Translations under genes and position numbers: made by a program
NCBI GenBank assembly: GCA_038323195.1
Contig: JBBQGQ010000005.1
Span: forward strand, 99,217 to 163,216
DNA length: 64,000 nucleotides
Direction of reading: 5' to 3'
DNA from: Acidimicrobiia bacterium
GTDB taxonomy: Bacteria; Actinomycetota; Acidimicrobiia; IMCC26256; PALSA-610
The notes under the pieces: model-generated
Databases searched by the model: none
Told to the model about the DNA's origin: nothing
Seen by the model: only the letters and a program-made list of their open reading frames with translations
In this document: in pieces, positions 1 to 64,000 of the stretch
How the letters are laid out: each line of letters opens with the position of its first letter
Position numbering within the stretch: the first letter of the stretch is position 1

Positions 1-571
1 TCGCAATCTGCTCGGGTTCCGCCGCGATCTCCTGACCGCGGCCGCGTACGGCGTCGATCAATTCCTCTTCGTGTACGGCGACCGTCCGAGCCTCGGCGCA
101 CGCACCGGTCAGCTCAACGTGCAGTCGATGATGCGCGAGCTGCGCACGTTTCCGGAGACGCACGATTACATCGGTGAGCGCCCGTTTCGCGCCGGGGTGT
201 CGGCCGGCCCGGGCAAGCTGCCGGTGTGGAAGCGTGAGGCCGACTTCTTGTTCGCGCAGGTGCGCTTCTCGCTGGACGAGCTGCTCGATTGGCGCGCCGG
301 CATCGAGTTCGACGGTCCCGTCTACGCGGGCGTCATGGTCGTCCCGAGCGTGCCGATGGCGCGCAAGATCACTGCCGAGATCCCACAGCTCGCCGTGCCC
401 GACGCGTGGTTGCGCGCGATCGAACGCGATCCTCTGGCCGGAGTGGAGCTGGCCTGCGACCTCGTCGCCGGTATTCGCGCGTCCGGCGCGTTCGACGGCG
501 TGCACCTCATTCCGGTGAGCCGGTATCGCGAGGTCGCCGCGCGGCTCGAGGCGCGACTCGCCTCCGGCTGA
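1..571 (+). CDS. methylenetetrahydrofolate reductase-family protein, C-terminal part (5' end outside window)
   Basis: Frame 2 is open from the window edge to TGA 569-571. Translation (RNLLGFRRDLLTAAAYGVDQFLFVYGDRP...GVHLIPVSRY) resembles the C-terminal half of MetF/MTHFR-like proteins. High GC3. Confidence 0.6.
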   Translation, partial: RNLLGFRRDLLTAAAYGVDQFLFVYGDRPSLGARTGQLNVQSMMRELRTFPETHDYIGERPFRAGVSAGPGKLPVWKREADFLFAQVRFSLDELLDWRAGIEFDGPVYAGVMVVPSVPMARKITAEIPQLAVPDAWLRAIERDPLAGVELACDLVAGIRASGAFDGVHLIPVSRYREVAARLEARLASG

Positions 572-619
572 CGATCCCGAGAATGACGATGTGATATCGG
601 GGCGTGTACCGTCCGCGCC

Positions 620-1855
620 ATGAAAGCCTTGCTGTACGGCGTGAAGCCCGAACCCGTCCCGGAACCGGACACCGAGAACCCCTTGCTGCGCAGCCTCGCG
701 CACACTCCGATGAAGCTCGTCGACATGGACGAGCCGGGATTCTTCCTGCCCGACTGGGTCGTGACGCGCCCCCGCCTCACGGGGATATGCGGGTCGGACT
801 CGAAGCAGGTGTTCATGGACTGGGGCGAGGTGGGGTCGCCCGACAACCCCATGAAGGGGTTCTTCTCGCTGCCGCAGGTGCTCGGTCACGAGGTCGTCGC
901 CGACGTCGTCGCGGTCGGCCCGGAAGCCGAAGGTTTGCAGCCGGGTGATCGCGTCGTGCTGAACCCGTGGCTCTCGTGCGGCCCGCGCGGCGTGTCGCCG
1001 GTGTGCCCGGCGTGCGAAGTTGGCGACTTCAGCCTCTGCTTTTCCTTCGATGTCGGACCGATCCCGCCCGGCATCCACATCGGCACGGCACGCGACGTGA
1101 ACGGTGGGTACGCGCAAGTGATGTCGGCGCACGACTCGCAGCTCTTCAAGGTGCCCGACAACGTCTCCGATGAGCTCGCGGTGTTCGCCGACCCGTTCGC
1201 GGTCTCGTTGCATTCGGTCACCCGCCACCCTCCGACGCCGGGCGGCAAGGTGATGGTGTACGGCGCCGGCGCACTCGGGACCTGCGCGACCGCGATCCTG
1301 CGCGCGTTGTACCCCGACGTCGAAGTGCTCGTCGTCGCGCGCTTCGAGGCGCAGGCCGCGCTGGCTCGAAAGCTCGGCGCGAAGGTGATCGGGCACTCGC
1401 CCGCGTCGCGGGTCATCGAAGAGGCGGCGTCGTGGTCGGGGGGAGTGCTGCGCGCGAGCGACGGCCTGCCGATGGCCTTTCCCGGTTTCATCGACGTCGT
1501 GTACGACACCGTCGGCAAGCAGGAGACCTTCGAGGTCGGAACTCGGGTGCTCAAGGCGCGGGGCACGCTGGTAAAGGCCGGCGTACACGGACCGACGTGG
1601 TGGGAGGACACGCCGCTCTACTTCAAGGAGATCTCCATGGTCGGGTCGAACGCGTTCGGGTTCGAGGAGGTCGAAGGCGTGCGCAAGCACGGCATCCGCC
1701 ACTACCTCGACCTCGTATCGTCGGGCCGGATCGATCTCACGGGGATGCTCACGCACACCTTCGCGCTCGAGACCTGGCGCGACGCCTTCACCGCGCTCGC
1801 CACCCAGGACGACTCCGGCGCGATCAAGGTCGCCTTCGACTACCGGAGTGCGTGA
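620..1855 (+). CDS. zinc-dependent medium-chain alcohol/threonine-type dehydrogenase
   Basis: 411-aa ORF with a GHE motif (LGHEVVADVV), a Cys-rich structural-zinc loop (CGPRGVSPVCPACEVGDFSLC) and a Rossmann GAGALG. Its stop overlaps the next start (ATGA at 1853-1857). Confidence 0.85.
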   Translation: MKALLYGVKPEPVPEPDTENPLLRSLAHTPMKLVDMDEPGFFLPDWVVTRPRLTGICGSDSKQVFMDWGEVGSPDNPMKGFFSLPQVLGHEVVADVVAVGPEAEGLQPGDRVVLNPWLSCGPRGVSPVCPACEVGDFSLCFSFDVGPIPPGIHIGTARDVNGGYAQVMSAHDSQLFKVPDNVSDELAVFADPFAVSLHSVTRHPPTPGGKVMVYGAGALGTCATAILRALYPDVEVLVVARFEAQAALARKLGAKVIGHSPASRVIEEAASWSGGVLRASDGLPMAFPGFIDVVYDTVGKQETFEVGTRVLKARGTLVKAGVHGPTWWEDTPLYFKEISMVGSNAFGFEEVEGVRKHGIRHYLDLVSSGRIDLTGMLTHTFALETWRDAFTALATQDDSGAIKVAFDYRSA

Positions 1856-2649
1856 TGAGCGACGTCGTCCTCGTCGATATCGCGGATCGGGTCGCGGTCA
1901 TCACCTTGAACCGGCCCGATCAGCGGAACGCGCTGAATCGCGACGTCCGGCGCGAGCTGCCGGCGGCGATCACGCATTTCGACCGCGACGACGACGTCGA
2001 CGTGATGATTCTGACCGGCGCCGATCCGGCTTTCTCCGCGGGCGTCGACCTGAAGGAGTTCGGCTCGGGCCAAGTGCAGCAAGGCGAGAGCTTCGGCGCA
2101 GTCGCCGACAGCCGCGACACGTTCCGCGGCGCGCTCCCGCCGCACACCAAGCCGTTGATCGGCGCGGTCAACGGCGTCGCGGTGACCGGCGGATTCGAGG
2201 TTGCGCTGAATTGCGACTTCATCATTGCCTCGGATCGCGCCCGGTTCGCCGACACCCACGCGCGCGTCGGAGTGATGCCGGGTTGGGGTCTCACGGTGCT
2301 GCTCGCGCAGCGCATCGGCGTCGCCCGCGCCAAGCAGATGAGCGTCACCGGCAACTACCTCGACGCGCAGACGGCGTACGAGTGGTCACTGGTGAACGAA
2401 GTGGTTCCGCACGAGGAGTTGCTCCCGCACTGCCGGAGACTCGCGGCCGACATCGTCTCGAACGACCAGCTCGGCGTGCGCCGCATGCTGCGCACGTACG
2501 ACGAGGTGACCGCCACCACGGTCGGCGAGGGCTGGAAGATAGAGGCCCGCGTCAGCCGTGAATGGGAAGGCCCCGGGTTCGACCCCGCGAGCATCGAGTC
2601 CCGACGTATGAAGATCGTCGAACGCGGCCGCCGCCAAATCCAACCCTGA
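1855..2649 (+). CDS. enoyl-CoA hydratase/isomerase (crotonase family)
   Basis: ATG at 1855 inside the 1432..2649 ORF. Protein MSDVVLVDIADRVAVITLNRPDQRNALN...FSAGVDLKEF...GAVNGVAVTGGFEVALNCDFIIA is a typical crotonase fold. The upstream part of the ORF is Arg-rich noise overlapping the ADH gene. Confidence 0.9.
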   Translation: MSDVVLVDIADRVAVITLNRPDQRNALNRDVRRELPAAITHFDRDDDVDVMILTGADPAFSAGVDLKEFGSGQVQQGESFGAVADSRDTFRGALPPHTKPLIGAVNGVAVTGGFEVALNCDFIIASDRARFADTHARVGVMPGWGLTVLLAQRIGVARAKQMSVTGNYLDAQTAYEWSLVNEVVPHEELLPHCRRLAADIVSNDQLGVRRMLRTYDEVTATTVGEGWKIEARVSREWEGPGFDPASIESRRMKIVERGRRQIQP

Positions 2650-2680
2650 CCAGCTGTTGGTGCGGAATTGCGTGGTGTGA

Positions 2681-3658
2681 TCAGGGATCGGTGACGAGCA
2701 CGGGTGCGCGGTCAGTGACTCGGACGATGTCCTGGCGGACGCAGGTGTCGTCGCGATGCTCGATCGCGGCCATGAGCCCGGGAACCAGGACCAAGTCGTC
2801 GGGCCAGGCTTCGACGCCGCGGCCGGCGCCGTGGACTGTTGCTCCCCGCCGCCGGAGCGCGCCCGCCGTCGCGCCCGGAACGCACGCGGCCACGAGCTCG
2901 TCCCAACCTGCCGGCGCGCGTTGTTCGATCGACGGCGACCCGATCAGGTAGGTGCGGGCGAGGGATGCCTCCCAGCCGTCGCGTAGCGCGCCGGCGCGGA
3001 GCACGACCCGCTCGCCTGCAGCGAGCAGGCGCTCGGCTGCCAGCCACGTGGAGGTTCCGGGGTCGAGGGGCGCGGCGACGGCTTCGAATGCCGGGGTCGT
3101 GACGCCCTGCGACGCGAACGCAGCCGCGCACGCGCCGCGCAACGTGCCGGGCCGCACGCCGGGCCGGAGCGCGTCCACGATCGCCGTGAGCCCGGCTCGG
3201 GCAACGAGCGCAGCCCGTTCGACACCGGAGACCTTCTCTGGATCTGCAGTCCGCCACAGCACCGCGAACAGCGGCGCGGCGTCGACGATCTCGGCTCCAG
3301 GCGCCGCCTGTGTGACCAACGCGCCGAGCGCAGGGGTCATACCGTCGACGCCCACGCGCCGAGCGTCGCGCACGCCGTCGATCGCGGTGAGGGACGCGAG
3401 CAGCTTCTCCGGGTTCCACGTGATCCCGAAGAGATGCTCGACCGGAAAGTCGGTCGCGACGACCGCGTCGGTGTTCGAGAGAAGGTGCACGGCGGCGCGG
3501 CGGCGCACGACGACGCATCCGGGAGCGAACGCCCGGGTGCCGGCCAGCCAGAGTCGCGACACCCTGGTGACGGTCCGTGCGTTCGCCTCTCGTCCGAGCA
3601 GCAACACGTCGACCTCATCTCGTTCCATCAGGTCGATACACGCCGCGAGCCGGCTCAC
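2681..3658 (-). CDS. M24 (creatinase/prolidase) fold protein with degenerate metal site
   Basis: C-terminal 325 aa of ORF 2681..4111. A GTG at 3658 forms a GTGA overlap with the upstream stop; an alternative ATG lies at 3628. Aligned by eye with the neighbouring M24 gene, 3 of 5 metal ligands are replaced (D to R in VLRAG, D to S in GWEASLART, E to Q in RQDIVRVT). Confidence 0.75.
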   Translation of the reverse strand: MSRLAACIDLMERDEVDVLLLGREANARTVTRVSRLWLAGTRAFAPGCVVVRRRAAVHLLSNTDAVVATDFPVEHLFGITWNPEKLLASLTAIDGVRDARRVGVDGMTPALGALVTQAAPGAEIVDAAPLFAVLWRTADPEKVSGVERAALVARAGLTAIVDALRPGVRPGTLRGACAAAFASQGVTTPAFEAVAAPLDPGTSTWLAAERLLAAGERVVLRAGALRDGWEASLARTYLIGSPSIEQRAPAGWDELVAACVPGATAGALRRRGATVHGAGRGVEAWPDDLVLVPGLMAAIEHRDDTCVRQDIVRVTDRAPVLVTDP

Positions 3659-4830
3659 GAGGCGGCCCCGCCGTCGAGCTCGGCGCGCGCCGAGAGCCGC
3701 GCGTAGCCGTCTGCGGTCACGGCGACGATCTCCTCCGAGCGATGGCCGGCGCGGCCGTCGTCCCACACGACGGGCTCGAACACGAGAACCATGCCGGGTT
3801 GCAGGGTCAGGCCCGCGTCGAACGCGCGACCGAGATCGGTACCCACGAACGGCATCTCGGCGCTGTCGGTGCCGATTCCGTGGGCCAGGTAGAAATACGA
3901 CAGCCAGGGGCGCTCTCCGTGGTCGAGGCCGGCCGCGTCTGCGACTTCCGCCGCCGTCGCGCCCGGCTTCACCCGCTCGAGCGCGCGGTCGACGATCGCC
4001 CGCCAGCGCGCGAACTGATCGCGTTCGACGTCGTCGGGTTCGCGTCCGATGATCCATGTCGCGCCGAAGTCCGATGCGTAGCCGTGCAAATTGATCCCGG
4101 TGTCGATCCACATGACGTCGCCCGGTCCCAGCTCGTCGGCGCGGGTCGGGATCGGGAAGACCGGCTCACCGGTGACGGTGTACGGACCGGTGGCAACCGA
4201 ACGCGGCATCACCTGGAACACGGGGTCGACGGTGTTGGCGGTCGCGCCGAGCTCGGCGATCGCGCGGAGGAACATGCCCGAGAGGTCGGTCGCGCGCACG
4301 CCCGGCGCCGCGGCCGGCCGGACCGTCCGGATTGCCTCCTCGTTCAGCGCCTGCGCCCGGCGAATGCACTCGAGCTCGTCCGCGGTCTTCGTGAGCTTCG
4401 CCGGCACCATCACCGCGCCCGCGTCGACGACTTCGCGACGGCGCAACGCGTCCCAAAGCGGCATCGACGCGTCGTCGACGGCGACGCGGCTCCCGCCGAT
4501 CCTTCCGGCGAGCTCGCCCGCGCCCGCCGCGGTCTCGACTTCGATCGCCCGATGGAGGAATTCGTCCGGGAGCTCGGCCGGCGCGCCCTCGGGGAAGGCA
4601 GTGAACAGATGCGGCCACGGCGCGCCCCGCTCGAGCACCGCAACCGCGCGCCACAACGATGCGCGTACGTGATCGGCTGCCGGCACGCGGGCCCCCGACG
4701 CATAGGAGACGTTCTGCTGCCCACAGAGGACGAGCGTGTCGACGCCTGCGACACCCATGGCCGCGTCGAGCTTCGCGAGCCGGTCTCGGCGCATGCGCGC
4801 GAGGTCGAGCGCGCAGACGGGTTCGGTCAT
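3655..4830 (-). CDS. M24 family metallopeptidase/amidohydrolase (Xaa-Pro aminopeptidase / creatinase-like)
   Basis: ATG at 4830 (MTEPVCALDL...) inside ORF 3655..5649. All five pita-bread metal ligands are recognisable (WIDTG, YASDFGAT, AHGIG, FEPVVW, RSEEIVAVT). ATGA overlap with the upstream gene. Confidence 0.85.
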   Translation of the reverse strand: MTEPVCALDLARMRRDRLAKLDAAMGVAGVDTLVLCGQQNVSYASGARVPAADHVRASLWRAVAVLERGAPWPHLFTAFPEGAPAELPDEFLHRAIEVETAAGAGELAGRIGGSRVAVDDASMPLWDALRRREVVDAGAVMVPAKLTKTADELECIRRAQALNEEAIRTVRPAAAPGVRATDLSGMFLRAIAELGATANTVDPVFQVMPRSVATGPYTVTGEPVFPIPTRADELGPGDVMWIDTGINLHGYASDFGATWIIGREPDDVERDQFARWRAIVDRALERVKPGATAAEVADAAGLDHGERPWLSYFYLAHGIGTDSAEMPFVGTDLGRAFDAGLTLQPGMVLVFEPVVWDDGRAGHRSEEIVAVTADGYARLSARAELDGGAAS

Positions 4831-5780
4831 GCCTTGCCCGGCCGGCGACGATCGGAGGTCTGGAGGTAGACGGCGACCCGTGAGATGAGGCCGTCGGCGA
4901 CATCGAACACGACGGTCTCGTCGGTGTGCAGCCGATCGTCGCCGTCGTCGACCGTCTCGCTCAGCTCGACGGCGACGCGGTTGCCGTCGGCGATCACGTC
5001 GGCGACGACGAGCACGTAGCCCGAGAGTGCACTGATCGTGTTCCGAAGGAACTCGGCGTACCGCTCCCTCCCGCTGACCGCGTCGCGATACGGGCCGACG
5101 CGCTCGACGTCCGGCGCGAGCGACGCGGCCACCGCGTCCCAGTCGGCCGCGGCGAGCCCATCCAGGTATCGCTGCACGACATCGCGCGCGAATGCCTCGT
5201 CGAGCATCCGGCGCGCACCGGGACCAAGCGGCACCTCGGCAATCCGGGCGATGCCGGCGGCGCTCATCTTGCGCGCGGTCTTGGTGATCACACCCGGAAG
5301 CTTCTCCGGATCGAGGCGGGCCGCGATCTCGACGAGCTGCGTCTCGAGGAACACGAGGCAAAGCGCGTCCTCGAGCACTTGCACGTCGTCGTGCTCGCCG
5401 GCGCGGGCGAGTCCGTCCTTGCGGACGATCGCCTGTACGCGTCGGGTCGTCGCCTCGTCGTAGCCCGCGTCGCCGAGCAGGACGCCGAGCTCGTTCGCGT
5501 GTTGCGCGTGCAGGTCCTTGCGCCAGCGTAGGTAGCCCGCGCGCCCGGCCGGATAGCTCGCGCGCGGCACGGTCCAGCGGCGGAAGTGATGTCCGCGCGC
5601 GGCGAGCAGCAATGCATCGTCGGCATCGGGCTGGAGGCGCAACACCCATTCGGTGACGAGATCGGCGTGGACGATCTCCTTGGGTCCGGTGCGTTCGCCG
5701 ACCGTCACGATCGTCGGATCGGCCCGATTCGCATTGTCGATCGCGGCGAGGGCAGCGCGCAAGCGGGCGGACTGGGCCAT
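4827..5780 (-). CDS. DUF4202-like domain fused to SnoaL/NTF2-like domain, function unknown
   Basis: 317-aa ORF. The N-terminal two thirds (HHFRRWTVPRASYPAGRAGYLRWRKDLHAQHA) match my memory of the DUF4202 family. The C-terminal ~110 aa (VVQRYLDGLAAADWDAVAASL...ISRVAVYLQ) looks NTF2/SnoaL-like. Confidence 0.7.
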   Translation of the reverse strand: MAQSARLRAALAAIDNANRADPTIVTVGERTGPKEIVHADLVTEWVLRLQPDADDALLLAARGHHFRRWTVPRASYPAGRAGYLRWRKDLHAQHANELGVLLGDAGYDEATTRRVQAIVRKDGLARAGEHDDVQVLEDALCLVFLETQLVEIAARLDPEKLPGVITKTARKMSAAGIARIAEVPLGPGARRMLDEAFARDVVQRYLDGLAAADWDAVAASLAPDVERVGPYRDAVSGRERYAEFLRNTISALSGYVLVVADVIADGNRVAVELSETVDDGDDRLHTDETVVFDVADGLISRVAVYLQTSDRRRPGKA

Positions 5781-5789
5781 CAGCCGCAG

Positions 5790-5825
5790 CCTACGCAGCC
5801 ACTAGTGCCTACGCAGCCACTAGTG
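5790..5825. repeat. perfect 18-bp tandem duplication (CCTACGCAGCCACTAGTG x2) spanning a stop codon
   Basis: Copies at 5790-5807 and 5808-5825 are identical. The second copy contains the last codon and TAG stop of the 5820..6554 gene (minus strand). Confidence 0.95.
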
Positions 5826-6554
5826 AAGGTGCGACGCGAACCAGTCGAGGGCCCGCCGCCACGCGTCGGCCGCGTCGTCGGCGCGGTAGTCGGAACGCCG
5901 ATCGCAATGGAACCCGTGACCGGCGTCGGCGTAGCGCACGATATCCGTGTCGACCTTGGCGTCGCGTAGCGCGACGCGGAGCTGTTCGACGTCGTCGACG
6001 GGAATCGATGCGTCCTGGTCGCCGAACAGACCGAGCCACGGCGCCTGCAGTGAGGACGTCTCTTCGACGAGCGGCGGGAACTGTGGGAATCGGCCGGTCA
6101 CGATGCCGCCCCCGTAGAAACCGACGGCCGCGCCGAGGGGCCGGCGCAGGGCGACCAGGAACGACACGCGCCCGCCGAAGCAGAAGCCGACGATGCCGAT
6201 CCGGCTGTCGGCGTGGCCGGCGGCGTGCAGATGGGCGAGGGCGGCGTCGACGTCGGCGAGGACGGCGTCGTCGTTCGCCACGTCCCTGAAGTACTCCATC
6301 ACCTTCTCGAAGTCGCCGTACTCGACGACCGAGCCCGGACCCGAACGGTGGAAGAGGTCGGGCGCGACCGCGTGGTAGCCCGCCGCCGCGGCGCGACGGG
6401 TCACGTCTTCGATGTGGGGATTCACGCCGAAGGCTTCCTGAATGACGACGATCGCGCCCCGGTCGTCACCCGGCGGCCTCGCTTCGTACAACCGCATGGG
6501 ACCGTCGGCCGTCTCGACCGTGACGTCGTTGCCGGAAATATTGGCGTCGCTCAT
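5820..6554 (-). CDS. dienelactone hydrolase family protein (carboxymethylenebutenolidase-like)
   Basis: 244-aa ORF with a nucleophile elbow GFCFGG and a C-terminal HGF motif. Typical DLH length. Confidence 0.85.
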   Translation of the reverse strand: MSDANISGNDVTVETADGPMRLYEARPPGDDRGAIVVIQEAFGVNPHIEDVTRRAAAAGYHAVAPDLFHRSGPGSVVEYGDFEKVMEYFRDVANDDAVLADVDAALAHLHAAGHADSRIGIVGFCFGGRVSFLVALRRPLGAAVGFYGGGIVTGRFPQFPPLVEETSSLQAPWLGLFGDQDASIPVDDVEQLRVALRDAKVDTDIVRYADAGHGFHCDRRSDYRADDAADAWRRALDWFASHLH

Positions 6555-6659
6555 CTCCGGGAACCTAATGGGGTTCGACCGTCTTGCTCGGATGTTCGGG
6601 GGAGAATGGTTCCGAGCCGCCGGCGGGTCAGCACTCGTGGCACCCGAATTGTTGGAGTT

Positions 6660-8040
6660 CTACGTCTAGATCGTGCGCCTATCGGTCGGTGAGGTTGACC
6701 TTGGATGGCTGCTGGGATGACGTGCTTCGAGCACTGAACCATTAGGACGCTGCTGGTCGCCTCGGGCTCAAGGATCCGACGACGAGGAGGTGCTGGTGAG
6801 GAAAGTGTTCGTTGGTCATGACTGGGCTGAAGTCCATCACGATGTGCATGTCGAGGGCGAGACCGGTCAACGTCTCGCCGCAAGGCGATTGCCGGAGGGC
6901 ATCGAAGGGGTGCGCCGGTTCCACGAGCTGGTCGCGACGTATGTGGATGAACCCGCGGATGTGACGGTCGCGACCGAGACCGACCGCGGGCTGTTCGTCG
7001 GCGCGCTGGTCGCGTCGGGTTATCGGGTATTGGCGGTGAACCCGATGTCGACGTCGCGTTATCGGGAACGGCACTCGAGTTCGGGTGCGAAATCTGATCC
7101 GGGTGACGCGAAAGTGTTGGCCGAGCTTGCCCGCCTCGATGGCCACAACCATCGACCGATCGCGGGTGACAGCGATCTCGCGGACGCGGTCAAGGTGCTC
7201 GCCCGTGCACATCACGCGATGATCTGGAGTCGGCAACGTCAAACCAACCAGCTTCGCTCGACCCTGCGCGAATTCTTCCCCGCCGCCCTTGGGGCATTTG
7301 ACGATCTCGCTTCTGGTGACGCACTCGCAGTGCTCGCAATCGCGCCGACACCAACCCAAGGCCGAGCACTGTCGCGATCGAAGATCGCATCCGCATTGCG
7401 GCGCGGGGGACGCCAACGACGTATCGAGGAACGCACGATCGAGATCCAGACCGCGCTGCGGTCTGAGCAACTCGAGGCCCCACCCGTCGTCGCCCAGGCG
7501 ATGGGCGCATCGGTCGCTGCGCTGGTCGCGGTGATCGCCGAGCTCGTCACCCAGACCGGCCGACTCGAAACCGGCCTGGCCGACCGTTTTGAACAGCACC
7601 CGGACGCCAAGATCATCCGTTCCCTGCCAGGACTGGGGATGATCCTCGGCGCCCGGGCGCTCGGCGAGTTCGGGGATGACCCGAACCGCTACCTGAACGC
7701 CAAGTCTCGCAAGAACTACGCCGGCACGTCACCCATCACCAGAGCCTCCGGCAAACAACGCGTCGTGCTCGCCCGCTACGCCCGCAACCGCCACCTCGCC
7801 GACACCTGCCGAATGTGGGCCTTCGCCACCATCACCAACAGCCCCGGAGCCAGAGCCTTCTACGACGAACGCCGCGCCAACGGCGACACCCACAACCGCG
7901 CACTCCGAGCACTCGCGAACCGGCTCGTCGGCATCCTCCACGGCTGCCTAGCCAACAACACCCTCTACGACGAACACATCGCCTGGGGACACAGAATCAC
8001 CCTCGCCGCTTGACACCCACGAACCCTGGGATGTCTAGAC
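6660..8040 (+). mobile_element. IS110-family insertion sequence (boundaries approximate)
   Basis: A single transposase ORF flanked by non-coding sequence, lying between a hydrolase gene and a regulator gene. GTCTAGA occurs at 6664-6670 and 8033-8039, and CTGGGATG at 6711-6718 and 8025-8032. No terminal inverted repeats seen, as is usual for IS110. Confidence 0.6.
6790..8013 (+). CDS. IS110 family transposase
   Basis: 407 aa. N-terminal DEDD-type domain (VFVGHDWAEVHHDV...ATETDRGL...) and C-terminal Transposase_20-type helix-hairpin-helix (IRSLPGLGMILGARALGEFGDDPNRY). Start may be the GTG at 6796. Confidence 0.9.
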   Translation: MLVRKVFVGHDWAEVHHDVHVEGETGQRLAARRLPEGIEGVRRFHELVATYVDEPADVTVATETDRGLFVGALVASGYRVLAVNPMSTSRYRERHSSSGAKSDPGDAKVLAELARLDGHNHRPIAGDSDLADAVKVLARAHHAMIWSRQRQTNQLRSTLREFFPAALGAFDDLASGDALAVLAIAPTPTQGRALSRSKIASALRRGGRQRRIEERTIEIQTALRSEQLEAPPVVAQAMGASVAALVAVIAELVTQTGRLETGLADRFEQHPDAKIIRSLPGLGMILGARALGEFGDDPNRYLNAKSRKNYAGTSPITRASGKQRVVLARYARNRHLADTCRMWAFATITNSPGARAFYDERRANGDTHNRALRALANRLVGILHGCLANNTLYDEHIAWGHRITLAA

Positions 8041-8393
8041 GGTCACCGTCCGCGGCCCGGAATAAGGCATCTGCCCGATGTGCGGACAGGCCTCTTAGGT
8101 CGATCCTCGACCTGTACCAACAGGCAGAGAGGGCGTCATGTTCGACAACCCCGAGATCATGCGACAACTCGTAGACGCTCGACTCGAGCAGCGCCGTCGC
8201 CAAGCGGCGGTCGGTCGGGTCGCGGGCCGGGCCCGGCGCCGGCGCCGGCACCTTCATTGGCTGCGGGTGCCACCCGCGACCTGGTTCGGCCGGCGGCGCG
8301 TGCCCGGTGCTTCGAAGCCCGCAACCGCGTAACGGTGAGCACGCGTCCGAATCCGGCCGCGGCGCGCTCGGAGGCTGGACCAAACTGAACGCC

Positions 8394-11381
8394 GTGCCCA
8401 CCCGCGTCTCGAGCTCCCGGTTCGTCGGACGCCGGGCCGAGCTGACTCGGCTCGAAGCGAGCTGGAAGGCAGCGGTCGTCGACGAGCGTGCGGCGACCGT
8501 GCTCCTGTCCGGCGAGGCGGGCGTCGGCAAGTCGCGGCTCGTGGCCGAGCTCGTCGCTCGTATTCCGGAGCCGTCGCTGGTGTTGTTCGGTCAATGCTTC
8601 GACCTCGTCGATCGCGCGATGCCATTCGGGCCGATCGTGCAGGTGATGCGCACGTTGCATCGCACGCTCGACGAGGCGACGCTCGAATCGGTCATCGGGC
8701 CGGGACGCGACGAGCTCGCGGTTCTGCTGCCCGCGCTCCACACGCCGGCGCGCGAGGGCATCGTCTCCGGCGCGCTGTTCGAGCAGCTGCTCGGCGCGTT
8801 CGAGCGGTTGGCCGAGCGCGTTCCCACCTTGCTGGTGCTCGAGGATCTGCACTGGGCCGATCGGTCGACACGCGAGCTGTTTGCGTATCTCGCTCGAAGT
8901 CTGCGCACGGCGTCGATGGTGCTGTTGGGAACGTATCGTTCCGACGATCTCCACCGGCGACATCCTTTGCGGGGTGTGCTGGCAGAGCTCGACCGCTCGG
9001 GCGCGGTCGAGCGGATCGAGCTTGCTCGCTTCGATCGTGACGAGGTGCGCGAGCTCATCTCGGCGATCGTCGGGAGCGAGCCGTCGACCGAGCTGGTCGA
9101 GCGGACGTATCGCCGCTCCGACGGCAACGCCTTCTTCGCCGAGGAGCTTCTCGCCGTCGACGCCACATACCACGCCACGTACCACGCGTCCATGCCATCG
9201 ACGTTGCGGGAGATCGTGCTCGCGCGCGTCGACGGGCTCTCCGAACCGGCGCAAAACGTGCTCCGTTGCGCGGCGGTCATCGGGCGTTCCGCCGATCACC
9301 GGCTCCTGGAGGCCGCGGCCGGCATTCCTCGCGAGGATCTGCTCGCCGGTCTGCGCGACGCGGTCGAGCACCAGATTCTCGTCACCGACGTCGACGGCCT
9401 GGAATACCGGTTTCGACACGCGCTCGTGCGCGAGGCCGTCGAGGACGACCTGTTACCCGGCGATCGCGTTGCATTGCACTCGCGCGTCGCGGAGGTGCTC
9501 GCCGAGCAACCGGTCTGGTTCGACGGGGGCGCGGCGCAGCTCCTGGCCGAGCTGGCCTGCCACTGGGACAGCGCACGCGATGCGCCGCGCGCGCTCGTCG
9601 CCGCGCTCGACGCCGCGCGCGCCGCCGAGCAGATCTATGCGTACGGCGATGCCCTCGACCACGCCGAACAGGTCCTCGCGTTGTGGGCGCAGGTTCCCGA
9701 CGCCGAGGATCGCACCGGCATGCGCCACGTCGACATGATGCGCTACGCGGCGACGCAGGCGGAGATGTCCGGGAGCACCGACCGAGCCCTCGACTACACC
9801 CGCTCGGCCATCGCTGAGATCGATCCCGTCGACGATCCGATCGTTGCCGGCCTGTTGCACGAGCGCTTCGGCCGGTACCTCTGGATGCTCGCGCGATCCT
9901 GGTCGGACATTCTCGAACATTGCCGCGAAGCCGTACGTCTCGTGCCGGTCGAGCCCAGCGCGGCGCGGGCGAAGGTGCTCGCCACCCTCGGCCAACAGTT
10001 GATGCTCGCGGGCCGCGACGACGAGGCCATGTCCGTCTGTGAGCAGGCGATCGCGGTGGCACAGGCGGTCGGTGAGCCGGTCATCGAGGGTCATGCGCAC
10101 AACTCCCTCGGAACGATCCTCGCCGGCATCGGGCGGTTGGACGAGGGACTCGCCGAGCTGCACCGCGCGCGAGCGCTCGCGCTCGAGACCGAGTCGTGGG
10201 CCGACGTCGCCCGCGCCGCGGTCAACGAGGGCGGCGCGCTCCAGACAACGGCCCGTGACGAGGAGGCGTTGGCGATCTCACTCGAAGGCGCCGAGATCGC
10301 GCGTGCCCACGGGCTCGACCGCGCCTTCGGCGCGTTCCTGCGGTTGAACGCAGTCGAGGCTCTTCGTGCGCTCGGCCGGTGGGACGAGGCCGACGAGCAA
10401 CTGCAGGAAGTCGAGAGTGTCGATCCGCTCGGCATCGACGCCTGGCGCCTCGCCGAGCACCGATGCCTGTTGGCGGTGGGGCGCGCGCAGTTCGAGACCG
10501 CGCGCGCCGAGGCGGCGCGGATGGAGCAGTTGGTCGGCCATGCGGGCGCAGTGCGCGACCACCTCGCGATCGAGCACGCGCACATTGCGATCGCGGGATG
10601 GAGCGGCGACGAGGCCGGGGCGTTCGAGCAGGCGCTCGCGGCCCTGCGCGAGCCGGTCGAGGATCTCCGGTTGTGCTCCGACGTCAGCGTCGAGGTCATC
10701 GTCGAAGGGCTCGCGGCCGGGGCGTCGGTCGCGGCGCGCACGCGGGAGCCCGAAGCTCGCGCCGAGTACCTGGAGCGCGTGCGCGAGCTGGGCGGCCAGC
10801 TCGACGACGGGGTAGCCGCCGATCGGTGGGGCGGCGGTCACCCCGGAGCCCTGGACGCGCTCCGCTGCCACATTGCCGCGGAGACCGCGCGCGCCGCTCG
10901 GAGTGACGACGGGCCGAGCTGGCTCGCGGTCGCCGAGATGTGGTCGGGCTACGCCATGCTCCCGCGTGAAGCGTACGCGCGCTTCCGCGCGACCGAGGCG
11001 TTCGTGCGCGACGACGACCGCGACGCCGCGGCGTCGAGCGCTCGTGATGCGTACGCGCTTGCCGCCGACATCGGCTGGATCTGTGTACGCGACGCGGTCG
11101 CAAGCCTGGCGCGCCGGGCGCGCCTTGATCTGGGCGCGGTCGCCAGTGCGGTGGCCTCGCCCGCGGATCGGTACGGTCTCACGGCCCGCGAGCTCGACGT
11201 CGTCGCGCTCGTGGCCGAGGGTCGCACGAATCGCCAGATCGCCGACGCGCTCTTCATCTCGGCCAAGACGGCGAGTGTGCACGTGTCGAACATCTTGGCC
11301 AAGCTCGGGGTGACCAATCGGGGCGAGGCGGCCGCCGCCGCCCGGCGTCTGGGTCTCGACCTCGGTGCCGCGGGCGCGTAG
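8394..11381 (+). CDS. large ATP-binding LuxR-family (LAL/MalT-like) transcriptional regulator
   Basis: P-loop GEAGVGKS near the N-terminus, a long helical/TPR-like middle and a C-terminal LuxR HTH (LTARELDVVALVAEGRTNRQIADALFISAKTASVHVSNILAKLGV). Start is uncertain (GTG 8307 or GTG 8394). Confidence 0.85.
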   Translation: MPTRVSSSRFVGRRAELTRLEASWKAAVVDERAATVLLSGEAGVGKSRLVAELVARIPEPSLVLFGQCFDLVDRAMPFGPIVQVMRTLHRTLDEATLESVIGPGRDELAVLLPALHTPAREGIVSGALFEQLLGAFERLAERVPTLLVLEDLHWADRSTRELFAYLARSLRTASMVLLGTYRSDDLHRRHPLRGVLAELDRSGAVERIELARFDRDEVRELISAIVGSEPSTELVERTYRRSDGNAFFAEELLAVDATYHATYHASMPSTLREIVLARVDGLSEPAQNVLRCAAVIGRSADHRLLEAAAGIPREDLLAGLRDAVEHQILVTDVDGLEYRFRHALVREAVEDDLLPGDRVALHSRVAEVLAEQPVWFDGGAAQLLAELACHWDSARDAPRALVAALDAARAAEQIYAYGDALDHAEQVLALWAQVPDAEDRTGMRHVDMMRYAATQAEMSGSTDRALDYTRSAIAEIDPVDDPIVAGLLHERFGRYLWMLARSWSDILEHCREAVRLVPVEPSAARAKVLATLGQQLMLAGRDDEAMSVCEQAIAVAQAVGEPVIEGHAHNSLGTILAGIGRLDEGLAELHRARALALETESWADVARAAVNEGGALQTTARDEEALAISLEGAEIARAHGLDRAFGAFLRLNAVEALRALGRWDEADEQLQEVESVDPLGIDAWRLAEHRCLLAVGRAQFETARAEAARMEQLVGHAGAVRDHLAIEHAHIAIAGWSGDEAGAFEQALAALREPVEDLRLCSDVSVEVIVEGLAAGASVAARTREPEARAEYLERVRELGGQLDDGVAADRWGGGHPGALDALRCHIAAETARAARSDDGPSWLAVAEMWSGYAMLPREAYARFRATEAFVRDDDRDAAASSARDAYALAADIGWICVRDAVASLARRARLDLGAVASAVASPADRYGLTARELDVVALVAEGRTNRQIADALFISAKTASVHVSNILAKLGVTNRGEAAAAARRLGLDLGAAGA

Positions 11382-11412
11382 GCCGAGGAACTTCGCGGGT
11401 CAGGACCGGTCG

Positions 11413-12309
11413 TTACGTCGACAACTCGATCGGCTCGCCTTCGCGACCGACGGTCACGCCGGCGTCGTCGAGCACGATCGTCATGCCCTCGAAGGCGAGG
11501 CAGACGCGGTCCTCCGCCCCGGGCCAGTTTTTCCGCGCTTCCACGAGCAACGCCTCGAGCTCGTCGTCGGTGTGGTACGGATCGTGGTGGAACAGGACGA
11601 GATTGTCGACGCCCGCCTTGTCGGCGAACCTCATGGCATCCCCGATGCTCGAGTGCCCCCAGCCGATGTGCGCGCCGTACTCGTGATCGCGGTACTGCGC
11701 GTCGTGTAACAACACGTCGGCGTGGTGAGCGATGTCGTGACCGCTCATCCACGTCGCGGGAACATTCACGAGATCGCCGCCGATCGATGGCTCGTGATCA
11801 GGGAGGTAGACGAGCGTGTGCCCGTTCTCCTCGATTCGATAGCCGACCGTGGGGCCTTGGTGCGTCACCTTGGCGGCTCGAATCGTCGCCGACCCGACGG
11901 TCACCGGCTCTTCGGGTGCGTCGTGGAACGTGAGGTGCGACGGCACGTCTTCGAGGCGTACCGGGAACAACGGCGGCGAGAGATACATCGCGATGCGTTC
12001 GGCCAAATGCTGCACCGGCGATGTCGGACCCCAGATGTGGATGTCGAGCGCGGGTGCGAACAGAGGCCGGAAGAACCCGAGACCCTGCAAATGGTCCATG
12101 TGCAGATGTGTGAGCAGGATGTGCAGTTCGACGGGAAGATCGTCTTGCATCGACACGCCGAGCGGCCGCATTCCGGTCCCGGCGTCGAGGACCAGTACGT
12201 GACCGCTGTCGAGGCGCACCTCGACACACGACGTGTTGCCGCCGTACTTGACGGTATCGGCACCCGGCACCGCGACAGACCCTCGACATCCCCACACGCG
12301 GGCGCGCAT
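11413..12309 (-). CDS. MBL-fold metallo-hydrolase
   Basis: ATG at 12309 (MRARVWGCRGS...) with an HxHxDH motif (LTHLHMDHLQG). Its start overlaps the upstream stop (TGATG). Confidence 0.85.
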   Translation of the reverse strand: MRARVWGCRGSVAVPGADTVKYGGNTSCVEVRLDSGHVLVLDAGTGMRPLGVSMQDDLPVELHILLTHLHMDHLQGLGFFRPLFAPALDIHIWGPTSPVQHLAERIAMYLSPPLFPVRLEDVPSHLTFHDAPEEPVTVGSATIRAAKVTHQGPTVGYRIEENGHTLVYLPDHEPSIGGDLVNVPATWMSGHDIAHHADVLLHDAQYRDHEYGAHIGWGHSSIGDAMRFADKAGVDNLVLFHHDPYHTDDELEALLVEARKNWPGAEDRVCLAFEGMTIVLDDAGVTVGREGEPIELST

Positions 12310-12740
12310 CAGTGATCGTATTCCCCGGGTTCGCCCTCCCAAAACACCGCGACCACGCCGTGCATCTCACCGTTCCCGCCGAGCAACGGATACGCGGTGG
12401 CCTCGTACTCGCGTCGCGCGCCGTCGAACGCGGTGGCGACGAGCCGCTTGTGCGCGGGCCGGCGCTCGTAATACGCGATGCCGGATGGCGAGTCGCGCCG
12501 GCGAACCGGCTCTCCGTCGGGCGTCGCGAGCTGCAGGGCGGTGCCGAACTCACCGGAGGGAATCTCTCCGAGCTCGGCAAACGGCTTGCCGAGCAGCATT
12601 GCCGCCGCATCGTTGTAGAAGACGAGCATGCCCCCGGGATCCATCAAGAACATCGGCGTCGCGAGGTTCGACGCGAGCTCGCGCGCCAGGATCAACGGCA
12701 AGCTCTTGGGCGAGCCCGGCGTGCCCAGCGAGTCACTCAC
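12309..12740 (-). CDS. stand-alone PAS-domain protein
   Basis: C-terminal 143 aa of ORF 12309..13058 (LILARELASNLATPMFLMDPGGMLVFYNDAAAMLLGKPF...) looks like a PAS fold. The GTG at 12740 is the first start downstream of the carbonic anhydrase gene, so the start is uncertain. Confidence 0.6.
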   Translation of the reverse strand: MSDSLGTPGSPKSLPLILARELASNLATPMFLMDPGGMLVFYNDAAAMLLGKPFAELGEIPSGEFGTALQLATPDGEPVRRRDSPSGIAYYERRPAHKRLVATAFDGARREYEATAYPLLGGNGEMHGVVAVFWEGEPGEYDH

Positions 12741-12831
12741 CTCGCGCCGGTCCCTCGAGCCTGCTCGTCCACACGGGACCCATCGTTGCCGCGTCCGCCA
12801 GAGATCGCCAAACACGCCCCCCGTCCGGCCC

Positions 12832-13326
12832 TTACGGGTCGGGTACAGGGAGGAGCTCACCGCTGTGCACGTCGAAGATGAACCCACCGACGTGGAGGTC
12901 GGGAGGTAACAGCGGGCACGACGCGATGAGCTCCATGTCGCCGCGCAACGTCGCCAGCTGGTCCGTGCTCGCCAAGAAGTCCCAACCCCCGGCGTCGACA
13001 CCGCGGATCGCGCCGATACGCGTTCGCAGCTCGTCGTCGGTCGAGCCGACCATGGCACAGTCGGTGTGCTGTACGACGCAGACGCGCGTCACGCCGAGCA
13101 GGTTCACTGCGAGCACGAGCGAGCGCAGCGCGTCGGTGGTCACGCGTGCGCCCGCGTTGCGGATGATCTTCGCGTCGCCGGCACGCAACCCGGCCAGCGC
13201 GAGGGGATCGATGCGGGAATCGATGCACGTCAGCACGGCCAAGCCCTTCGCGGCGACGCCGGCTACGCCCGAATCGTGGAACTCGCGACGGTAGTGGCGG
13301 TTGGCGGCGAGCAGATCATCGAACAT
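12832..13326 (-). CDS. beta-class carbonic anhydrase
   Basis: 164 aa with zinc-ligand motifs CIDSR and HTDCAM. Confidence 0.9.
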   Translation of the reverse strand: MFDDLLAANRHYRREFHDSGVAGVAAKGLAVLTCIDSRIDPLALAGLRAGDAKIIRNAGARVTTDALRSLVLAVNLLGVTRVCVVQHTDCAMVGSTDDELRTRIGAIRGVDAGGWDFLASTDQLATLRGDMELIASCPLLPPDLHVGGFIFDVHSGELLPVPDP

Positions 13327-13600
13327 CGACCACTTCTTCTAGCAGGTCCCGTCTTCTAGCAGGCTGCGTCCGGGCCGTTCGATGATCCGTCGATCATCCC
13401 GTAGTCGAGCGTTCGCCGTCCTTCAGGATCCGTTCCACCGTCTCCCCGGTAAGTGGGTCTCGTACGAGGCGAGCGAGACGGCCGGCGGGTGGTGTTCCGA
13501 CTCACGCCCGGTTCTTTCACCGAAGCCGCCGGATGGATGCACGACGTCGGCGCGCGTGGGATCGGCGACTCGACAAGTTGGCGCGCCGGGTGACGTGAAA

Positions 13601-13649
13601 CCGCTGACGAGACCCCGCTGACGAGACCCCGCTGACGAGACCCCGCTGA
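13601..13649. repeat. 14-bp tandem repeat CCGCTGACGAGACC x3.5
   Basis: Three perfect copies (13601-13614, 13615-13628, 13629-13642) plus a 7-nt partial copy, in the divergent intergenic region upstream of the ferredoxin gene. Confidence 0.95.
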
Positions 13650-13713
13650 GGCCCGAAGCCCGGTGACGCGCGTGCGCTACGGTGCCGCCCGTCAGTGTGA
13701 ACGGGAGGAACCC

Positions 13714-13917
13714 ATGAGCTTCCGGGTCGTCGTCGACTTCGACAAGTGCGAGAGCAACGCGTTGTGCATGGCCGCCGCGCCCGAGGTGTTCGAGGTGCGC
13801 GAGGACGACTTCTTGTACGTGCTCCAAGAGGAGCCCGCCGACGACCTGCGCGCCAAGTGCGAGGAAGCGGTCCGCGTCTGCCCGAAGCAGGCGATCTCGA
13901 TCGTCGACGCTTCCTGA
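13714..13917 (+). CDS. small single-cluster ferredoxin
   Basis: ATG at 13714 preceded by GGGAGGAA. The 67-aa protein MSFRVVVDFDKCESNALCMAAAPEVF...RVCPKQAISIV has the Cys-x5-Cys...Cys-Pro pattern of actinobacterial 3Fe-4S/4Fe-4S ferredoxins. Confidence 0.85.
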   Translation: MSFRVVVDFDKCESNALCMAAAPEVFEVREDDFLYVLQEEPADDLRAKCEEAVRVCPKQAISIVDAS

Positions 13918-13926
13918 GCCGGGCCG

Positions 13927-14724
13927 ATGCCCGGCATGGAGGGTACGGCCGTGCTCGTCACGGGCGGAGGAAGCGGCATCGGGCTCGGATGCGCGCGGCG
14001 GTTCGCGGCCGACGGAGCGCACGTGACGATCGCGGGTCGCACCGAGGCGCGCCTCTCGGAAGGAGCGTTGGACATCGCGGCCATCGCCGCGCCCGGCGCC
14101 AGGGTCCAGTACGTCGTGAGCGACGTCACGAGGGAACCCGACGTGCAGCGCGCGGTGGCAGCTGCCGCGGAGCCGACCGGAAAGCTCGACGTGTTGTTCG
14201 CGTGCGCGGGAGGGTCGCTGCACGGTGGCCCGATCATCGCATCGGACGCCGACGCGTGGCGCGCCACCGTCGACCTGAACCTCGTCGGTACGTTCCTATG
14301 CATCAAGCACGCCGCTCCCGTGATGATCCGCGGCGGTGGCGGCTCGATCGTTGGTATGTCGTCGATCGCCGGACACACGACGCACCGCTTCATGAGCGCG
14401 TACTGCGCGAGCAAAGCCGGGATCGAGATGCTGGTGAAGTGCGCAGCGGACGAGCTGGGTGAGCACAACATCCGCGTCAATGCGGTGCAACCGGGCATCG
14501 TCGACACCGAGCTCATGAGCTTCATCACCGCCGGCGGGCCGATCCTCGACAGCTACCACGCGAACATGCCCGTGGCGCGCGTCGGGACGGTCGACGACAT
14601 CGCCGCCGCGGTGCGCTATCTCGGCGGTCCGGAGTCGACGTGGATAACCGGGCAGATGCTGGGGATCGACGGCGGCCATCAACTTCGCTGCGGCCCCGAC
14701 TACGGCTCAGTGCTGGGCGGTTGA
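13927..14724 (+). CDS. SDR family oxidoreductase
   Basis: TGGGSGIG Rossmann motif and a YCASK catalytic motif. 265 aa. Confidence 0.9.
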   Translation: MPGMEGTAVLVTGGGSGIGLGCARRFAADGAHVTIAGRTEARLSEGALDIAAIAAPGARVQYVVSDVTREPDVQRAVAAAAEPTGKLDVLFACAGGSLHGGPIIASDADAWRATVDLNLVGTFLCIKHAAPVMIRGGGGSIVGMSSIAGHTTHRFMSAYCASKAGIEMLVKCAADELGEHNIRVNAVQPGIVDTELMSFITAGGPILDSYHANMPVARVGTVDDIAAAVRYLGGPESTWITGQMLGIDGGHQLRCGPDYGSVLGG

Positions 14725-14727
14725 GCA

Positions 14728-15948
14728 GTGGACTTCGAGGAAACCGAAGACGAACGCGCGTTCCGAGTGGAGGTACGCGCGTGGCTCGACGCGCACGCGA
14801 AGCGGCGGGAGGCCGGAGAACGGTCCGATCACTCGTACATGCCGGGCGACGGCAATCCCGAGGCGGACGCCGCGCATGTGCGCGCGTGCAAGGAATGGCA
14901 GCGCATTCTCTACGACGGTGGCTGGGCCGGCATCACGTGGCCCGTGGCGGCCGGCGGGCGCGGTGGTCCGGGCTGGCAGCAACGGATCTTCAACGAGGAA
15001 CAGTCGCACTACAACGCCGCGGTCGGCGTGTTCGCGGTCGGCATCGCCATGGCCGGACCCACGATCATCGCGTGGGGCACTCCCGAGCAGCAGGAGCGGT
15101 TCCTGCCCTCGATGTTGCGGGGCGACGACGTGTGGTGCCAGCTGTTCTCCGAGCCGGGCGCGGGCTCCGACCTCGCGGGCCTGCGGACGCGTGCCGAGCG
15201 CGACGGCGACGAGTGGACGATCAACGGGCAGAAGGTCTGGACGTCGGGCGCGCACTACAGCGACTGGGGCCTCTTGCTCGCGCGCAGCGATCTCGACGCG
15301 CCGAAGCACAAGGGCATCACCGCGTTCCTGCTCGACATGCGTACGGCGGGGATCGACGTGCGCCCCTTGCGCCAGATCAACGGCGCGTCGCACTTCAACG
15401 AGGTGTTCCTCACCGACGTCCGGATCCCCGACGCGATGCGCCTGGGTCCGCCCGGAGGTGGTTGGCGGGCGGCGAACACGATGCTGTCGAACGAGCGGGC
15501 GATGATCGGCGGCGGCGGCCGGGTCGGCTTTCGCGATCTGCTCGCGCTCGCCAAGCGGTGTGGCGCGACCGGGGATGCGGTGCTGCGCCAGGAGCTCGTC
15601 CGGAGCTATACCCGGACCCAGATCATCAAGTGGCTCGGCTTGCGGGCGCGCAGCCGCAAGGATCAGGGCCTCGGTCCCGAGGCCTCGGTGCTGAAGCTGG
15701 CGGCGTCGCGCCGGCTCGAGCACGACGCCAACCTGGTGATGGAGCTCCAGGGCCCGCAATCGATGCTCTACGACGACGACGCGATCCAGCACGGGTACTG
15801 GCAGCAGCAGTTCCTCGGGCAGTGGAGCAGCCGCATCGGCGGTGGCACCGAGCAGATCCAGCGCAACGTGATCGGCGAACGGGTGCTCGGCTTGCCGAGC
15901 GAGCCGCGGCCCGGCAAGGACACGCCCTTCCGCGAGCTTCCTTCCTAA
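14728..15948 (+). CDS. acyl-CoA dehydrogenase family protein
   Basis: GTG start 3 nt after the SDR stop. 406 aa with typical ACAD N-terminal, middle and C-terminal layout (WCQLFSEPGAGSDLAGL...INGQKVWTSGA...). The C-terminal motif reads IGGGTEQIQ rather than YEGT. Confidence 0.9.
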   Translation: MDFEETEDERAFRVEVRAWLDAHAKRREAGERSDHSYMPGDGNPEADAAHVRACKEWQRILYDGGWAGITWPVAAGGRGGPGWQQRIFNEEQSHYNAAVGVFAVGIAMAGPTIIAWGTPEQQERFLPSMLRGDDVWCQLFSEPGAGSDLAGLRTRAERDGDEWTINGQKVWTSGAHYSDWGLLLARSDLDAPKHKGITAFLLDMRTAGIDVRPLRQINGASHFNEVFLTDVRIPDAMRLGPPGGGWRAANTMLSNERAMIGGGGRVGFRDLLALAKRCGATGDAVLRQELVRSYTRTQIIKWLGLRARSRKDQGLGPEASVLKLAASRRLEHDANLVMELQGPQSMLYDDDAIQHGYWQQQFLGQWSSRIGGGTEQIQRNVIGERVLGLPSEPRPGKDTPFRELPS

Positions 15949-15952
15949 CGGT

Positions 15953-16028
15953 CCGCGCTCGGCCCGCGGCCGGCGCGCAGTGCGCGCCAGCCGCGCTCGG
16001 CCCGCGGCCGGCGCGCAGTGCGCGCCAG
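15953..16028. repeat. perfect 38-bp tandem duplication containing a GC-rich palindrome
   Basis: CCGCGCTCGGCCCGCGGCCGGCGCGCAGTGCGCGCCAG occurs at 15953-15990 and again at 15991-16028. Each copy carries the inverted repeat GGCGCGCA-G-TGCGCGCC. Confidence 0.95.
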
Positions 16029-16037
16029 ACTCGGCGT

Positions 16038-16319
16038 ATGCAGCTCGACGATTTCCAACAGTTGATGGCCGACACGTTCGGCGCGCGTGATCGGGCCCGC
16101 GGCATCGACGCGACGATTGCCTGGCTCGCCGAAGAGCTGGGCGAGCTGGCGCGAGCCGTACGCAAGGGCACGCGCGACGAGCAGCTCCACGAGGTCGGCG
16201 ACGTCCTCGCCTGGTTGGCTTCCCTGACCGATCAGCTCGGCCTGTCGCTCGACGCCGCGGCGGCTCGCTACGAGTCGGGCTGCCCGCACTGTCACGCCCT
16301 GCCGTGCTCGTGCCCGTGA
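16038..16319 (+). CDS. MazG-like nucleotide pyrophosphohydrolase domain protein
   Basis: ATG at 16038. The 93-aa protein carries EELGELARAV...EVGDVLAWLASL helices (MazG EExxE/D type) and a Cys/His-rich tail GCPHCHALPCSCP. Confidence 0.8.
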   Translation: MQLDDFQQLMADTFGARDRARGIDATIAWLAEELGELARAVRKGTRDEQLHEVGDVLAWLASLTDQLGLSLDAAAARYESGCPHCHALPCSCP

Positions 16320-16327
16320 CCCGTGAC
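16314..16327. repeat. 7-bp tandem duplication CCGTGAC x2 spanning a stop codon
   Basis: Copies at 16314-16320 and 16321-16327. The first contains the TGA of the MazG-like gene. Confidence 0.8.
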
Positions 16328-16439
16328 CTGCGGTAGAGCGCGATAGCGCGCGACGCGCGCGATCCGCTCGACGCCGGTCGCCACGAATCCGGACGGTACC
16401 CTCGCTCGGAGCTCGTGCGCACGCCTCCGGGAGGAACGG

Positions 16440-17843
16440 TTGCGGATCATCGTTGTGGGCGGCGGGATCGCGGGTCTGGGCACCGCGCTCGCATGCGCGC
16501 GCGACGGACACCAGGTGACCGTCCTCGAGCGCGACGACACTCCGATGCCGACCGATGCCGACGCGGCGTTCGCGTGGCAGCGCACTGGCGCACCACAGGT
16601 GCGCCACTCGCACGCGTTCCTCGCCCGCCTGCGCAACCTGTTGCGCGACCGCGCGCCCGACGTACTCGACGCGCTGCTCCGTGCCGGCGCGACGGAGATC
16701 CCGTTCACTGAGCACCTACCTCCGACGCTCACCGATCAGTCGGCGCGCCCGGGCGACGCCGACCTCGTCGCCATCGCGTGCCGGCGCACGACGTTCGAGT
16801 GGGTCCTGCGCCGGCTGGTGCTCGACGAGCCGGGCGTCGAGCTCGGCCACGGCGCGGCCGCGAGGTCGCTCGATGCGCGCCCGGGAACGATCCCACGCGT
16901 CGTCGGTGTCGACGGCGCCCGGGCCGAACTTGTGGTCGACGCCCGCGGCCCGCGTTCGTCGTCCGCCGAATGGCTCGCCGCGATGGGTGCCCCACCCGTC
17001 CGCGAGGAACTGCACGAGAGCGGCATCGTCTACTACTCGCGGTTCTACCGCGTTCGGACCGGCATCGAGGCACCGCCCTACTCGGGTCCGACCGCCGCCG
17101 ATCTCGGCTACCTCAAGTACGCGATCTTCCTGGGTGACAACCGCACCTTCTCGATCACCTACGCGATCGAGAGCGACGACGAGCAGCTCCGCCGGGCTCT
17201 CGCCGCCTCCGATGGCTTCGAGACCGTCGCGGGGTCGCTCGTCGCGACCGCGCCCTGGCGCGTCGACGGTGTCGCCGATCCGATCACCGACGTGCACATG
17301 ATGGCCGGGCTCCGCAACCGCTACCGTCCCCTCGTCGACGACGAAGGCCGGCCGATCGTGTACGGCTACGTCGCAGTCGGCGACGCGGCGGTGTGCACGA
17401 ACCCGCTCTACGGACGCGGTTGCAGCCTCGCGTTCGTGCACGCGTTCGGCTTGGCCGACGCGTTGCGCGAGCACGGCGGCGATCTCGACGCGCTGTCGCG
17501 TACCTTCGCCGCCTTCACCGATCGCGAGGTAGTGCCGTGGTTCCGCTCGGCGGTGCTGCAGGACGCGCAGGCACGCGCGCTGCACGAGGAGCTGCCGTCC
17601 GAAGACCCGCGCGCGTTCGCGCAGGAGATCTTTCGTGAGGGACTCTTGCCCGCGATGCGCACCTCGCCCGTCGTGTTCCGGGCGTTCCTGCGGTGGTTCA
17701 ACCTCTTGGTCACGCCCGATGCGCTCATGGCCGACGCCGAGATCGTCGGCGAGGTGCTCGCCGCCTACCAGGATCGCGAGAACCGTCCCGGGCCACCGGT
17801 GCTCGGTCTCGACCGCGAGGCGTTGCTGCGCGAGCTCGCCTGA
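16440..17843 (+). CDS. FAD-dependent oxidoreductase (monooxygenase / geranylgeranyl-reductase-like)
   Basis: TTG start preceded by GGGAGGAA. N-terminal dinucleotide-binding motif IIVVGGGIAGLGTALA. 467 aa. Confidence 0.8.
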   Translation: MRIIVVGGGIAGLGTALACARDGHQVTVLERDDTPMPTDADAAFAWQRTGAPQVRHSHAFLARLRNLLRDRAPDVLDALLRAGATEIPFTEHLPPTLTDQSARPGDADLVAIACRRTTFEWVLRRLVLDEPGVELGHGAAARSLDARPGTIPRVVGVDGARAELVVDARGPRSSSAEWLAAMGAPPVREELHESGIVYYSRFYRVRTGIEAPPYSGPTAADLGYLKYAIFLGDNRTFSITYAIESDDEQLRRALAASDGFETVAGSLVATAPWRVDGVADPITDVHMMAGLRNRYRPLVDDEGRPIVYGYVAVGDAAVCTNPLYGRGCSLAFVHAFGLADALREHGGDLDALSRTFAAFTDREVVPWFRSAVLQDAQARALHEELPSEDPRAFAQEIFREGLLPAMRTSPVVFRAFLRWFNLLVTPDALMADAEIVGEVLAAYQDRENRPGPPVLGLDREALLRELA

Positions 17844-17858
17844 CCGGCGGGGCCGAGC

Positions 17859-19952
17859 TCAGTAGGCGAGGAGCGCCCGGAGGTCGCGCGCGATGTCATC
17901 GACCTGGGGGAGCGTCGCGTTCTCGAGGGTCGGCTCGTACGCGCAGAAGGTGTCGGTCGCGGCGAGGCGCCACACCGGCGCGTCGAGGTGCTCGAAGCAC
18001 TCGTCGGCGACGAACGCGGCAATCTCCGCGCCGAATCCGCACGTGAGCGTGTCCTCGTGCAGCACGAGCACACGGCCGGTCTTACGCACGGATTCGCCCA
18101 CGATGTCGCGGTCCCACGGCGCGATCGTGCGCAGGTCGACGATCTCGACGCCGCCGTCGTCGCCCAGCTCCTTGACCGCGAGCTGCGCGCGGTGCACGGT
18201 CGCGCCCCACGTGACGACGGTTGCCCGATCGCCGCGCGTCACGTAGGTGCCCTTGCCGAACGGCAGCATCCAATCCGCGGGAGGCAGCGGATCGCGGTTG
18301 TAACCCTGCCGGTACAGGTGCTTGTGCTCGAGGAAGAGGACGGGATCGTCGCAACGAAACGCGGTGCGCAACAAGCCGGCTGCGTCCCGCGCTCGGGACG
18401 GAAACGCGATCAGGAGTCCCGGAACGTGGGCGAAGACCGATTCGCCCGACTGGCTGTGGAACAGCGCGCCGCCCTGCAGGTAACCGCCGATCGGGATGCG
18501 CACGACCATGGGGCAGCTGAACGCGCCGTTCGAACGCCAACGCGTCGTTGCCGCCTCCGATCGGAGCTGGTTCATCGCCGGCCAGACGTAGTCGAAGAAC
18601 TGGATCTCCGCGCACGGCCGGAGTCCGCGCATTGCCTGCCCGACGGCGCGGCCGATGATGTTCGCCTCCGCCAGCGGCGTGTTGAAGCACCGGGCGTCTC
18701 CGAACGCGCGCTGGAGGCCGAAGGTGATCCCGAACACCCCGCCTTTGCCGGGTACTTCGTCGATGACGTGCGAGTCGGCGTCGGCCACGTCCTCACCGAA
18801 CACCCGGATCCGTTCGTCGAGCGCCATCTGCTCGTGCAATGTGAGGCGGATCGCCTCGCCGAACGTGACGACCTCGGGGGGCGGGTCGGGCTGCGCCGGC
18901 TCGCCGGGGTCGGCGGTCACCGGCGTGGGCCCGAACACGTGGTCGATGACCGACACGGGAGCCGGCCTCGGCAACGCGAGCGCGGCTTCGGCTGCCGACC
19001 GCACGGTCTCCTTGGCTTCGGCGCGCATCTGCTCGGCGGCCTCGACCGTGAGCGCGCCGGCCGCGAGCAGTCGTTGCTCGAGCGCGGTGATCGGGTCGTG
19101 TTCGCGCTCGTCGTCGAGCTCTTCGGCCGCGCGGTACTTCTTCTGGTCGTCGGAGAGCGAGTGTGAGTACGGGCGCGTGACGACCGCGTGCACGAGGCAC
19201 GGGCCCGCGCCGGCCCGCACGTGTGCGATCGCATTCGCGCCCTTGCTGCGAACCTCGAAGTAGTCGCGTCCGTCGATGTTCACGACGTGGAGCCCGCGAA
19301 TGCCACGCACCATCTCCGAAATCGGCGCGGGATGCTGATCGGTCGATCGCACCGAGATCGCGTAGCCGTTGTCGGCAACGACGAACAGCACCGGGAGATG
19401 GAGACGAGTTGCGGTGTTGAGCGCTTCCCAGAACTCGCCTTCGGAGGTCGCGCCCTCGCCGAGCGACACGTACGTAACCTCGTCGCCGTGTGCGGTGCAG
19501 CCGGGCAGATGCGGGCGCCGGCCGATGTAGCGCGCCGCCTCCGCGCAGCCGACCGCGGGCAGGCACTGACTCGCGGTGACCGACGTCTGGCTCACGATGT
19601 TGAGCCGGGCCGAGCCCCAGTGGCACGGCATCTGCCGGCCACCCGATGCCGGGTCGGCCGCCGCGCCGACGGCCTGCATCAACATCTCGAGCGGCGTGAC
19701 GCCGAGGGCCAACGCGAGCGCCCGATCGCGGTAGTAGGGGAAGAACCAGTCGTAGCCGGCGCGCAGGGAGCGCGCGAGGCCGAGCAGCAGCGCCTCGTGC
19801 CCGGCGCCCGAGATCTGGAAGAAGGCGCGGTTCTGCTGGCGGAGCGCGATCTCGCGGTCGTCGCAAAAGCGCGACACGAGCGCGAGGCGGAAATCGTCGA
19901 GCGCGTCGTCGAGGTATGCGTCGAGCGGTCGGTCGAGTGCGGCGTCGTGCAC
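17859..19952 (-). CDS. 2-oxoacid dehydrogenase E1 component, fused alpha and beta subunits
   Basis: One frame encodes the TPP-binding alpha part (SLGEGATSEGEFWEALN...VADNGYAIS) and the transketolase-like beta part (FGEDVADA...FNTPLAEANIIG...). Start is uncertain: GTG at 19952 chosen, ORF is open to 20123. Confidence 0.85.
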   Translation of the reverse strand: MHDAALDRPLDAYLDDALDDFRLALVSRFCDDREIALRQQNRAFFQISGAGHEALLLGLARSLRAGYDWFFPYYRDRALALALGVTPLEMLMQAVGAAADPASGGRQMPCHWGSARLNIVSQTSVTASQCLPAVGCAEAARYIGRRPHLPGCTAHGDEVTYVSLGEGATSEGEFWEALNTATRLHLPVLFVVADNGYAISVRSTDQHPAPISEMVRGIRGLHVVNIDGRDYFEVRSKGANAIAHVRAGAGPCLVHAVVTRPYSHSLSDDQKKYRAAEELDDEREHDPITALEQRLLAAGALTVEAAEQMRAEAKETVRSAAEAALALPRPAPVSVIDHVFGPTPVTADPGEPAQPDPPPEVVTFGEAIRLTLHEQMALDERIRVFGEDVADADSHVIDEVPGKGGVFGITFGLQRAFGDARCFNTPLAEANIIGRAVGQAMRGLRPCAEIQFFDYVWPAMNQLRSEAATTRWRSNGAFSCPMVVRIPIGGYLQGGALFHSQSGESVFAHVPGLLIAFPSRARDAAGLLRTAFRCDDPVLFLEHKHLYRQGYNRDPLPPADWMLPFGKGTYVTRGDRATVVTWGATVHRAQLAVKELGDDGGVEIVDLRTIAPWDRDIVGESVRKTGRVLVLHEDTLTCGFGAEIAAFVADECFEHLDAPVWRLAATDTFCAYEPTLENATLPQVDDIARDLRALLAY

Positions 19953-20008
19953 TGTCCGGCAGTGTACGACGTAGCCTGGGTCGCGGTGACACAGCCGGCG
20001 AGTGAGAC

Positions 20009-20908
20009 GTGAGCGAGTCCGCGACCCTTCCTTGGCGCCGGCGCGCCGCGCGCGACACGCGCGGCTTCGTGTCGCCCGCGGTGCGGAATCTCGGGCGCGA
20101 GCTCGGCGTCGATCCGGCTTCACTACTGGGCCGAGGGACGGGAGCCCGTGTCACACTCGCCGACGTGCGGGTTGCCGGAATGGGAGCCGATCGTGCTTCT
20201 GCCGCTGGCACTTCTGCCGCGGGCGAGACCGGGTGCGACGAGGTCGTGCCGTTCGACAACGTCCGGCGCCGGACTGCTGTCGGGCTGCTTGCGTCGAAGC
20301 GCACGATCCCGCACGCGCTGGAGGTCGTCGCGGCCGACTACGGGGCGATCGACGGAGCGCGCGCCGTCGCGGGGCTCACCGCGTTGCCGTTCGTGGCGCG
20401 GGCAGTGGTCGACGCGCTCCGCGAATTCCCGCTGATGAACGCGACGGTGGCCGAGGACGGGTTGTCGCTCGTGACGCACCGCGCCGTGCACCTCGGGATC
20501 GCGGTCGACCTCGACTTCCACGGGCTCGTGGTACCGGTCGTGCACGGTGCCGACGGCCTGCGCTTGCGCGCCCTCGCCGCGGCCATCCGCGAGGTCGCCG
20601 GGCGCGCTCGCGCCCGGAAGCTGGTCCCCGACGACCTTGCGGGCGGAACGTTCACGATCACCAACCCGGGTGCGTCGGGCACGTGGATCTCGTTCCCGGT
20701 GATCAATCGACCTCAGGTCGGGATCCTCGCAACCGACGGCGTCTCCAAGCAGGTGGTCGCCGGCGACGACAGCCGGCTCGGCATCGCGTCGGTCGGTCGT
20801 CTCTGCTGCGCGTTCGACCATCGTGCGCTCGACGGCGCGTACGCGGGCGCGTTCCTCCGGCGCGTCCGGCACATCATCGAGCACCGCGACTGGCTCAGGG
20901 AGCTTTGA
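20009..20908 (+). CDS. 2-oxoacid dehydrogenase E2 acyltransferase lacking a lipoyl domain
   Basis: 299 aa. It begins directly with a peripheral-subunit-binding motif (VSPAVRNLGRELGVDPASLLGRGTGARVTLADV), followed by the catalytic domain with DHRALDG. There is no room upstream for a lipoyl domain. Confidence 0.8.
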   Translation: MSESATLPWRRRAARDTRGFVSPAVRNLGRELGVDPASLLGRGTGARVTLADVRVAGMGADRASAAGTSAAGETGCDEVVPFDNVRRRTAVGLLASKRTIPHALEVVAADYGAIDGARAVAGLTALPFVARAVVDALREFPLMNATVAEDGLSLVTHRAVHLGIAVDLDFHGLVVPVVHGADGLRLRALAAAIREVAGRARARKLVPDDLAGGTFTITNPGASGTWISFPVINRPQVGILATDGVSKQVVAGDDSRLGIASVGRLCCAFDHRALDGAYAGAFLRRVRHIIEHRDWLREL

Positions 20909-22043
20909 CGGCCAGCTTCGCCGGATCCTCGACGTCGGTCGGCGTGCAGCCCGGTGGGGCCGTGACCGGATCGCAGCGCGCCGGCGTACCACCCGGAATC
21001 TTGGTCACGTAGCCGTTGCCGAGCTTCGGGTCGGGCTGCTCGTAGTCGGTGCTCACGAGCTGTGCGCCGCCGCTCAACGCGACCTGTTCGTCGTGGTGGT
21101 TGTTCGCGCGGGCTTCGACGGTGTCGGCGTCGGCGCGCGTGCGCACGATCATGTGCGCCGCCAGCGCGGCCTTGATCTTCGCCGCGTCGCCGACGGGATC
21201 GTTCAGCTTCGCGAACGCGGCATCGTCTTGTCCGGGTGCCGACGGAGTGAAGATCAACCGGCCGCGGAGCGACGGATGGCCGACGAGGTAGGCGGCGCGG
21301 AAGCTTCCTTCGTTGTCGAGCGTGAAGTAGACCTTGCCGCGCACGGTGCCGAGCGTCGGCCAGCCGTGCGCGCGAACGGCCGCTCCCAATGTCGGCGCGT
21401 TGGCGCGCACGTCGTCGGGAGTGATGATCTGCGTGCGATCGAACACCGAGGTGATCTCGTGCTCGAGCTCCTGGAACATCGGCTCGGTCGCCTTGTCGTC
21501 TTTCATCTCGATGTGGACGTCCATCGGCACATGACCCGGGTGCGCATCGGACCACGTGCGAACGAGGCGGAGGCACAGCACGAAGGTGAGGCATGTCGAG
21601 TTCGTGTCGACGTCGGCCTGGTGGATGATCTTGAAGCCCGGCTCGTTCATCACGGGGTTGTTCGGGATGTGGACACCCTCTTGGAGCGGAAAGGACGGTT
21701 TCGCGTATTTGCCGCCGCGCGGGTCGTACCAGACGTCGAGCTCGATCTGGCGAACGCCGATGTCGAACTGCTTCGGGAGCGGCGCGTGCGCGTAGTCGAG
21801 TGTTCGGGCCAGTGCGGGAGTCGATTTGTAGAGCGCGTCGAGAACCTGCGGATAGGGCCGGCCGTGGTAGCTGTTGTGCGACCCGAGTACTTGTACCTGG
21901 TCGAGCCGGAGCGTGTCGTCGAGCCGGTACGCGGGGGCGGTCGTCGTCGATGCGGGTGCCGTGCCGTTGTGGCCACCGCTACTGCTGCAAGCCGTTGCCG
22001 CGAGCGCGACGAGACACATTGATGCCAACATGCGGGGCCGCAT
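20895..22043 (-). CDS. secreted lipoprotein, PLC-like phosphodiesterase (PI-PLC X-domain type)
   Basis: ATG at 22043 gives MRPRMLASMCLVALAATAC (signal peptide plus lipobox). VLGSHNSYH and the rest resemble Ca-dependent PI-PLC-like proteins. The 3' end overlaps the convergent E2 gene by 14 nt. Confidence 0.75.
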   Translation of the reverse strand: MRPRMLASMCLVALAATACSSSGGHNGTAPASTTTAPAYRLDDTLRLDQVQVLGSHNSYHGRPYPQVLDALYKSTPALARTLDYAHAPLPKQFDIGVRQIELDVWYDPRGGKYAKPSFPLQEGVHIPNNPVMNEPGFKIIHQADVDTNSTCLTFVLCLRLVRTWSDAHPGHVPMDVHIEMKDDKATEPMFQELEHEITSVFDRTQIITPDDVRANAPTLGAAVRAHGWPTLGTVRGKVYFTLDNEGSFRAAYLVGHPSLRGRLIFTPSAPGQDDAAFAKLNDPVGDAAKIKAALAAHMIVRTRADADTVEARANNHHDEQVALSGGAQLVSTDYEQPDPKLGNGYVTKIPGGTPARCDPVTAPPGCTPTDVEDPAKLAVKAP

Positions 22044-22080
22044 GACCCGGAGCATAGGATCTCCGTCGTCCATCCGGCCT

Positions 22081-22106
22081 GCCCGAGCGGTAGGCCCGAG
22101 CGGTAG
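22081..22106. repeat. perfect 13-bp tandem duplication GCCCGAGCGGTAG x2
   Basis: Copies at 22081-22093 and 22094-22106, in the divergent region between the PLC-like gene and the ferredoxin gene. Confidence 0.95.
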
Positions 22107-22179
22107 ATATGTCTCGATGCGTCTCGAGCGAGTCGAAACACTGCCCACTGCGAGTGAGAACCCGAGGAGAAGCGTCGTC

Positions 22180-22371
22180 GTGAAGGTGCGTGTCGACCCC
22201 GATCTGTGCGTCGGCCATGGCCGCTGCTACGTGCTGGCTCCCGACGTGTTCGCCCCTGACGACTTCGGCCACTGCGAGATCGTCGCCTCCGAGGTCGGCG
22301 GAGCCCTTGCCGAACAGGCGCGCATCGGCGCCGAGAACTGCCCGGAACGAGCCATCTCCTTGGAGGATTGA
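22180..22371 (+). CDS. small single-cluster ferredoxin
   Basis: GTG at 22180 preceded by GAGGAGAA. VKVRVDPDLCVGHGRCYVLAPDVF...ENCPERAISL has the Cys-x5-Cys...Cys-Pro pattern. Confidence 0.8.
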   Translation: MKVRVDPDLCVGHGRCYVLAPDVFAPDDFGHCEIVASEVGGALAEQARIGAENCPERAISLED

Positions 22372-22374
22372 CGG

Positions 22375-23205
22375 ATGAACGACGTGCTGCAGTACGAGGG
22401 CAAGCGCGTGATCGTGACGGGCGCAGCTTCGGGGATGGGCGCCGCGACTGCGCAGATCCTCGTCGATCTCGGCGCCGAGGTGCACGCGATCGACATCAAG
22501 AAGCCCGAGGTGACGGGGCTGGCCAGCTTCAGTCAGTGCGATCTGCGCGATCCCGCACAGATCGACGAAACGATCGGGAAGATCGGCAAGATCGTGAACG
22601 CGCTCTTCAATTGCGCGGGTCTGCCGAACACGTTCCCGAACCTCGACGTGATGCTCGTCAACTTCTGCGGACTCCGCCAGGTGACCGAGTCGGTGATCCC
22701 GCTCATGATCGAGGGTTCGTCGATCGCGAGCATCGCGTCGACCGCGGGGATCGGTTGGATGCAGAACATGGAGCTTTTGTTCGGGCTCATGATGACTCCC
22801 GACTTCGCCGGGGCACGCGCGTGGTGCGAAGCGCACCCGAAGGAGCTCGCGAACGCGTACGGCCTGTCGAAGGAAGCGATCAACGCGTACACCGCGTTTC
22901 GTTCGTTCAACCTCGCCCAGGACGGGCTCCGCATCAACTGCGTCAACCCCGGCCCCACCGACACGCCGATGATGCCCGAGTTCGAGAAGGCCGTCGGCAA
23001 GAAGTACATGGACGACTTCCCGGTTCCCCTCGGCCGCCATGCCGTCGCGGAGGAGCAGGCTTGGCCCATGGTGTTCCTCAACAGCCCGCGCTCGTCGTTC
23101 GTCACGGGCTTGCAGTTCGACTGCGACGGCGGGTTCAAGGGCGGACTTTTCACCGGCCAGATCGACCCGACCGTGCTGATGCCCGAAGGTATGGGCGACG
23201 CATGA
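22375..23205 (+). CDS. SDR family oxidoreductase
   Basis: VIVTGAASGMGAATA Rossmann motif. 276 aa. Starts 3 nt after the ferredoxin stop, and its own stop overlaps the bioB start (ATGA). Confidence 0.85.
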   Translation: MNDVLQYEGKRVIVTGAASGMGAATAQILVDLGAEVHAIDIKKPEVTGLASFSQCDLRDPAQIDETIGKIGKIVNALFNCAGLPNTFPNLDVMLVNFCGLRQVTESVIPLMIEGSSIASIASTAGIGWMQNMELLFGLMMTPDFAGARAWCEAHPKELANAYGLSKEAINAYTAFRSFNLAQDGLRINCVNPGPTDTPMMPEFEKAVGKKYMDDFPVPLGRHAVAEEQAWPMVFLNSPRSSFVTGLQFDCDGGFKGGLFTGQIDPTVLMPEGMGDA

Positions 23206-24185
23206 CCGACGCGCGGCGAAGCGACTGGACGATCGACGAGGTGCAGGCGCTGTTCGAGCTACCCCTCATGGCGTTGGTACGCCGGGCCGGCCGGGTGTAC
23301 GAACAGTTCCACGACACCGACGTCGTGCACGTGAACCAACTGTTGTCGATCAAGACCGGGGCGTGTCCCGAGGACTGCGGGTATTGCTCGCAGTCGGCGC
23401 ATCACGACACCGGCGTCAAACCACAGCCGTTGATGGCCGTCGACGAGGTGGTGCGCACCGCGACGCGAGCCAAAGCCCAGGGCGTCACCCGGTTCTGCAT
23501 GGGTGCCGCATGGCGCGACGTGAAGGACAATGCGCAGTTCGACCGAGTGCTCGACATGGTTCGCCAGGTGAACGACCTCGGGCTCGAGGTGTGCGCGACG
23601 CTCGGCATGCTCACCGCCGACCAGGCGCGTCGGCTCGACGAAGCCGGGCTCTACGCCTACAACCACAACCTCGACACTTCACCCGAGTACTACGAGTCGG
23701 TGATCACCACCCGGACCTACCAGGACCGTCTCGACACGATCGACAACCTGCGGACGACGAACATCACCGTGTGCTGTGGCGGAATCATCGGGATGGGCGA
23801 ATCGGTCGCGGATCGCATCTCGTTCCTGCACCGGCTGGCGACCCTCGATCCCCACCCGGAGTCGGTACCGATCAACGTGCTGTCACGCGTTCCGGGTACG
23901 CCGCTGGAGGGGGCGGACGACGTCGAGATCCACGAGACGGTCCGCATGATCGCGACCGCACGGGTGCTCATGCCCACCTCGGTGGTCCGCATTGCCGCGG
24001 GGCGGCACCTCATGACCTTCTCCGACCAGGCGCTGTGCTTCCTCGCCGGGGCCAACTCGATCTTCACGAGCGAGCGCAACATGATGCTCACCGCGACGAC
24101 GCCGTGCGCCGACCACGCGACCGACCGCTCGATGCTCGCGACGATGGGATTGCGAGCCCGGGTGCTCGAGCCGACCGATCGTTGA
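23202..24185 (+). CDS. bioB: biotin synthase
   Basis: ATG at 23202. Radical-SAM CPEDCGYCSQS motif, then YNHNLDTS and CCGGIIGMGE, characteristic of BioB. Confidence 0.95.
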   Translation: MTDARRSDWTIDEVQALFELPLMALVRRAGRVYEQFHDTDVVHVNQLLSIKTGACPEDCGYCSQSAHHDTGVKPQPLMAVDEVVRTATRAKAQGVTRFCMGAAWRDVKDNAQFDRVLDMVRQVNDLGLEVCATLGMLTADQARRLDEAGLYAYNHNLDTSPEYYESVITTRTYQDRLDTIDNLRTTNITVCCGGIIGMGESVADRISFLHRLATLDPHPESVPINVLSRVPGTPLEGADDVEIHETVRMIATARVLMPTSVVRIAAGRHLMTFSDQALCFLAGANSIFTSERNMMLTATTPCADHATDRSMLATMGLRARVLEPTDR

Positions 24186-24218
24186 CCCGTTCTCGGTCGC
24201 GTCATCGAACGAAGCGCG

Positions 24219-24980
24219 TCAGCCGGTCGTCACCTCGCCGTGGGCGGTGTCGCACAGCCGTGCCTGCCCGGCGGGCACCTGGCCGGCACCGATCCCCTCG
24301 AGCGCGGCGAACGGCCCGCACACATTGGGTACGACCCAGACGTGCAGCATCGGGATGTCGGCTGCCTTCGACGACCCCGCCGGGCACTGGCCATTGATCG
24401 CGGTGAAGCCCGACAGTGTCTTTTGCACCGAGTCGTCCGTCAGACAGAGATCGCCGTGCACGTGCCATTGCGTGAGCGCGCCGCCGACGTCGGGCGCGTC
24501 GGTGAAGCGGCTCTTGAACGGCAGCATGTACATCGCGGCCGCGATCTGCTGCGTACCGTTGCGGACCTCGTAGACCAGTGACTCGGGTCGTGTCGGGTCG
24601 AGGATGTGGCCGTCGTCGACGTCGGCCCACTTGATGTAGTGCTCGTCGCCGGTGAGGCGGTCGCCGATCGAGCGATACCCGGCTGCGAAGGCCTCCGCTG
24701 GATACGTGTACTTGCGCAGGTCGACGATCGTCTCGCGTACCAGGGTCTCGGCGCGGTGCTGCTCGGCCGGCGTCACACCCGGTGTTCCCCCGAGGTCGAT
24801 CGGCTTGGTCGGGTCGTACGGCTTGGGCTTCTCGAGCGTGGTCGGGGTCGGCTTGCTCGTGGAAGACGCAACCGGCGCCGGCGCGGCGGACGGGTGCGCA
24901 CCCGACGATGCACCGCACGCGCTCATCACCAGCGCCAACGCGCACGCGGTGATCGCGACATTGCCCCCCGACACTGTCAT
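24219..24980 (-). CDS. lipoprotein of unknown function
   Basis: ATG at 24980 gives MTVSGGNVAITACALALVMSACG (lipobox), then a Pro/Thr/Ser linker and a ~200-aa globular part. It is the C-terminal part of the long ORF 24219..27134. Confidence 0.75.
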   Translation of the reverse strand: MTVSGGNVAITACALALVMSACGASSGAHPSAAPAPVASSTSKPTPTTLEKPKPYDPTKPIDLGGTPGVTPAEQHRAETLVRETIVDLRKYTYPAEAFAAGYRSIGDRLTGDEHYIKWADVDDGHILDPTRPESLVYEVRNGTQQIAAAMYMLPFKSRFTDAPDVGGALTQWHVHGDLCLTDDSVQKTLSGFTAINGQCPAGSSKAADIPMLHVWVVPNVCGPFAALEGIGAGQVPAGQARLCDTAHGEVTTG

Positions 24981-25012
24981 CCGGTCAGGATATCGACCGG
25001 CCGAGTCCTGGG

Positions 25013-26917
25013 TTACTGAGGTAGCGCGCGGAGGAACCCGGCGGCCAGGGGCGCGGCGACGCGGCCGCCCACACCGCCATCCTCGACGATCACCGCGAAT
25101 GCGACGTCGCCGCGGAAGCCGATGAACCACGCGTGGGTCCGGGGCGGGTTTGCGTTGCCGAACTCGGCCGTGCCCGTCTTGCCGAACGTGCCGGGAGGCA
25201 TACCCGCGCCGGCTGCCGTTCCGCCGGGTCGAACGACGCTCGCCATGAACGACTTCAGTGTCGAGTCGATACCCGGGTCGAGCGGGGCGACGACCGGGCC
25301 GGCGGCCGGTGCCGGCGCGGTGACGAGCGTCGGTGCGCGCCACCGCCCGTTGGCGACCGCCGCCGCGACCGACGCCATCTGAACGGGACTGGCGAGCACG
25401 CGTGCCTGCCCGATCGCCGACGCGGCGCGTTCGGCGCGGTCGCTGGGCGTCGGGTACGAACCGCCGGCCGCGTCGATGCCGAGTGACCAGTGCGCATTGA
25501 ACCCGAACGACGTCGCCGCCTTGCCGAGCGCGTCTGCGGGCAGTGCATCGGCCAGGCCGATGAACGCGTTGTTGCACGAGATCGCGAACGCGCCCGCGAG
25601 ATCGAGCGCGCCCGACGCCTCGCCCTCGAAGTTCGCGAACGACCGGCCGTCGACCGTGATCTTCGGCGGGCAGGGCGCGGGCGTCGAGCCGGTGTCGCCG
25701 GCGGCGAGCAGTCCCGCGGACGTGATGACCTTGAAGGTCGATCCCGGCGGGTACGTGCCCGCGAGCGCACGATCGAATCCGCCGTCGGGCTTCGAGACGA
25801 CGGCCCGGATCGCGCCCGTCGACGGGTCGATTGCAACCAGGGCCGCGTTGTTGGCGGTGACCCCGGCGAGGGCTGCTTCCGCGGCCTTCTGAGTTGCGGG
25901 ATCGATCGTCAGCCGCACCGATTGCCCCGCCTTGCCCGCGAAGCGCTCGAGCGTGCGTACGGTCGCGCCCTTGCCGTCGACGATCACGACGTCCGTGCTC
26001 GGCGTCCCGGCGAGCCGCCTCTCGTACACCGATTCCAGGCCGGAGAGCCCGACTCGATCGCCGACCGCGTAGGGCGAGCCGAGCTGGTGGAGCCGATCGG
26101 CCGTGATGTCGCCGACACTGCCGAGGATCTCCGCGCCGAGCGCCGTGTCGACCGTGACGACGCCCTGGGCGGCCCGGAAGATGATCCCGTTGATCGGAAC
26201 CAGTTGATCGTGGATGCGTTTGTAGCGGTCGGCCGGGAGCCGCGAGACCGTGACCACGGGCAGGAAGTAGAACGGGCGTACTCCGGGCGCGTGGAGCACG
26301 TTGTCGATGGTCGCCGGGTCGACCCCGAGCAACGACTTCATACCGAACTTCACGGCTGCGAGATCGGCCGGGGTCTTGATGTGATCGGGTTCGAGGCCGA
26401 CCTGCACGATTGCCTGGTCGCCGGCGAGCACGCTGCCGTCGGCGCCGAGGATCGGGGCGCGCGCGGGCCAGACTCGGTCGACCGTCAGGTGCTGGCCGGC
26501 GCCCAGACCCGGATAGAGATCGCTCGGATTCCACTTGATGCGCCAGCCCGCCTTCGAGTGGACGAGCGCGAGCGAACCGTCCCACTGGATCGCGCCCAAG
26601 CCCTTGAGCGCGACCTTGGCGTGGTACGTCGCGCTCGCCTCGGTTGCAGTGCCGGTGAGGCCAGTTCGCGTGTAGATCGCCGAACTGCCGGGAACCGCCC
26701 GCACCAGCCCGGACACCGCGGCGGCGAGATCGGTCGGCGGCGCGTCGAGGAGGGTGGCCATGTCGGCCGGGTCGCCGCGTGCCCAGGCGTGCAGGAAGGT
26801 GTCGACCTCCCGGCTCGGGAGCGTGAGCTTGTCCTTGTGGGTCTTCGCGACGACGACGCCCACGATGGTGCCGGCGACGACGAGGAGCGCCGCGAAGAAG
26901 ACGAGAGCGCGCTTCAT
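25013..26917 (-). CDS. class B penicillin-binding protein (transpeptidase) with NTF2-like N-terminal domain
   Basis: N-terminal TM helix and the motifs STFKV (SxxK), SCN (SxN) and KTGTAE (KTG). Confidence 0.9.
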   Translation of the reverse strand: MKRALVFFAALLVVAGTIVGVVVAKTHKDKLTLPSREVDTFLHAWARGDPADMATLLDAPPTDLAAAVSGLVRAVPGSSAIYTRTGLTGTATEASATYHAKVALKGLGAIQWDGSLALVHSKAGWRIKWNPSDLYPGLGAGQHLTVDRVWPARAPILGADGSVLAGDQAIVQVGLEPDHIKTPADLAAVKFGMKSLLGVDPATIDNVLHAPGVRPFYFLPVVTVSRLPADRYKRIHDQLVPINGIIFRAAQGVVTVDTALGAEILGSVGDITADRLHQLGSPYAVGDRVGLSGLESVYERRLAGTPSTDVVIVDGKGATVRTLERFAGKAGQSVRLTIDPATQKAAEAALAGVTANNAALVAIDPSTGAIRAVVSKPDGGFDRALAGTYPPGSTFKVITSAGLLAAGDTGSTPAPCPPKITVDGRSFANFEGEASGALDLAGAFAISCNNAFIGLADALPADALGKAATSFGFNAHWSLGIDAAGGSYPTPSDRAERAASAIGQARVLASPVQMASVAAAVANGRWRAPTLVTAPAPAAGPVVAPLDPGIDSTLKSFMASVVRPGGTAAGAGMPPGTFGKTGTAEFGNANPPRTHAWFIGFRGDVAFAVIVEDGGVGGRVAAPLAAGFLRALPQ

Positions 26918-27034
26918 CGGCCGCCAGTCTGGCCCAGGGGAGCCCGGAGCCGGGGGCGCGACCCGTCGGCCCGACCCGTCGAGATGCCGGGAGTGGGGCC
27001 GTCGTTCGACACGTCACGGCTCCGGGGACGAAGA

Positions 27035-27048
27035 TGGAACACGTTCTA
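27035..27048. promoter_or_regulatory. candidate TetR/KstR-type palindromic operator TGGAACACGTTCTA
   Basis: Matches the published KstR pattern TnnAACnnGTTnnA. It lies 60 nt upstream of the first gene of an acyl-CoA dehydrogenase pair. No kstR/TetR gene is present in the window. Confidence 0.35.
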
Positions 27049-27107
27049 TCCTGCGACCCCGCGACCCCTATCCCCCCGACCCTGTGTCGAGTAGTGCCGG
27101 AGGCCAG

Positions 27108-28286
27108 ATGTACGTCGGCTTGAGCAAGGAGCAAGAGGCGCTGCGCGACGAGCTACGCGCGTACTACGACGGACTGCTCACGCCGGAGGTCGAAGACGAT
27201 CTGCGCAAGGGCGAGGGAGTCGGTCAGGTCTCGAAGGACGTCTGGAAGCAGATGTGCCGCGACGGCTGGGCCGGCGTCGGATGGCCCAAGGAGTGGGGCG
27301 GCCGCGGCATGACGCCGATCGAGCAGTTCGTGTTCTTCGACGAGTCGATGCGCGCCGGCGCGCCGGTCCCGATGCTCACGATCAACTCGGTCGCGCCGAC
27401 GATCATGCGGTATGGCTCGGAGGAACAGAAGCGGTTCTTCGTCGACAAGATCCTGAAGGGCGAGATCCACTTCGCGATCGGCTACACGGAGTCCGACGCG
27501 GGTACCGACCTCGCGTCCTTGAAGACCCGCGCGGTGCGCGACGGCGACGAATACGTCATCAACGGCCAGAAGGTCTTCACGAGCTTGGCGAGCGGCGCCG
27601 ATTACGTCTGGCTCGCGGTCCGCACCAGCCAAGAGGCGAAGAAGCACAAGGGCATCTCGATCATCATCGTGCCCACCGACACGCCCGGGTTCTCGTACAA
27701 GAAGATCGACAACTTCGGCGACACCAACACGAACATCACCTATTACGAAGACGTTCGGGTCCCCGTCGGGAATCTGGTGGGCGAGGAGAACCAGGGTTGG
27801 TCGCTCATCACCAACCAGCTGAACCACGAGCGCGTGACGTTGTGCTCGTCGGGCGTCGTCGAGCGTCAACTCGACGACGTGCGTGACTGGGCGCAACACA
27901 CGAAGCTCGCCGACGGTCGCCGTGTGATCGACCAGGAATGGGTACAGGTCAATCTCGCCCGCGTGCACGCCAAGCTCGAGTTCCTGAAGCTCGCGAACTG
28001 GCGGGTGGCGTGGCTCGCGCAGAACGGTGAGGCGCTGAACCCGGCCGACGCGTCGTCGATCAAGGTGTACGGCACGGAGTTCTACATGGAAGCCGCACGC
28101 CTGCTGATGGAGATCATGCGCGATCAGGCGCCGCTGTCGGGCACGTCGCCCGGGGCAGTCGTGCGCGGACGGGTCGAGCGCATGCTGCGCGGGATGCACA
28201 TCTTGACCTTCGGCGGCGGCACCAACGAGATGCAACGAGACCTGATCGCGATCTTCGGGCTGAACATGCCCGGAAGCCCGCGCTGA
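27108..28286 (+). CDS. acyl-CoA dehydrogenase family protein (first of an adjacent pair)
   Basis: ATG at 27108 (MYVGLSKEQEALRDELRAYY...). ACAD fold. The C-terminal motif is FGGGTNEMQ, so there is no canonical YEGT glutamate. Confidence 0.9.
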   Translation: MYVGLSKEQEALRDELRAYYDGLLTPEVEDDLRKGEGVGQVSKDVWKQMCRDGWAGVGWPKEWGGRGMTPIEQFVFFDESMRAGAPVPMLTINSVAPTIMRYGSEEQKRFFVDKILKGEIHFAIGYTESDAGTDLASLKTRAVRDGDEYVINGQKVFTSLASGADYVWLAVRTSQEAKKHKGISIIIVPTDTPGFSYKKIDNFGDTNTNITYYEDVRVPVGNLVGEENQGWSLITNQLNHERVTLCSSGVVERQLDDVRDWAQHTKLADGRRVIDQEWVQVNLARVHAKLEFLKLANWRVAWLAQNGEALNPADASSIKVYGTEFYMEAARLLMEIMRDQAPLSGTSPGAVVRGRVERMLRGMHILTFGGGTNEMQRDLIAIFGLNMPGSPR

Positions 28287-28302
28287 CCCCAGGAGACGCA
28301 CC

Positions 28303-29424
28303 GTGGACTTCGCACTTTCCGAGGAACAGCAGGAGCTCGCCGGTCTGGCCGCGCGCATCCTCGAGGACCGGATGACGTTGCCGCACCTGAAGGAGCGCGA
28401 CCGGTCCGACGACTGGTACGACCTCGACACCTGGCGCGAGTTCGCGAAGGCGAACCTGCTGGGCATCGCGTTGCCCGAAACCGTCGGCGGGCTCGGGTTC
28501 GGCTTCGTCGACCTGTGCATGGTGTTGCGCGAGGTCGGCCGCAACGTCGCGCCGCTCCCGATGATCCCTACCCTCGTCAGCGCGGCGATGCCCATCGCGC
28601 GTTTCGGTACCGACGCGCAGCGCGCGGTGCTGTCGAAGGTCGTGGCGGGCGACCTGTTGCTCACCGCCGCACTCGTCGAGTACGGCAGCGAGTCGGACCA
28701 GCCGGCCACCACCGCGACGCGTGACGGCGACGGTTGGCGACTCGACGGGTTGAAGGGGAGCGTGCCCGGAGCCGGCGCCGCCGAGCTGATCGTGGTGCCC
28801 GCCCGCGTCGACGGCGGCGTCGGCATCTTCCTCGTCCCCGCCAACGCGGCCGGCGTCACGCTGCAACGCCAGCAGATCATGAACCACGAGCCGCTTTTCG
28901 AGCTCCGGCTCGACGGTGTGCGCGTCGCTGACGACGCCCGGCTCGGATCCGCCGAGCAGGGCCGCGAGATCCTCGCGTTCATGCTCAATCGCACAACGGT
29001 CGCGACCTGCGCCGTGGTCTCCGGTGTCGCCGACAAGGCGCTGCGCCTGACTGCCCACTACACGACGGAGCGCAAGCAGTTCGACCGCGCGATCGGGACG
29101 TTCCAGGCCGTCGGCCAGCGCATGGCCGACTGTTACATCGACAATCAGGCGATCGAGCTCACGATGCTGCAGGCGGCGACGCACCTCGACGAGGGCCGCG
29201 ACGACCCGCTCGAGGTCGCGACCGCGAAGTTCTGGGCGGCCGACGGCGGGAACCGGATCGCGCACGCCGCGCTCCACATCCACGGCGGGGTGAGCATCGA
29301 CGTCGACTTCCCGATCCACCGGTACTTCCTGTGGCTGAAGCGCTACGAGTTCTCGCTCGGGTCGGCCACGCCGGAACTGCTCCGCATCGGCGAGGTCCTC
29401 GCCGACACGCCCGTCTCCCACTGA
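28303..29424 (+). CDS. acyl-CoA dehydrogenase family protein (second of the pair)
   Basis: GTG start 16 nt after the previous stop. 373 aa with an ACAD fold (MDFALSEEQQELAGLAARIL...). Confidence 0.85.
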   Translation: MDFALSEEQQELAGLAARILEDRMTLPHLKERDRSDDWYDLDTWREFAKANLLGIALPETVGGLGFGFVDLCMVLREVGRNVAPLPMIPTLVSAAMPIARFGTDAQRAVLSKVVAGDLLLTAALVEYGSESDQPATTATRDGDGWRLDGLKGSVPGAGAAELIVVPARVDGGVGIFLVPANAAGVTLQRQQIMNHEPLFELRLDGVRVADDARLGSAEQGREILAFMLNRTTVATCAVVSGVADKALRLTAHYTTERKQFDRAIGTFQAVGQRMADCYIDNQAIELTMLQAATHLDEGRDDPLEVATAKFWAADGGNRIAHAALHIHGGVSIDVDFPIHRYFLWLKRYEFSLGSATPELLRIGEVLADTPVSH

Positions 29425-29444
29425 ACGGCGCCTCGAGCAGTGCG

Positions 29445-30206
29445 TCAGTCGCGGGCGGCGCGCAAGAGTCGTTCTACCGGCGCAAGATCGAACGGGGGTC
29501 CGACCATCACGATCAGGTGGTCGGCACGCGCGTCGAGATACGCGGGCCACGTGTCGACCTCGGTGGTGTTGATGGCGACGGTGCGCTCGACCTGACTCGG
29601 CTTGCGGTCGAGGCGGGCGCACCACTCGTCGAGCACCTGGTTCTTGCGTGCGAAGCTCTCGGGCGGCCCGAAGGTGTTCCACGCGTCGGCGTACTCCGCG
29701 ACGAGCCGCAACGTCACCTTCTCGCCGCTCCCACCGATCAGGATCGGGAGCCGGCCACGGGGCGGCGGTTCGAGGCGGCTCAAACGATCCATGATGACCG
29801 GCAGATCGCGGTTCAGGTCGCGCAACCGTGATGGCCCCGTCCCGAACTCGTAGCCGTAGACGCGGTAATCGCGTTCGAACCAGCCCGAGCCGATGCCGAG
29901 CACGAAGCGCCCGTCGCTGATGTGGTCGATGGTGCGGGCCATGTCGGCGAGCAGGTTCGGATTGCGATACGAGTTGCACGTGACGAGTGCGCCGAGCTGC
30001 GCGTGATGCGTGTCGGCGGCCATCGCGGCGAGCAATGTGTACGCCTCGAAGTGGGCGGCGTCGGGATCGCCGTAGAGCGGGAAGAAGTGGTCCCAGAGCC
30101 AGATGCTGTCGACCTCGAGCGCGTCGGCGGCGTTCCACGCGGCGCGTAGTTGCTCGACGGTCGTGGCTTGCGGGTGCAGCTGTACACCAACCTTGAATCG
30201 AGCCAT
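29445..30206 (-). CDS. LLM-class (luciferase-like) F420-dependent oxidoreductase
   Basis: 253 aa. MARFKVGVQL...DSIWLWDHFF...LGIGSGWFERDY is typical of the short LLM F420 subfamily. Confidence 0.8.
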   Translation of the reverse strand: MARFKVGVQLHPQATTVEQLRAAWNAADALEVDSIWLWDHFFPLYGDPDAAHFEAYTLLAAMAADTHHAQLGALVTCNSYRNPNLLADMARTIDHISDGRFVLGIGSGWFERDYRVYGYEFGTGPSRLRDLNRDLPVIMDRLSRLEPPPRGRLPILIGGSGEKVTLRLVAEYADAWNTFGPPESFARKNQVLDEWCARLDRKPSQVERTVAINTTEVDTWPAYLDARADHLIVMVGPPFDLAPVERLLRAARD

Positions 30207-30224
30207 GGGCCCGACGCTACCCTC

Positions 30225-30268
30225 GACTACCGATCTTGCAGCTCGTGACTACCGATCTTGCAGCTCGA
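30225..30268. repeat. 22-bp tandem duplication (21/22 identical) spanning a stop codon
   Basis: GACTACCGATCTTGCAGCTCGT occurs at 30225-30246 and again, with one change, at 30247-30268. The second copy holds the last codons and TAG of rnd (minus strand). Confidence 0.95.
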
Positions 30269-31388
30269 TGCGGCGTCCGCCGTCTCGCAGCAGGAGCGCG
30301 GCATCGCCGCGCAGCAGTCGTTGCAATGGCTCGCCGACCAGATCGGCTCGCCAGCCCGTCGCCAGCCGGCTCGGTCGATCCTGCAACATCTGCGTGAGCT
30401 CGGCCCGCGTTGCGAGCAACGCGGGGTCGAGATCCAGCTCGGACGCGCGTTGGGCCAACCACGCACCGAGCACCGTTACCGCCGGTGCGAGCGACCGATC
30501 GATCCGGTCGGACTCGGGAAGCCGCAGCTCCGACGCCGGGAGCTCGATGCCGGCCGCGATCGCGCTGAGCAGCTCCTTGGCCGTGTTGTCTCGCAACCGT
30601 CCGTCGATGCCGCGGATGCCCGTGAGATCGTCACGGTTGCGCGGCGGGCGCTGTACGACACCCGCCAGCGCGAGGTCGGAGAGCACGTAGCGGGCAGGTA
30701 CATCGAGACCCTCGGCCGTCCGTTCGCGCCACGCCGCGACCTTCTGCGCGACACCGCGTCCGCTGCCGCGTAACTGGCGTGCGCCCTTGATCCGCCACCA
30801 CGCAGTCTCGGCGTCGGGTCGCGTTCGGATGCGCTGCCGCCGCTCCTCGCACTCGTCGGTGGCCCACTCGAGCCGGCCGACCGCGTCGAGTCGACGTACG
30901 AGCTCGTCGTGCAACGGCAAGAGGTGCTCGACGTCGGCCGCCGCGTACACGCGCTGGTCGGCGCTCAGAGGCCGGCGCGTCCAATCGGTGAGCCGGTCGC
31001 CCTTGGTGAGCCGGGTGCCGAGCAACCGCTCGACGGTCGCCGCCAGCGAAGGGGTTCCCATCCCGATGAAGCCCGCGGCGACCTGCGTGTCGAACAGCTT
31101 CGAAGGCGCGCATCCGCACGCGCGCTCGAGGATCGTCAGATCCTGGTCGGCGGCGTGCGCGACCATGCAGCCGTCTCCGGCGAGGAGCTCGCCGAGGGGA
31201 GAAGGGTCGACCGACAGCGGGTCGACCAGCGCGACACCTTCAGGCCAGGCGATCTGGATCAGCGCGAGATGGGGCCAGTACGAGCGCTCGCCGTGGAACT
31301 CGGTGTCGAGCGCGTAGCGCGGCTCGCGGGCGAGGGTGCGGACGAGCTCGGCCAGCTCGGCCTGAGCGTCGATCCAGAGGAGTTCCAC
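30249..31388 (-). CDS. rnd: ribonuclease D
   Basis: 379 aa with a DEDD exonuclease motif (YALDTEF), followed by an HRDC-like region. Confidence 0.85.
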   Translation of the reverse strand: MELLWIDAQAELAELVRTLAREPRYALDTEFHGERSYWPHLALIQIAWPEGVALVDPLSVDPSPLGELLAGDGCMVAHAADQDLTILERACGCAPSKLFDTQVAAGFIGMGTPSLAATVERLLGTRLTKGDRLTDWTRRPLSADQRVYAAADVEHLLPLHDELVRRLDAVGRLEWATDECEERRQRIRTRPDAETAWWRIKGARQLRGSGRGVAQKVAAWRERTAEGLDVPARYVLSDLALAGVVQRPPRNRDDLTGIRGIDGRLRDNTAKELLSAIAAGIELPASELRLPESDRIDRSLAPAVTVLGAWLAQRASELDLDPALLATRAELTQMLQDRPSRLATGWRADLVGEPLQRLLRGDAALLLRDGGRRIELQDR

Positions 31389-31466
31389 GGCACAAGCTTG
31401 CCTCGCGAGCAGGCCCGCCCGCCGCCTTGCCCACGCGTCCCGCGCGGCGGGTGGTTGCCCCGGCCC

Positions 31467-32375
31467 TCATCGGAGCTCGGACCGCACCGCCGCGAGTTGC
31501 TCGAACGACCGCAACACCGGCGCCTGGTCGTCGGCGAGGTGACGCACGATGACGTCGGTGCAACCCGACGCCTGCAGGCCCTCGAACGCGTCGGCCACTC
31601 GGCTCGGTCCGCCGACGACCACCGCGGACGGGTCGAAGCCGCGATACCCACCGGCGATGATCGGATCGGCGACTGCGGCCGCCTCTTCGTCGGTCGCGGC
31701 GACGTGCACGTCCCGGCGCACCGCGATGCGGTTCGGTGCACGGCCGTGCCGCTCACATGCTTCGCGGTAGCTCTGTACGAGCGCCCCGACCTCGGTCGGG
31801 GTCGCCTCGGGCCCGATCAGGAAGGCATCACCGAGTCGGGCGGCGCGATCGATCGCGGGCGGAGACGCCGCGCCGATCCAGACCTCCAGCGGTTCCGGCG
31901 GCACCGGAGCGATGTGCGCCCGGTCGATCTTCCATAGTCCGTCGAGGGCCGTCACCGCCTCACCTCGGCACAACGCCCGCACGATCTCGAGCGCGGCCTC
32001 GAAACGCCGGGCGCGCTCGCGCAACGAGGTGTCGAAGACGCGGAACTGCTCGTCGCCCGCTCCGACCGCGCACTGCAGGACGAAGGGCCCGCGAGCGATC
32101 GCGGCGAGCGTGCCGATCTGCTCCGCGAGCAGCACTGGATGCCACAACGGCAACAGGAACAGCGCGCCCGCAGGCCGGTCGTCCCACTCGGCGAGTAGCC
32201 GTCCGAGGATCGGGACGTTCTGGTAGTAGGGCACGGGGACGTTGTGGTGGTCGCCGACGAAGAGGCTGTCGAGGCCGGCGTCGGCCGCGGCTCGCGCCCG
32301 TTCGACCATCCACCGCGCCCCGACCCGGGCGTCCATGGGCGCATACCCGCTCCGCAACGACACGCCTACTCGCAT
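31467..32375 (-). CDS. LLM-class flavin/F420-dependent oxidoreductase
   Basis: 302 aa. MRVGVSLRSG...DSLFVGDHH... indicates a luciferase-like TIM barrel. Confidence 0.8.
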   Translation of the reverse strand: MRVGVSLRSGYAPMDARVGARWMVERARAAADAGLDSLFVGDHHNVPVPYYQNVPILGRLLAEWDDRPAGALFLLPLWHPVLLAEQIGTLAAIARGPFVLQCAVGAGDEQFRVFDTSLRERARRFEAALEIVRALCRGEAVTALDGLWKIDRAHIAPVPPEPLEVWIGAASPPAIDRAARLGDAFLIGPEATPTEVGALVQSYREACERHGRAPNRIAVRRDVHVAATDEEAAAVADPIIAGGYRGFDPSAVVVGGPSRVADAFEGLQASGCTDVIVRHLADDQAPVLRSFEQLAAVRSELR

Positions 32376-32545
32376 GGCTCCCTCGCTGCGGCAAACCCTT
32401 CGGCCTGGCTCCGCTGCGTCCGCACGGTTTTCATGGCTCCCTCGCTGCGGCGCGCCCTTCGGCGCGCCTCCGCTGCGTCCGCACGGTTTTCATGGCTTCC
32501 TCGCTGCGGCGCGCCCTTGGGCGCGCCTCCGCTGCGTCCGCACGG
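32373..32545. repeat. 59-bp tandem repeat x3 beginning at the start codon of the LLM gene
   Basis: Units at 32373-32431, 32432-32490 and 32491-32545 (the last lacks ~4 nt). Units 2 and 3 carry the hairpin GGCGCGCC-CTTC/CTTG-GGCGCGCC. On the minus strand each unit ends with AGGGAGCC-ATG. Confidence 0.95.
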
Positions 32546-32571
32546 GTGCAGCCTCGCGCGAAGATGCATGC

Positions 32572-33084
32572 ATGGCGACTCTCGAACGTGATCTCACAGC
32601 CCTCGCGAAGCGTCGCGCCGAGCTGCGCGCGCAGTTCCTACGGGACGAGCGGCCCGAATCGAACGGTGGCGGCGTGCATCACCTTGCTTTGATCTGCGCC
32701 GATCCGGAGCGGACGATTCGCTTCTACCAGGAAGTGCTCGGCTTTCCCCTCGTCGAGCTCTTCGAGAACCGCGACTACGAAGGCTCGTCCCACTTCTTCT
32801 TCGACATCGGTGCGGGCAACATGCTCGCATTCTTCGACTTCCCGGGCCTGGGCCTCGAGCCCGTGCCCGAAGGACTCGGCGGGGTGCAGCACGTCGCCAT
32901 CTCGGTGACGCCGCCGACGTTCGAGATGCTGAAGCGCAGGCTCGACGACGCGGGCGTCGCGTACATCGGGCCCGACCGCGGCATCAAGGAGTCGGTGTAC
33001 TTCAAGGATCCGGACGGCATTCAGGTCGAGCTCATTCGCCAGCCGTTGATGGAAGTGCCCGAGAGCGCGCCGACGGAGGGTTGA
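32572..33084 (+). CDS. VOC (glyoxalase/bleomycin-resistance/dioxygenase) family protein
   Basis: ATG at 32572. GVHHLALICADPERTIRFYQEVLGF...GVQHVAISV...SVYFKDPDGIQVEL shows the paired beta-alpha-beta-beta-beta modules. Confidence 0.85.
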   Translation: MATLERDLTALAKRRAELRAQFLRDERPESNGGGVHHLALICADPERTIRFYQEVLGFPLVELFENRDYEGSSHFFFDIGAGNMLAFFDFPGLGLEPVPEGLGGVQHVAISVTPPTFEMLKRRLDDAGVAYIGPDRGIKESVYFKDPDGIQVELIRQPLMEVPESAPTEG

Positions 33085-33099
33085 TTCCGGGCGTCAGAG

Positions 33100-33888
33100 C
33101 TAGCCGAGCTCGACGAGCCATTTGAGGTGCGCGTCGGTGAGCCACGTCTGCAGATGCAGGCTCAGGCGCGACAACTCGTCGAACATCAGCAGCAATCCGA
33201 AGGCGCCGATGATCACCGCGGAGCCGCCGACGATGAGCACGAAGTGGCGCTTCACCCAGCCGAGCGCTCCGCCGAGCCGGCCGAGCAGCAAACCACTGAG
33301 CAGGAACGGCAAGCCGAGACCGAGCGAGTAGACCGCGAGCAGGGTGCCGCCGGCCCAGACCCGGTGCTGGTTCGCGGCGATGCCGAGTATCGAGCCCAGG
33401 ATCGGGCCGATGCACGGAGACCAACCGAAGCCGAACGCCACGCCGGCGATCGCCGGCGCCGCGTTGCCGAAACGCCCGAGCTGCGGATGGAAGCGCTTCT
33501 CCTGGTACAGCCAGGGCGCGCGGAGGAACAGCGACCCGAGGAGGAACAACGCCATCGAGAGCATCACGGTGCCCGACAGGCGCGTCAGCACGCTCTGGTG
33601 ATCTCTCAGCAATTGACCGAGTCCGGTAGCCGACAACCCGAGGGCGACGAACACCGCGCCGAATCCGGCGACGAACCACGCAGTGGTCGTGACGATGCGC
33701 CCGGCGTGCACGCGCGAATGGTCTTGTAGCTCGGCGAGGTCGAGACCCGTGACCATCGAGAGATAGCCGGGGACGAGCGGGAGCACGCACGGCGACAGGA
33801 ACGACACGACCCCGCCGCCGAACGCCGCAAGGTATGCGAGCACGTTGACGTCGCTGAAGCGAGCGCCGAGCGCGAGGAGCGCCATCAC
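33100..33888 (-). CDS. ccdA: cytochrome c biogenesis protein CcdA (DsbD-family thiol-disulfide transporter)
   Basis: 262 aa, polytopic, with the conserved LSPCVLPLVPGYL and WSPCIGPILG motifs. Confidence 0.9.
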   Translation of the reverse strand: MMALLALGARFSDVNVLAYLAAFGGGVVSFLSPCVLPLVPGYLSMVTGLDLAELQDHSRVHAGRIVTTTAWFVAGFGAVFVALGLSATGLGQLLRDHQSVLTRLSGTVMLSMALFLLGSLFLRAPWLYQEKRFHPQLGRFGNAAPAIAGVAFGFGWSPCIGPILGSILGIAANQHRVWAGGTLLAVYSLGLGLPFLLSGLLLGRLGGALGWVKRHFVLIVGGSAVIIGAFGLLLMFDELSRLSLHLQTWLTDAHLKWLVELG

Positions 33889-34068
33889 CGGGTTCCCGTC
33901 ACCAGTCGCCCTTCACACGATCCCGAGCACTCGATCCCCAACACCCGTTCATTGTGGGCGATTGGTCGTGCGCCCGGCGCACCAGAGCGACCGGGCCGCA
34001 CGGGCACGGCCGCGGGCCGGTTGCGTAGGCTCCCGGGCGGTTTTCGCCGGACGATCGAAAGGTGTCAC

Positions 34069-34872
34069 GTGACACGCGTGCAGGAGCTGTTCGACTTGTC
34101 CGGGCAGGTCGCGGTGCTGACCGGCGTTGCGAGCGGGATCGGCAAGGCATCCGCGCGCATGCTCTCGGCGGCCGGCGCGACGATCGTCGGAGGCGACATC
34201 GACGAGCCCGGCGCGCAGGTGACGGCCGACGAGATCGCCGCGGAGGGCGGTACGGCTCGGGCCCAGCGCGTCGACGTCACCCAGCGCGCCGACGTCGACG
34301 CCCTGGTCGACCGCGCGCAGTCCGAGTTCGGTCGCGTCGACATCATGGGAAACATCGCCGGCATCCCGCACAACAAGATGGTCGCCGAGTGCAGCGACGA
34401 GGAGTTCGAACGGGTCTTGGCGATCAATCTGAAGAGCGTCTTCTACGGATGCCAGGCCGCGATCCGGCACATGATTCCGCAGGGCTCCGGCAATATCGTC
34501 AACATCTCCTCGGGCGCGATCGACACGCCGGCGCCGACGCTCGCGTGCTACGGGATGACGAAGGCGGCGGTGGCGATGCTCACCAAGACGCTCGCGACCG
34601 AGGTCGGTCGCAACGGCATCCGCGTGAACGCGATCGCGCCGGGAATGATCCTGACGAATTTCTCGCGCCACAACTTCACCGACGCCGACGGCAACGTCGT
34701 GCCCGAGAAGCTCGAGCAGTACCACAAGCGCGCCGGCGCGATGGCACCGCTCGGGCGCGCTGGTGAGGCCGAGGATGTCGCCCGCGCGTTCCTGTACCTC
34801 GTCTCCGAGGCGGCCGCGTTCGTGACGGGTCAGATCGAACGCCCCAACGGTGGCGTGTCGATGCCCTGGTAG
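34069..34872 (+). CDS. SDR family oxidoreductase
   Basis: GTG at 34069 preceded by GAAAGG. TGVASGIG Rossmann motif and YGMTK catalytic motif. Confidence 0.85.
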   Translation: MTRVQELFDLSGQVAVLTGVASGIGKASARMLSAAGATIVGGDIDEPGAQVTADEIAAEGGTARAQRVDVTQRADVDALVDRAQSEFGRVDIMGNIAGIPHNKMVAECSDEEFERVLAINLKSVFYGCQAAIRHMIPQGSGNIVNISSGAIDTPAPTLACYGMTKAAVAMLTKTLATEVGRNGIRVNAIAPGMILTNFSRHNFTDADGNVVPEKLEQYHKRAGAMAPLGRAGEAEDVARAFLYLVSEAAAFVTGQIERPNGGVSMPW

Positions 34873-34895
34873 TTCAGGGCCACTGGTAGGTCAGG
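34866..34895. repeat. 13-bp direct repeat (12/13, period 17) carrying the stops of two convergent genes
   Basis: CTGGTAGTTCAGG at 34866-34878 and CTGGTAGGTCAGG at 34883-34895. Copy 1 supplies the TAG of the SDR gene. Copy 2 supplies the TCA (TGA on the minus strand) of the carboxypeptidase gene. Confidence 0.85.
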
Positions 34896-36213
34896 CGGTC
34901 CCGCGATCGGGGCGACGCACCGGGCGCACGCGGACGTGTGACTCGACCGGAGGGCCGATGCGCGTACCGGAGCGATAACGACCGTCGACCACCGGCAGGC
35001 CACCGCTGCGCATCGCGCTGATGCGCTGCCGACGCCGGGCGAGCCGCTGGATTCGCTGTCGCTTCACCGCGCGCCGGCGAAACACGATCGCGACCGCCGA
35101 GAGGAGTATCAACAAGATGACGATGTTGCGCGGACGCAGGAGTCCGGCCGAATGATGCGTGGTGCTCACTGAGGCGGTCCGCGCGTGTGTGGTCGCGGCC
35201 GCGAGCGGCGGCGAGTCGAGCACGGGGACCACGGCGGGCACAGTGACCACCGTCGGTGTGGTCGGCTTCGAGGCGTTACCGAGCTTCGCGAATGCGGTCT
35301 GGTCGGCGGCTCGGTCCGAGCAGCGCGAGACCGCGACGGGCGGCACGGAGCCGCCGGTGCCGGCCGCGCCCGGCGCCATCGCGAATCCGGCGTCGAGCAA
35401 CGACGCGGCCTCCTGGTAGCCGGCGTCGGGCGCGCCGAGGATGACCGCGATGAGCGTGCGCCCGTTGCGGGTCGCCGCCGCGACCAACGCGTGCTGCGAA
35501 AGGTTGGTGAAACCGGTCTTGAAGCCGATCGCGCCCAGATAGTCGTAGCCCCCACCCGGGAGCATCTTGTTGTGGTTGATCAGATGATGCGACACGCCGG
35601 TGGGGTCGACGAACGAGTACTCGTGCCGCGCCGCCCACTTTGCGATGTCGGGTACGGCGAGCGCGTTGCGGGTGGCGATCGCGAGGTCGTACGCGCTCAT
35701 GAACGGACCGCCCTTGAACGACGTCGTGTCGTCGAGGCCGGCCGGGTCGCCGAGCGTGCTGTCGCGCAATCCCAGTTGACGCGCGGTCGCGGCGAGATCC
35801 GTCGCGAACCCGTCGAGGCTCCCGCCGACGGTGTCGGCAATCGCATAGGCCGCGTCGTTTGCCGAGACCATCATCATCGACGCCATGATCTGGTCGAGCG
35901 GCCACGGCTTGTCGACCGGGAGACCGATGCGCATCGTCTCGACGGTCGCGTCCCTCGCGTTCGCCGTCACCATCGCGCCGGGGCACAGCCGCTCGACCGC
36001 GGTAAGGGCGGTAATGATCTTGGCGGTGCTCGCAGGGTGGATCGCCTGGTGGATGTTGTCGCCGATGAGGATCCGGCCGGTGCCGGCGTCGACGACGATG
36101 TCGGCCTTGGGCGAGGGGAGCCCCGCAGCCGCCGCCGGACCCGCCGCGGTGACCATGGCGACCACGACCGTGGCCGCGCCGGCAAACGCGGCGAAGCGGC
36201 GGGGGCGGCACAT
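34891..36213 (-). CDS. D-alanyl-D-alanine carboxypeptidase (S11, low-molecular-weight PBP)
   Basis: Signal peptide, ASTAK (SxxK), SAND (SxN) and KTGFT (KTG) motifs, plus a C-terminal TM anchor and a basic tail. Confidence 0.9.
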
Positions 36214-36305
36214 GGCCCTCCAGCGTAGGCGCTACCTGTTCCCAGGGGACGGCTCGCGCCGGAAGCGCCTGGGGCTCGTACGCGCCGACGTGCCACCATG
36301 GAGTC

Positions 36306-37508
36306 GTGCCCAACTCCGCGTCTCGCATCTCGGCTCGCATCGCCGCCATCCAGGAGTCCGCGACCCTCGCGGTCGACGCGAAGGCCAAGGCGCTCAAGGC
36401 CGCGGGCGAGAACGTCATCGGCTTCGGGGCCGGCGAGCCCGACTTCCCGACACCCGCGAACGTCGTGGAGGCGGCGATCGCGGCATGCCGCGACCCCCGC
36501 TACCACCACTACTCGCCGACTCCGGGTCTGCCCGAGCTGCGCGAGGCGATCGCGTTCAAGACCAAGCGCGACTCCGGCGTCGATTGCTCCGCTGCGCAGG
36601 TCTTGGTCACGAACGGTGGCAAGCACGCGGTGTACAACACCTTCCAGGCGCTGTGCAACGACGGCGACGAAGTGCTCGTGCCGGCGCCGTACTGGACGTC
36701 CTACCCCGAGGTCATCACCTTGGCGGGAGGTGTGCCGGTCGTGCTGGCGACCTCGGAGGCCGACGGCTTTCGCGTCACGATCGATCAGCTCGACGCGGCG
36801 TGCACGTCCCGCACCAAGGCGTTGCTCTTCGTCTCGCCGAGCAACCCGACCGGCGCGGTCTATCCGCCCGAGGCCGTCGAGGCGATCGGCCGCTGGGCGC
36901 TCGAGCGCGGCATCTGGGTGGTCACCGACGAGATCTACGAGCACCTCACGTACGACAGTCACGTGTTCTCCTCGATGCCCGGCCTCGTTCCGGAGCTGCT
37001 GGATCGTTGCGTGATCGTGAACGGCGTCGCGAAGACGTACGCCATGACCGGCTGGCGCGTCGGATGGATGATCGGGCCCCCCGACGTGATCACCGCCGCG
37101 ACCAACCTTCAGTCGCATTCGACCTCGAACGTCTCGAACGTCGCGCAGGCTGCCACGCTCGCCGCGGTGAGCGGCGACCTTTCAGCCGTGGCCGAGATGC
37201 GGGCGGCATTCGCGCGACGCGGCCACACGATGTACGAGCTCTTGTCGAAGATCGAAGGTGTGAGCGTGCTCGCGCCGCAGGGTGCGTTCTATTGCTTCCC
37301 GTCCTTCGAGGGCGTGCTCGGGCGCGAGATCGCCGGGCGTACCCCGCAGACGACGCTCGATCTGTGCGCGCTGTTGCTCGATGTCGCCAAGGTCGCGATC
37401 GTTCCCGGCGAGGCGTTCGGCGCGCCCGGCTACGCCCGGTTGTCGTTCGCGCTCGGCGACGACGACCTCGGTGAGGGCGTGCGCCGGATCGCCGACCTCC
37501 TGGCGTAA
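36306..37508 (+). CDS. pyridoxal-phosphate-dependent aminotransferase (aspartate aminotransferase-like, class I)
   Basis: 400 aa. [13 protein letters not shown] and a PLP-lysine region [16 protein letters not shown]. Confidence 0.9.
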
Positions 37509-37510
37509 TT

Positions 37511-37528
37511 TTCCGAGGGTTCCGAGGG
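37511..37528. repeat. perfect 9-bp tandem duplication TTCCGAGGG x2
   Basis: Copies at 37511-37519 and 37520-37528, 3 nt after the aminotransferase stop. A related GGTTCGAGGG lies at 37541-37550. Confidence 0.9.
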
Positions 37529-37580
37529 CGATGCTGCAGGGGTTCGAGGGCCACGGCCGGCGGCCGTCTACCCTCGGGCG

Positions 37581-39158
37581 ATGGCAGCGCGCGTTCTCGT
37601 CTCCGAAGCCCTCGCCGAGCGCGGCCTCGTCGCCATGCGCACCGCCGGCCTCGACGTCGACGTGCAGATCGGCCTCTCCGCCGAGCAGCTGCTCCTGGCG
37701 GTGAAGGGCGTGCGGGCGCTCGTGATCCGCAGTGCGACCCAGGTGACGGCCGAGGTGCTGGAGGCGGCCGCGGACCTGGTCGTCGTCGGAAGGGCGGGGA
37801 TCGGACTCGACAACGTCGACGTCACCGAGGCGACCCGGCGCGGTGTCATGGTCGTCAACGCGCCCCAGTCGAACATCCTGTCGGCGGCCGAGCACACGCT
37901 CGCGCTGTTGCTCGCGCAGGCGCGCAACGTGCCCCAGGCCAACGCCGACCTGAAGGCCGGCGCCTGGAACCGTTCGAAATGGGAAGGCGTCGAGCTACAC
38001 GGCAAGACGCTCGGCATCGTTGGCCTCGGGCGGGTCGGCGTGCTCGTCGCGCAGCGCGCGCACTCGTTCGGCATGCGGCTCATCGCGTACGACCCGTTCG
38101 TGAGTCCCGATCGGGCTCGCCAGCTCGGCGTAGCGCTCGTTCCGACCATCGACGAGCTGTTCACGATCTCCGACTTCGTCTCCATCCATGCGACGAAGAC
38201 GCCGGAGACGGTCGGGCTCGTCAACGCGTCCGTGCTCGCCCACGCCAAGCCCGGGTTGCGGCTCGTCAACGCGGGTCGCGGCGGCATCGTCGACGAGGAC
38301 GCGCTCGCGGCCGCGATCGCCGACGGGCGCCTCGGGGGCGCCGCGATCGACACGTTTGCCAAGGAACCGACCACCGAGTCGCCCTTGTTCTCCTTGGAGA
38401 ACGTCGTTGTCACCCCGCATCTGGGCGCCTCGACCGCCGAGGCCCAGGACAAAGCGGGCGAGACGATCGCGGAACAGGTGATCCTCGCGTTGCGCGGCGA
38501 CTTCGTGCCGTTCGCCGTCAACGTCGCCGCGTCCGAGGCGTCCGAGATCGTCCGCCCGTACCTCCCGTTGGCCGAGCGGGTCGGTCGGCTCTTCACGGGC
38601 CTGGCCGGGGGCGCACCCTCTACCCTCAACATCGAATACGAAGGCGAGATCGCCGACTACGACTGCCGCGTCCTCACCCTGTCGGTGTTGAAGGGCGTGC
38701 TCTCGCCCGTCGTCGCCGAACCGGTTTCGTTCGTCAACGCGCCACAGATCGCCGAGCAACGCGGCATATCAGTACGGGAGACCAAGTCGTCCGACGCGCT
38801 CGACTACGTGAATCTCATCGTCGTTCGCGGCGATCAGGGCACGCACGTCGCGGCCACGTTGTTCGGCAAGCACCAGGCGCCACGCATCGTCGGGATCGAC
38901 GGGCACCAGGTCGACCTCCCGCCGGCGCGGCACATGCTCGTGGTGCACAACGACGACCGCCCGGGCATGATCGGTCGCGTCGCGACCGTGCTCGGCAACA
39001 CCGAAATCAACATCTCGAACATGGACGTCGGCCAGAGCCCGAGCGGCGAGGCGGCCTTGATGGTGATCGCGACCGGAACAGCAGTACCGGCTCCGGTGGT
39101 CGAACAAGTGAGGCGTCAGCCGGGCGTGCAATCGGCGCGCGCGATCGACCTGGGCTGA
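37581..39158 (+). CDS. serA: D-3-phosphoglycerate dehydrogenase (long form with ACT domain)
   Basis: 525 aa with NAD-binding GIVGLGRVG, catalytic-domain motifs and a C-terminal ACT-like region. Confidence 0.95.
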   Translation: MAARVLVSEALAERGLVAMRTAGLDVDVQIGLSAEQLLLAVKGVRALVIRSATQVTAEVLEAAADLVVVGRAGIGLDNVDVTEATRRGVMVVNAPQSNILSAAEHTLALLLAQARNVPQANADLKAGAWNRSKWEGVELHGKTLGIVGLGRVGVLVAQRAHSFGMRLIAYDPFVSPDRARQLGVALVPTIDELFTISDFVSIHATKTPETVGLVNASVLAHAKPGLRLVNAGRGGIVDEDALAAAIADGRLGGAAIDTFAKEPTTESPLFSLENVVVTPHLGASTAEAQDKAGETIAEQVILALRGDFVPFAVNVAASEASEIVRPYLPLAERVGRLFTGLAGGAPSTLNIEYEGEIADYDCRVLTLSVLKGVLSPVVAEPVSFVNAPQIAEQRGISVRETKSSDALDYVNLIVVRGDQGTHVAATLFGKHQAPRIVGIDGHQVDLPPARHMLVVHNDDRPGMIGRVATVLGNTEINISNMDVGQSPSGEAALMVIATGTAVPAPVVEQVRRQPGVQSARAIDLG

Positions 39159-39163
39159 TCGCG

Positions 39164-39613
39164 TCAGACCTTCGAGGCCCGCAAGCCGTCGGCCTCCGCC
39201 GCCGGCTCGTCGACGTAGCAGCGGTCGGGCTTCGTCCGCGTATAGTTCGCGCCACCGGGCCGGTGGTAGATCCCGCTCGCGAGCTTCGCCTTGATCGGAT
39301 GCGTCGCCGGGCAGCTGCCGTCGGCGTTCGGCTCGACCCACGCGTGTGTCGGCGCGCGGCGTGCGGGAGCGCGTGCGGAAGGGAGTGCGGGAGGGCGTGC
39401 AGAAGAACGCGCGGGAGGACCGGCGGAAGGTGCCGCGGGTGTGGTGACCGGCTCCGGAGTGCTGCGCGGCACGGGCGGGAAGGGGAACGGCGCCGTCGAC
39501 CATTCCACGCCGCGCGCGGGGTCGGCGGTTCGAGCGCTCCAGGCGCGCCAAGCCGCGTACCCGATGCCGCCCAGGATTCCGGCGCCGAGCGCACGCTTCA
39601 GATGTTTATGCAT
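39164..39613 (-). CDS. membrane-anchored Pro/Ala-rich protein with a small C-terminal Cys-bracketed domain
   Basis: 149 aa with an N-terminal TM helix (ALGAGILGGIGYAAW), a low-complexity linker and the C-terminal module CPATHPIKAKLASGIYHRPGGANYTRTKPDRCY. From memory this resembles a small conserved actinobacterial domain; not verified. Confidence 0.65.
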   Translation of the reverse strand: MHKHLKRALGAGILGGIGYAAWRAWSARTADPARGVEWSTAPFPFPPVPRSTPEPVTTPAAPSAGPPARSSARPPALPSARAPARRAPTHAWVEPNADGSCPATHPIKAKLASGIYHRPGGANYTRTKPDRCYVDEPAAEADGLRASKV

Positions 39614-39712
39614 CGTGTTTAGCCATTGGGGGGTTTACCCATTGGGCCTCCGCATTTGTCCTCATCCGGCTGGATCTTCTCATGCGCGAGCCGCTCGCTG
39701 CCGACCAAAGGT

Positions 39713-39741
39713 TTGACCGGTGCCGTCGACACTGCCAGACT
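39713..39741 (+). promoter_or_regulatory. candidate promoter of the leuA leader (TTGACC - 17 nt - CAGACT)
   Basis: The -35-like hexamer at 39713-39718 and the -10-like hexamer (A2, T6) at 39736-39741 lie 10 nt before the leader ATG, which would make the leader peptide (nearly) leaderless. Confidence 0.35.
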
Positions 39742-39751
39742 GGCGGGACTT

Positions 39752-39805
39752 ATGCGCAAGGAGACAACGGCTTTCGCAGCTCTGCTGGGCCTCCTCCTTA
39801 TATAG
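39752..39805 (+). promoter_or_regulatory. Leu-rich leader peptide ORF (MRKETTAFAALLGLLLI) of a leuA attenuator
   Basis: ATG CGC AAG GAG ACA ACG GCT TTC GCA GCT CTG CTG GGC CTC CTC CTT ATA TAG. Five Leu codons fall in the last eight positions. It is followed by a hairpin, a terminator and then leuA. Confidence 0.7.
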
Positions 39806-39835
39806 GCGCGGGCGCCCACCGGTGCTCGCGCTCGA

Positions 39836-39866
39836 CCCTCCGTGCCGACCCGGCCGGGGGGTTTTT
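39836..39866 (+). terminator. intrinsic terminator of the leuA attenuator
   Basis: CCCTCCGTGCCG-ACC-CGGCCGGGGGG forms about 11 bp (one bulged T, one G-U pair) and is followed by TTTTT (39862-39866), about 105 nt upstream of the leuA ATG. Confidence 0.65.
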
Positions 39867-39972
39867 CGTTGCATAACGGTGCGGTGAACGGAGCCGACGG
39901 CGGAGTGAGCTCGCCAGCGAGCGAACGACAGCGGGACGGGTATCCCGGCCCGCAGAGAGTGAGCGAACAAAG

Positions 39973-41514
39973 ATGGACATGGTCAGGATCTTCGACACGA
40001 CCCTGCGTGACGGCGAGCAATCGCCCGGGATCTCGCTCGACGTCACCGAGAAGCTCGAGATCGCCGACCAGCTCGCACGCCTCGGGGTCGACGTGATCGA
40101 AGCGGGCTTCCCGATCGCGTCCGACGGCGATTTCGAGTCGGTCGAGGCCATCGCCAAGGTGGTGAAGGGGCCGATCATCACCGCCTTGTCGCGTACCGGC
40201 TTCAAGGACGTCGACCGGGCGTGGGAGGCGGTGCGGCACGCCGAGAGGCCCCGCATCCACGTGTTCATCGCGACGTCGAAGATCCACATGGAGAAGAAGC
40301 TCCGCATGACCCCGGAGCAGGTGAAGCACGAGGCCGAGGTGGCGGTGGCGCGCGCCAAGGGTTACGTGGACGACGTCGAGTTCTCGCCCGAGGACGGGTA
40401 CCGCTCCGATCCCGACTTCATGTGCGAGGTGTGCCAGATCGCGGTCGACAACGGCGCGACGACGCTCAACATCCCCGACACCGTCGGCTTCGCGGTGCCG
40501 GACGACTACGGCCGGCTGATCAAGCTCGTCATCGACACCGTGAAGGGCGATTTCGTCGTGTCGACGCACTGCCACAACGATCTCGGCCTTGCAGTCGCGA
40601 ACTCGCTCGCCGGCGTCGCGAACGGCGCCCGCCAGGTCGAGTGCGCGATCAACGGGCTCGGCGAGCGTGCCGGCAACGCCGCGCTCGAAGAGGTCGTGAT
40701 GGCGATCCGCACTCGGCGCGATTACTTCCACACGGTCGACGTGAACGTCCGCACGGAAGAGTTGGCCCGAACCTCGCGCATGGTCGCGCGGCTCACCGGC
40801 TACCACGTGCAGTACAACAAGGCGGTCGTCGGCCGCAACGCGTTCGCGCACGAGGCCGGCATCCACCAGCACGGCGTGTTGGCCGACCGGGAGACCTACG
40901 AGATCATCGACGCGTCGACGGTGGGTCAGGAGGCCGCCCAGATCGTGCTCGGCAAGCACTCGGGTCGCCACGCGTTCGCCGACACGCTCGAGAAGATGGG
41001 AATCCATGTTCAGGGCGACGCGCTGAACAGTGCGTTCGTGCGCTTCAAGGAGCTCGCCGACAAGAAGGTCGAGATCACCGACGCCGACCTCGAGGCGATC
41101 ATCGCCGAGGAGCTCGGCAGTGGCATGGTGCACCGTTACGGCTTGCACGAGCTCGAGGTGCGCGGTGGTACGAGCATTCCGCCGGTCGCCCGCGTCGTGC
41201 TGACCGATGCGGACGGCAAGATCGAGGCGACCGGCACCGGAGACGGCATGATCGACGCCGCGATCGCCGCGATCGGAACGGCGACGGGGGTGCAGGGAAA
41301 GCTCGGCAACTTCCAGGTGTCGTCGGTGACGGGCGGCGCCGACGCGCTCGGTGCGGTCGCGGTGACGGTCGACGCGGAAGGGCGCAAGGTGACGGGTCGC
41401 GGTGTCGCGACCGACGTCGTGGAGGCCTCCGCGCGTGCGTATCTCAACGCCGTGAACAAGCTCGTCCGCATGCGCGGCCGCGGCGAGGTCGACGTGTCCA
41501 CGGTCGGACCGTGA
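39973..41514 (+). CDS. leuA: 2-isopropylmalate synthase
   Basis: 513 aa. [29 protein letters not shown] and a C-terminal LeuA dimerisation/regulatory domain. Confidence 0.95.
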
Positions 41515-41515
41515 C

Positions 41516-42175
41516 ATGACGGTCAATCTCTGGGTCAACGAGGAACATGCGGTGGCCTACCTGCGGGAGCGGGACACGCTCCCGCACCGCGTCGATGCGC
41601 TCGAGGTGTTGTGCGAGCTGTTACCCGAGCGGGTGGGCCGCGTCCTCGATCTCGGGACCGGTGACGGCGTCACGCTCGCACTCGTGCTCGCGGCCCGGCC
41701 CGAGGCGAGCGGCGTGGGCCTCGATTTCGGCGAGGAGATGCTCCGCCGCGCGCAGGACCGCTTCGCGGTCGAGCCGCGGGTCGAGATCGACCGGCACGAT
41801 CTCGACCGGTCCCTGCCGCCTAGCTTGGGTGACTTCGACGTCGTGGTGTCGAGCTTTGCGATCCATCACCTTGCACCGGCCCGCCAGCACGCGCTCTACC
41901 GAGAGGTGTTCGCAGTCTTGCGTCCGGGTGGACGCTTCGTGAACGCCGAGCACGTTGCGTCGCCGACCGAGGAGTTGCACCAGGAGTTTCTCGCCGCGCT
42001 CGGACGCACGCCCGCCGAGGACGATCCATCCAACCAGCTCGTCGCCGTCGAACAGCATCTGAGCTGGTTGAACGAGGTCGGTTTCGTGAATTCTGAGTGC
42101 TTTTGGAAATGGCGCGAGCTTGCGGTCGTCTCGGGGACGCGGCCGCGGGAACAATCAGGAGGCCTCGAACCTTGA
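41516..42175 (+). CDS. class I SAM-dependent methyltransferase
   Basis: ATG 1 nt after the leuA stop. Motif I VLDLGTGDG, and post-I/II motifs (VVSSFAIHHL, LRPGGRF). Confidence 0.85.
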   Translation: MTVNLWVNEEHAVAYLRERDTLPHRVDALEVLCELLPERVGRVLDLGTGDGVTLALVLAARPEASGVGLDFGEEMLRRAQDRFAVEPRVEIDRHDLDRSLPPSLGDFDVVVSSFAIHHLAPARQHALYREVFAVLRPGGRFVNAEHVASPTEELHQEFLAALGRTPAEDDPSNQLVAVEQHLSWLNEVGFVNSECFWKWRELAVVSGTRPREQSGGLEP

Positions 42176-42227
42176 AACACACGACGACACCGCAGACATC
42201 AGGACACGACATCAGTGGAGGCGTGGG

Positions 42228-42350
42228 ATGAGCGTCATCGATTTCTTCGAGTATCTGGTCGCGAGTGAGCAGACGGTCGACCTGGCGCACGATCTCGCCG
42301 ACCTGTGGGTCGCTCGTCAGCTGGTCGACGTGTTCGAACCCGCCGCCTGA
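42228..42350 (+). CDS. candidate 40-aa acidic small protein (MSVIDFFEYLVASEQTVDLAHDLADLWVARQLVDVFEPAA)
   Basis: ATG preceded by GGAGG with a 6-nt spacer. No similarity that I recognise. It sits between convergent genes. Confidence 0.35.
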   Translation: MSVIDFFEYLVASEQTVDLAHDLADLWVARQLVDVFEPAA

Positions 42351-42366
42351 GTGCAGTCGAGCGGGT

Positions 42367-42969
42367 TCAGGCGGACGGGCCGGCCGTCGGCAGCCACGTC
42401 GGCCGCGTCGACTCGTAGGCATCGATCGCGTGGGCGTGTCGCAACGAGAGTCCGACATCGTCGAGCCCGTTGAGCAGCCGATACTGCGTGAAGTCGTCGA
42501 GCTCGAATCCGACATCGAGGTCGATCGCCGGTGCCGCGACCCGCTTGCGTTCCACGTCGACGACGATCTCGAGGTTCGGATCTTCTTCGATCGCCTCCCA
42601 GAGCCGGTGGACCGCCGCCTCGGGGATCGCCGCCACGACGAGGCCCATCTTTCCGGAGTTGTTGCGGAAGATGTCGGCGAAGCGCGTCGAGACCACGGCT
42701 TCGAAGCCGTAGTCCATGAGTGCCCAGACCGCGTGCTCACGCGACGAGCCGGTGCCGAAGTTGGGCCCGGCCACGAGCACGTTCGCGCCCCGGTAGCGCT
42801 CCTGGTTGAGCACGAAGTCGGAGTTCTCGCGCCACTCGGAGAACAGACCCTCGCCGAAGCCCGTGCGCTCGACGCGCTTCAGCCAGTCGCTCGGGATGAT
42901 CTGGTCGGTGTCGACATCGGAGCGCACCAGCGGCACTCCGCGCCCGGTGATCACACTCACCTTCTCCAT
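42367..42969 (-). CDS. leuD: 3-isopropylmalate dehydratase small subunit
   Basis: ATG at 42969 ([26 protein letters not shown]...GPNFGTGSSREHA). TAATG overlap with the leuC stop. Confidence 0.95.
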   Translation of the reverse strand: MEKVSVITGRGVPLVRSDVDTDQIIPSDWLKRVERTGFGEGLFSEWRENSDFVLNQERYRGANVLVAGPNFGTGSSREHAVWALMDYGFEAVVSTRFADIFRNNSGKMGLVVAAIPEAAVHRLWEAIEEDPNLEIVVDVERKRVAAPAIDLDVGFELDDFTQYRLLNGLDDVGLSLRHAHAIDAYESTRPTWLPTAGPSA

Positions 42970-44393
42970 TACTCCAGGTCCTCCGGGGTCGAGAAGTGGC
43001 CGGCGATCGCGGTCGCGGCCGCGACGGCCGGGGAAACGAGGTGTGTGCGCCCGCCTTTGCCCTGGCGGCCTTCGAAGTTGCGATTCGACGTGGACGCGCA
43101 CCGTTCGCCCGGCGCCAGCTTGTCCGGGTTCATCGCCAGGCACATCGAGCAGCCCGGCTCCCGCCAGTCGAAACCGGCGTCGCGGAACACGCGATCGAGC
43201 CCTTCCGACTCGGCTTGGACCTTTACCGCGGCCGAACCCGGGACCACGAGTGTGCGTACGCCGGACTTGACCTTGCGGCCGCGCGCGACACCCGCCGCGA
43301 CGCGCAGGTCTTCGATCCGCGAGTTGGTGCAAGAACCGATGAAAACGGTGTCGACGGCGATGTCGCGCATCGGCGTGCCGGCCTTCAGCCCCATGTACAC
43401 GAGTGCGCGTTTTGCGGATTCGCGAGCCGACTCGTCGGTGAACGCGTCGGGGTCGGGAACGGTGTCGTCGATCGGGATCGTCTGAGCGGGATTCGTCCCC
43501 CACGACACGTGCGGGCGCAGCGTCGCCGCGTCGATGAAGACTTCCTTGTCGAAGGTGGCGTCGGGATCGGTCACGAGCGCGCGCCAGTCGTCGAGCGCGT
43601 GCTCCCACTCGGATCCTTTCGGCGCGAAGCGCCGCCCTTCGAGGTATGCGAACGTCGTGTCGTCGGGGGCGACGAGGCCCGCGCGGGCGCCGGCTTCGAT
43701 CGACATGTTGCAGACCGTCAGCCGACCTTCGATGGACAATCCCCGGATGGCCGAACCTCGGTACTCGATCACGGACCCGATACCGCCGCCGGTTCCGATC
43801 CGGGCGATGATCGCGAGCACGATGTCCTTGGCCGACACGCTCGAGGGCACTTCGCCGTCGACGGTGATCGCCATCGTTCCCGGCCGCATCTGCGGCAGCG
43901 TCTGCGTGGCCAAGACGTGCTCGACCTCACTCGTGCCGATGCCGAACGCCAGCGCGCCGAACGCGCCGTGGGTCGAGGTGTGGCTGTCGCCGCACACGAT
44001 GGTCATGCCCGGCTGCGTGAGACCCTGCTCAGGCCCGATGACGTGCACGATGCCTTGGCCCGGATCGCGCATCCCGTAGAGCCGGATGCCGAACTCTTCG
44101 CAGTTGCGGGCCAGCACGTCCATCTGTTTCGCCGAGATCGGATCGGCCAACGGCAGGTCGAGGCCGGCGGTCGGGACGTTGTGGTCCATCGTCGCGACCG
44201 TGAGATCGGGCCGCCGCACGCGCCGTCCCGCGGCTCGCAGGCCGTCGAACGCCTGCGGCGACGTCACTTCGTGGACGAGATGCAAGTCGACGTACAGGAG
44301 ATCGGGCTCATCGGCGGCGGAGTAGACGACGTGGCGATCCCAGAGCTTCTCGGACAACGTCTTGGGGGCATTCGTCTTGGGGGGCTTCGCCAT
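42969..44393 (-). CDS. leuC: 3-isopropylmalate dehydratase large subunit
   Basis: ATG at 44393 ([21 protein letters not shown]...). Aconitase-family motifs GDSHT, GSCTNSR and CSMCLAMN. The upstream part of ORF 42969..45164 is non-coding noise. Confidence 0.95.
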
Positions 44394-44435
44394 GCGCTTC
44401 TCCTGTCTCAGCAGATGAGACGCTAGTATCGCTCC

Positions 44436-45161
44436 GTGGTCAGTGTAACAAGTGGCATCCAGGTGGTCGATCGCGCCGTGCTGGTGCTCGACGCGGTGGC
44501 GAACGGAGGACCGTGCTCTCTCGCTGAGCTCCAGCGCGCGACCGGTCTTCCGCGCCCGACCGCGTATCGGCTCGCGGTTGCACTCGTTCGCCACGGCGTG
44601 CTGGCGCGCGACGCCGACGGGCGCTTCGTGCTCGGCCGGCGCCTCGCGGCATGGGGTGCAGTGGCAGGCCGAGGGCTGCCCGATTCCGCACGCCCGCTGC
44701 TCGCTCGACTGAGTGAGACAACCGGCGAGAGTGCGCAGCTCTACGTGCGGGAGGGCGACCACCGCGTGTGCGTCGCCGTCCACGAGCGTCCGAGCGGGCT
44801 GCGCGACACCGTTCCCCTGGGAGCGGTCCTGCCGCTCGATCGGGGCTCGGGAGGCAAGGTGCTCCTGGCCTGGTCGAGTGACGCGGCGAGGTTCGAGGTG
44901 GCTCCCCGCGAGCTCGAAACGGTACGACGGCGGGGCTGGGCCGCGAGCGTGGGCGAGCGGGAGGCCGGCGTGGCCAGTGTGAGCGCGCCCGTCTTCGCCG
45001 GGCCCCACGTGGTGGTTGCCGCGGTCAGCGTGAGCGGTCCGATCGACCGGCTCGGACAGCATCCGGGCCGGCGGTTGGCGGCAGCCGTCACCGGCGCCAG
45101 CGAGGCCCTTTCGGCCGCGCTCGGCGGCCCCGACGGCGACTCGCACGTCACGGCGGAGTAA
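44436..45161 (+). CDS. IclR-family transcriptional regulator divergent from leuCD (LtbR/NdgR-like position)
   Basis: N-terminal wHTH ([23 protein letters not shown]) plus an IclR effector domain. The divergent arrangement with leuCD matches that known for Corynebacterium LtbR and Streptomyces NdgR. Confidence 0.85.
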
Positions 45162-45196
45162 CAAGGGCGTAACAAAGTGGCCCTAGCGTCGGCTCC

Positions 45197-45697
45197 GTGA
45201 ACGTCGAGGTCGTCCGATGGCCAGCTGACGCGCAGCGGCTGGCCGAGCTTCGGGAGATGCGCATTCCGCGGCTGTTGGTGGTGGCCGACGGCGACGGTGA
45301 GCTGCCGTTGCCGGTCGACTGTCTCGAGGACTGGGTGACGTCGGGCGCGCCCGAATGGGAGGTCGACGCCCGCCGGCGCGCCCTCCTGCTTCGGTCCGGA
45401 CAGCACGCGGTGCGGCCGCTGCTCGACGAGGACGGTCTGCTCCATCACCGCGACGCCTGGGTATCGCTCTCACCGGTCGAGCAGGCGCTCGCCGCGGTGT
45501 TGCTCGATCGCTTCGGCGCGGTCGTCACCCGCGAGATGCTCGCCGATCGCGCGTGGCCGGCCGGTGTGCCGACGCGCAACGCGCTCGACGTGCATGTGCT
45601 GCGCCTGCGCCGCCGCATCGCCCCCGTGGGTCTCGAGATCCGCACGGTCCGCTCACGCGGCTATCTCATGCAATCGCGCGAAGTCGTGCTGCAGTAG
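45197..45697 (+). CDS. OmpR/PhoB-type winged-helix DNA-binding protein with short atypical N-terminal domain
   Basis: C-terminal trans_reg_C-like region (LSPVEQALAAVLLDRFGAVVTREMLADRAW...LDVHVLRLRRRIAPVGLEIRTVRSRGYLM). The N-terminal ~75 aa is too short for a full receiver domain. Confidence 0.75.
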   Translation: MNVEVVRWPADAQRLAELREMRIPRLLVVADGDGELPLPVDCLEDWVTSGAPEWEVDARRRALLLRSGQHAVRPLLDEDGLLHHRDAWVSLSPVEQALAAVLLDRFGAVVTREMLADRAWPAGVPTRNALDVHVLRLRRRIAPVGLEIRTVRSRGYLMQSREVVLQ

Positions 45698-45738
45698 CTC
45701 ACCTCTTCCCTCGGAGGGTCCCGAGTAGCGTCGCGCGT

Positions 45739-47511
45739 GTGCGACTCGGGATCGACAGCGGCGGCACGTTCACCGACGTCGTCGCCGGCGACGGCCGGGT
45801 CGCCAAGGTCGCGTCGACGCCCGACGATCCCGCCCGCGCGGTGGAGCGCGCGGCCGACGCCGTCGGGGAGCGAGGCCGGATCGACGTGCTCGCGCACGGC
45901 ACGACGGTGGCCACCAACGCGCTCCTCGAGCGGCGGGGTGCCCGCGTCGCGCTGATCTCGACGCGCGGCTTCGTCGACGAGATCGAGATCGCGCGCCAGG
46001 TCCGGCCGTCGCTGTACGACCCGTTCGCCGATCGGCCGCCGCCGCTCGTGGGGCGCGACATGCGGTTCGAGGTCGCCGGCCGGCTCGACGCGCGCGGCGT
46101 GGAGATCGAGGCCTTCGACGGGACGCTGCCCGAGATCGCAGGCGCGGTCGACGCAATCGCGGTCTGTTTGCTGCATGCCGACCTCGACCCGCGACACGAG
46201 CGCGAGGTCGGCGACGCGCTGCGCGCGGTGCGGTCGGAGCTCGTCGTGTGCTCGCACGAGGTCAGCCCGGAGTTCCGCGAGTACGAACGCATGGTCACGA
46301 CGGTCGTGGAGGCGTTCCTCGAGCCGGTCTGCACGCCGTATCTGACACAGCTCGCGTCCATGGCACCCGAAGCGCTGGTGATGACCTCGGCCGGCGGCCT
46401 CGTACCCGTGGCCGCCGGCGCGCGGCTCGCCGCGTCGTTGTTGCTCTCGGGCCCCGCCGGCGGTGTACGGGCGGCGGCGGAGATCGCCGCCGCGTGCGGA
46501 TTCGTCGACGCGGTCAGCTTCGACATGGGTGGGACGAGCACCGATGTTTGTCTCGTGCGCGGGCGCGTTCCCGAACCGGCGTCGGAACGCGTCGTCGCCG
46601 GGTTCCCGATCCGGCTGCCGGCGCTCGACGTGCACACCGTGGGCGCGGGCGGCGGTTCGATCGCGCGCGTCGACGCGGGCGGCGCGTTGGCCGTCGGGCC
46701 GCGGAGCGCGGGAGCGGTCCCGGGACCCGCGTGCTACGGGCGCGGCGGTGCGGAGTCGACGGTCACCGACGCGGATCTGGTGCTCGGCCGGATCCCCGCC
46801 GACTCCGTCTTCCCCGATCTCGGCCGCCTCGACGTCGCCGCGGCGCGGCGCGCGCTTGAGCGAGCCGGCGTGACCGCCGAGGGCGTCGTGCGCGTCGTCG
46901 ACGCCGCAATGGAACGCGCGGTACGGGTCGTGACCGTCGAGCGTGGTGTCGATCCGCGTGAGCTCGCGCTCGTCGCGTTCGGAGGTGCCGGACCCATGCA
47001 TGCGTGTGCGATCGCCGAAGCGTTGGGCATGCGCGCAGTGGTGGTGCCCCCGCGCGCCGGCGTGTGCTCCGCCGCCGGCCTGCTGTGCGCGCCGAAGTCG
47101 CGCGAGGTAGTGCACAGCCTCGGCCGCGCGTCACTGGCCGACGCGCTCACCCGGGTCGAACGCGAGGCGCGGGCACGCGCCGGCGCCGGCGCGATCGTCG
47201 AGACGGCGGTCGATTGTCGCTACGCCGGCCAGAGTCACGAGCTGACCGTGGCGTCCCCCGACGACTTCCCGGCCGAGCACCAGCGCCGCAACGGACACGC
47301 GCGCCCGGGCGCGCCGATCGAGGTGATCGCGGTTCGCGCCCGAGCGTCGATCCCGGCGCCGCTGCGCATCACCGACCTGCCCGACGTCGAACGGTCCCGA
47401 GTGGTCGGGCCGGCGGTCGTCGCCGAGCCCGACTGCACGATGTGGGTTCCCGAAGGTTGGCAGGCCGAGCCCCGCGAGCTCGGGGCCTGGGTCGTCAGAC
47501 GGCGGAGATAG
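45739..47511 (+). CDS. hyuA: hydantoinase/oxoprolinase family protein, A subunit
   Basis: GTG at 45739 (VRLGIDSGGTFTDVV...). The ASKHA-fold hydantoinase_A pattern is present. The ORF upstream of this start overlaps the preceding gene. Confidence 0.85.
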   Translation: MRLGIDSGGTFTDVVAGDGRVAKVASTPDDPARAVERAADAVGERGRIDVLAHGTTVATNALLERRGARVALISTRGFVDEIEIARQVRPSLYDPFADRPPPLVGRDMRFEVAGRLDARGVEIEAFDGTLPEIAGAVDAIAVCLLHADLDPRHEREVGDALRAVRSELVVCSHEVSPEFREYERMVTTVVEAFLEPVCTPYLTQLASMAPEALVMTSAGGLVPVAAGARLAASLLLSGPAGGVRAAAEIAAACGFVDAVSFDMGGTSTDVCLVRGRVPEPASERVVAGFPIRLPALDVHTVGAGGGSIARVDAGGALAVGPRSAGAVPGPACYGRGGAESTVTDADLVLGRIPADSVFPDLGRLDVAAARRALERAGVTAEGVVRVVDAAMERAVRVVTVERGVDPRELALVAFGGAGPMHACAIAEALGMRAVVVPPRAGVCSAAGLLCAPKSREVVHSLGRASLADALTRVEREARARAGAGAIVETAVDCRYAGQSHELTVASPDDFPAEHQRRNGHARPGAPIEVIAVRARASIPAPLRITDLPDVERSRVVGPAVVAEPDCTMWVPEGWQAEPRELGAWVVRRRR

Positions 47512-47513
47512 CG

Positions 47514-49058
47514 GTGGACCCGGCGACGTTGCAGGTGTGGATCTCGCGACTCGCGGGCATCGCCGACGAGATGGGCGCGGTGCTACGCCGGGCCGCGTAC
47601 AGCCCCAACATCAAAGAGCGCGCCGACTGCTCGTGTGCGTTGTTCGCGCCCGACGGCACCCTGTTGGCCCAAGCCGAGCACATCCCCGTGCATCTCGGTT
47701 CCATGCCGGCGGCCGTGCGCGCCGCGATCGACGCGTGCGGTGACCGGATCGCGCCCGGTGATCAGGTCGTCGTGAACGACCCGTTCGCCGGAGGTACGCA
47801 TCTGAACGACGTCACGTTCGTCGCGCCCGCGTTCGCCGACGACGGGACCCTGCTCGGTTGGGCCGCGAACCGCGCACACCACGCCGACGTCGGTGGGATG
47901 GCGCCCGGATCGTTGCCGCCCGACGCGACGGAGATCTATCAGGAGGGACTGCGCATCCCGCCCGTCCGCTGGACACCCGAGGTCGAGGCGCTCGTCGTCG
48001 CCGCGTCGCGCACGCCCGACGAACGACGCGGCGATCTCGACGCGCAGCTGGGCGCGAACCACTTGGGCGTGGCCAGGCTGCGCGAGCTCCCGGTCGCGCC
48101 TGAGATCATGATCGAGATCGTCGAATACGGAGAGCGCCGCACTCGTGCCGCGATCCACGAGCTTGCCGACGGCACGTTTCGCTTCGTTGACGTCCTCGAC
48201 TCGACCGGCGGCCCCGGCGACGCGCGACCGGCGCGGATCTGTGTGGCGGTCACCGTGCTCGGCGACACCATCACATTCGACTTCGCGGGTACCGACCCGC
48301 AACGAGCCGGATCGGTGAACGCGGTGGAAGCCGTGACGATCAGCGCGGTCGTGTTCGCGTTGCGATCCGTCGCCGATCCCGATCTCCCGGCGAACGGTGG
48401 CGTGCTGCGGCCGTTGCGCGTGCTCACACCCGCCGGCTCGGTGGTCTCGGCCCGGATGCCGGTGGCGGTCGGTGCCGGCAACGTCGAGGTGAGTCAACGG
48501 GTTGCCGACGTGTGCCTGGGCGCCCTCGCGCAAGCCGCGCCGGAGCGCGTCGGCGGTGCGTCGCAGGGAACGATGAACAACGTGCTCGTGGGCGGCGAGG
48601 GTTGGGTGTACTACGAGACGATCGGCGGCGGCCAGGGCGGGCGGCCGAACGGGCGAGCGGGAATGAACGGCGTGCACACCGCGATGACCAACACGCGCGA
48701 CACGCCGGTCGAAGCGCTCGAGCGCGCGTACCCCATGCGGGTACGGCGCTACGCGTTGCGGACGAACAGCGGCGGGGCCGGCTTCGCCGCGGGCGGTGAC
48801 GGCATCGTCCGCGAGCTCGAGATGCTCGACGACGCGACCGTCTCGCTCATCACCGAACGGCGATCGTCTCGCCCATGGGGCATCGCGGGTGGCGAGCCGG
48901 GCGCGGTCGGCGAGAACTGGTTGCTTCCCGGCGGCGACGAGACGCGAGCCCGCCGGCTCGCCGACAAGTGCACGACTCGGCTGCGACGCGGCGACGTCGT
49001 GCGGATCCTGACGCCGGGTGGCGGCGGCTTCGGCCCGCCGACACCACCTCGAGGCTGA
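47514..49058 (+). CDS. hyuB: hydantoinase B/oxoprolinase family protein
   Basis: GTG at 47514, 2 nt after the hyuA stop. RAAYSPNIKERADCSCALF...NDPFAGGTHLNDV is typical of hydantoinase_B. Confidence 0.85.
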   Translation: MDPATLQVWISRLAGIADEMGAVLRRAAYSPNIKERADCSCALFAPDGTLLAQAEHIPVHLGSMPAAVRAAIDACGDRIAPGDQVVVNDPFAGGTHLNDVTFVAPAFADDGTLLGWAANRAHHADVGGMAPGSLPPDATEIYQEGLRIPPVRWTPEVEALVVAASRTPDERRGDLDAQLGANHLGVARLRELPVAPEIMIEIVEYGERRTRAAIHELADGTFRFVDVLDSTGGPGDARPARICVAVTVLGDTITFDFAGTDPQRAGSVNAVEAVTISAVVFALRSVADPDLPANGGVLRPLRVLTPAGSVVSARMPVAVGAGNVEVSQRVADVCLGALAQAAPERVGGASQGTMNNVLVGGEGWVYYETIGGGQGGRPNGRAGMNGVHTAMTNTRDTPVEALERAYPMRVRRYALRTNSGGAGFAAGGDGIVRELEMLDDATVSLITERRSSRPWGIAGGEPGAVGENWLLPGGDETRARRLADKCTTRLRRGDVVRILTPGGGGFGPPTPPRG

Positions 49059-49078
49059 TCGGCCTCGAGGCTGATCCG
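49047..49078. repeat. 16-bp tandem duplication (15/16) spanning a stop codon
   Basis: CCTCGAGGCTGATCGG at 49047-49062 and CCTCGAGGCTGATCCG at 49063-49078. Copy 1 contains the last three codons and TGA of hyuB. Confidence 0.95.
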
Positions 49079-49094
49079 GGGATGAGTCGGGCGG

Positions 49095-49568
49095 TTAGTC
49101 GGGGAGCCGTACCGCGACGACGGTCACCGACATCTCGCGTTTCGGACCTTGGTACGTGACGGTGGCCTCGGGTCCTTTGCCGATGATGGCCTGCCCGAGG
49201 GGTGAGTTGGTCGACAGCACGTCGTACTTCTCGTGGCGTTCCTCGATGGAGCCGACGAGATACGTGACGAGGTCGTCGTCGCCGGCGTAGCGCAGGTCGA
49301 CGAGTGTGCCCGGCTCCACCACGTCGCCGGCGGTGTTGGTGTCGATCACGACCGCGTTCTTCAGCATCTGCTCGAGCTGGCGGACCCGGGCCTCGTTGTG
49401 GCCCTGCTCGTTCTTCGCGGCGTCGTAGTCGGCGTTCTCGGAGATGTCGCCGTGCTCTCGGGCTCTTTCGATCCAAAGCGAGAGCTCGCGACGGCGCGTC
49501 GTCGTCCGTTCTTCCAATTCCGCCTTCAGGCGTGCGTGGGCCTGCGGCGAGAGGTGGGGCTCGCTCAT
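49095..49568 (-). CDS. greA: transcription elongation factor GreA
   Basis: 157 aa with a coiled-coil N-terminal region (DISENADYDAAKNEQ) and the GreA C-terminal domain. Confidence 0.95.
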   Translation of the reverse strand: MSEPHLSPQAHARLKAELEERTTTRRRELSLWIERAREHGDISENADYDAAKNEQGHNEARVRQLEQMLKNAVVIDTNTAGDVVEPGTLVDLRYAGDDDLVTYLVGSIEERHEKYDVLSTNSPLGQAIIGKGPEATVTYQGPKREMSVTVVAVRLPD

Positions 49569-49668
49569 GACCGGCAGGGTACTTCGGTCGCCCGGCCGAA
49601 TCCGTCGACAGGGGCACTTTTCGGCGCACGGTGTCGACCTCCGAGGTCACCGGGGACCGCGGTGTCGT

Positions 49669-49697
49669 TTGACAATGTTGTGATCTGCTGCGATCCT
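49669..49697 (+). promoter_or_regulatory. candidate promoter of the leuB-operon leader (TTGACA - 17 nt - GATCCT)
   Basis: Perfect -35 hexamer at 49669-49674 and a -10-like hexamer at 49692-49697, 9 nt before the leader ATG. The geometry is the same as at the leuA leader. Confidence 0.4.
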
Positions 49698-49706
49698 GGT
49701 CGTCTC

Positions 49707-49742
49707 ATGTCCGTGCATCTCTCAGTCGTCGTCATTCGATAA
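49707..49742 (+). promoter_or_regulatory. Val/Ile/Leu-rich leader peptide ORF (MSVHLSVVVIR) of an attenuator
   Basis: ATG TCC GTG CAT CTC TCA GTC GTC GTC ATT CGA TAA. It is followed at once by a perfect 9-bp hairpin (49743-49765) and a terminator, then leuB. Confidence 0.7.
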
Positions 49743-49770
49743 GCGAACGCCGCACCGGCGTTCGCTGCAA

Positions 49771-49798
49771 CCGTCCACCTCCGCGTGGGCGGTTTTTT
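49771..49798 (+). terminator. intrinsic terminator of the leuB-operon attenuator
   Basis: CCGTCCAC-CTCCGC-GTGGGCGG forms 8 bp (one G-U pair) and is followed by TTTTTT (49793-49798), 34 nt upstream of the leuB GTG. Confidence 0.7.
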
Positions 49799-49831
49799 CG
49801 TGAACGCACCTGATCGGAAAGGAAACAGCCC

Positions 49832-50824
49832 GTGGCCCATCGGGTCGGGATCATCGGCGGCGACGGCATCGGCCCCGAAGTCGTGCACGAAGCGTTGAAG
49901 GTCGTGCGCGCCGCGGGCGTCGAGCTCGACCCGATCGAATACGACCTCGGCGGACGTCGCTATCTTGCGACCGGCGAGGTGTTGCCCGACGCCGTGCTCG
50001 AGGAGTTGCGCGGCCTCGACGCGATCTTGCTCGGCGCGGTCGGGACACCCGACGTTCCGCCGGGCGTGCTCGAGCGAGGTCTGCTGCTGAAGATGCGCTT
50101 CGCGCTCGACCTCTACGTGAACCTGCGGCCGTTCAAGGCCGGTCCCGGACGCCACAACGAGGGTGTCGATTTCGTCGTGGTGCGCGAGAACACCGAAGGA
50201 ACGTACGCGGGCGAGGGTGGTTTCCTGCGCAGGGGCACACCGCACGAGGTCGCGACCCAAGGCTCGGTGAACACGCGCATGGGCGTAGAACGTTGCGTGC
50301 GTTTCGCGTTCGACCTCGCCCGATCTCGCGACCGTAAGCATCTCACGCTCGTGCACAAGACGAACGTGCTCACCTTCGCCGGCGACCTCTGGCAACGCAC
50401 GTTCGACGACGTGGCCCGCTCGTTCACCGACGTCGGCACCGCGTACAACCACGTCGACGCGGCGTGCATCTATTTCGTACAGGACCCGCAGCGCTACGAC
50501 GTGGTCGTCACCGACAACCTGTTCGGAGACATCCTTACCGACCTCGGCGGCGCGATCGGCGGCGGTATCGGGCGGGCTGCGTCGGCGAACCTCAACCCCG
50601 ACCGGACCGGCCCATCGCTCTTCGAGCCGGTCCACGGATCGGCTCCCGACATCGCCGGCACCGGGCAGGCCGACCCCCGGGCTGCGGTGATCTCGGCCGC
50701 GCTGATGTGTGATTTCCTCGGTGAGAGCGATGCTCTGGCCCGAATCCAAAAGGCACTGGACACGACGGACGATGTAAAAGGCACGACTTCACAGATCGGC
50801 GACGCGATCGCCGCCGCCTGCTGA
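49832..50824 (+). CDS. leuB: 3-isopropylmalate dehydrogenase
   Basis: GTG start preceded by [20 protein letters not shown] and the NLFGDILTD motif. Confidence 0.95.
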
Positions 50825-50851
50825 CGACGCAGCTCGACGAAAGGCTCTGCG

Positions 50852-51766
50852 ATGCCCATCACCCCGACCGACAAGATCTGGATGAACGGCGAGCTCGTTC
50901 CGTGGGCGGACGCGCGGATCCACGTCCTCACGCACACGTTGCACTACGGCACCGGAGTCTTCGAGGGCATCCGCGCGTACGAGACGGAACGGGGCCCGGC
51001 GGTCTTCCGCCTCACCGAGCACATCACGCGGTTGTTCGACTCCGCGCGGATCATGATGATGGAGATCCCGTACACCGTCGACCAGCTCGTACAGGCGACG
51101 AAGGACACCGTGCGCGCGACCGGACTCGCGTCGTGCTACGTCCGGCCGATCGCGTACTACGGGTACGGCGAGATGGGCCTCAACACGTTGCCGTGTGAGG
51201 TGGACGTCTCGATCGCGTGTTGGCCGTGGGGCGCGTACCTCGGTGCGGACGCCGTCTCCAAGGGCGTGCGCATGAAGATCTCGAGCTGGACGCGCCACGA
51301 CCACAACACGATGCCGCCCCTGTCGAAGACGACCGGCAACTACGTCAACTCGTCGCTCGCGAAGGTCGAAGCGCTCAAAGCGGGATACGACGAGGCGATC
51401 ATGCTCAATCCGGATGGCCTCGTCTCCGAGTGCACCGGTGAGAACATCTTCGCCGCGCGTCGCGGTGTGCTGGTCACGCCGCCGGTCTCCGCCGGCGCGC
51501 TGCCGGGCATCACCCAGGATTCGGTGACGACGATTGCCCGCGACCACGGCTTCGAGGTCCGCGTCGACGACTTGTCGCGCAGCGATCTCTACGTCGCCGA
51601 AGAGATGTTCGTGTGCGGCACTGCGGCCGAGGTCAGCGCCGTGAACTCCGTCGACGACCGCGCCATCCCGTGCCCCGGTCCGATGACCCAAGTCATCGCC
51701 GCCGAGTACGCCAAAGCCGTCCGCGGCGAGATCGACAAATACAAAGACTGGTGCGAATTGGTATGA
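50852..51766 (+). CDS. ilvE: branched-chain amino acid aminotransferase (class IV)
   Basis: 304 aa. HTLHYGTGVFEGIRAY and the rest of the fold-type IV pattern. Confidence 0.95.
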   Translation: MPITPTDKIWMNGELVPWADARIHVLTHTLHYGTGVFEGIRAYETERGPAVFRLTEHITRLFDSARIMMMEIPYTVDQLVQATKDTVRATGLASCYVRPIAYYGYGEMGLNTLPCEVDVSIACWPWGAYLGADAVSKGVRMKISSWTRHDHNTMPPLSKTTGNYVNSSLAKVEALKAGYDEAIMLNPDGLVSECTGENIFAARRGVLVTPPVSAGALPGITQDSVTTIARDHGFEVRVDDLSRSDLYVAEEMFVCGTAAEVSAVNSVDDRAIPCPGPMTQVIAAEYAKAVRGEIDKYKDWCELV

Positions 51767-53481
51767 GTGAGTCTGGAAGTGGCGGAGTCCCGAGCGCCCG
51801 CGAGGTGGGTATCCCGCCGAGCAGCGAGGGCGACAAAGCAAGCATCGTGGGTATCCCGCCGAGCAGCGAGGGCGACAAAGCAAGTATCGAAATTTACGAC
51901 ACGACGTTGCGGGATGGCTCGCAGCTCGAGGGGATCTCGCTGACCGTCGAGGACAAGCTGCGGATCGCGGAGCAACTCGACTGGCTCGGTGTGCACTACA
52001 TCGAAGCCGGTTGGCCGGGCGCGAACCCGAAGGACGACGAGCTGTTCCGGCGCGTGCCGAACGAGCTGAGGCTCGAGACCAGCACCCTCGTCGCGTTCGG
52101 GTCGACGCGTCGAGTCAAGGGCAAGGTCGACAGCGACGACACACTCCGCCACCTCGTCGAGGCGAATGTCGGGACCGTCTGCATCGTGGGCAAGTCTTGG
52201 GACTACCACGTCACCGAGGCACTGGGCACGACGCTCGACGAGGGTGTGGCGATGGTCGGCGATTCGGTCGAATTCCTGCGCGGCGCCGGGATGCAGGTGC
52301 TCTTCGACGCCGAGCACTTCTTCGACGGCTTCAAGCGCAATCCCGAGTTCTCGCTGCGCGTGCTCGAAGCCGCGGCGACGAACGGCGCGAGCCATCTCGT
52401 GCTCTGCGACACCAACGGCGGAGCGCTGCCACGCGAGGTCGAGCAGGCCGTGGCAGATGTCGTGCGTTACTTCGGTGCCGACGTCAAGATCGCGGTGCAT
52501 CTCCACGACGATGCCGGCACTGGAGTTGCGAACGCGCTCGCGGGGGTACTCGGGGGCGCCACACAGGTCCAGGGCACGATCAACGGTTACGGCGAGCGCA
52601 CGGGCAACTGCAATCTCACCACGATCATCCCGAATCTCACGCTCAAGATGGGCTACGAGACCATCCCGCTCGATCGCTTCGAGCGGCTCACTCCGGTTGC
52701 GCACCACATCGCCGAGCTTGTGAACATGCCCCTCAACCCGCAGGCCGCGTACGTGGGCCATTCCGCGTTCGCGCACAAGGCCGGGTTGCACACGAGCGCG
52801 ATCGCGAAGCGTCCCGACGCCTACGAGCACGTATCGCCCGAGGTCGTCGGGAACGGGACGCGGTTCGTGGTATCGGAGCTCGCGGGCAAGTCGACGCTCG
52901 GGCTCAAGGCCAAGGAGCTCGGCCTCGAGCTCGACGGACCGCAGCTGGCCGACGTGGTCGAGACGTTGAAGCGGCTCGAGCACGAGGGCTACCACTTCGA
53001 GGTTGCCGACGGCTCGTTGGAGTTGCTCATGCGCCGGGCAACGGGTTGGGAGCCCGGCTGGTTCCGAGTCGAGTCGTTCCGCGTGATCACCGACGACCTC
53101 GGCGGCGTCGACACCCTTACCGACAAGACCGGCGCGACCGTGATGACCGAAGCAACCGTCAAGGTCCACATTGGTGGTAGGCGAGTGGTGGCGACCGCCG
53201 AGGGCAACGGTCCGGTGAACGCGCTCGACACCGCGCTGCGAACCGCACTCGACGGCAATTTCCCCGCGCTCGAGCGAGTGCACCTGACCGACTACAAGGT
53301 GCGGGTGCTCGACACGAACAAGGGCACGGGCGCGGCGACTCGGGTGCTGATCGACTCCACCGACGGCAACGGCACGTGGACGACCATCGGCGTGAACGAG
53401 AACATCATCGAAGCCTCGTGGCAGGCGCTGCTCGACTCGATTCATTTCGGCCTGCTGCGCGCCGAGCTCGCCGGCGGCTGA
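51763..53481 (+). CDS. cimA: citramalate synthase-like LeuA paralogue
   Basis: ATG at 51763 in an ATGA overlap with the ilvE stop; alternative GTG starts lie at 51805 and 51847. IYDTTLRDGSQ, HLHDDAGTGVANALAGV and a C-terminal LeuA_dimer-type domain. From memory the layout resembles the TIGR00977 citramalate synthase class; the substrate is not proven. Confidence 0.8.
   Translation: MSESGSGGVPSAREVGIPPSSEGDKASIVGIPPSSEGDKASIEIYDTTLRDGSQLEGISLTVEDKLRIAEQLDWLGVHYIEAGWPGANPKDDELFRRVPNELRLETSTLVAFGSTRRVKGKVDSDDTLRHLVEANVGTVCIVGKSWDYHVTEALGTTLDEGVAMVGDSVEFLRGAGMQVLFDAEHFFDGFKRNPEFSLRVLEAAATNGASHLVLCDTNGGALPREVEQAVADVVRYFGADVKIAVHLHDDAGTGVANALAGVLGGATQVQGTINGYGERTGNCNLTTIIPNLTLKMGYETIPLDRFERLTPVAHHIAELVNMPLNPQAAYVGHSAFAHKAGLHTSAIAKRPDAYEHVSPEVVGNGTRFVVSELAGKSTLGLKAKELGLELDGPQLADVVETLKRLEHEGYHFEVADGSLELLMRRATGWEPGWFRVESFRVITDDLGGVDTLTDKTGATVMTEATVKVHIGGRRVVATAEGNGPVNALDTALRTALDGNFPALERVHLTDYKVRVLDTNKGTGAATRVLIDSTDGNGTWTTIGVNENIIEASWQALLDSIHFGLLRAELAGG
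51805..51888. repeat. 42-bp in-frame tandem duplication (41/42) in the 5' end of the cimA-like gene
   Basis: Copies at 51805-51846 and 51847-51888, each beginning with GTG. They encode VGIPPSSEGDKASI twice, directly before the conserved IYDTTLRDG core. Confidence 0.95.
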
Positions 53482-53493
53482 GGAGCGCCGGCC

Positions 53494-53523
53494 GGCGCGG
53501 GTCGGCGCGGGTCGGCGCGGGTC
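53494..53523. repeat. 10-bp tandem repeat GGCGCGGGTC x3
   Basis: Three perfect copies starting 13 nt after the cimA-like stop. Confidence 0.9.
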
Positions 53524-53554
53524 GGCCCGGCCGGGTCGAAATGCGATCCGAGTA

Positions 53555-54106
53555 ATGTCAGCGCTCGTGCCGACCGATCCGTTCGTCCCGTCCGATCCGA
53601 GTGCTCGGCCGCGCGAGCAGCAGAACCTGCCTCCCGGTGTGGCCCTGCCGGCCGCGGCCGACTGGCGATCCGATCGTCCGGGCGACCTCGGCCCCGACCA
53701 GCCCGAAGGCGCACTGTTCGGTCGTCCCGGCCCGAACGTCGGCTACGCGTACACCCTCGCGCAACGGGCCAAGGACCGGATGCGGCTGGGCCCGTTCGAG
53801 CACGCCGACGACGCCGTCGCGGTAGTCGCGGAGATCGCGGGCAAGCGAGCCGCGCTGTTCGGTCGCGCCCCGGTGATCGGTGATGTCGATCTCGCCCTCG
53901 CGGTGCTGGGATACGACGGCAATGTCAGCGACGACTTCGTCACGGCGCGCTCCGCGGTGGTACACGACGCGAACCACGACTACCACCGGCGGCGCACGCT
54001 CGTCGACGCGGTGCCGGACACGTTGTTGCGCATGCGGGCCGGCCAGGCCGGCGCGGAGATCGCAGCGTGGCGCGCGTCGATGCCCGCGCCGGCCGCCTCC
54101 GGTTAG
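53555..54106 (+). CDS. hypothetical protein
   Basis: 183-aa ORF with high GC3 and ordinary composition in its globular part (GPNVGYAYTLAQRAKDRMRLGPFEHADDAVAVVAEIAGKRAALFG). No family recognised. Confidence 0.6.
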   Translation: MSALVPTDPFVPSDPSARPREQQNLPPGVALPAAADWRSDRPGDLGPDQPEGALFGRPGPNVGYAYTLAQRAKDRMRLGPFEHADDAVAVVAEIAGKRAALFGRAPVIGDVDLALAVLGYDGNVSDDFVTARSAVVHDANHDYHRRRTLVDAVPDTLLRMRAGQAGAEIAAWRASMPAPAASG

Positions 54107-54133
54107 CGCCGGATCATCGCGGCGAAAGGCCGG

Positions 54134-55291
54134 ATGTTGACCAGTTTCACCCTGTCCGACGACCTCACCGAGTTGCGGGCATCGGTCCGGCGTCTCGCCG
54201 AGGACAAGATCGCCCCGCACGCCGCGCACGCCGACGAGTACGAGGAATACCCGTGGGACTCGTGGCACGCCTGGCGCGCAGCGGGATTCGCGGGCCTCGC
54301 GTTCCCCGAGGAGCTCGGCGGTCAGGGGGGCGGGTTCCTGGCGCACGCGATCTGCGTGGAGGAGGTGGCGCGGGTCTGCGCGTCGTCGTCGCTGTTCACC
54401 TTCATCTCGAAGCTGGCGATGACGCCGGTGCTCGACCACGGCGGCGACGGGCTCGGGCGGAAGTACGTCGCGCGCGTCGCGAGCGGAGAGTGCCAGGCGT
54501 CCTACTGCCTCTCGGAGGCCGACGCGGGAAGCGACGTGGCCGGCCTGCGCACCAGGGCGGTCCGCGACGGCGAGCACTACGTGTTGACGGGCCGCAAGCT
54601 CTGGATCACCAACGCGGGCATCAGCGACTTCTACACGGTGTTCGCCAAGACCGATCCCGAGGCGGGTCACCGCGGCATCAGCTGCTTCGTCGTCGAGAAG
54701 GACTTCGCCGGATTCTCGGTGTCGAAGCTCGAGCGCAAGATGGGCATACGGGGGTCGCCCACGGGCGAGGTCGTGCTCGACGAATGCGTCGTACCCGCGG
54801 AGAACTTGATCGGCGAACCCGGCCAGGGGTTCGCGTTCGCGATGGGCGCGCTCGACCGCTCGCGGCCGCTCGTCGGTGCGCAGGCCCTCGGCATTGCCCA
54901 GGGCGCGCTCGACCTGGCAACCGGCTACGTGCAGGAGCGCAAGCAGTTCGGACGGCAGATCGCCGACTTCCAGGGCTTGCAGTTCATGCTCGCCGACATG
55001 GCGACCGCCGTCGACGCGGCGCGCCTGCTCGTGTACCGGGCCTGCGCGTTGCTCGACGACGGGCTCGGCGGCACTCCGACGACCGCGAGCGCGTCGTCGA
55101 TGGCAAAGCTCTTCGCATCCGATACCGCGATGCGGGTGACGACCGATTGTGTGCAGCTCCTGGGGGGGATCGGCTACACGAAGGATGTCCCGGCGGAGCG
55201 GTTCATGCGCGATGCCAAGATCACCCAGATCTACGAGGGCACGAACCAGATCCAACGGGTCGTGATCGCCAAGCGCCTGCTCGGGGGCTGA
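54134..55291 (+). CDS. acyl-CoA dehydrogenase (short/branched-chain type, canonical YEGT)
   Basis: 385 aa. CLSEADAGSDVAGL and a C-terminal IYEGTNQIQR carrying the canonical catalytic Glu. Confidence 0.9.
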   Translation: MLTSFTLSDDLTELRASVRRLAEDKIAPHAAHADEYEEYPWDSWHAWRAAGFAGLAFPEELGGQGGGFLAHAICVEEVARVCASSSLFTFISKLAMTPVLDHGGDGLGRKYVARVASGECQASYCLSEADAGSDVAGLRTRAVRDGEHYVLTGRKLWITNAGISDFYTVFAKTDPEAGHRGISCFVVEKDFAGFSVSKLERKMGIRGSPTGEVVLDECVVPAENLIGEPGQGFAFAMGALDRSRPLVGAQALGIAQGALDLATGYVQERKQFGRQIADFQGLQFMLADMATAVDAARLLVYRACALLDDGLGGTPTTASASSMAKLFASDTAMRVTTDCVQLLGGIGYTKDVPAERFMRDAKITQIYEGTNQIQRVVIAKRLLGG

Positions 55292-55292
55292 C

Positions 55293-56636
55293 GTGAACGC
55301 GGTGACCGGCTACGCGAAGAACGGTGGCACGCACATCGCGTATTCGGTTCTCGGTGACGGTCCGGTCGACGTCCTCGCGGTGCAGTCGATGACTGTCGCG
55401 ACAGAAGCGTTCGCGGAGGAGCCGCATGCAGCCGCGTTCGATCGGCGGCTTGCATCGTTCTGCCGTCTCATTCGCTTCGATCTACGCGGGATCGGGCTTT
55501 CGGATCCAATCGATCTCGCCGTGGGTATGAAGCTCTCCGATATCGCCGGCGACGCGCTGGCCGTGCTCGACGCCGTCGGAGTTCCGAGCGCGACACTTCT
55601 CGGCACCGAGGGAGGGGTCGTCGCGGCGATCACGCTGGCCGCGACCGCGCCGGATCGGATCGACCGGCTGGTCCTCATCAACGGCTTTGCCCGGGTCATC
55701 AGGTCCGACGACTATCCCCACGGCCATGCACCGGAGGTCGTCTCGGCGTTCGTCGAGACCAACATCGATCCCGACGCCGAATGGTCCCTCGACGGCGCGG
55801 ACGATCTCGCGTTGATCGCACCGTCGCTCAAGGACGATCCGGCGTTCGTCGCCTGGTGGGTGCGATCGTCGCGCCGGGGTGCGAGCCCCGCGACCGCGCT
55901 CGCGATGTTGCGATTGACCAGCCAGTCCGACGTGCGCGACCTGCTTCCGACGATCAGCGTGCCGACGCTCGTTCTTCACCGCCGCGCCAACTTCTTTGCT
56001 CCTGTCGGTTGCGGGCGATACCTGGGTGAGCACATCGCGGGCGCCAAGTACGTCGAGCTGGCCGGCGCCGATCACCTTCCGTGGGCGGGTGACGCCGATG
56101 CGATCCTCGACGAGATCGAGGAGTTCCTGACCGGGCAGCGTGGCGGAACGGGCGAGCGCGTGCTCGCGACCGTGCTGTTCACCGACATCGTGGACTCGAC
56201 CCAACAGGCCGCCGCGCTCGGCGACCGGGCGTGGCGCGCCCGGCTCGAGAATCACGACGCGATCGTGCGCCAGGAATTGCGGCGCTACGGCGGTCGCGAG
56301 GTCAACACCACCGGAGACGGATTCTTCGCGGCGTTCGACAGCCCGACGCAGGCGGTGCGCTCCGCGCGCGCGATCATCGACGCTTCGGCCGCAGCCCAAC
56401 TCGATGTGCGTGCGGGAATACACACGGGTGAGTGCGAGCGGCGCGGCGATGATCTCGCGGGGCTCGCCGTCCACATCGCGGCGCGGGTGGCGGCGGCGGC
56501 GGGTGCGGGCGACGTGGTCGTGTCGCGGACGGTGCGCGACCTCGTCGGCGGCTCGGAGATGCGATTCGTGGATCGCGGCGAGCACGAGCTGAGGGGCGTG
56601 CCCGAACATTGGCAGCTGTACGCGCTGGAACGGTGA
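55293..56636 (+). CDS. alpha/beta-hydrolase domain fused to class III adenylate/guanylate cyclase domain
   Basis: GTG start 1 nt after the previous stop. The N-terminal ~270 aa has an alpha/beta-hydrolase layout. The C-terminal part (VLFTDIVDSTQ...NTTGDGFFAAF...GIHTGECE) is a class III cyclase. The architecture resembles mycobacterial LipJ (Rv1900c). Confidence 0.85.
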   Translation: MNAVTGYAKNGGTHIAYSVLGDGPVDVLAVQSMTVATEAFAEEPHAAAFDRRLASFCRLIRFDLRGIGLSDPIDLAVGMKLSDIAGDALAVLDAVGVPSATLLGTEGGVVAAITLAATAPDRIDRLVLINGFARVIRSDDYPHGHAPEVVSAFVETNIDPDAEWSLDGADDLALIAPSLKDDPAFVAWWVRSSRRGASPATALAMLRLTSQSDVRDLLPTISVPTLVLHRRANFFAPVGCGRYLGEHIAGAKYVELAGADHLPWAGDADAILDEIEEFLTGQRGGTGERVLATVLFTDIVDSTQQAAALGDRAWRARLENHDAIVRQELRRYGGREVNTTGDGFFAAFDSPTQAVRSARAIIDASAAAQLDVRAGIHTGECERRGDDLAGLAVHIAARVAAAAGAGDVVVSRTVRDLVGGSEMRFVDRGEHELRGVPEHWQLYALER

Positions 56637-56673
56637 GGACGACATCGGGCGGGCTCGTAGACTCGGAGATCCG

Positions 56674-58089
56674 ATGAGCCAGGTCCGCCTCCGTTTCTCG
56701 CCCGCTCCCACCGGGTCGCTCCACCTCGGCAACGTCCGCACGGCGCTCTACAACTGGTTGCACGCGCGCCACGTCGGCGGCACCTTCATCCTCCGGATCG
56801 AAGACACCGATGTCGTCCGCTCGACGCAGGAGTCGGTCGACGAGATCCAGTACGTGCTGCGCTGGTTGGGTCTCGACTGGGACGAGGGCTCCTACCTGCA
56901 GAGCGCGCGTTTGGACGTGTACCTCGCGGCGGCCGCCCGCCTGGTCGACGAGGGGCTCGCTTACGAGTGCTACTGCACCGAGTCCGAGGTCAAGGAGCGC
57001 AACGAGCAGGCGATGCACCAGGGTCGGCCGCCCGGCTACGACGGGCGCTGTCGAGATCTGAGCGCCGACGAGCGGGCCGCGCGCGCGGCCGAGGGTCGAC
57101 CCGTGTCGCTCCGGTTCCGCACACCCGACGAGGGCCACAGCTCCTTCACGGATCTGATCCGCGGCGAGGTCACCGTCGAGTGGTCGACGATCTCCGACTT
57201 CGTGATCGTGAGGTCGAACGGCACGCCGGTGTTCTTCCTCGCGAACGCGGTCGACGACATCGACATGCAGATCACGCACGTACTACGCGGCGAGGATCTC
57301 ATCGACTCGACCCACCGCGTTCTCGCGCTCCGGCGTGCGCTCGGTCACGACGATCAGCCCGTATACGCGCACATGCCGATGATCCTCGGACCCGGCGGCG
57401 GGAAGCTGTCGAAGCGCCACGGGTCGGTCTCGATCGAGGAATACCGCGACGCCGGTTACCTTCCGAGCGCACTGGTCAACTATCTCACCTTGCTCGGTTG
57501 GGGCCCGGAGGACGGCCGCGAGGTTCTGAGCACCGACGAGCTCGTCGCCGAGTTCGAGCTGAAGCGCGTCATCAGCTCTTCCGCAACGTTCGACGCCAAG
57601 AAGCTCGAGTGGATGAACGGCGAGCACATCCGGGCTCTTCCTCCGTCGGAGCTGGTGTCGGCCGTGTTGCCGTTCGCCCGCATCCGGTACGGCGACCGTC
57701 TCGAAATCCGGCGGTTCGAGGCGGCGGTTCGCCTGGCGCAGGTGCGGGCGACGACCCTCGTACAGATTGCCGAGCAGATGGCGTTCCTCTTCACCCCCGA
57801 CGACGCGCTCGAGATCGAGGCGGCGTCGTGGGAGAAGCTGACAAAGGTGGAGGCGGCGGCCGACATCCTCGATGCCGCCGCCGAATTCGTTGCAACATGC
57901 GACTGGACCGACGAGATCGATCCGCGTCCGGCCATCGAGGCGCTCGGGCTCAAGCCGGGCAAGGTCATGCACGTCCTGTACACCGCGATCGAGGGTCGCA
58001 GTCAAGGGCTGCCGCTGTTCGACTCGATCAGTCTGCTCGGCCGCGAGTCGGCGCTCCACCGGCTACGTGCTGCCCGCGCCCGCCTGTGA
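56674..58089 (+). CDS. gltX: glutamate--tRNA ligase
   Basis: 471 aa. RFSPAPTGSLHLGN (HIGH-type) and KLSKRHG (KMSKS-type) motifs. Confidence 0.95.
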   Translation: MSQVRLRFSPAPTGSLHLGNVRTALYNWLHARHVGGTFILRIEDTDVVRSTQESVDEIQYVLRWLGLDWDEGSYLQSARLDVYLAAAARLVDEGLAYECYCTESEVKERNEQAMHQGRPPGYDGRCRDLSADERAARAAEGRPVSLRFRTPDEGHSSFTDLIRGEVTVEWSTISDFVIVRSNGTPVFFLANAVDDIDMQITHVLRGEDLIDSTHRVLALRRALGHDDQPVYAHMPMILGPGGGKLSKRHGSVSIEEYRDAGYLPSALVNYLTLLGWGPEDGREVLSTDELVAEFELKRVISSSATFDAKKLEWMNGEHIRALPPSELVSAVLPFARIRYGDRLEIRRFEAAVRLAQVRATTLVQIAEQMAFLFTPDDALEIEAASWEKLTKVEAAADILDAAAEFVATCDWTDEIDPRPAIEALGLKPGKVMHVLYTAIEGRSQGLPLFDSISLLGRESALHRLRAARARL

Positions 58090-58820
58090 GACGGTGGATC
58101 AAGATCTCGCTGCGCATCGCGATCGGTCTGTTCGTCGTCGTCTTCGCGTATCTGTCGGTCGTGTTCGTACAGGTGTGGTTGGCTGCGCGCCGAGATGACG
58201 CCCGACCGTCCGACGCGATCATCGTCCTCGGAGCCGCGGAGTTCGACGGCCGGGCGTCGGCGATTCTCGCGGCCCGGCTCGACCATGCGATCGACCTGTA
58301 CCGCCGCGGCATCGCCCCGGTCGTCGTGGTGACGGGCGGCAGACAACCCGGAGATCGCTTCACCGAGGCGAGCGTCGGTGCGAGCTACCTGAACGATCGT
58401 CACGTCCCCGAGCGCGCGATCTTGCGCGAGACGACCGGGCGTTCGTCGTGGCAGTCGCTCGCCGCGGCGGCCCGCTTCTTGAAGGCGCGCAACCTCACAC
58501 GAGTCGTGCTCGTCTCGGATCCGTACCATTCGGCGCGCATCGAGGACGTTGCGCACGACGTCGGTCTGAAAGCCGTGACATCGCCCACCCGCACGAGTCC
58601 GATCAAGGGGACAAGTGAGTGGCGGCGATTCGTCACCGAAACGATCCGCGTCGGCGCGGGACGGATCTTCGGTTACGGACGCCTCGACCGGCACCGCCAG
58701 GTGGAGAGGCTCGTTCCCGGACTCGCTACAATATGCCCTTCGTTGCGGCGGCCGGATCGGCGATTCGGTCGACGGCGATGCGGTCGACGTCGCAACGGCA
58801 CCCATTCGGGGGTGGTGTAA
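58086..58820 (+). CDS. DUF218/YdcF (SanA/ElyC-like) membrane-anchored protein
   Basis: GTG in a GTGA overlap with the gltX stop. N-terminal TM helix, then AIIVLGAAEFDG...VVVTGG...VLVSDPYHSARI. The last ~45 codons are Arg-rich and the stop lies 15 nt inside tRNA-Gln, so the 3' part may be fortuitous. Confidence 0.75.
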   Translation: MRRWIKISLRIAIGLFVVVFAYLSVVFVQVWLAARRDDARPSDAIIVLGAAEFDGRASAILAARLDHAIDLYRRGIAPVVVVTGGRQPGDRFTEASVGASYLNDRHVPERAILRETTGRSSWQSLAAAARFLKARNLTRVVLVSDPYHSARIEDVAHDVGLKAVTSPTRTSPIKGTSEWRRFVTETIRVGAGRIFGYGRLDRHRQVERLVPGLATICPSLRRPDRRFGRRRCGRRRNGTHSGVV

Positions 58821-58877
58821 TCGGCAACACGACAGGTTCTGGCCCTGTTATTGGGGGTTCGAGTCCTCCCCCCCGAG
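58806..58877 (+). tRNA. tRNA-Gln (anticodon CTG)
   Basis: Hand-folded cloverleaf: acceptor TCGGGGG/CCCCCGA, D stem GTGT/ACAC, anticodon stem ACAGG/CCTGT with loop TTCTGGC, T stem GGGGG/CCTCC with loop TTCGAGT. No encoded CCA. Confidence 0.9.
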
Positions 58878-58892
58878 CGCAGCCGGAGACTT

Positions 58893-58968
58893 GCCCCGTT
58901 CGTCTAGCGGCCCAGGACGCCAGGTTCTCATCCTGGTAACACGGGTTCAAATCCCGTACGGGGTGCCA
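58893..58968 (+). tRNA. tRNA-Glu (anticodon CTC)
   Basis: Hand-folded cloverleaf: acceptor GCCCCGT/ACGGGGT, D stem GTCT/GGAC, anticodon stem CCAGG/CCTGG with loop TTCTCAT, T stem ACGGG/CCCGT with loop TTCAAAT. Encoded CCA. Confidence 0.9.
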
Positions 58969-59007
58969 TGTGGCCCGAGCAATACCGCTCGGGCCACATT
59001 TCTTTTC
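58969..59007 (+). terminator. intrinsic terminator after the tRNA pair
   Basis: Perfect 12-bp stem TGTGGCCCGAGC / GCTCGGGCCACA with loop AATACC, followed by TTTCTTTTC. Confidence 0.85.
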
Positions 59008-59146
59008 TGGACGCTTTCTCGGCGCGCGCGGTCACGCTGGGCGCGCATCACGACAAACCTCGTCTGCGTACATATACACGCGCCGACATCGACGAGAACG
59101 TGTCGCGCGCGCCTCGTCGCGTCGATCGCAAGCGACGCGATGTCGA

Positions 59147-59365
59147 TCACTGCGCGACGCGGATCTCGTCGTCGCGCACGATGAGCGTGCACGCCAAACC
59201 GACGAGTGAAAGTGGATCGCGCGCGACAAAACTGCTGGTCACGATGTTGATGACGTCACCACGATGCACGCCCGACGTGATCGTGCACTCGAGCATGATG
59301 CCGTCGTCGCGTTGCTCCGCCCAGATGATGAATGCGTCGTACGTTCCATCGCCGAGTCTCGTCAT
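59147..59365 (-). CDS. hypothetical small protein
   Basis: 72 aa from the internal ATG of ORF 59147..59443 (MTRLGDGTYDAFIIWAEQRDDGIMLECTITSGVHRGDVINIV...). Non-repetitive composition, in a stretch that looks lower in GC. No family recognised. Confidence 0.45.
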   Translation of the reverse strand: MTRLGDGTYDAFIIWAEQRDDGIMLECTITSGVHRGDVINIVTSSFVARDPLSLVGLACTLIVRDDEIRVAQ

Positions 59366-59552
59366 GAGCGTGGTATCGCGTGTGCACGCGTCATCGACAG
59401 GCGATCCGCATGCGCGCTTCCGCGCAGCCAACAATCTTGACACGAGTCGCGCAACGAGTGGTGGATGCTACGCGCGTTCCGTGAGAAGTGCTTGACGTGG
59501 CCGTGTGAATACGTTCTCATAACACGAACACACGCGGTGCGTGGAGGTTTAC

Positions 59553-59831
59553 GTGAACAAGGGCGAGCTCGTCGACGCGATCGCGAACGACGCGAACATC
59601 AGCAAGACGGATGCCGAGAGCGCGCTCAACGCATTCATCAACTCGGTGCAGTCGTCGATCTCGTCGGGCGAGAAGGTGACGCTCCCGGGCTTCGGGACGT
59701 TCTCGCCTGCGCTGCGCAAGGCGCGCACAGGTATGGATCCGCGCACGCGTGAGCCGGTGCAGATCCCCGAGCGCAAGAGCGCCAAGTTCTCCGTGGGCTC
59801 GAAGTTCAAGGCCCAGGTACAAGGATCCTGA
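59553..59831 (+). CDS. hup: HU family DNA-binding protein (core domain only)
   Basis: GTG at 59553 preceded by GGAGG (5-nt spacer). VNKGELVDAIA...LPGFGTF...RTGMDPRTREPVQIPE is a canonical HU fold. It ends at a TGA after 92 aa. Confidence 0.9.
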   Translation: MNKGELVDAIANDANISKTDAESALNAFINSVQSSISSGEKVTLPGFGTFSPALRKARTGMDPRTREPVQIPERKSAKFSVGSKFKAQVQGS

Positions 59832-59916
59832 TCGCGTAGGGCGTGGGGTCGCACTCCCTCGCGCACCGAGTTACCTAAGAAGTTCGAACTTCCCCGAGTG
59901 AGAGCTCTCAGGAAAG

Positions 59917-60270
59917 GTGGTGACCGTGCCTCCGGCTAAAAAGGCAACGAAGAGAAGGGCTGCCAAGAAGGCTCCGGCCAAGCGCAAGGCCGTGAAGAAG
60001 GCGCCCGCGAAGCGGAAAGCAGCTAAGAAGCGGACCGCGAAGAGAAAAGCACCGGCCAAGCGCAAGGCGGCGAAGAAGACCGTCAAGCGCAAGGCGGCGA
60101 AGAAGACCGTCAAGCGCAAGGCGGCCAAGAAGCGCAAGGCTCCGGCCAAGCGCAAGGCAGCCAAGAAGCGTAAGGCTCCGGCGAAGAAGCGTCGCAAAGC
60201 CGCGAAGAAGGCGCCGGCCAAGCGTGCCGTGCGTCGCACAACGCGCAAGCGCACAACGAAGAAGAAATAG
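59917..60270 (+). CDS. Lys/Ala/Arg-rich histone-H1-like basic protein (PAKRKAAKK repeats)
   Basis: GTG preceded by AGGAAAGG. 117 aa, almost entirely K/A/R/P/T repeats, like the C-terminal tails of mycobacterial HupB or Streptomyces HupS. The DNA has internal 27-36-bp repeats. Confidence 0.75.
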   Translation: MVTVPPAKKATKRRAAKKAPAKRKAVKKAPAKRKAAKKRTAKRKAPAKRKAAKKTVKRKAAKKTVKRKAAKKRKAPAKRKAAKKRKAPAKKRRKAAKKAPAKRAVRRTTRKRTTKKK

Positions 60271-60287
60271 CTTCGCTTCCGAAGTCT

Positions 60288-60322
60288 CGAAGAAGGGCCC
60301 GGGCAACCGGGTCCTTTCTTCG
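60288..60322. terminator. hairpin between convergent genes (possible bidirectional terminator, no U-tract)
   Basis: CGAAGAAGGGCCCGG-GCAA-CCGGGTCCTTTCTTCG forms a stem of about 15 bp with one bulge. Confidence 0.5.
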
Positions 60323-60344
60323 CGTTAGGACCGCGAGCATTTTC

Positions 60345-61070
60345 TCAGAGGTTGTCGATGCGGGCGAACGACTCGGCCGCGCGCAGCCCGGCCCGGAGGG
60401 CAGCGGCGCGGGTCTCGGCGTGGACCTTCTCCGCGAACGCGGCGCGCTCCTCGTCGGGGCGCTCGTCGATCGCCATCGTGGAGCGCCACTGACTCCGATG
60501 CGCGAGCAACGCCTCGATCTTGCGATCGACGTAACCGTCGACGTTCTCGACGTGATCGACCCGGCCCGGCTCGAAGCAGAGCAAGGTCGACGGCCGGTGC
60601 GGTGCCACTCCTTGCTCGGGGAAGAAATGCGGGTCGCGCGCGGCGACGATCCCGGAAGTGACGAGCAACCCCGCGTGGTGATGGTCGGGATGGATCCGGT
60701 ACGGGTGCCACGGGTCGTGTCCGAGCACGACGTCGGGGCGAGCCTGACGGATCACGCGGCAGACGGCGGCGCGCGGTGCCAGCGTGCTGTCGAGCTCACC
60801 GTCGACGAAGCGCAGGAACACGACGTCGACGGCTCCGAGGATGGCGACGGCGTCGCGTTGCTCGTCTTCGCGCTTCGCGATGAGCGCCGCGAGGTCGGCG
60901 GCACCGTCCCAAGTGCCCTTGGAGCCGTCGGTGCAGACGCAGAGGGTCACCTGCGTGCCGGCGGCCGCCCACTTCGCGAGCGTCGCACCACAGCCGAACT
61001 CGATGTCGTCGGCGTGGGCACCGATTGCCAGCGCGCGCCGCGGGATCGGGAGGTTGACGGCGATCGTCAT
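60345..61070 (-). CDS. PIG-L family deacetylase (LmbE/MshB-like)
   Basis: 241 aa. AIGAHADDIEFGCGATLAKW and the downstream HPDHHH motif. Confidence 0.85.
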   Translation of the reverse strand: MTIAVNLPIPRRALAIGAHADDIEFGCGATLAKWAAAGTQVTLCVCTDGSKGTWDGAADLAALIAKREDEQRDAVAILGAVDVVFLRFVDGELDSTLAPRAAVCRVIRQARPDVVLGHDPWHPYRIHPDHHHAGLLVTSGIVAARDPHFFPEQGVAPHRPSTLLCFEPGRVDHVENVDGYVDRKIEALLAHRSQWRSTMAIDERPDEERAAFAEKVHAETRAAALRAGLRAAESFARIDNL

Positions 61071-61137
61071 GGCGCAGATGTCATGGCGCGGATGTCGTGG
61101 GCGCGGATGTCTTGGGCGCGATTGTCATGGCGCGGGC
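61066..61137. repeat. 14-15-bp tandem repeat x5 spanning a start codon and the upstream stop codon
   Basis: Plus-strand units are GTCATGGCGCAGAT, GTCATGGCGCGGAT, GTCGTGGGCGCGGAT, GTCTTGGGCGCGATT and GTCATGGCGCGGGC. On the minus strand units 1, 2 and 5 read ..GCGCC-ATGA-C. Confidence 0.9.
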
Positions 61138-61727
61138 GTACGCCGGAGCGTTTCGAGCGCGTCGAGGTCGGCGGGGGTGTCGACGTCGAACCCCAACGCC
61201 GCGTCTCGCACTATCCGAACCGTGAGCGATCGGCGCCGGGCTTCGTCGGCATGACGAGCGGCGGAACGAGGCCCGTACGCGAAGGTGAAGGGCTCGGCCG
61301 TCGGAAGCGAAAGCACCGGAGTGCCGTCGTCGCGATGGTCCGGAACGATGACCGCGACCAGTGCGGAGCCGTCGGCGACGACGGCGTCGAGCGAGTGGGC
61401 GAGCGGGAGATCGGCGTGGACGACGGCATAGCGCGTCAGCGAGCGGCCGATCGCCCAGGTTCTTCCGGCCGCCGCCGCGGCGTCGAGCGAGCCGGGGTCG
61501 TCGAGCACGTCGAACTCGCGGTCTCGGGCCCAGGCAACGACCTCGGGCGCGCTCGAGACGACCACCACCGGACGCGTGCCGGCGGCATTGGCGACGCATT
61601 CCGCCATCGATCGCGCGAGCGTCTCGCGTTCGTGCTCGGAGAGTGTCTCGGCGAGCCGCGCCTTGCCCAAGGTGAACGACCGGAGCGGGACGACGATCCC
61701 CGCATCGTCTTGGGATCCACTCGGCAT
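61125..61727 (-). CDS. cofC: 2-phospho-L-lactate guanylyltransferase (F420 biosynthesis, CofC/FbiD)
   Basis: 200 aa. GIVVPLRSFTLGKARL...VVHADLPL... is the typical CofC layout. Confidence 0.75.
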   Translation of the reverse strand: MPSGSQDDAGIVVPLRSFTLGKARLAETLSEHERETLARSMAECVANAAGTRPVVVVSSAPEVVAWARDREFDVLDDPGSLDAAAAAGRTWAIGRSLTRYAVVHADLPLAHSLDAVVADGSALVAVIVPDHRDDGTPVLSLPTAEPFTFAYGPRSAARHADEARRRSLTVRIVRDAALGFDVDTPADLDALETLRRTPAP

Positions 61728-61736
61728 TCGCTGCGT

Positions 61737-62453
61737 ATGCTACCGACCGTGGACGCGGTGTATCCCGCCGCGAAGGCGGTGTTCTGGCCCTGGTTGCGCT
61801 TCGGCTTGCGTTGGACGATCGAAGGCGAGGCGAACATCCCGGCGCACGGCCCGGCGATCCTCGCGAGCAATCACATCTCGTATCTCGACCCGCTCACGCT
61901 GGCCTGGGTGGCGAACCAGCACAAGCGGCGCATCCGCTTCCTGGCCAAGGCCGAGCTCTTCCGGAACCCGGCGCTCGGTGTGTTGTTGCGAGCCGCGCAC
62001 CAGATTCCCGTGTACCGCGGAACGGCCGATTCTTCGGGCGCGCTCTCGGCCGCGGTCTCGGCGTTGCGGAACGGCGAGTGCGTCGCCGTGTTCCCCGAGG
62101 GCACGATCTCCGAGGACCTCGAGCCCATGCGGGGCAAGTCGGGTACGGCTCGCCTTGCCCAAGAATCCGGAGTGCCGGTCGTCCCGGTTGGCCTCTGGGG
62201 AACCCATCGGTTGATGACGAAGGGCCGCAAGCCCCACTTCTCGTGGGGGATCGCGCAGGTCGCGGTCGTGGGCGATCCGGTGCACATAACCGAAGGTGAG
62301 CGTCCGAGAGACGCGACGCTGCGCGTCATGGACGCCATCACGGCGTGCGTCGCCCGGGCGCGCGAGATCTACCCGCAGCGGCCCGAGGCGGGCAGCGACG
62401 CATGGTGGTGGCGCGATCCGGGGACGGCGACCGCGCACCGGAGACCGGCATGA
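61737..62453 (+). CDS. plsC: 1-acyl-sn-glycerol-3-phosphate acyltransferase
   Basis: ATG at 61737 inside ORF 60420..62453. HX4D motif (SNHISYLD) and FPEGT motif. Confidence 0.9.
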   Translation: MLPTVDAVYPAAKAVFWPWLRFGLRWTIEGEANIPAHGPAILASNHISYLDPLTLAWVANQHKRRIRFLAKAELFRNPALGVLLRAAHQIPVYRGTADSSGALSAAVSALRNGECVAVFPEGTISEDLEPMRGKSGTARLAQESGVPVVPVGLWGTHRLMTKGRKPHFSWGIAQVAVVGDPVHITEGERPRDATLRVMDAITACVARAREIYPQRPEAGSDAWWWRDPGTATAHRRPA

Positions 62454-63460
62454 CGCGCATCGCGGTCGTCGGGGCGGGATCGTGGGGCACGGCCGTGGCT
62501 GCGATCGCCGCCGGCAACGTCGCGACCACGTTGTGGGCGCGTCGGCCGGAGCTCGCGGCGCAGATCCGCGACGCGCACGAGAACCCCGCGTATCTGCCCG
62601 GCATCCGGTTGCCCAGTCGCCTCCACGCCACCGATTCGCTCGAAGAGGCTTGCACCGGCGCCGATGTGCTCGTGTTGGGCCTGCCGTCACACGGACTGCG
62701 GGCGGTGCTCGGTGAAGCACGTTCGTTCATCGGGCCGCGGGTCCCGGTTGTGAGTCTCGCCAAAGGCATCGAGCAGGGAACGCTCGCGCGTATGACCGAG
62801 GTCGCCTGTGAGGTCCTCGCCGGCCACGAAGCTGCGTGCGTCGGCGTCCTCACCGGCCCAAACCTCGCGCGCGAGGTCGCAGCCGGCCAACCCACCGCGT
62901 CGGTGGTCGCGATGGCCGACCCGGCGGTCGCCGAGGAGATGCAGCAACTGTTCTTCGCGCCGACGTTACGCGTCTATACCAATCCCGACGTCGTCGGCTG
63001 CGAGATGGCGGGCGCACTCAAGAACGTGCTCGCGATCGGTGCCGGTATCGCCGACGGCCTGGGCTATGGCGACAACACGAAGGCCGCGCTGATGACACGT
63101 GGTCTGGCCGAGCTGGCGCGCCTGGGCGCCACCATGGGCGGCGATCCGCTGACGTTCGCCGGGCTGGCGGGGATGGGCGATCTGATCGCGACGTGCAGCA
63201 GCCCGCAGAGCCGCAACCGCCACGTCGGAGTCGAGCTCGGCAAAGGTCGTGCCCTCGACGAGATCATCAACGAGATGAACATGGTTGCCGAAGGCGTGAA
63301 GACGACGGCCGCGGTCCTGGAGCTCGCGGCGCGGCACAAGGTCGAGATGCCGCTCGCATCCTTCGTCCAACGGGTGCTCTACGAAGGGGCGCGTCCTGCC
63401 GATCTCGTTCCCGAGCTGATGCTGCGCAAGGCGAAACCCGAGCTTCACGGGATGCGGTGA
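62450..63460 (+). CDS. gpsA: NAD(P)H-dependent glycerol-3-phosphate dehydrogenase
   Basis: ATG in an ATGA overlap with the plsC stop. IAVVGAGSWGTA, GALKNVLAIGAG and GDLIATC motifs. Confidence 0.95.
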   Translation: MTRIAVVGAGSWGTAVAAIAAGNVATTLWARRPELAAQIRDAHENPAYLPGIRLPSRLHATDSLEEACTGADVLVLGLPSHGLRAVLGEARSFIGPRVPVVSLAKGIEQGTLARMTEVACEVLAGHEAACVGVLTGPNLAREVAAGQPTASVVAMADPAVAEEMQQLFFAPTLRVYTNPDVVGCEMAGALKNVLAIGAGIADGLGYGDNTKAALMTRGLAELARLGATMGGDPLTFAGLAGMGDLIATCSSPQSRNRHVGVELGKGRALDEIINEMNMVAEGVKTTAAVLELAARHKVEMPLASFVQRVLYEGARPADLVPELMLRKAKPELHGMR

Positions 63461-64000
63461 CGGATCGCGCGATGGTCGGCGTCGGCACGTTGGCGACCGG
63501 GGTCGCAGCCGAGGTCGACGCATGGGGCACGGTGCACCAAGGCTCGTTGCGGCTCGGTTGGCGGATACGTAGCGGGAACGACTGGTTGGTGCCGGGGCGC
63601 GACGCGCCGGCCCGTCGTTCGCGGCCACGCGCGGCGCCGGTGGTGGAGACGGCGATCCGCGTCCCCGGCGGCGACGCGATCGAGCGCGTGTACGCGGTCG
63701 GTGACGGCGACGACGGAATCGTCGTCGCCGAGGTCCAGAACGATTCGCCCGAGGCGATCGCCGTCGCGTTCGTGGTCGACGCACCCGGTCTCGTGGCCGT
63801 CGACGGCACCGGCATACGGGTCGACGGGATCCCCGTCGTCGCGTTCGCATCCCGCCCGGGCGCGATCGAGGGCGACAATCGACTCGTGTTCCCGGTTCCG
63901 CACCGCACGACGGTTCGCGTCGCGCTCACCGGCGCCCCGGTCGACGTGCGTGCCCTTCCCGACGCCGACGCGGTCGGCCGAGCATGGGATCGGGTGCTCG
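63457..64000 (+). CDS. hypothetical protein, N-terminal part (3' end outside window)
   Basis: GTG in a GTGA overlap with the gpsA stop. The frame stays open to the window end (VTDRAMVGVGTLATGVAAEVDAWGTVHQGSLRLGWRIRSGNDW...) with high GC3. It is absent from the ORF track because it has no stop. Confidence 0.5.
   Translation, partial: MTDRAMVGVGTLATGVAAEVDAWGTVHQGSLRLGWRIRSGNDWLVPGRDAPARRSRPRAAPVVETAIRVPGGDAIERVYAVGDGDDGIVVAEVQNDSPEAIAVAFVVDAPGLVAVDGTGIRVDGIPVVAFASRPGAIEGDNRLVFPVPHRTTVRVALTGAPVDVRALPDADAVGRAWDRVL

What the first reader, a model, noticed from the sequence alone, without database searches (positions are those of the whole stretch)
2681..6554. Four-gene operon of unknown role: dienelactone hydrolase, DUF4202-SnoaL fusion, active M24 enzyme and a metal-site-degenerate M24 paralogue
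All four genes lie on the minus strand. The last three are joined by overlapping stop/start codons (ATGA at 4827-4830, GTGA at 3655-3658). Aligning the two M24 proteins by eye, the first keeps all five pita-bread metal ligands (D, D, H, E, E). The second keeps only H and one E, with D to R, D to S and E to Q replacements. A catalytically competent subunit tightly coupled to a degenerate paralogue suggests an obligate hetero-oligomer or a substrate-binding pseudoenzyme. The M24 fold is used by non-peptidase amidohydrolases and lyases (creatinase, ectoine hydrolase DoeA, DMSP lyase DddP), so the substrate need not be a peptide. The DUF4202-like/NTF2 fusion has no assigned function. I know of no described pathway with this gene combination.
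Basis: partly seen in the sequence, partly recalled or inferred. Interest (0 to 1): 0.55.

Follow-up and report, generated by a model that had tools for sequence, protein, structure and literature searches.

The report
Paired live and dead M24 hydrolases
Two adjacent genes encode a metal-binding hydrolase and a sister protein that has lost its metal site; the pair always travels together in soil actinobacteria and probably forms one two-part enzyme whose substrate is unknown.

Summary
Four minus-strand genes lie at 2681-6554: DLH, a DUF4202-SnoaL fusion, M24A and M24B. The stop/start overlaps are ATGA at 4827-4830 and GTGA at 3655-3658. A profile-profile alignment confirms the ligand mapping. 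M24A keeps D243, D254, H317, E352 and E366. M24B has R221, S232, H276, E300 and Q309.

The robust unit is the M24A-M24B pair, not the four-gene set. M24A sits directly upstream of M24B in all 80 species-level genomes recovered (35-86% identity). The two genes overlap or lie within 11 nt in 45 of 49 pairs. DLH and DUF4202-SnoaL accompany the pair in only one Acidimicrobiia-like lineage: 20 complete loci, with flanking synteny also conserved. In the more distant relatives the upstream gene is a PtmU3/DitZ-like dinuclear oxygenase, set in CoA-dependent catabolic clusters.

M24B's ligand columns are degenerate family-wide, and its pocket has lost an 11-residue loop. Its N-terminal domain is nevertheless its most conserved part, and dN/dS is about 0.3.

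Most likely this is a head-to-tail heterodimer with one active site, capped by M24B's N-domain. M24A lacks both peptidase-type second-shell histidines, so the substrate is probably not an ordinary peptide. No complex or activity has been shown.

The parts
5820..6554 (-). Dienelactone-hydrolase-family Cys hydrolase (244 aa), first gene of the co-directional set
   Evidence: PF01738 at 8e-51. C125, D179/D181, H213 and E40 are conserved in 17-18 of 18 orthologues. It reaches only 116 bits against the 460-bit cut-off of NCBIfam YghX.
5789..5824 (.). Perfect 18-bp tandem duplication (GCCTACGCAGCCACTAGT x2) spanning the DLH stop codon, in the 39-nt spacer
   Evidence: sequence read. In relatives such as L002, DLH and DUF4202 overlap by 4 nt.
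4827..5780 (-). DUF4202 (residues 9-190) fused to a SnoaL_2/NTF2-like domain (residues 202-301), 317 aa
   Evidence: Pfam hits. The AF2 model has pLDDT 94: a helical domain plus an NTF2 cone. PDB fold hits cover only the NTF2 part: KSI, LEH-like and SnoaL-like structures. No solved relative of the DUF4202 part was found by profile search. dN/dS is 0.22.
4827..4830 (-). ATGA overlap: DUF4202-SnoaL stop and M24A start
3655..4830 (-). M24A: two-domain pita-bread protein with a complete dinuclear metal site (D243, D254, H317, E352, E366)
   Evidence: PF00557 at 7e-31. The ligands are kept in 57-58 of 58 family members. A324 is invariant where peptidases have the 'HE' His, and Y/W/F217 stands where prolidases have the 'PHG' His. 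It is below every NCBIfam cut-off.
3655..3658 (-). GTGA overlap: M24A stop and M24B start
   Evidence: The two genes overlap or lie within 11 nt in 45 of 49 related pairs.
2681..3658 (-). M24B: degenerate M24 paralogue (R221, S232, H276, E300, Q309 at the ligand columns; 11-residue deletion after the His column)
   Evidence: The AF2 model has pLDDT 87.9 and a prolidase-like two-domain fold. dN/dS is 0.27-0.31.
3479..3613 (-). M24B residues 16-60 (DVLLLGREANAR...RLWLAGTRAFAPGCVVV): the most conserved stretch of M24B and the proposed cap or loop for the M24A active site
   Evidence: Majority-residue conservation is 0.79-0.83 here, against 0.54 for the M24B C-domain. It is the only low-confidence segment of the AF2 monomer, with residues 38-43 below 50.
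620..2649 (+). Convergent Zn-ADH (620-1855) and enoyl-CoA hydratase (1852-2649): conserved synteny in the same lineage, not part of the transcription unit
6790..12342 (.). Insertion relative to relatives, upstream of DLH: IS110 transposase (6790-8013, + strand), AAA_16/GerE regulator (8307-11381, + strand) and MBL-fold protein (11413-12342, - strand)
   Evidence: Pfam hits. In relatives the carbonic-anhydrase gene lies directly beside DLH.

Best explanation
M24A and M24B are two subunits of one enzyme. By analogy with the head-to-tail dimers of small prolidases, M24A supplies the only dinuclear metal centre. M24B is a non-catalytic paralogue whose C-terminal pocket is dead. Its N-terminal domain, especially the invariant R35-C48 loop, packs onto and helps to shape the M24A active site. 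The two proteins would be made in fixed ratio through translational coupling.

M24A has lost both second-shell histidines used by M24 peptidases. The substrate is therefore more likely a small amide, amidine, ester or carboxylate metabolite than an ordinary Xaa-Pro peptide.

In this lineage the pair is co-transcribed with a Cys-type dienelactone-hydrolase-family esterase and a DUF4202-NTF2 protein. In other lineages it is coupled to a PtmU3/DitZ-like dinuclear oxygenase within CoA-dependent catabolic clusters. So it behaves as a portable hydrolytic module placed behind different tailoring or ring-opening enzymes.

Shown: the gene structure, the ligand pattern, the universal pairing, the asymmetric conservation and the purifying selection.

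Inferred: the physical complex, the role of the M24B N-domain and the substrate class.
For: - Pairing: M24A lies immediately upstream of M24B on the same strand in all 80 GTDB loci. The genes overlap or lie within 11 nt in 45 of 49 full-length pairs.
- M24A ligands are kept in 57-58 of 58 sequences. The M24B ligand columns are R/S/D/A, S/E/L, H/Y/D/R, E/T/G and Q/G/R/A/K across 68 sequences.
- hhalign confirms the column mapping and shows an 11-residue deletion in M24B of the loop that is invariant in M24A.
- Conservation is mirror-asymmetric on 49 paired loci. M24A scores 0.585 in the N-domain and 0.698 in the C-domain. M24B scores 0.659 in the N-domain and 0.538 in the C-domain. M24B's family-wide invariant polar residues (D17, R23, N26, R28, T41, R42, C48, H58, W81, D105) lie in the N-domain. 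Its C-domain invariants are mostly Gly, Pro and Leu.
- The AF2 monomer of M24B is confident everywhere except the invariant loop at 31-50, as expected for an interface element.
- The nearest folds are homodimeric small prolidases.
- Prolidases dimerise head-to-tail, and in E. coli PepQ an N-domain loop residue (Asp45) reaches into the other monomer's active site (PMC4213023).
- M24B is not decaying: dN/dS is 0.27-0.31, and the family has 164 clusters at 50% identity with E<=1e-30.
- M24A has A324 in 58 of 58 sequences, and Y/W/F217 in place of the peptidase histidines.
- Catalytic-plus-auxiliary paralogue heterodimers are established in other families: AibH1H2 (PMC12141560) and M16 MPP (PMC11266112).
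Against: - There is no direct evidence of a complex. A multimer prediction could not be run.
- No genuine M24A-M24B fusion exists. All long candidates are frameshift artefacts.
- M24A's own N-domain also has invariant residues (Y43, G46, D53, R61), so an M24A homodimer is not excluded.
- In the window's own lineage the replaced ligand columns are fixed (R221, S232, E300, Q309). This could mean that M24B's pocket still binds something.
- The equivalence of the M24B loop to PepQ Asp45 rests on position in the domain, not on a structural superposition.
- The substrate class is unsupported by any assay.
Confidence: 0.55

Rival explanations
1. The four genes (DLH, DUF4202-SnoaL, M24A, M24B) form one dedicated pathway. 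This is the first reader's reading: an ester or lactone is opened by DLH, rearranged by the NTF2 domain, and an amide is cleaved by the M24 pair.
For: The genes share a strand with overlaps or a 39-nt gap, and no terminator-like site lies between them. The set recurs in 20 complete loci, with M24B identity from 49 to 86%. It also recurs with DUF4202-SnoaL fusions of only 65-70% identity.
Against: In the same loci the flanking genes (ADH, ECH, carbonic anhydrase, SDR, ACAD) are conserved too, so the linkage may simply be inherited synteny. A three-gene radical-SAM/Memo/AMMECR1 block is inserted between DUF4202-SnoaL and M24A in about 9 relatives. None of the roughly 50 more distant pairs has DUF4202 or an orthologous DLH within 10 kb.
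Confidence: 0.25
2. M24B is an independent metal-free enzyme, as creatinase is within the M24 fold, and merely shares an operon with M24A.
For: Creatinase shows that the pita-bread fold can catalyse without metals (own knowledge; creatinases are among the fold matches). R221, E230, S232, E300 and Q309 are fixed in the close lineage.
Against: Across the whole family no polar pocket residue of the C-domain is conserved, and the ligand columns vary freely. An 11-residue active-site loop is deleted. The strongest constraint is on the N-domain.
Confidence: 0.1
3. M24B is a non-catalytic binding, chaperone or regulatory protein that acts on something other than M24A. Candidates are the upstream enzyme (the ARO oxygenase or DUF4202-SnoaL) or a substrate carrier.
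For: The upstream gene is also translationally coupled: Amidohydro_2 and M24A overlap by 4 nt in 21 of 30 loci. High-potential AROs lack the Rieske partner seen with other AROs (PMC13154177), which leaves room for unknown partners.
Against: The upstream partner changes between lineages while the A-B pairing never does. M24B is a paralogue of a family that dimerises with itself.
Confidence: 0.1
4. M24B is a decaying duplicate, that is, a pseudogene in the making.
For: It has lost ligands and evolves faster than M24A. For the same genomes it is 57-74% identical, against 68-85% for M24A.
Against: The reading frame is intact in 80 genomes down to 35% identity. dN/dS is about 0.3. There are 33 positions at least 95% conserved, and GC3 is 0.84 in frame.
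Confidence: 0.02

Closest known systems
Small two-domain prolidases / Xaa-Pro dipeptidases (Pyrococcus 1pv9 and 1wy2, Deinococcus 5giu, B. anthracis 3q6d, L. lactis 4zng, E. coli PepQ)
   Same: They share the Creatinase_N plus pita-bread architecture and are the best sequence and fold matches for both proteins. They form head-to-tail dimers in which an N-domain loop of one monomer reaches the other's active site (PMC4213023).
   Different: They are homodimers with two equivalent metal sites. M24A lacks both second-shell histidines. M24B lacks three to four ligands plus a loop. Neither protein approaches the NCBIfam PepQ cut-off: 39 and 19 bits against 630.
Creatinase (creatine amidinohydrolase, 1chm/1kp0/7yto)
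   Same: It is an M24-fold protein without the metal site and a non-peptide amidinohydrolase. Its active site is built from both subunits (own knowledge). It appears among the fold matches of M24B.
   Different: It is a homodimer and is itself catalytic. M24B has no conserved catalytic residue in its pocket across the family.
Non-peptidase metal-dependent M24 enzymes: DMSP lyase DddP and ectoine hydrolase DoeA/EutD
   Same: They keep the dinuclear site but act on small carboxylate metabolites. They give weak profile and fold matches.
   Different: Scores are far below the family cut-offs: DddP 36 bits against 600, DoeA 21 bits against 575. They are homo-oligomers with no degenerate partner gene.
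EBP1/PA2G4, the only M24 pseudopeptidase listed in a 2024 review
   Same: It is an M24 fold that retains only two of five ligands and has a non-catalytic role (PMC11266112).
   Different: It is eukaryotic, of the MetAP2 type without a Creatinase_N domain, and binds the ribosome. It is not paired with an active paralogue.
Active/inactive paralogue heteromers in other metalloenzyme families: M16 mitochondrial processing peptidase alpha/beta, bacterial M16B heterosubunit enzymes, AibH1H2
   Same: They follow the same logic: one catalytic subunit plus a degenerate paralogue that shapes substrate binding or stabilises the complex (PMC11266112; PMC12141560).
   Different: They have unrelated folds, and their complexes are demonstrated experimentally. 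Here the complex is inferred.
Amidohydrolase-related dinuclear oxygenases (PtmU3, DitZ): the neighbour of the pair in distant relatives, not present in this window
   Same: The gene directly upstream of M24A in about 30 distant loci matches PtmU3 at 2e-31 and DitZ at 7e-23. It carries the D-x-H and D-x-P-H-x-D/E motifs (motifs from PMC13154177).
   Different: No such gene lies in the 64-kb window. The ARO papers read here do not mention M24 neighbours.

Membership tests
Peptidase M24 / pita-bread fold (PF00557) | Significant match to PF00557 with a Creatinase_N-type N-domain | tested here: met
   M24A scores 108 bits. M24B scores 36 bits for PF00557 and 24 bits for PF01321, all above the Pfam cut-offs of 23 and 22. 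The M24B model matches prolidases at TM 0.66-0.75.
Peptidase M24 / pita-bread fold (PF00557) | Five metal ligands (D, D, H, E, E) | tested here: met
   This row is for M24A: D243, D254, H317, E352 and E366 are kept in 57-58 of 58 sequences.
Peptidase M24 / pita-bread fold (PF00557) | Five metal ligands (D, D, H, E, E), tested for M24B | tested here: not met
   M24B has R221, S232, H276 (Y or N in most close relatives), E300 and Q309. These columns vary across the family.
M24 peptidases proper (MetAP, aminopeptidase P, prolidase) | Second-shell catalytic histidines: the 'HE' motif after the ligand His, and the 'PHG' / MetAP His79-type His | tested here: not met
   M24A has A324 in 58 of 58 sequences and Y/W/F217 at these positions. 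The role of these histidines is taken from own knowledge of MetAP and AMPP.
Xaa-Pro dipeptidase PepQ, type I MetAP, DddP, DoeA (NCBIfam equivalogs) | Score at or above the curated cut-off | tested here: not met
   The best M24A hits are MetAP 65 bits against 171, PepQ 39 against 630, DddP 36 against 600 and DoeA 21 against 575. All M24B hits are 19 bits or less.
Creatinase-type metal-free M24 enzyme (considered for M24B) | Conserved catalytic residues in the C-domain pocket despite loss of the metals | tested here: not met
   Apart from R235, T236 and C259, the family-wide invariants in the C-domain are Gly, Pro or Leu, and an active-site loop is deleted. The test is by conservation only.
Heteromeric enzyme with one catalytic and one degenerate paralogous subunit (as M16 MPP, AibH1H2) | Paralogous genes always co-located and co-translated | tested here: met
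   Adjacent in 80 of 80 loci. Overlapping or within 11 nt in 45 of 49 pairs.
Heteromeric enzyme with one catalytic and one degenerate paralogous subunit (as M16 MPP, AibH1H2) | Physical complex and dependence of activity on the degenerate subunit | not testable with these tools
   Only single-chain prediction was available, and all apparent fusions are artefacts.
Dienelactone hydrolase family (PF01738) | Domain match and a Cys-His-Asp catalytic triad | tested here: met
   The domain scores 173 bits. C125, H213 and D179/D181 are conserved in 17-18 of 18 orthologues. The assignment of the triad residues is by motif and own knowledge.
DUF4202 (PF13875) fused to SnoaL_2 (PF12680) | Both domains above the Pfam cut-offs in one polypeptide | tested here: met
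   DUF4202 scores 190 bits and SnoaL_2 scores 61 bits. The fusion is present in all 120 best homologues.
Amidohydrolase-related dinuclear oxygenase (ARO) + M24 pair module | An ARO gene with D-x-H and D-x-P-H-x-D/E motifs directly upstream of M24A | tested here: not met
   There is no homologue in the 64-kb window. The feature is met only in distant relatives: 26 of the 27 adjacent genes carry both motifs.

The most novel reading that the evidence does not exclude
The M24A/M24B pair is a previously unrecognised class of obligate heterodimeric pita-bread enzyme: one metal site capped by a pseudo-subunit's N-domain, acting on a non-peptide metabolite. In most lineages it works hand in hand with PtmU3/DitZ-type dinuclear oxygenases in the breakdown of terpenoid- or lipid-like acids. 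It could process the oxygenase's product or form a complex with the oxygenase. This would supply a missing partner for the 'high-potential' AROs that lack Rieske ferredoxins.
Probability: 0.25. Interest if true: 0.7.

Novelty: new variant of a known kind. Interest (0 to 1): 0.5.

Why it matters
If the pair is an obligate heterodimer, it would be the first M24 (pita-bread) enzyme built from one live and one dead paralogue. That design is known for M16 peptidases and for AibH1H2 but is not listed for M24. The 2024 review of pseudo-metallopeptidases names only eukaryotic EBP1 for M24.

The family is sizeable (164 clusters at 50% identity) and is uniformly annotated as 'Xaa-Pro dipeptidase/aminopeptidase'. 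That label is probably wrong for both members.

The tight coupling to PtmU3/DitZ-like oxygenases in other actinobacteria, including Streptomyces and Mycobacterium branderi, gives experimentalists culturable entry points. It also points to an undescribed step in CoA-dependent catabolism of hydrophobic acids.

For this window specifically, the four-gene 'operon' should be read as a lineage-specific arrangement, not as a defined pathway.

Tried and rejected
1. Natural M24A-M24B fusions as Rosetta-stone evidence. P0181 (683 aa), P0385, P0445, P0450 and P0051 all contain out-of-frame Arg/Ala/Pro-rich stretches. They are frameshift artefacts of long-read MAGs. Rejected.
2. Multimer modelling. Only single-chain AF2 was available, and the artefactual fusions garble the key N-terminal loop. 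Not attempted.
4. Literature. There were no papers for DUF4202. Searches for an M24 heterodimer or inactive subunit, Amidohydro_2 with Peptidase_M24 and P450/amidohydrolase/Xaa-Pro operons found nothing relevant. AmmeMemoRadiSam has no functional study. The DitZ search returned only surnames.
5. Annotated records. The only close plasmid hit is M. branderi pJCM12687, which carries generic names only.
6. The pairwise BLASTP of M24A against M24B misaligns the C-terminal third, pairing H317 with a Pro. It was replaced by hhalign of the family profiles.
7. My first three ORF-calling heuristics lost or misplaced the M24 genes. They were replaced by a suffix-score caller that reproduces the window genes.
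8. I considered a DMSP link (a DddP-like M24 plus a DddD-like double CoA-transferase). It was rejected because the scores are far below the family cut-offs and the setting is soil actinobacterial.

Full report
**What is in the sequence**

Four genes lie on the minus strand between 2681 and 6554.
- A dienelactone-hydrolase-family protein: 5820-6554, 244 aa.
- A DUF4202-SnoaL_2 fusion: 4827-5780, 317 aa.
- A 391-aa M24 protein, here called M24A: 3655-4830.
- A 325-aa M24 protein with a GTG start, here called M24B: 2681-3658.

DLH and the fusion gene are separated by 39 nt. All four genes have GC3 of 0.84-0.88 in frame. Pfam confirms every domain. None of the four proteins reaches the cut-off of any curated NCBIfam family. 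No terminator-like site separates the genes.

**The ligand claim**

Alignments to T. maritima MetAP and B. anthracis prolidase place M24A's ligands at D243, D254, H317, E352 and E366. Alignments of M24B, and of a 111-sequence profile of it, to prolidases show the first Asp replaced by R221 and the second by S232. A plain BLASTP of the two proteins misaligns the C-terminal third, so I compared the two family profiles with hhalign. At probability 93.6% it pairs D243/R221, D254/S232, H317/H276, E352/E300 and E366/Q309. It also shows that M24B has lost 11 residues (AEMPFVGTDLG) that are nearly invariant in M24A. One correction applies: H276 is Tyr or Asn in most close relatives.

**How general is it?**

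M24B has 569 word-indexed homologues. In an exhaustive search it has 164 clusters at 50% identity with E<=1e-30. Nearly all come from Acidimicrobiia or Actinomycetota metagenome bins.

A scan of one genome per GTDB species returned 80 loci with 35-86% identity. tblastn with the window's proteins shows M24A immediately upstream of M24B, on the same strand, in every one of them. With my own gene calls, the two genes overlap or lie within 11 nt in 45 of 49 full-length pairs.

Across these loci M24A keeps all five ligands in 57-58 of 58 sequences. The M24B ligand columns are not merely substituted but variable: R/S/D/A, S/E/L, H/Y/D/R, E/T/G and Q/G/R/A/K.

M24B is nevertheless under purifying selection. 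Its dN/dS is 0.27-0.31, against 0.21 for M24A.

**The four-gene set is lineage-specific**

DLH and the DUF4202-SnoaL fusion accompany the pair only where M24B is at least 49% identical to the window's. That covers 29 loci. Twenty have all four genes, and most of the remaining nine are cut by contig ends. In the same loci the flanks are conserved too: a convergent ECH and Zn-ADH on one side, and carbonic anhydrase, a ClpP-like gene, ArsR, ferredoxin, SDR and ACAD on the other. The co-occurrence is therefore real, but it cannot be separated from inherited synteny.

In eight of these loci, and in L002 and L086, a radical-SAM/Memo/AMMECR1 triad is inserted between the fusion gene and M24A. It lies on the same strand, with gaps of 50 nt or less. 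Fusion proteins of only 65-70% identity still sit in this context.

In the remaining 51 loci (M24B 35-46% identical) there is no DUF4202 and no orthologous DLH within 10 kb.

**What replaces them in distant relatives**

In about 30 distant loci the gene directly upstream of M24A is a PF04909 protein. It overlaps M24A by 4 nt in 21 of 30 cases.
- Its best solved relatives are PtmU3 (2e-31) and DitZ (7e-23).
- These are amidohydrolase-related dinuclear oxygenases (AROs), defined by D-x-H and D-x-P-H-x-D/E motifs (PMC13154177).
- Both motifs are present in 39 of 42 members and in 26 of the 27 that abut M24A.

The surrounding genes encode P450s, ferredoxin, SDRs, enoyl-CoA hydratases, double family-III CoA-transferases, acyl-CoA dehydrogenases and ligases, Rieske and KstD-like oxidoreductases, and TetR/MarR regulators. 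An isolate example is Mycobacterium branderi pJCM12687: ferredoxin, P450, amidohydrolase, 'Xaa-Pro peptidase' and 'M24 metallopeptidase' in one row. Streptomyces sp. NPDC019531 has an eight-gene version. The 64-kb window contains no ARO homologue.

The pair thus behaves as a module that is plugged in behind different enzymes.

**How the pair probably works**

On 49 paired loci the conservation is mirror-asymmetric.
- M24A is more conserved in its catalytic C-domain (0.698) than in its N-domain (0.585).
- M24B is more conserved in its N-domain (0.659) than in its C-domain (0.538).

Residues 16-60 of M24B (DVLLLGREANAR...RLWLAGTRAFAPGCVVV) are as conserved as M24A's catalytic core. M24B's family-wide invariant polar residues lie in the N-domain, whereas its C-domain invariants are mostly Gly, Pro and Leu.

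The AF2 model of M24B is confident (pLDDT 87.9) and has the two-domain prolidase fold. Its one poorly placed segment is exactly that invariant loop, with residues 38-43 below 50. The nearest structures are small homodimeric prolidases, followed by creatinase, DddP and DoeA.

Prolidases dimerise head-to-tail, and in E. coli PepQ an N-domain loop residue of one monomer (Asp45) reaches into the other monomer's active site (PMC4213023).

Taken together, the most economical reading is a head-to-tail heterodimer. The M24B N-domain caps the single live site of M24A. The reciprocal site, formed by the M24A N-domain over the M24B pocket, has been abandoned. This is inference, because no complex was modelled or measured.

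**What the substrate might be**

M24A has Ala324 in 58 of 58 sequences where MetAP, aminopeptidase P and prolidase have the His of the 'HE' motif. It has Tyr, Trp or Phe at 217 where prolidases have the 'PHG' His. A complete dinuclear site without the peptidase histidines is what one would expect of a non-peptidase M24 enzyme such as DddP or DoeA. The scores to those families are nonetheless far below their cut-offs.

The DLH is likely to be active: C125, H213, D179/D181 and E40 are conserved in 17-18 of 18 orthologues. In both lineages the pair lies downstream of another enzyme: a Cys esterase/lactonase-type hydrolase here and an oxygenase elsewhere. That fits a downstream hydrolytic step on a small metabolite. 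Beyond that I cannot name a substrate.

**The DUF4202-SnoaL protein**

The model is very confident (pLDDT 94). It shows a helical domain (residues 1-210) followed by an NTF2 cone. Fold matches are only to the NTF2 half: ketosteroid isomerases, an LEH-like epoxide hydrolase and SnoaL-like cyclases. A profile of the DUF4202 half finds no solved relative, and no paper in the library mentions DUF4202. Invariant residues include E35, H38, R62-G63-H64-H65, R67-R68-W69, E137-D138 and E146. Its function stays unknown.

**Comparison with what is known**

A 2024 review of inactive metallopeptidase homologues lists only eukaryotic EBP1 for family M24. It cites the active/inactive heteromer design for M16 (PMC11266112). 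A 2025 review of heteromeric enzymes describes the same logic for AibH1H2, whose catalytic subunit is an ARO (PMC12141560). The ARO papers I read do not mention M24 neighbours. I therefore class the pair as a new variant of a known kind: the catalytic-plus-degenerate-paralogue design, in a fold where it has not been described, with the caveat that the library is not exhaustive.

**Limits**
- Neighbourhood families rest on my own GC3-based gene caller and single-linkage BLAST clusters. Several long-read MAG loci are riddled with frameshifts.
- Alignment of the far-clade M24B C-domains is less secure than that of the near clade.
- The equivalence between M24B's loop and PepQ Asp45 is positional only.
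- dN/dS in a 70% GC genome is approximate.

**Verdict**

The pseudo-subunit idea is supported by comparative evidence but not demonstrated. The 'four-gene operon' is a lineage-specific arrangement. Interest is moderate, at 0.5.

Noticed in passing
window 5789-5824: A perfect 18-bp tandem duplication (GCCTACGCAGCCACTAGT x2) spans the DLH stop codon and fills the DLH/DUF4202 spacer. In relatives these two genes overlap by 4 nt.
   Followed up: partly
window 6790-12342: An IS110-family transposase (6790-8013), a 1024-aa AAA_16/GerE (LuxR-type) regulator (8307-11381) and an MBL-fold protein (11413-12342) lie between DLH and the beta-carbonic anhydrase gene (12832-13326). In related genomes the carbonic anhydrase and DLH genes are direct neighbours. 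This block therefore looks like an insertion just upstream of the operon's presumed promoter region.
   Followed up: partly
L002 4336-6799; also L015, L016, L017, L018, L024, L052, L056, L063, L086: The 'AmmeMemoRadiSam' triad (radical SAM, Memo, AMMECR1), itself of unknown function, is inserted between DUF4202-SnoaL and M24A. It lies on the same strand with gaps of 50 nt or less, giving a seven-gene co-directional row.
   Followed up: partly
L079 7497-11056; L076 7570-11089; L085 11591-15125 (M. branderi plasmid), and about 27 other loci: A PtmU3/DitZ-like amidohydrolase-related dinuclear oxygenase, with D-x-H and D-x-P-H-x-D/E motifs, is translationally coupled to M24A-M24B. P450s, ferredoxin, enoyl-CoA hydratase and a double family-III CoA-transferase often lie nearby. 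The ARO papers read here do not mention this association.
   Followed up: partly
L002 about 10500-15500; L016, L019, L022, L024, L052 (downstream of M24B, opposite strand): In the sub-lineage with the radical-SAM triad, a second operon lies a few kb downstream of the M24 pair. It carries DUF35/ChsH2-like, thiolase-like and ARO-like (PF04909, family F1) genes. It is absent from the window.
   Followed up: no
proteins P0051, P0181, P0385, P0445, P0450; loci L001, L003, L012, L025, L037, L052, L063: Long-read MAG assemblies of these high-GC genomes carry many indels. These yield false 'fusion' or split M24 proteins in public protein collections, which is a trap for Rosetta-stone inference.
   Followed up: yes
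loci L020, L040, L054, L059, L071: Record titles assign these loci to Burkholderiales, Bifidobacteriaceae, Proteobacteria or Thermodesulfobacteriota. Their gene content and synteny match the Acidimicrobiia-type loci, so bin or taxonomy mislabels are likely.
   Followed up: no

Follow-up and report, generated by a model that had tools for sequence, protein, structure and literature searches.

Tandem repeats in the window

The window (the whole stretch of DNA analysed, 64 kb in length) comes from an uncultured high-GC actinobacterium of the class Acidimicrobiia and has a coding density of 93% and short spacers. The repeats found in it are listed below with the genes that they touch; gene ends were assigned from our own gene table and validated by gene calls on related contigs.

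5789-5825: 18 bp x 2.06, exact, in the spacer preceding the start of the gene at 4827-5780; the unit includes the last codon and TAG of the dienelactone hydrolase (DLH) gene (5820-6554, minus strand, stop 5820-5822)
9160-9187: 12 bp x 2.3, in frame, within the AAA_16/GerE regulator gene (8307-11381, plus strand)
13601-13649: 14 bp x 3.5, exact, between divergent genes
15953-16028: 38 bp x 2.0, exact, starting 4 nt past the acyl-CoA dehydrogenase stop; the unit carries a GC-rich hairpin
16313-16328: 7 bp x 2.3; the last bases of the unit are the TGA (16317-16319) of the MazG-like gene (16038-16319; Pfam confirmed its MazG domain)
16330-16349: 10 bp x 2, intergenic
20193-20224: 15 bp x 2, in frame, within the gene for 2-oxoacid dehydrogenase E2 (20009-20908)
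22081-22106: 13 bp x 2.0, exact; part of a 72-nt insertion private to the window (22078-22149), in a spacer between divergent genes
26955-26981: 13 bp x 2.1, in the divergent spacer upstream of a PBP gene
30225-30268: 21-nt copy plus 1-nt filler at the end of rnd (30249-31388, minus strand); the unit includes the stop (30249-30251, minus strand) and last codons
31467-32375, minus strand: luciferase-like gene, start codon 32373-32375
32373-32545: 59 bp x 2.9; the unit begins at the ATG of the luciferase-like gene and extends into the divergent promoter region
34866-34895: 13-nt repeat with period 17, at the stops of the convergent genes 34069-34872 (plus strand) and 34891-36213 (minus strand)
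37511-37528: 9 bp x 2.0, exact, 2 nt past the TAA of an aminotransferase gene
39361-39384: in-frame insertion of 24 bp where the ArfC-like gene (39164-39613, minus strand) has a 12-bp periodicity
39615-39646: 16 bp x 2, imperfect, directly 5' of the ArfC-like start codon
45158-45179: 11-bp direct repeat, GTAACAAGGGC / GTAACAAAGTG, near the iclR stop
49047-49078: 16 bp x 2 with one mismatch; the unit includes the TGA (49056-49058) of hyuB (47514-49058)
49083-49107: 12 bp x 2, imperfect, with the second copy beginning at the greA stop (49095-49097, minus strand)
51805-51888: 42 bp x 2 with one mismatch; the unit starts at the probable GTG of a leuA/cimA-like gene
53485-53530: 10 bp x 4.6, 4 nt past the leuA/cimA stop
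58758-58789: 15 bp x 2.1, in frame, close to the C-terminal end of the DUF218 gene (58086-58820) and just 5' of tRNA-Gln
61066-61137: 14-15 bp x 5, degenerate, at the PIG-L/CofC junction (PIG-L start 61068-61070, CofC stop 61125-61127, both minus strand)

When the whole window was searched with TRF and for exact periodic runs, all 16 coordinate sets of the first-pass annotation proved to be repeats as described, each at the position given there, and six further events had been overlooked (16330, 20193, 26955, 39361, 39615 and 58758). A few descriptions require adjustment. The duplication at 30225 does include the rnd stop, but it consists of a 21-nt copy with a 1-nt filler rather than two 22-bp units. 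The repeats at 49047 and 49083 (formerly 49084) are both present; they are neighbouring events and jointly form a 28-nt strain-private insertion. The 42-bp array at 51805 is in frame but had been filed as that only; it is a start-codon case besides, because it begins exactly at the probable GTG start.

Each array comprises contiguous head-to-tail copies of a single unit, as in a VNTR or minisatellite. A CRISPR array is ruled out, since the copies abut directly without unique spacers; together with the range of unit lengths (7-59 bp), this also bears out the earlier view that the repeats are not target-site duplications of a single transposon family. With a filter of period at least 7, at least 1.9 copies, at least 90% match and score at least 50, the window contains 13 arrays; 100 dinucleotide-preserving shuffles of the window, which served as the chance baseline, gave 0.22 +/- 0.44 (maximum 2). 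At the stricter score of at least 70 the figures are 8 and 0.02. High-identity tandem repeats are ~60-fold commoner in the window than in shuffled sequence, and extra repeat copies make up ~10% of its non-coding DNA.

Comparison with related contigs

The first-pass annotation had proposed a comparison of orthologous junctions, and this was carried out on contigs that are conspecific (~96-98% nucleotide identity) or from sister species (~85-91%). The comparison shows the extra copies to be derived insertions. At least 11 events are private to the strain: those at 9160, 13601, 26955, 30225, 37511, 39361, 39615, 49047 and 49083, the 51805 duplication and one unit of the 53485 array. The 9160 duplication is missing in conspecific L091 and sister L090, and at 13601 the same two contigs have 42 nt (three units) fewer, with ~1.2 copies and a 3-nt TGA repeat. 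The 26955 duplication is lacking in L083, L179 and L087. In L081 and L082 the 37511 unit is single-copy, the 39361 insertion is lacking and 16 nt of the 39615 repeat are missing. Conspecifics L172 and L173 lack the 28-nt insertion at 49047-49107, and their hyuB-greA spacer is 8 nt. The whole 72 nt at 22078-22149 is likewise missing, in L091 and L087; a source for this insertion was searched for and none was found.

A second set of events (15953, 16330, 20193, 32373 and 58758) is found at the level of the species and is lacking in the sister. The duplications at 16330 and 20193 are common to the window and L091 and lacking in L090, and that at 58758 is common to the window and L172, with L176 27 nt shorter there. 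At 15953, L090 has one copy (48 nt shorter) and L091 has a second copy that is shorter and diverged. The spacer at 5789 is only 10 nt in L090, 29 nt shorter than in the window. The repeat at 34866 is common to conspecifics and the sister spacer differs, so that this appears to be an older or weaker case.

Copy number also differs among close strains. At 16313 there is one copy in L090, two in the window and three in L091. At 53485, L172 and L177 are one unit (11 nt) shorter and L176 is shorter still; L001 has a repeat of its own at the leuA/cimA stop (89 bp x 3.1). The 32373 array behaves as a variable-number tandem repeat (VNTR), with one copy in the sister contigs L087-89, ~2.3 in L082, 2.9 in the window, 3.0 in L081 and more than four in L179. 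The 30225 duplication varies in presence or absence: it is missing in seven conspecific contigs and in the sister contigs, and its junction is present at the end of an independent Logan contig (L178) that is 98.4% identical to the window. The earlier estimate that most copies are young agrees with the many strain- or species-private events, but does not extend to the conserved repeat at 45158.

Array density in the window is 2.0 per 10 kb, compared with 0.38-0.41 in 1.3-1.4 Mb of related Acidimicrobiia DNA, a difference of ~5-fold (Poisson P = 4e-6), and over matched ranges the window has 3-5 arrays where conspecific or sister contigs have 0-1, a density 3-5-fold higher. Of the private tandem insertions, ~11 fall on the branch of the window and 2 on that of the conspecific (binomial P = 0.02), an excess that rests on ~13 events, whereas substitutions on the same branches are near-symmetric (440 vs 374). 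The contigs used for comparison are consensus sequences from metagenomes, in which rare alleles may be under-represented. The high rate of short duplication proposed for this lineage is in keeping with both the density excess and the asymmetry of private insertions, which support a strain lineage that would have ~4-5-fold more events than its closest relatives, on few events and metagenome consensus contigs. The same pattern is seen at lower density in the relatives (1.38 Mb), with 28 intergenic, 10 boundary-spanning, 17 in-frame and 1 out-of-frame arrays; L001 and L003 each have one repeat beginning with the stop codon of the upstream gene.

Reading frames and gene boundaries

The period is a multiple of 3 in all 13 intragenic arrays. 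Six private events have a length not divisible by 3, and every one of them is located outside gene interiors (P = 2.6e-7 under random placement); none of the 11 private events disrupts a reading frame. The survivors are only those duplications that leave reading frames intact, as the first-pass annotation had supposed in invoking selection for frame-preserving events. Under a null in which duplications fall uniformly and the non-disruptive ones alone survive, 5.8 of the 16 non-intragenic events would be expected to span a start or stop codon; eight do (P = 0.18), and among these 16 events no enrichment at gene boundaries beyond this null was found. Because the boundary-spanning count fits uniform placement plus the filter, the position at gene junctions is a by-product, as had been proposed earlier, and is no sign of targeting. 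The pattern is one of ordinary mutation plus selection at unusually high density, with units of 7-59 bp.

A tandem duplication keeps the original sequence up to the end of the first copy and from the start of the second. A unit containing a stop or start codon therefore spares both flanking genes and lengthens the spacer, and a unit lying fully inside a gene survives only at a multiple-of-three length. In DNA that is 93% coding with short spacers, uniform mutation and this filter place ~1/3 to 1/2 of the survivors at gene ends.

The extra copies have separated genes that formerly overlapped, an uncoupling that had been suggested earlier and that is seen at the PIG-L/CofC junction. In sister L176 these genes have a 4-nt overlap and 46 nt less sequence, and in L001 they have a GTGA overlap; the window has a spacer of 54 nt. 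The 61066 unit contains the ATGA (TCAT on the plus strand) that formerly joined the CofC stop to the PIG-L start.

Relation to known repeat systems

The repeats are very probably genuine, recent, locus-specific short tandem duplications of the VNTR or minisatellite kind. Like bacterial VNTRs, such as the non-MIRU VNTR/ETR loci of Mycobacterium tuberculosis, they have head-to-tail, locus-specific units of ~10-60 bp, are mostly intergenic, are in frame inside genes and differ between close strains (16313, 32373, 53485); the host, as in that case, is a high-GC actinobacterium. Unlike typical VNTRs, most arrays in the window are two-copy, many are private to one strain, their density is unusually high (~2 per 10 kb) and many units include a start or stop codon.

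The last feature recalls the MIRUs of mycobacteria, also actinobacteria, which sit between the genes of operons with their ends overlapping stop and start codons, and which share with the window short junction repeats in operons and tandem copy-number variation (PMC12548453, PMC3184786). MIRUs are a single homologous dispersed family of 40-100 bp, at ~40-50 loci, and are thought to be mobile. It is worth considering a comparable minisatellite in which a dispersed element inserts at start or stop codons and is then amplified in tandem.

The only element here with any dispersal is found at 51783-51839, and it fits such a scheme in part. This ~57-nt element, which is overlapped by the 51805 array, contains a CGGG-UAU-CCCG hairpin and lies between ilvE and leuA, where sister L176 has an ATGA overlap in its place. 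Conspecifics have one copy, in inverted orientation; its core recurs at a different locus in L003, of another genus, and a weakly related copy is located 5' of the other leuA at 39922-39972, giving three known loci. With these features it was considered as a candidate REP- or MITE-like element, a type that has a short GC-rich palindromic core and occurs in either orientation at several intergenic sites. Growth of the ilvE-leuA spacer has occurred mainly by gain of this element and not by tandem duplication alone. As an explanation of the repeats in general, a junction-targeting mobile element is nevertheless improbable. For none of the 22 unit sequences tested does the 64-kb window contain a related copy at another site; units of 7-59 bp each copy local sequence that is single-copy in relatives, with no similarity between units, and boundary-spanning events are not enriched over the neutral expectation. 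The MIRU pattern also has unit ends that overlap the stop and start codons of co-oriented flanking genes, with a coupled ORF within the unit. Units in the window do include stop or start codons (eight of the 16 non-intragenic events); most unit lengths (7, 14, 16, 22 and 59) are not multiples of 3, and no ORF is evident in a unit.

The conserved repeat at 45158

The 11-bp repeat at 45158-45179 had been taken for a weak tandem duplication, and is instead an element conserved across species. Both copies are kept in L173, L176 and L001, including where the position of the iclR stop has shifted, and because of this conservation the repeat is not a young duplication. It lies upstream of an OmpR-type winged-helix (Trans_reg_C) regulator gene (45197-45697), and is probably an operator.

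This case, and the location of the arrays at 13601, 22081, 26955 and 32373 in divergent promoter regions, might suggest that the arrays are functional direct repeats under selection (operator sites, iterons or phase-variable contingency repeats). That is unlikely for the set as a whole: most arrays are missing in conspecific or sister genomes and so are not conserved, and their units are pieces of coding sequence with stop codons that have no motif in common.

Assembly and transposition as possible sources

Since many events are private to one assembly, and conspecific short-read contigs are nearly free of such repeats, errors of assembly or polishing in this genome must be considered. Artefacts would ignore reading frames, yet 0 of the 11 private events disrupts one (P ~3e-7), and an assembly artefact is very hard to sustain because no private event breaks a frame. 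The junction at 30225 recurs in the independent contig L178, several arrays are common to independent assemblies or vary in copy number among them, and the genes of the window are intact, in contrast to the truncated homologues of some long-read MAG relatives.

Footprints of transposable elements, in the form of target-site duplications remaining after excision, are similarly a most improbable source: a staggered cut and fill-in does yield tandem duplication without microhomology and the window has an IS110-family element (6565-8034), but the copies are contiguous, with units of 7-59 bp and neither element remnants nor terminal inverted repeats between them, arrays of more than two copies (up to five) and copy-number variation do not fit, and IS110-family elements are not known to make long target-site duplications.

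Origin of the duplications

The locus-specific tandem duplications favoured here resemble the microhomology-mediated tandem duplications (MTDs) described elsewhere in being short (tens of bp), in arising genome-wide and in being purged from essential sequence and easily reverted, so that most of those observed are young (PMC8639346). They differ in their junctions: MTDs have identical ends of 5-8 bp (PMC8639346), whereas the exact two-copy events in the window extend for only 0-2 nt beyond two units, at the level of chance, and one event carries a 1-nt filler. At these exact events microhomology amounts to 1, 0, 2, 0 and 0 nt, that at 15953 being zero, against a chance mean of 0.86 (P(>=3) = 0.09), and a 3-nt repeat is present in the ancestral state at 13601 only. 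Microhomology-mediated duplication was rejected on this basis, as identical ends of ~5-8 bp are not seen in the exact two-copy events. There are few clean junctions overall, and the filler, at 30246/30247, is single and anecdotal; the junctions hint that end-joining or fill-in may be favoured over classical slippage.

End-joining by Ku/LigD (NHEJ) occurs in actinobacteria. Fill-in of a staggered break followed by end-joining, which has the geometry of transposon target-site duplication, resembles the window events in producing duplication without junctional homology and an occasional untemplated nucleotide. It differs in that any single enzyme would give far less variable lengths than those in the window, and the events are not tied to any nuclease, transposase or Ku/LigD gene; no Ku/LigD or other end-joining gene was found within the 64-kb window. 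The first duplication would arise without microhomology, with staggered-break fill-in and end-joining or a homology-independent template switch as candidate routes. Once two copies exist, slippage or unequal exchange could make the array grow or shrink. Several strain-private copies are already imperfect, at up to 3 of 12-16 positions, and these require rapid neutral divergence, error-prone copying or events of greater complexity.

Simple tandem duplication does not account for two spacer expansions in the window, namely the 72 nt at 22078 and the element between ilvE and leuA.

Abundance of tandem arrays

The short repeats in the window are of a known kind, namely VNTR-like (variable-number tandem repeat) duplications filtered by selection; what is unusual is how densely they occur in this one strain of an uncultured lineage, and they imply no new molecular system. 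The host is an uncultured bacterium of the class Acidimicrobiia (Actinomycetota), and the window has a G+C content of 69% and a coding density of about 93%. Its gene table was assembled from GC3-biased ORFs and corrected with the gene calls and Pfam labels of related contigs, after which all starts and stops were checked. An ARAGORN "tRNA-???" at 8967-9054 falls within coding sequence and was discarded as a false positive.

Three protein searches supplied the contigs for comparison, comprising a conspecific set (L081-L086, L091, L172-L175 and L177-L179; about 96-98% nucleotide identity) and a sister-species set (L087-L090, L176 and L001; 85-91%). Among the species-level genomes of the GTDB set L001 is the closest, with a LeuA/CimA identity of 93% and a syntenic nucleotide identity of about 83%. 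A LeuA/CimA scan of metagenome contigs returned no conspecific contig (top match 81%) and was kept as background only.

Every repeat listed in the first-pass annotation is present where it had been placed. With a filter requiring a period of at least 7, at least 1.9 copies, a match of at least 90% and a TRF score of at least 50, the window contains 13 arrays, compared with 0.22 +/- 0.44 in 100 dinucleotide-preserving shuffles. The same filter detected 49 arrays in 80 related loci (1.29 Mb), a density of 0.38 per 10 kb; in the window the density is 2.0 per 10 kb. Applied to high-GC relatives totalling 1.38 Mb, it detected 56 arrays (Poisson P = 4e-6 for the window excess). The excess is spread evenly, at 4-5 arrays per 21 kb, and over matched ranges the count is 3-5 arrays in the window and 0-1 in conspecific and sister contigs.

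Polarity and strain variation

Events were polarized using alignments at each site and full indel lists against the conspecific and sister contigs.

Tandem-repeat loci by their distribution among the compared contigs (window start positions)
Private to the window:
9160, 12 bp
13601, three 14-bp units
26955, 13 bp
30225, 22 bp
37511, 9 bp
39361, 24 bp
39615, 16 bp
49059, 28-nt block (16 + 12)
51805, second 42-bp copy
53485, one unit
Present in conspecifics, not in sister species:
32373, 59-bp array
16330
20193
15953
58758
Copy number variable among strains:
16313, 1, 2 or 3 copies
32373, 1 to more than 4 copies

This site-by-site presence and absence, together with the variation in copy number, indicates that the events are derived, young and polymorphic; their youth had initially been guessed from the identity of the copies, and the comparison of orthologous sites in conspecifics and sister species bears this out. 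Most indels of at least 4 bp that distinguish the window from its conspecifics belong to the tandem type. When a sister contig serves as outgroup, the window and conspecific branches carry similar numbers of substitutions (440 and 374). About 11 private tandem insertions fall on the former and 2 on the latter (binomial P = 0.02), and these counts, which are small and derive from comparison with metagenome consensus contigs, support an elevated rate of duplication or of retention in the window strain. The high duplication rate proposed in the first-pass annotation is supported by both the density of arrays and the private insertions.

The tandem duplications are not assembly artefacts. Artefacts would ignore reading frames, whereas the private events respect them: all six with a length not divisible by three lie outside gene interiors (P = 2.6e-7 under random placement), and those inside genes measure 12 and 24 bp. 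The 30225 duplication junction, with its extra base, also appears in L178, an independently assembled Logan contig (run ERR15948612) with only 98.4% identity to the window, and seven further conspecific contigs lack it. L178 stops within the 22-bp duplication after rnd, its last 33 nt holding the same junction as the window; natural populations are therefore polymorphic for this allele, and assembly of the contig broke off here.

Reading frames and gene junctions

In a tandem duplication the original sequence stays intact through the first copy on one side and from the second copy onward on the other, so that a unit holding a gene end harms neither neighbouring gene. For a neutral expectation, arrays were collapsed to one copy and, for each observed unit length, placements not strictly inside a gene were counted. 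Such placements account for 7-12% of positions, and the share of them that overlaps a gene end ranges with unit length from 17 to 74%. Among 16 non-intragenic events, 8 span a gene boundary where 5.8 are expected (P = 0.18). The positions can be explained without any targeting of start or stop codons; when the apparent enrichment at junctions is set against neutral placement, mutation and a filter suffice. The frame-preserving selection that had been suggested is upheld by the same private events and by the intragenic arrays, all of which (13 of 13) have a period divisible by three.

Relatives display the same spectrum at a lower density, with 28 intergenic, 10 boundary-spanning, 17 in-frame and 1 out-of-frame arrays. 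Repeats starting at the stop codon of the upstream gene are found in L001 (89 bp x 3.1) and in L003, a contig from another genus (57 bp x 2). The L001 repeat (L001:11571-11845) is exact and starts with the final codons and TGA of leuA/cimA. Because this stop carries an 89-bp array in the closest species-level relative and a 10-bp array in the window, expansion has recurred independently there.

Possible origins and relation to known repeats

[quoted passage not shown] MTDs carry repeats of 5-8 bp at each end (PMC8639346), whereas the five exact two-copy events in the window exceed two full units by 1, 0, 2, 0 and 0 nt (chance mean 0.86, P(0) = 0.51). The 30225 event consists of 21 templated nt and one extra T. 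The first copy may arise by a homology-independent route, a hypothesis we offer tentatively and with some doubt; candidate routes would be a template switch, or a staggered break that is filled in and then end-joined. Many actinobacteria can fill in and end-join breaks with Ku/LigD. Arrays would later expand and contract through slippage between copies. Short duplications of the MTD kind revert at a high rate (PMC8639346), which would also account for most of those here being young.

MIRUs are the closest named actinobacterial precedent for repeats overlapping stop and start codons (PMC12548453, PMC3184786). However, MIRUs form a dispersed family, and no relative of any repeat unit was found elsewhere in the window; each unit is specific to its own locus, and the units therefore do not belong to a MIRU-type family. 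Target-site duplications of one element and CRISPR are both ruled out, as had been argued from the outset, by unit lengths of 7-59 bp and by copies that abut.

Two further ideas were set aside. A shared breakpoint motif (several units begin with CC or GCC) rested on few unambiguous junctions and a phase picked post hoc, and much of the mismatch in imperfect private copies, considered as a sign of error-prone synthesis, could be explained by neutral spacer divergence.

Repeats that depart from the pattern

45158-45179, 11-bp direct repeat near the iclR-like stop
22078-22149, 72-nt insertion in the spacer separating the divergent PI-PLC and ferredoxin genes
51783-51839, element of about 57 nt in the ilvE-leuA spacer

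The first of these, an 11-bp direct repeat (GTAACAAGGGC/GTAACAAAGTG), had been taken for a weak duplication. It is conserved in a conspecific, in a sister species and in L001, even where the iclR stop has shifted, and so is not young. The gene directly downstream of it (45197-45697) encodes an OmpR-type winged-helix (Trans_reg_C) regulator, and the repeat looks like an 11-bp-spaced operator of that gene rather than a recent duplication. The 72-nt insertion is strain-private and already holds an exact 13 bp x 2 duplication; a search for its source identified none.

At this junction five of five conspecific contigs (in L172 at 4645-4700) carry the ilvE-leuA element in reverse-complement form. 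The core of the element, a CGGG-UAU-CCCG hairpin (CGGGTATCCCG) with flanks, is found again in the 57 bp x 2 repeat of L003 (L003:13539-13653), with a weaker match immediately 5' of the other leuA (39922-39972). No Rfam family matched the element in the window search or in a permissive search of 51700-51950, and the predicted fold is no better than that of shuffles, the L003 unit excepted. It may be a small mobile or REP-like element, a copied leader or an invertible segment.

Effects on spacers

Of some 4,460 non-coding nt, extra copies contribute about 460, or about 10%, as estimated from the list of segments collapsed in the placement test. Stop and start codons are among the items duplicated, as are hairpins of promoters or terminators. 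In the sister species CofC and PIG-L share a 4-nt overlap; in the window they are separated by 54 nt, an example of the uncoupling of overlapping genes that the first-pass annotation had anticipated. The hyuB/greA gap is 8 nt in conspecifics and 36 nt in the window, and ilvE and leuA/cimA, which share an ATGA overlap in the sister species, lie 80-122 nt apart in the window's species. With 4-nt overlaps turned into spacers of 50-120 nt, translational coupling should change. The loci are a clear case of mutation and selection jointly shaping junctions in a compact genome, and would be ready strain-typing markers for this uncultured Acidimicrobiia lineage.

The strain excess and the lack of microhomology, if true genome-wide, would indicate an unusual repair background. 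A burst of homology-independent short tandem duplication in the window strain or, separately, a new junction-seeking Acidimicrobiia element at ilvE-leuA strikes us as unlikely. Such a burst would imply a rate several-fold above that of conspecifics relative to substitutions, and might stem from changed break repair or flap processing, for instance a defect in a 5'-flap nuclease or Ku/LigD-type fill-in joining at very high activity. Bursts would then be a main route by which compact high-GC genomes gain spacers and lose translational coupling.

Other features of the window

6565-8034, IS110-family insertion sequence (ORF 6790-8013, + strand)
7623-7704, - strand, Ms_AS-4
13327-13713, variable region
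44358-44393, N-terminus of LeuC
55293-56636, gene for a protein with alpha/beta-hydrolase and adenylate/guanylate cyclase domains
58086-58820, DUF218 ORF
58806-58878, tRNA-Gln
59917-60270, Lys/Ala-rich small protein adjoining the HU gene

The insertion sequence (Pfam DEDD_Tnp_IS110 and Transposase_20) is not present in the sister contig L090. Ms_AS-4, the sole non-tRNA Rfam match in the window, lies within its transposase gene. At the variable region, L090 (7584-8922) has three additional genes (ClpP, AHSA1 and HTH_5), of which a 123-nt remnant is left in the window and not even a remnant in the conspecific L091. The stretch holding the hydrolase/cyclase gene (924-1348 nt) is absent from the conspecific L172 and the sister contig L176.

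The Lys/Ala-rich protein, without a Pfam match, is made of in-frame 27-, 30- and 36-bp repeats, and its homologues in L001 (16430-16723) and the related contig L004 (16062-16370) have other, longer repeats (90 bp x 3.3 and 66 bp x 4.7). The LeuC N-terminus has hypervariable in-frame repeats, with 60 additional nt of 10- to 20-bp repeats in L176; this region is not present in L001. Finally, the DUF218 ORF appears to run 15 nt (58806-58820) into tRNA-Gln, and the gene call (244 aa) is identical in L172.

Follow-up and report, generated by a model that had tools for sequence, protein, structure and literature searches.

In textbook 2-oxoacid dehydrogenase complexes the E2 component carries its own swinging lipoyl arm, which is a defining feature of these complexes. 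For M. hyopneumoniae, Matic et al. reportedly described in 2003 an E2 (PdhC) composed of a peripheral-subunit-binding domain (PSBD) and a catalytic domain only. The lipoyl domain of this pyruvate dehydrogenase (PDH) is located on the PdhD subunit (PMC7873978). OdhA/Kgd of Corynebacterium and Mycobacterium is an E2o-E1o fusion that belongs to a hybrid PDH/ODH supercomplex. Its acyltransferase domain has no lipoyl domain of its own; the lipoyl-lysine of E2p is used in trans, and E3 is shared (PMC10415282). OdhA and, likewise, the trimeric E2p signature were also reported in Acidimicrobiia (Bruch et al., bioRxiv 10.1101/2020.07.24.212647). In a search of the open-access literature for a free-standing lipoyl-less E2, nothing came up beyond OdhA, the M. 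hyopneumoniae PDH and engineered truncations.

The locus described here lies in a 64-kb stretch of DNA, analyzed at its full length and referred to below as the window, from an uncultured soil actinobacterium of the class Acidimicrobiia. It encodes a fused E1 (E1ab) and a short E2 paralogue (E2s) which, judged from its sequence, has kept the catalytic residues and the PSBD and no longer carries a lipoyl swinging arm. Together they probably form a branched-chain-type 2-oxoacid dehydrogenase module to which lipoyl domains would be supplied in trans, as in OdhA/Kgd (probability about 0.55).

Like OdhA/Kgd, E2s is a lipoyl-less E2-type acyltransferase from the same phylum, presumably also supplied in trans. 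In OdhA/Kgd the E2 domain lacks a PSBD and shares its chain with a homodimeric-type E1o. E2s, in contrast, is a polypeptide of its own and includes a PSBD; the E1 it is paired with is of the heterotetramer type rather than an E1o, with alpha and beta joined in one chain that is encoded on the opposite strand. An E2 domain and an E1o on one polypeptide, the two-in-one arrangement of OdhA/Kgd, is thus not found in E1ab/E2s. In M. hyopneumoniae the lipoyl domain is on the E3, PdhD, whose gene shares an operon with that of the short E2, whereas no E3 gene, and hence no lipoyl-bearing E3, lies beside E2s, which also scores below the PRK11857 cutoff (125.6 vs 378 bits). Canonical E2p (DlaT/AceF; TIGR02927) is closest in sequence and fold and has, like E2s, the catalytic residues and an aromatic RDW..EL motif at the C-terminus; unlike E2s it has an N-terminal lipoyl domain and linker (~157 residues), no W-R-x-R motif and no adjoining E1 gene. 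The best PDB matches of E2s are M. tuberculosis DlaT (6e-41) and C. glutamicum AceF, the match to the Kgd E2 domain (5e-17) being far weaker. Mammalian E3BP (protein X) is likewise an E2 paralogue specialized as partner in the complex of another E2, a role that is only proposed for E2s; E3BP kept the lipoyl domain and lost the catalytic His, and in E2s the reverse is seen.

The E1ab and E2s genes

The features of the locus are as follows.

17859..19952, minus strand: E1ab, fused E1 alpha-beta 2-oxoacid decarboxylase/dehydrogenase component (Pfam), 697 aa, GTG start at 19952; alpha part at residues ~1-345, Pro-rich linker at ~346-361, beta part at ~362-697
19953..20008: divergent intergenic region of E1ab/E2s, 56 nt between the start codons
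19966-19961, minus strand: TACACT, -10-like, 8 nt before the E1ab GTG
19972-19977, plus strand: TAGCCT, -10-like, facing the E2s gene
20009..20908, plus strand: E2s, lipoyl-less dihydrolipoamide acyltransferase paralogue, 299 aa, GTG start, Pfam E3_binding and 2-oxoacid_dh only
20027..20044, plus strand: LPWRRR motif at the E2s N-terminus, residues 7-12 (alignment A1 and motif counts)
20066..20170, plus strand: PSBD of E2s, residues 20-54 (Pfam PF02817, E3_binding, 1.3e-7, above gathering score)
20237..20905, plus strand: acyltransferase catalytic domain of E2s, residues 77-299 (Pfam PF00198)
20816-20836, plus strand: DHRALDG of E2s, residues 270-276, with His271 and Asp275

The maximal ORF around E1ab (17859..20123, minus strand) has 754 aa; the GTG at 19952 is its only start codon compatible with homology and gives the 697-aa chain. 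The claim of an earlier note that alpha and beta parts are fused in one chain of about 700 aa is borne out by three Pfam domains, E1_dh (1.8e-50), Transket_pyr (5.7e-32) and Transketolase_C (1.3e-31); no lipoyl domain was found in E1ab with Pfam. The translation retains the ThDP/Mg motif GEG...DNGY, Mg ligands included, and the beta ThDP Glu (PLAEAN). Both lipoamide-acylating His, which serve reductive acylation, are present, one in the alpha part (YSHSLSDD) and one in the beta part (FHSQS). The beta His aligns with a catalytic His, position 146 in 1dtw_B (human BCKDH beta). A single chain with these three domains, the ThDP/Mg motif and the catalytic His is the composition of KEGG K11381-type E1 ('2-oxoisovalerate dehydrogenase E1 component'), with which E1ab is identical in architecture. 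All NCBIfam E1 models remained below cutoff for E1ab, and the database names are 2-oxoisovalerate dehydrogenase E1 and 'dehydrogenase E1 component subunit alpha/beta'. The best 120 homologues have the same three domains and lengths of 651-834 aa, most of them 684-728 aa. The fused E1 is ordinary, and the unusual part of the locus is its constant head-to-head pairing with a lipoyl-less E2.

The closest PDB matches of E1ab are BCKDH-type E1s, namely T. thermophilus 1um9 (alpha 1.4e-45, beta 1e-66), the P. putida E1 beta (8e-70, beta part) and Pyrobaculum 1ik6 (1.4e-76). Both the alpha and the beta part match these better than PDH E1s. On the basis of this ranking, which is weak, together with the automatic BCKDH names and the nearby acyl-CoA dehydrogenase (ACAD) and Liv-type transporter genes, the substrate is probably a branched-chain or similar aliphatic 2-oxoacid, a lean rather than an assignment.

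As the earlier note had described, E2s begins directly at the PSBD and runs into the catalytic domain (PF00198, 2-oxoacid_dh, residues 77-292, 4.7e-56) that holds DHRALDG; catalytic Thr216 lies within FTITN. Of the features of an E2, the catalytic domain with DHRxxDG and an upstream Ser/Thr as well as the PSBD were found in E2s, and at least one N-terminal lipoyl domain was not. In alignment A1 (63 sequences), Thr216, His271 and Asp275 are invariant, as are PSBD residues S22, P23, G41, G43, R47, T49 and D52 and the motif residues W9, R10 and R12. R293, W295 and E298 of the C-terminal RDWxxEL are also invariant. W295 aligns without a gap to Phe547 of M. tuberculosis E2p, a residue of the trimer-locking insertion (bioRxiv 10.1101/2020.07.24.212647); the C-terminal lengths do not discriminate. 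The best NCBIfam match, TIGR02927 SucB_Actino, was under its cutoff. In an AF2 monomer model of E2s (pLDDT 75.7), the top Foldseek matches were E2 catalytic domains, and the PSBD was predicted as two helices (pLDDT ~80-89).

Only eight residues precede the invariant Trp9. The W-R-x-R motif is absent from the canonical E2 proteins inspected, and since the third codon positions of the LPWRRR stretch vary between loci, selection would act on it at the protein level. One representative, P0121, has lost the PSBD and kept the motif as W-R-R-R, which hints that the motif may work independently of the PSBD.

The earlier note was right about the divergent arrangement of the genes; its distance of about 57 nt is corrected to exactly 56 nt between the start codons. 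An alignment of 15 loci revealed a conserved block in this region, cagtgtacgRccTAgcctgg, with the two -10-like hexamers back to back. Because a scan of the region for sigma-70 consensus promoters and terminators found nothing, the reading of the hexamers as promoter or leaderless start is inferred from conservation only.

Conservation of the pair and search for a lipoyl domain

More than 100 homologues of E2s (258-317 aa) were found, all without a lipoyl domain. Among the best 120, PF02817 and PF00198 occur together in 118 and PF00198 alone in the remaining two, while PF00364 (Biotin_lipoyl) was found in none; all 120 have G(T/S)FTxTN, and 118 have DHR. The lipoyl-less proteins form one clade in a neighbor-joining tree, with the N-terminal W-R-x-R invariant. 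Co-occurrence of a fused E1 with a lipoyl-less E2, which the earlier note had proposed to survey, was confirmed: the divergent pair recurs in about 25 loci of Acidimicrobiia metagenome-assembled genomes and persists in more distant loci where other neighbors change. Across loci, E2s is 67-81% and E1ab 86-92% identical, and a few distant members of the E2s family have a degraded DHR motif, with the catalytic His lost in some. This faster evolution and the degraded motif may reflect a constraint on E2s that has relaxed or shifted.

No match to PF00364 was obtained in the 299 aa of E2s by Pfam search. An in-frame TGA lies at 20003-20005, two codons upstream of the GTG start. As the earlier note had argued, the sequence upstream of E2s offers neither room nor frame for a lipoyl domain. 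A lipoyl-domain HMM was built for this analysis (positive controls 1e-37, and 5.6e-14 for a betaproteobacterial E2). Applied to all six frames across the entire window, it detected no lipoyl domain (best E = 0.34), which rules out one encoded antisense to E1 or in a different frame. In none of the about 25 loci did it detect such a domain at up to 6-10 kb from the module, and none encodes a lipoyl donor nearby. A 3.3-kb open frame in a betaproteobacterial locus (L033) was considered as an E1-lipoyl fusion and rejected; it is an ordinary operon running from E1 alpha to a lipoyl-E2, read through in a GC-rich long-read assembly.

The reported absence of an adjacent E3 or lipoyl carrier holds for the whole window, in which tblastn found neither E3 nor LipB/LipA, and a GcvH query sequence found no match. 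The neighboring FAD oxidoreductase (467 aa, 16440-17843) was rejected as surrogate E3 on three grounds: it has only DAO/NAD_binding_8-type and weak N-terminal FAD-fold matches, it is without a CxxxxC motif, and a transporter takes its place in locus L037. Around the pair are SDRs, two small Fer4_15 ferredoxin genes, several oxidoreductases, a PI-PLC-like lipoprotein (PI-PLC-C1) and BioB. PimC/PimD-like ACADs also lie near E1ab/E2s, and in loci L036 and L037 a Liv-type ABC transporter is near the module. The annotation of the neighbors defines no pathway.

Proposed source of the lipoyl domain

The nearest relatives of E2s are the canonical lipoylated LD-PSBD-CD E2p of Acidimicrobiia (44-50% identity over the PSBD and everything C-terminal to it), which are encoded in lpd-E2-lipB/lipA clusters. 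A canonical E2 together with the module was seen in at least two genomes. One contig (contig_32065; 3,995,207 bp) carries canonical E2 P0472 with lpd and lipB/lipA at 11-24 kb, and E2s with E1ab at 974-987 kb; in a second genome, QOE62_743 (E2s) and QOE62_2889 (canonical E2) have a locus-tag prefix in common. A canonical lipoylated E2 is to be expected anyway in nearly any aerobic actinobacterium.

Having lost its own arm, E2s most likely borrows that of an ordinary pyruvate-dehydrogenase-type E2. E1ab would dimerize, its two fused alpha-beta chains corresponding to alpha2beta2; it would decarboxylate a 2-oxoacid, most likely branched-chain or similar aliphatic, and reductively acylate the lipoyl-lysine on the lipoyl domain of another protein. 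The donor would most probably be the canonical actinobacterial E2p/DlaT-type E2, encoded elsewhere with lpd and lipB/lipA. Its acyl-dihydrolipoyl domain would then carry the acyl group to Thr216/His271/Asp275 in the active site of E2s for transfer to CoA, and a shared E3 would reoxidize the arm. The PSBD of E2s would hold E1ab and/or E3; retained with its conserved core residues, it would make sense only inside a multi-enzyme complex. The basic, invariant W-R-x-R peptide could be an extra docking element. The earlier note had suggested lipoyl supply in trans as in OdhA/Kgd, and this is supported circumstantially by the catalytic residues, the PSBD, the kinship with E2p, the canonical lipoylated E2 and E3 in the same genomes, and the occurrence of OdhA in Acidimicrobiia reported by Bruch et al.

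A more specific version of this mechanism is put forward tentatively. The actinobacterial PDH/ODH supercomplex may have E1ab/E2s as a third 'client' dehydrogenase: a free-standing, PSBD-bearing, lipoyl-less E2s trimer with its own fused E1 would draw on the E2p lipoyl pool. W-R-x-R would then be a new docking motif that captures either the E2p/E3 particle or the lipoyl domain of E2p, which is acidic.

Mixed cores, in which E2s and the canonical lipoylated E2 form heterotrimers as mammalian E2 does with E3BP, are unlikely. The arm would then act in cis within one core, E2s adding an E1ab-specific PSBD and a second acyl specificity. The 44-50% identity of the catalytic domains, the shared C-terminal RDW..EL, which governs trimer packing in actinobacterial E2p, and the presence of both proteins in the same genome are consistent with such a core. 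However, the genes lie about 1 Mb apart with no obvious co-regulation, E2s has a 7-residue deletion relative to canonical E2 near the start of the catalytic domain, and 44% identity is perhaps too low for compatible interfaces.

It is improbable that another donor encoded elsewhere in the genome, be it a stand-alone lipoyl protein, GcvH or a lipoyl-bearing E3 or E1, serves the module. Natural precedents are M. hyopneumoniae PdhD and the Zymomonas E1 beta (PMC7873978), and the findings on E2s do not point to E2p specifically. Against such a donor are the lack of lipoyl domains near the module across the loci and in E1ab, the failure to find GcvH in the window, and the E3 adjoining the canonical E2 in a module-bearing genome (L038), which has only Pyr_redox domains.

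Equally improbable is chemistry independent of lipoate, with E1ab as ThDP decarboxylase/carboligase or as electron donor, for example to ferredoxins, and E2s as CoA acyltransferase on a free dithiol or thiol or as a mere scaffold. The flanking ferredoxin and oxidoreductase genes, the faster evolution of E2s and the loss of the catalytic His in some distant relatives would fit. However, the main clade conserves the catalytic triad of E2 and, in E1, the two His that acylate lipoamide, the PSBD is kept, the ferredoxin genes pair with SDR genes and not with E1ab, and the flanking genes differ in L037 while E1ab/E2s is unchanged. The stand-alone decarboxylase plus acyltransferase that the earlier note had offered as an alternative is disfavored.

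That E2s is a pseudogene or the remnant of a frameshift, assembly error or mis-called start, for which its unusual length alone would speak, can be set aside because the short architecture, equal in length and domain content, recurs across independent assemblies in over 100 homologues and in about 25 syntenic loci, with coding-type GC3 in both genes (0.86-0.88), invariant catalytic and N-terminal motifs, an upstream stop and no lipoyl-like sequence in any upstream frame.

Implications for lipoyl sharing

The work on Corynebacterium and Mycobacterium showed that OdhA/Kgd and trimeric E2p break the own-arm rule in Actinobacteria, and left the question of how one lipoyl pool serves several active sites. 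New with respect to OdhA/Kgd are an arm-less acyltransferase as a separate protein, the retained PSBD and a dedicated fused E1. There is also a systematic annotation problem, as E2s proteins go by the name of pyruvate or 2-oxoglutarate dehydrogenase E2, yet presumably cannot function alone. If supply in trans is true, E2s would be a second, independently evolved arm-less acyltransferase and would extend lipoyl sharing beyond the TCA cycle, and E1ab/E2s would provide a simpler two-protein system for studying the recruitment of lipoyl domains in trans.

The divergent E1 and E2 genes

The window, which stems from an uncultured Acidimicrobiia bacterium, has a high G+C content (about 69%). The closest related locus, at 89% amino-acid identity, belongs to an Acidimicrobiia soil MAG, and all near relatives are MAGs of Acidimicrobiia or Actinomycetota. 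The gene pair (the module) comprises the following features.

17859-20123, minus strand: maximal extent of the fused E1 alpha-beta 2-oxoacid dehydrogenase ORF (E1ab), with E1_dh (1.8e-50), Transket_pyr (5.7e-32) and Transketolase_C (1.3e-31) in a single chain
19953-20008: conserved intergenic block in which two -10-like hexamers stand back to back; TACACT precedes the E1ab GTG by 8 nt, TAGCCT faces E2s (loci L001-L017)
[quoted passage not shown]
20027-20044, plus strand: LPWRRR (W-R-x-R) peptide, E2s residues 7-12, about 10 residues before the PSBD

E1ab starts at GTG 19952, the sole start codon between GTG 20123 and the E1 alpha homology; the resulting 697 aa with three Pfam domains bear out the single chain of about 700 aa described in the earlier note. 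A fused alpha-beta E1 is in itself ordinary. The alpha His (YSHSLSDD) aligns to the catalytic His of human BCKDH alpha (GHHSTSDD), and the next Ser is also conserved; the beta His (FHSQS) aligns, in human BCKDH beta (chain 1dtw_B), to the His at position 146. Also kept are the ThDP-activating Glu (PLAEAN) and the GEG...DNGY Mg/ThDP motif, the latter seen in the translation. To judge from BCKDH and PDH E1s, these residues presumably serve in reductive acylation of lipoamide.

The two start codons are separated by 56 nt (about 57 in the earlier note), and GC3 is of coding type in both genes. The intergenic block suggests a compact divergent promoter and a leaderless E1ab mRNA. In L002-L004 E2s apparently starts 8 nt past the hexamer; in the window 13 nt are inserted and the start comes later.

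E2s was correctly described as starting at the PSBD and continuing into a catalytic domain with DHRALDG. Pfam gave no Biotin_lipoyl match in the 299-aa protein. A lipoyl-domain HMM built from canonical Acidimicrobiia, E. coli and Bacillus domains (positive controls about 1e-37; a betaproteobacterial E2 5.6e-14) found none in any of the six frames across the 64 kb (best E = 0.34), and an in-frame TGA lies upstream of the start at 20003-20005, in agreement with the claim that no lipoyl domain can be encoded there. The reported lack of an adjacent E3 or lipoyl carrier extends to the full 64 kb, in which neither E3 nor LipB/LipA was detected by tblastn, nor was GcvH found. An alignment of 63 sequences shows no variation at Thr216 (FTITN), His271 and Asp275 (DHRALDG), DHR is kept in 118 of the best 120 homologues, and the PSBD core residues, R47 among them, are invariant. 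An AF2 model (pLDDT 75.7) compared by Foldseek showed an ordinary E2 catalytic fold and a small helical PSBD.

Conservation and neighboring genes

The best 120 E2s homologues (65-97% identity) are nearly all 258-317 aa long and carry PF02817 and PF00198 (two have PF00198 alone); PF00364 occurs in none. The gene order SDR, acyl-CoA dehydrogenase (ACAD), FAD oxidoreductase, E1ab(-), E2s(+), PI-PLC-like(-), SDR is held in about 20 genome loci, with identities of 86-92% for E1ab and 67-81% for E2s. In two genomes further removed (E1ab about 81%), the E1ab/E2s pair is still divergent and still accompanied by the PI-PLC-like gene, while the remaining neighbors differ. In L037 a Liv-type ABC transporter replaces the FAD oxidoreductase. 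By HMM, no lipoyl domain lies within 6-10 kb of the module in any of these loci. Truncation of E2s by the frameshift or misassembly considered in the earlier note is excluded, since length, domains and gene order are conserved across homologues and loci.

The other genes of interest in the window, and one related locus, are as follows.

8175-11381, plus strand: 1068-aa protein with a TOMM system kinase/cyclase fusion-like region (5.5e-52, under cutoff) and a C-terminal LuxR-type HTH
about 13700-14724 and 22180-23205: small Fer4_15 ferredoxin then SDR, flanking the E1/E2 region (in L034, 3550-4562 and 12115-13140)
14728-15948, 26676-28286, 28264-29424 and 54107-55291: ACADs
20895-22148, minus strand: PI-PLC-C1-type phosphodiesterase with a lipoprotein-like signal (…LAATACSS), convergent with E2s
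23199-24185: BioB, after the second SDR

The PI-PLC-like gene overlaps the E2s 3' end by 14 nt and adjoins E2s in most module loci holding that flank (missing in L009 and L014); no tie in function between the two is apparent. The second SDR scored above the NCBIfam 'coniferyl-alcohol dehydrogenase' subfamily cutoff. In one adjacent ACAD pair the two proteins are similar to PimC/PimD, large and small subunit (under cutoff), which suggests a heteromeric ACAD as in actinobacterial lipid or steroid catabolism. The 1068-aa protein has no relation to the module.

Origin of the short E2

The best PDB matches of E2s are actinobacterial E2p proteins, M. tuberculosis DlaT (6e-41) and C. glutamicum AceF, with the Kgd E2 domain at 5e-17; the top NCBIfam model is SucB_Actino, under cutoff. 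After these, the natural proteins most similar to E2s (44-50% identity) are canonical E2s of Acidimicrobiia, each composed of one lipoyl domain, a PSBD and a catalytic domain and ending in ...ETRDWxAELA versus ...(T/H)RDWxxEL in E2s. From these sequence matches, E2s is therefore assigned as a DlaT-type E2 paralogue from which the lipoyl domain and linker, about 157 residues at the N-terminus, have been lost, and which has acquired a short N-terminal peptide. In this peptide W9, R10 and R12 are invariant with synonymously variable codons across loci, and W-R-x-R is absent from the canonical E2s inspected; it may be a docking motif. P0121, a 277-aa 50%-cluster representative, keeps LPWRRR with a short linker where the PSBD would be. 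Bruch et al. (bioRxiv 10.1101/2020.07.24.212647) showed that a three-residue insertion containing Phe fixes actinobacterial E2p in the trimeric state, and reported this insertion and OdhA in Acidimicrobiia. With the DlaT alignment extended ungapped, the invariant E2s residue W295 comes to lie at Phe547 of DlaT; C-terminal lengths give no clean class separation.

Clustering of the library at 50% identity reduced the E2s family to a small set of representatives. All lipoyl-less W-R-x-R proteins fall into a single clade of a catalytic-domain NJ tree, adjoining lipoyl-bearing E2s; a few further short sequences, dispersed among long ones, may be fragments or independent lipoyl losses. In the distant clade members P0124, P0129 and P0133 the catalytic motif is degraded to FDSRVVDG, FDHRVLPPQ and FDHRVVDVAY; in some lineages the protein may accordingly have become a scaffold devoid of catalysis.

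Proposed lipoyl supply and mechanism

A canonical lipoylated E2, a potential donor, is present in at least two genomes carrying the module. Searching with an E2 of the canonical Acidimicrobiia type identified P0472 (lipoyl, PSBD and catalytic domains) at 11-24 kb of contig_32065 (3,995,207 bp), beside lpd (Pyr_redox_2 and Pyr_redox_dim, without lipoyl domain) and a lipB/lipA fusion; the same contig holds E1ab and E2s (L013) at 974-987 kb. The common NCBI locus-tag prefix of QOE62_743 (E2s homologue) and QOE62_2889 (canonical E2) likewise indicates one genome. The canonical Acidimicrobiia E2 genes occur in lpd-E2-lipB/lipA clusters, with no alpha/beta E1 found nearby. LipB (octanoyltransferase) and LipA (lipoyl synthase) of Acidimicrobiia apparently form a single fused ORF, about 540-560 aa long, that immediately follows the canonical E2 gene.

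L038, 7398-9011; L018, 6947-8629: LipB-LipA fused ORF

OdhA dependence on E2p lipoyl groups is established by experiment (PMC10415282), and lipoyl domains have moved to another subunit in Mycoplasma hyopneumoniae, Neisseria, Alcaligenes and Zymomonas (PMC7873978). By analogy, the simplest interpretation is that different parts make up an arrangement resembling that of OdhA, with the lipoyl arm in trans. E1ab would decarboxylate its 2-oxoacid and acylate a lipoyl domain provided by the canonical E2, E2s would transfer the acyl group to CoA, and the shared E3 would reoxidize the arm. Because the PSBD is retained, a physical complex of E2s with E1ab and/or E3 is favored over a free-floating decarboxylase and acyltransferase. 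E1ab is closer to BCKDH-type than to PDH E1s, is automatically named 2-oxoisovalerate dehydrogenase E1 (KEGG K11381), and lies amid ACAD genes, in some genomes adjoining a Liv-type transporter; for these reasons we lean, with uncertainty, to a branched-chain or similar aliphatic 2-oxoacid. No curated NCBIfam E1 model reached its cutoff for E1ab.

Mixed E2s/E2p heterotrimers, E3BP-like, are an unlikely alternative. Slightly less probable still is another lipoyl carrier encoded elsewhere in the genome. Lipoyl-independent chemistry, for which the faster evolution of E2s than of E1ab and the degraded DHR motif of some distant relatives leave room, is equally improbable, as the residues handling lipoamide are conserved.

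Lipoyl-less E2 domains are already known from OdhA/Kgd and M. hyopneumoniae PdhC. In the open-access literature no account was found of a free-standing PSBD and catalytic-domain E2 whose N-terminus bears an invariant W-R-x-R and whose gene is always head-to-head with that of a fused alpha-beta E1, in a lineage where canonical E2p occurs too. Public annotation names E2s proteins as generic pyruvate or 2-oxoglutarate dehydrogenase E2. The module does not stand for a new principle but is a plausible extension, open to test, of lipoyl sharing in Actinobacteria.
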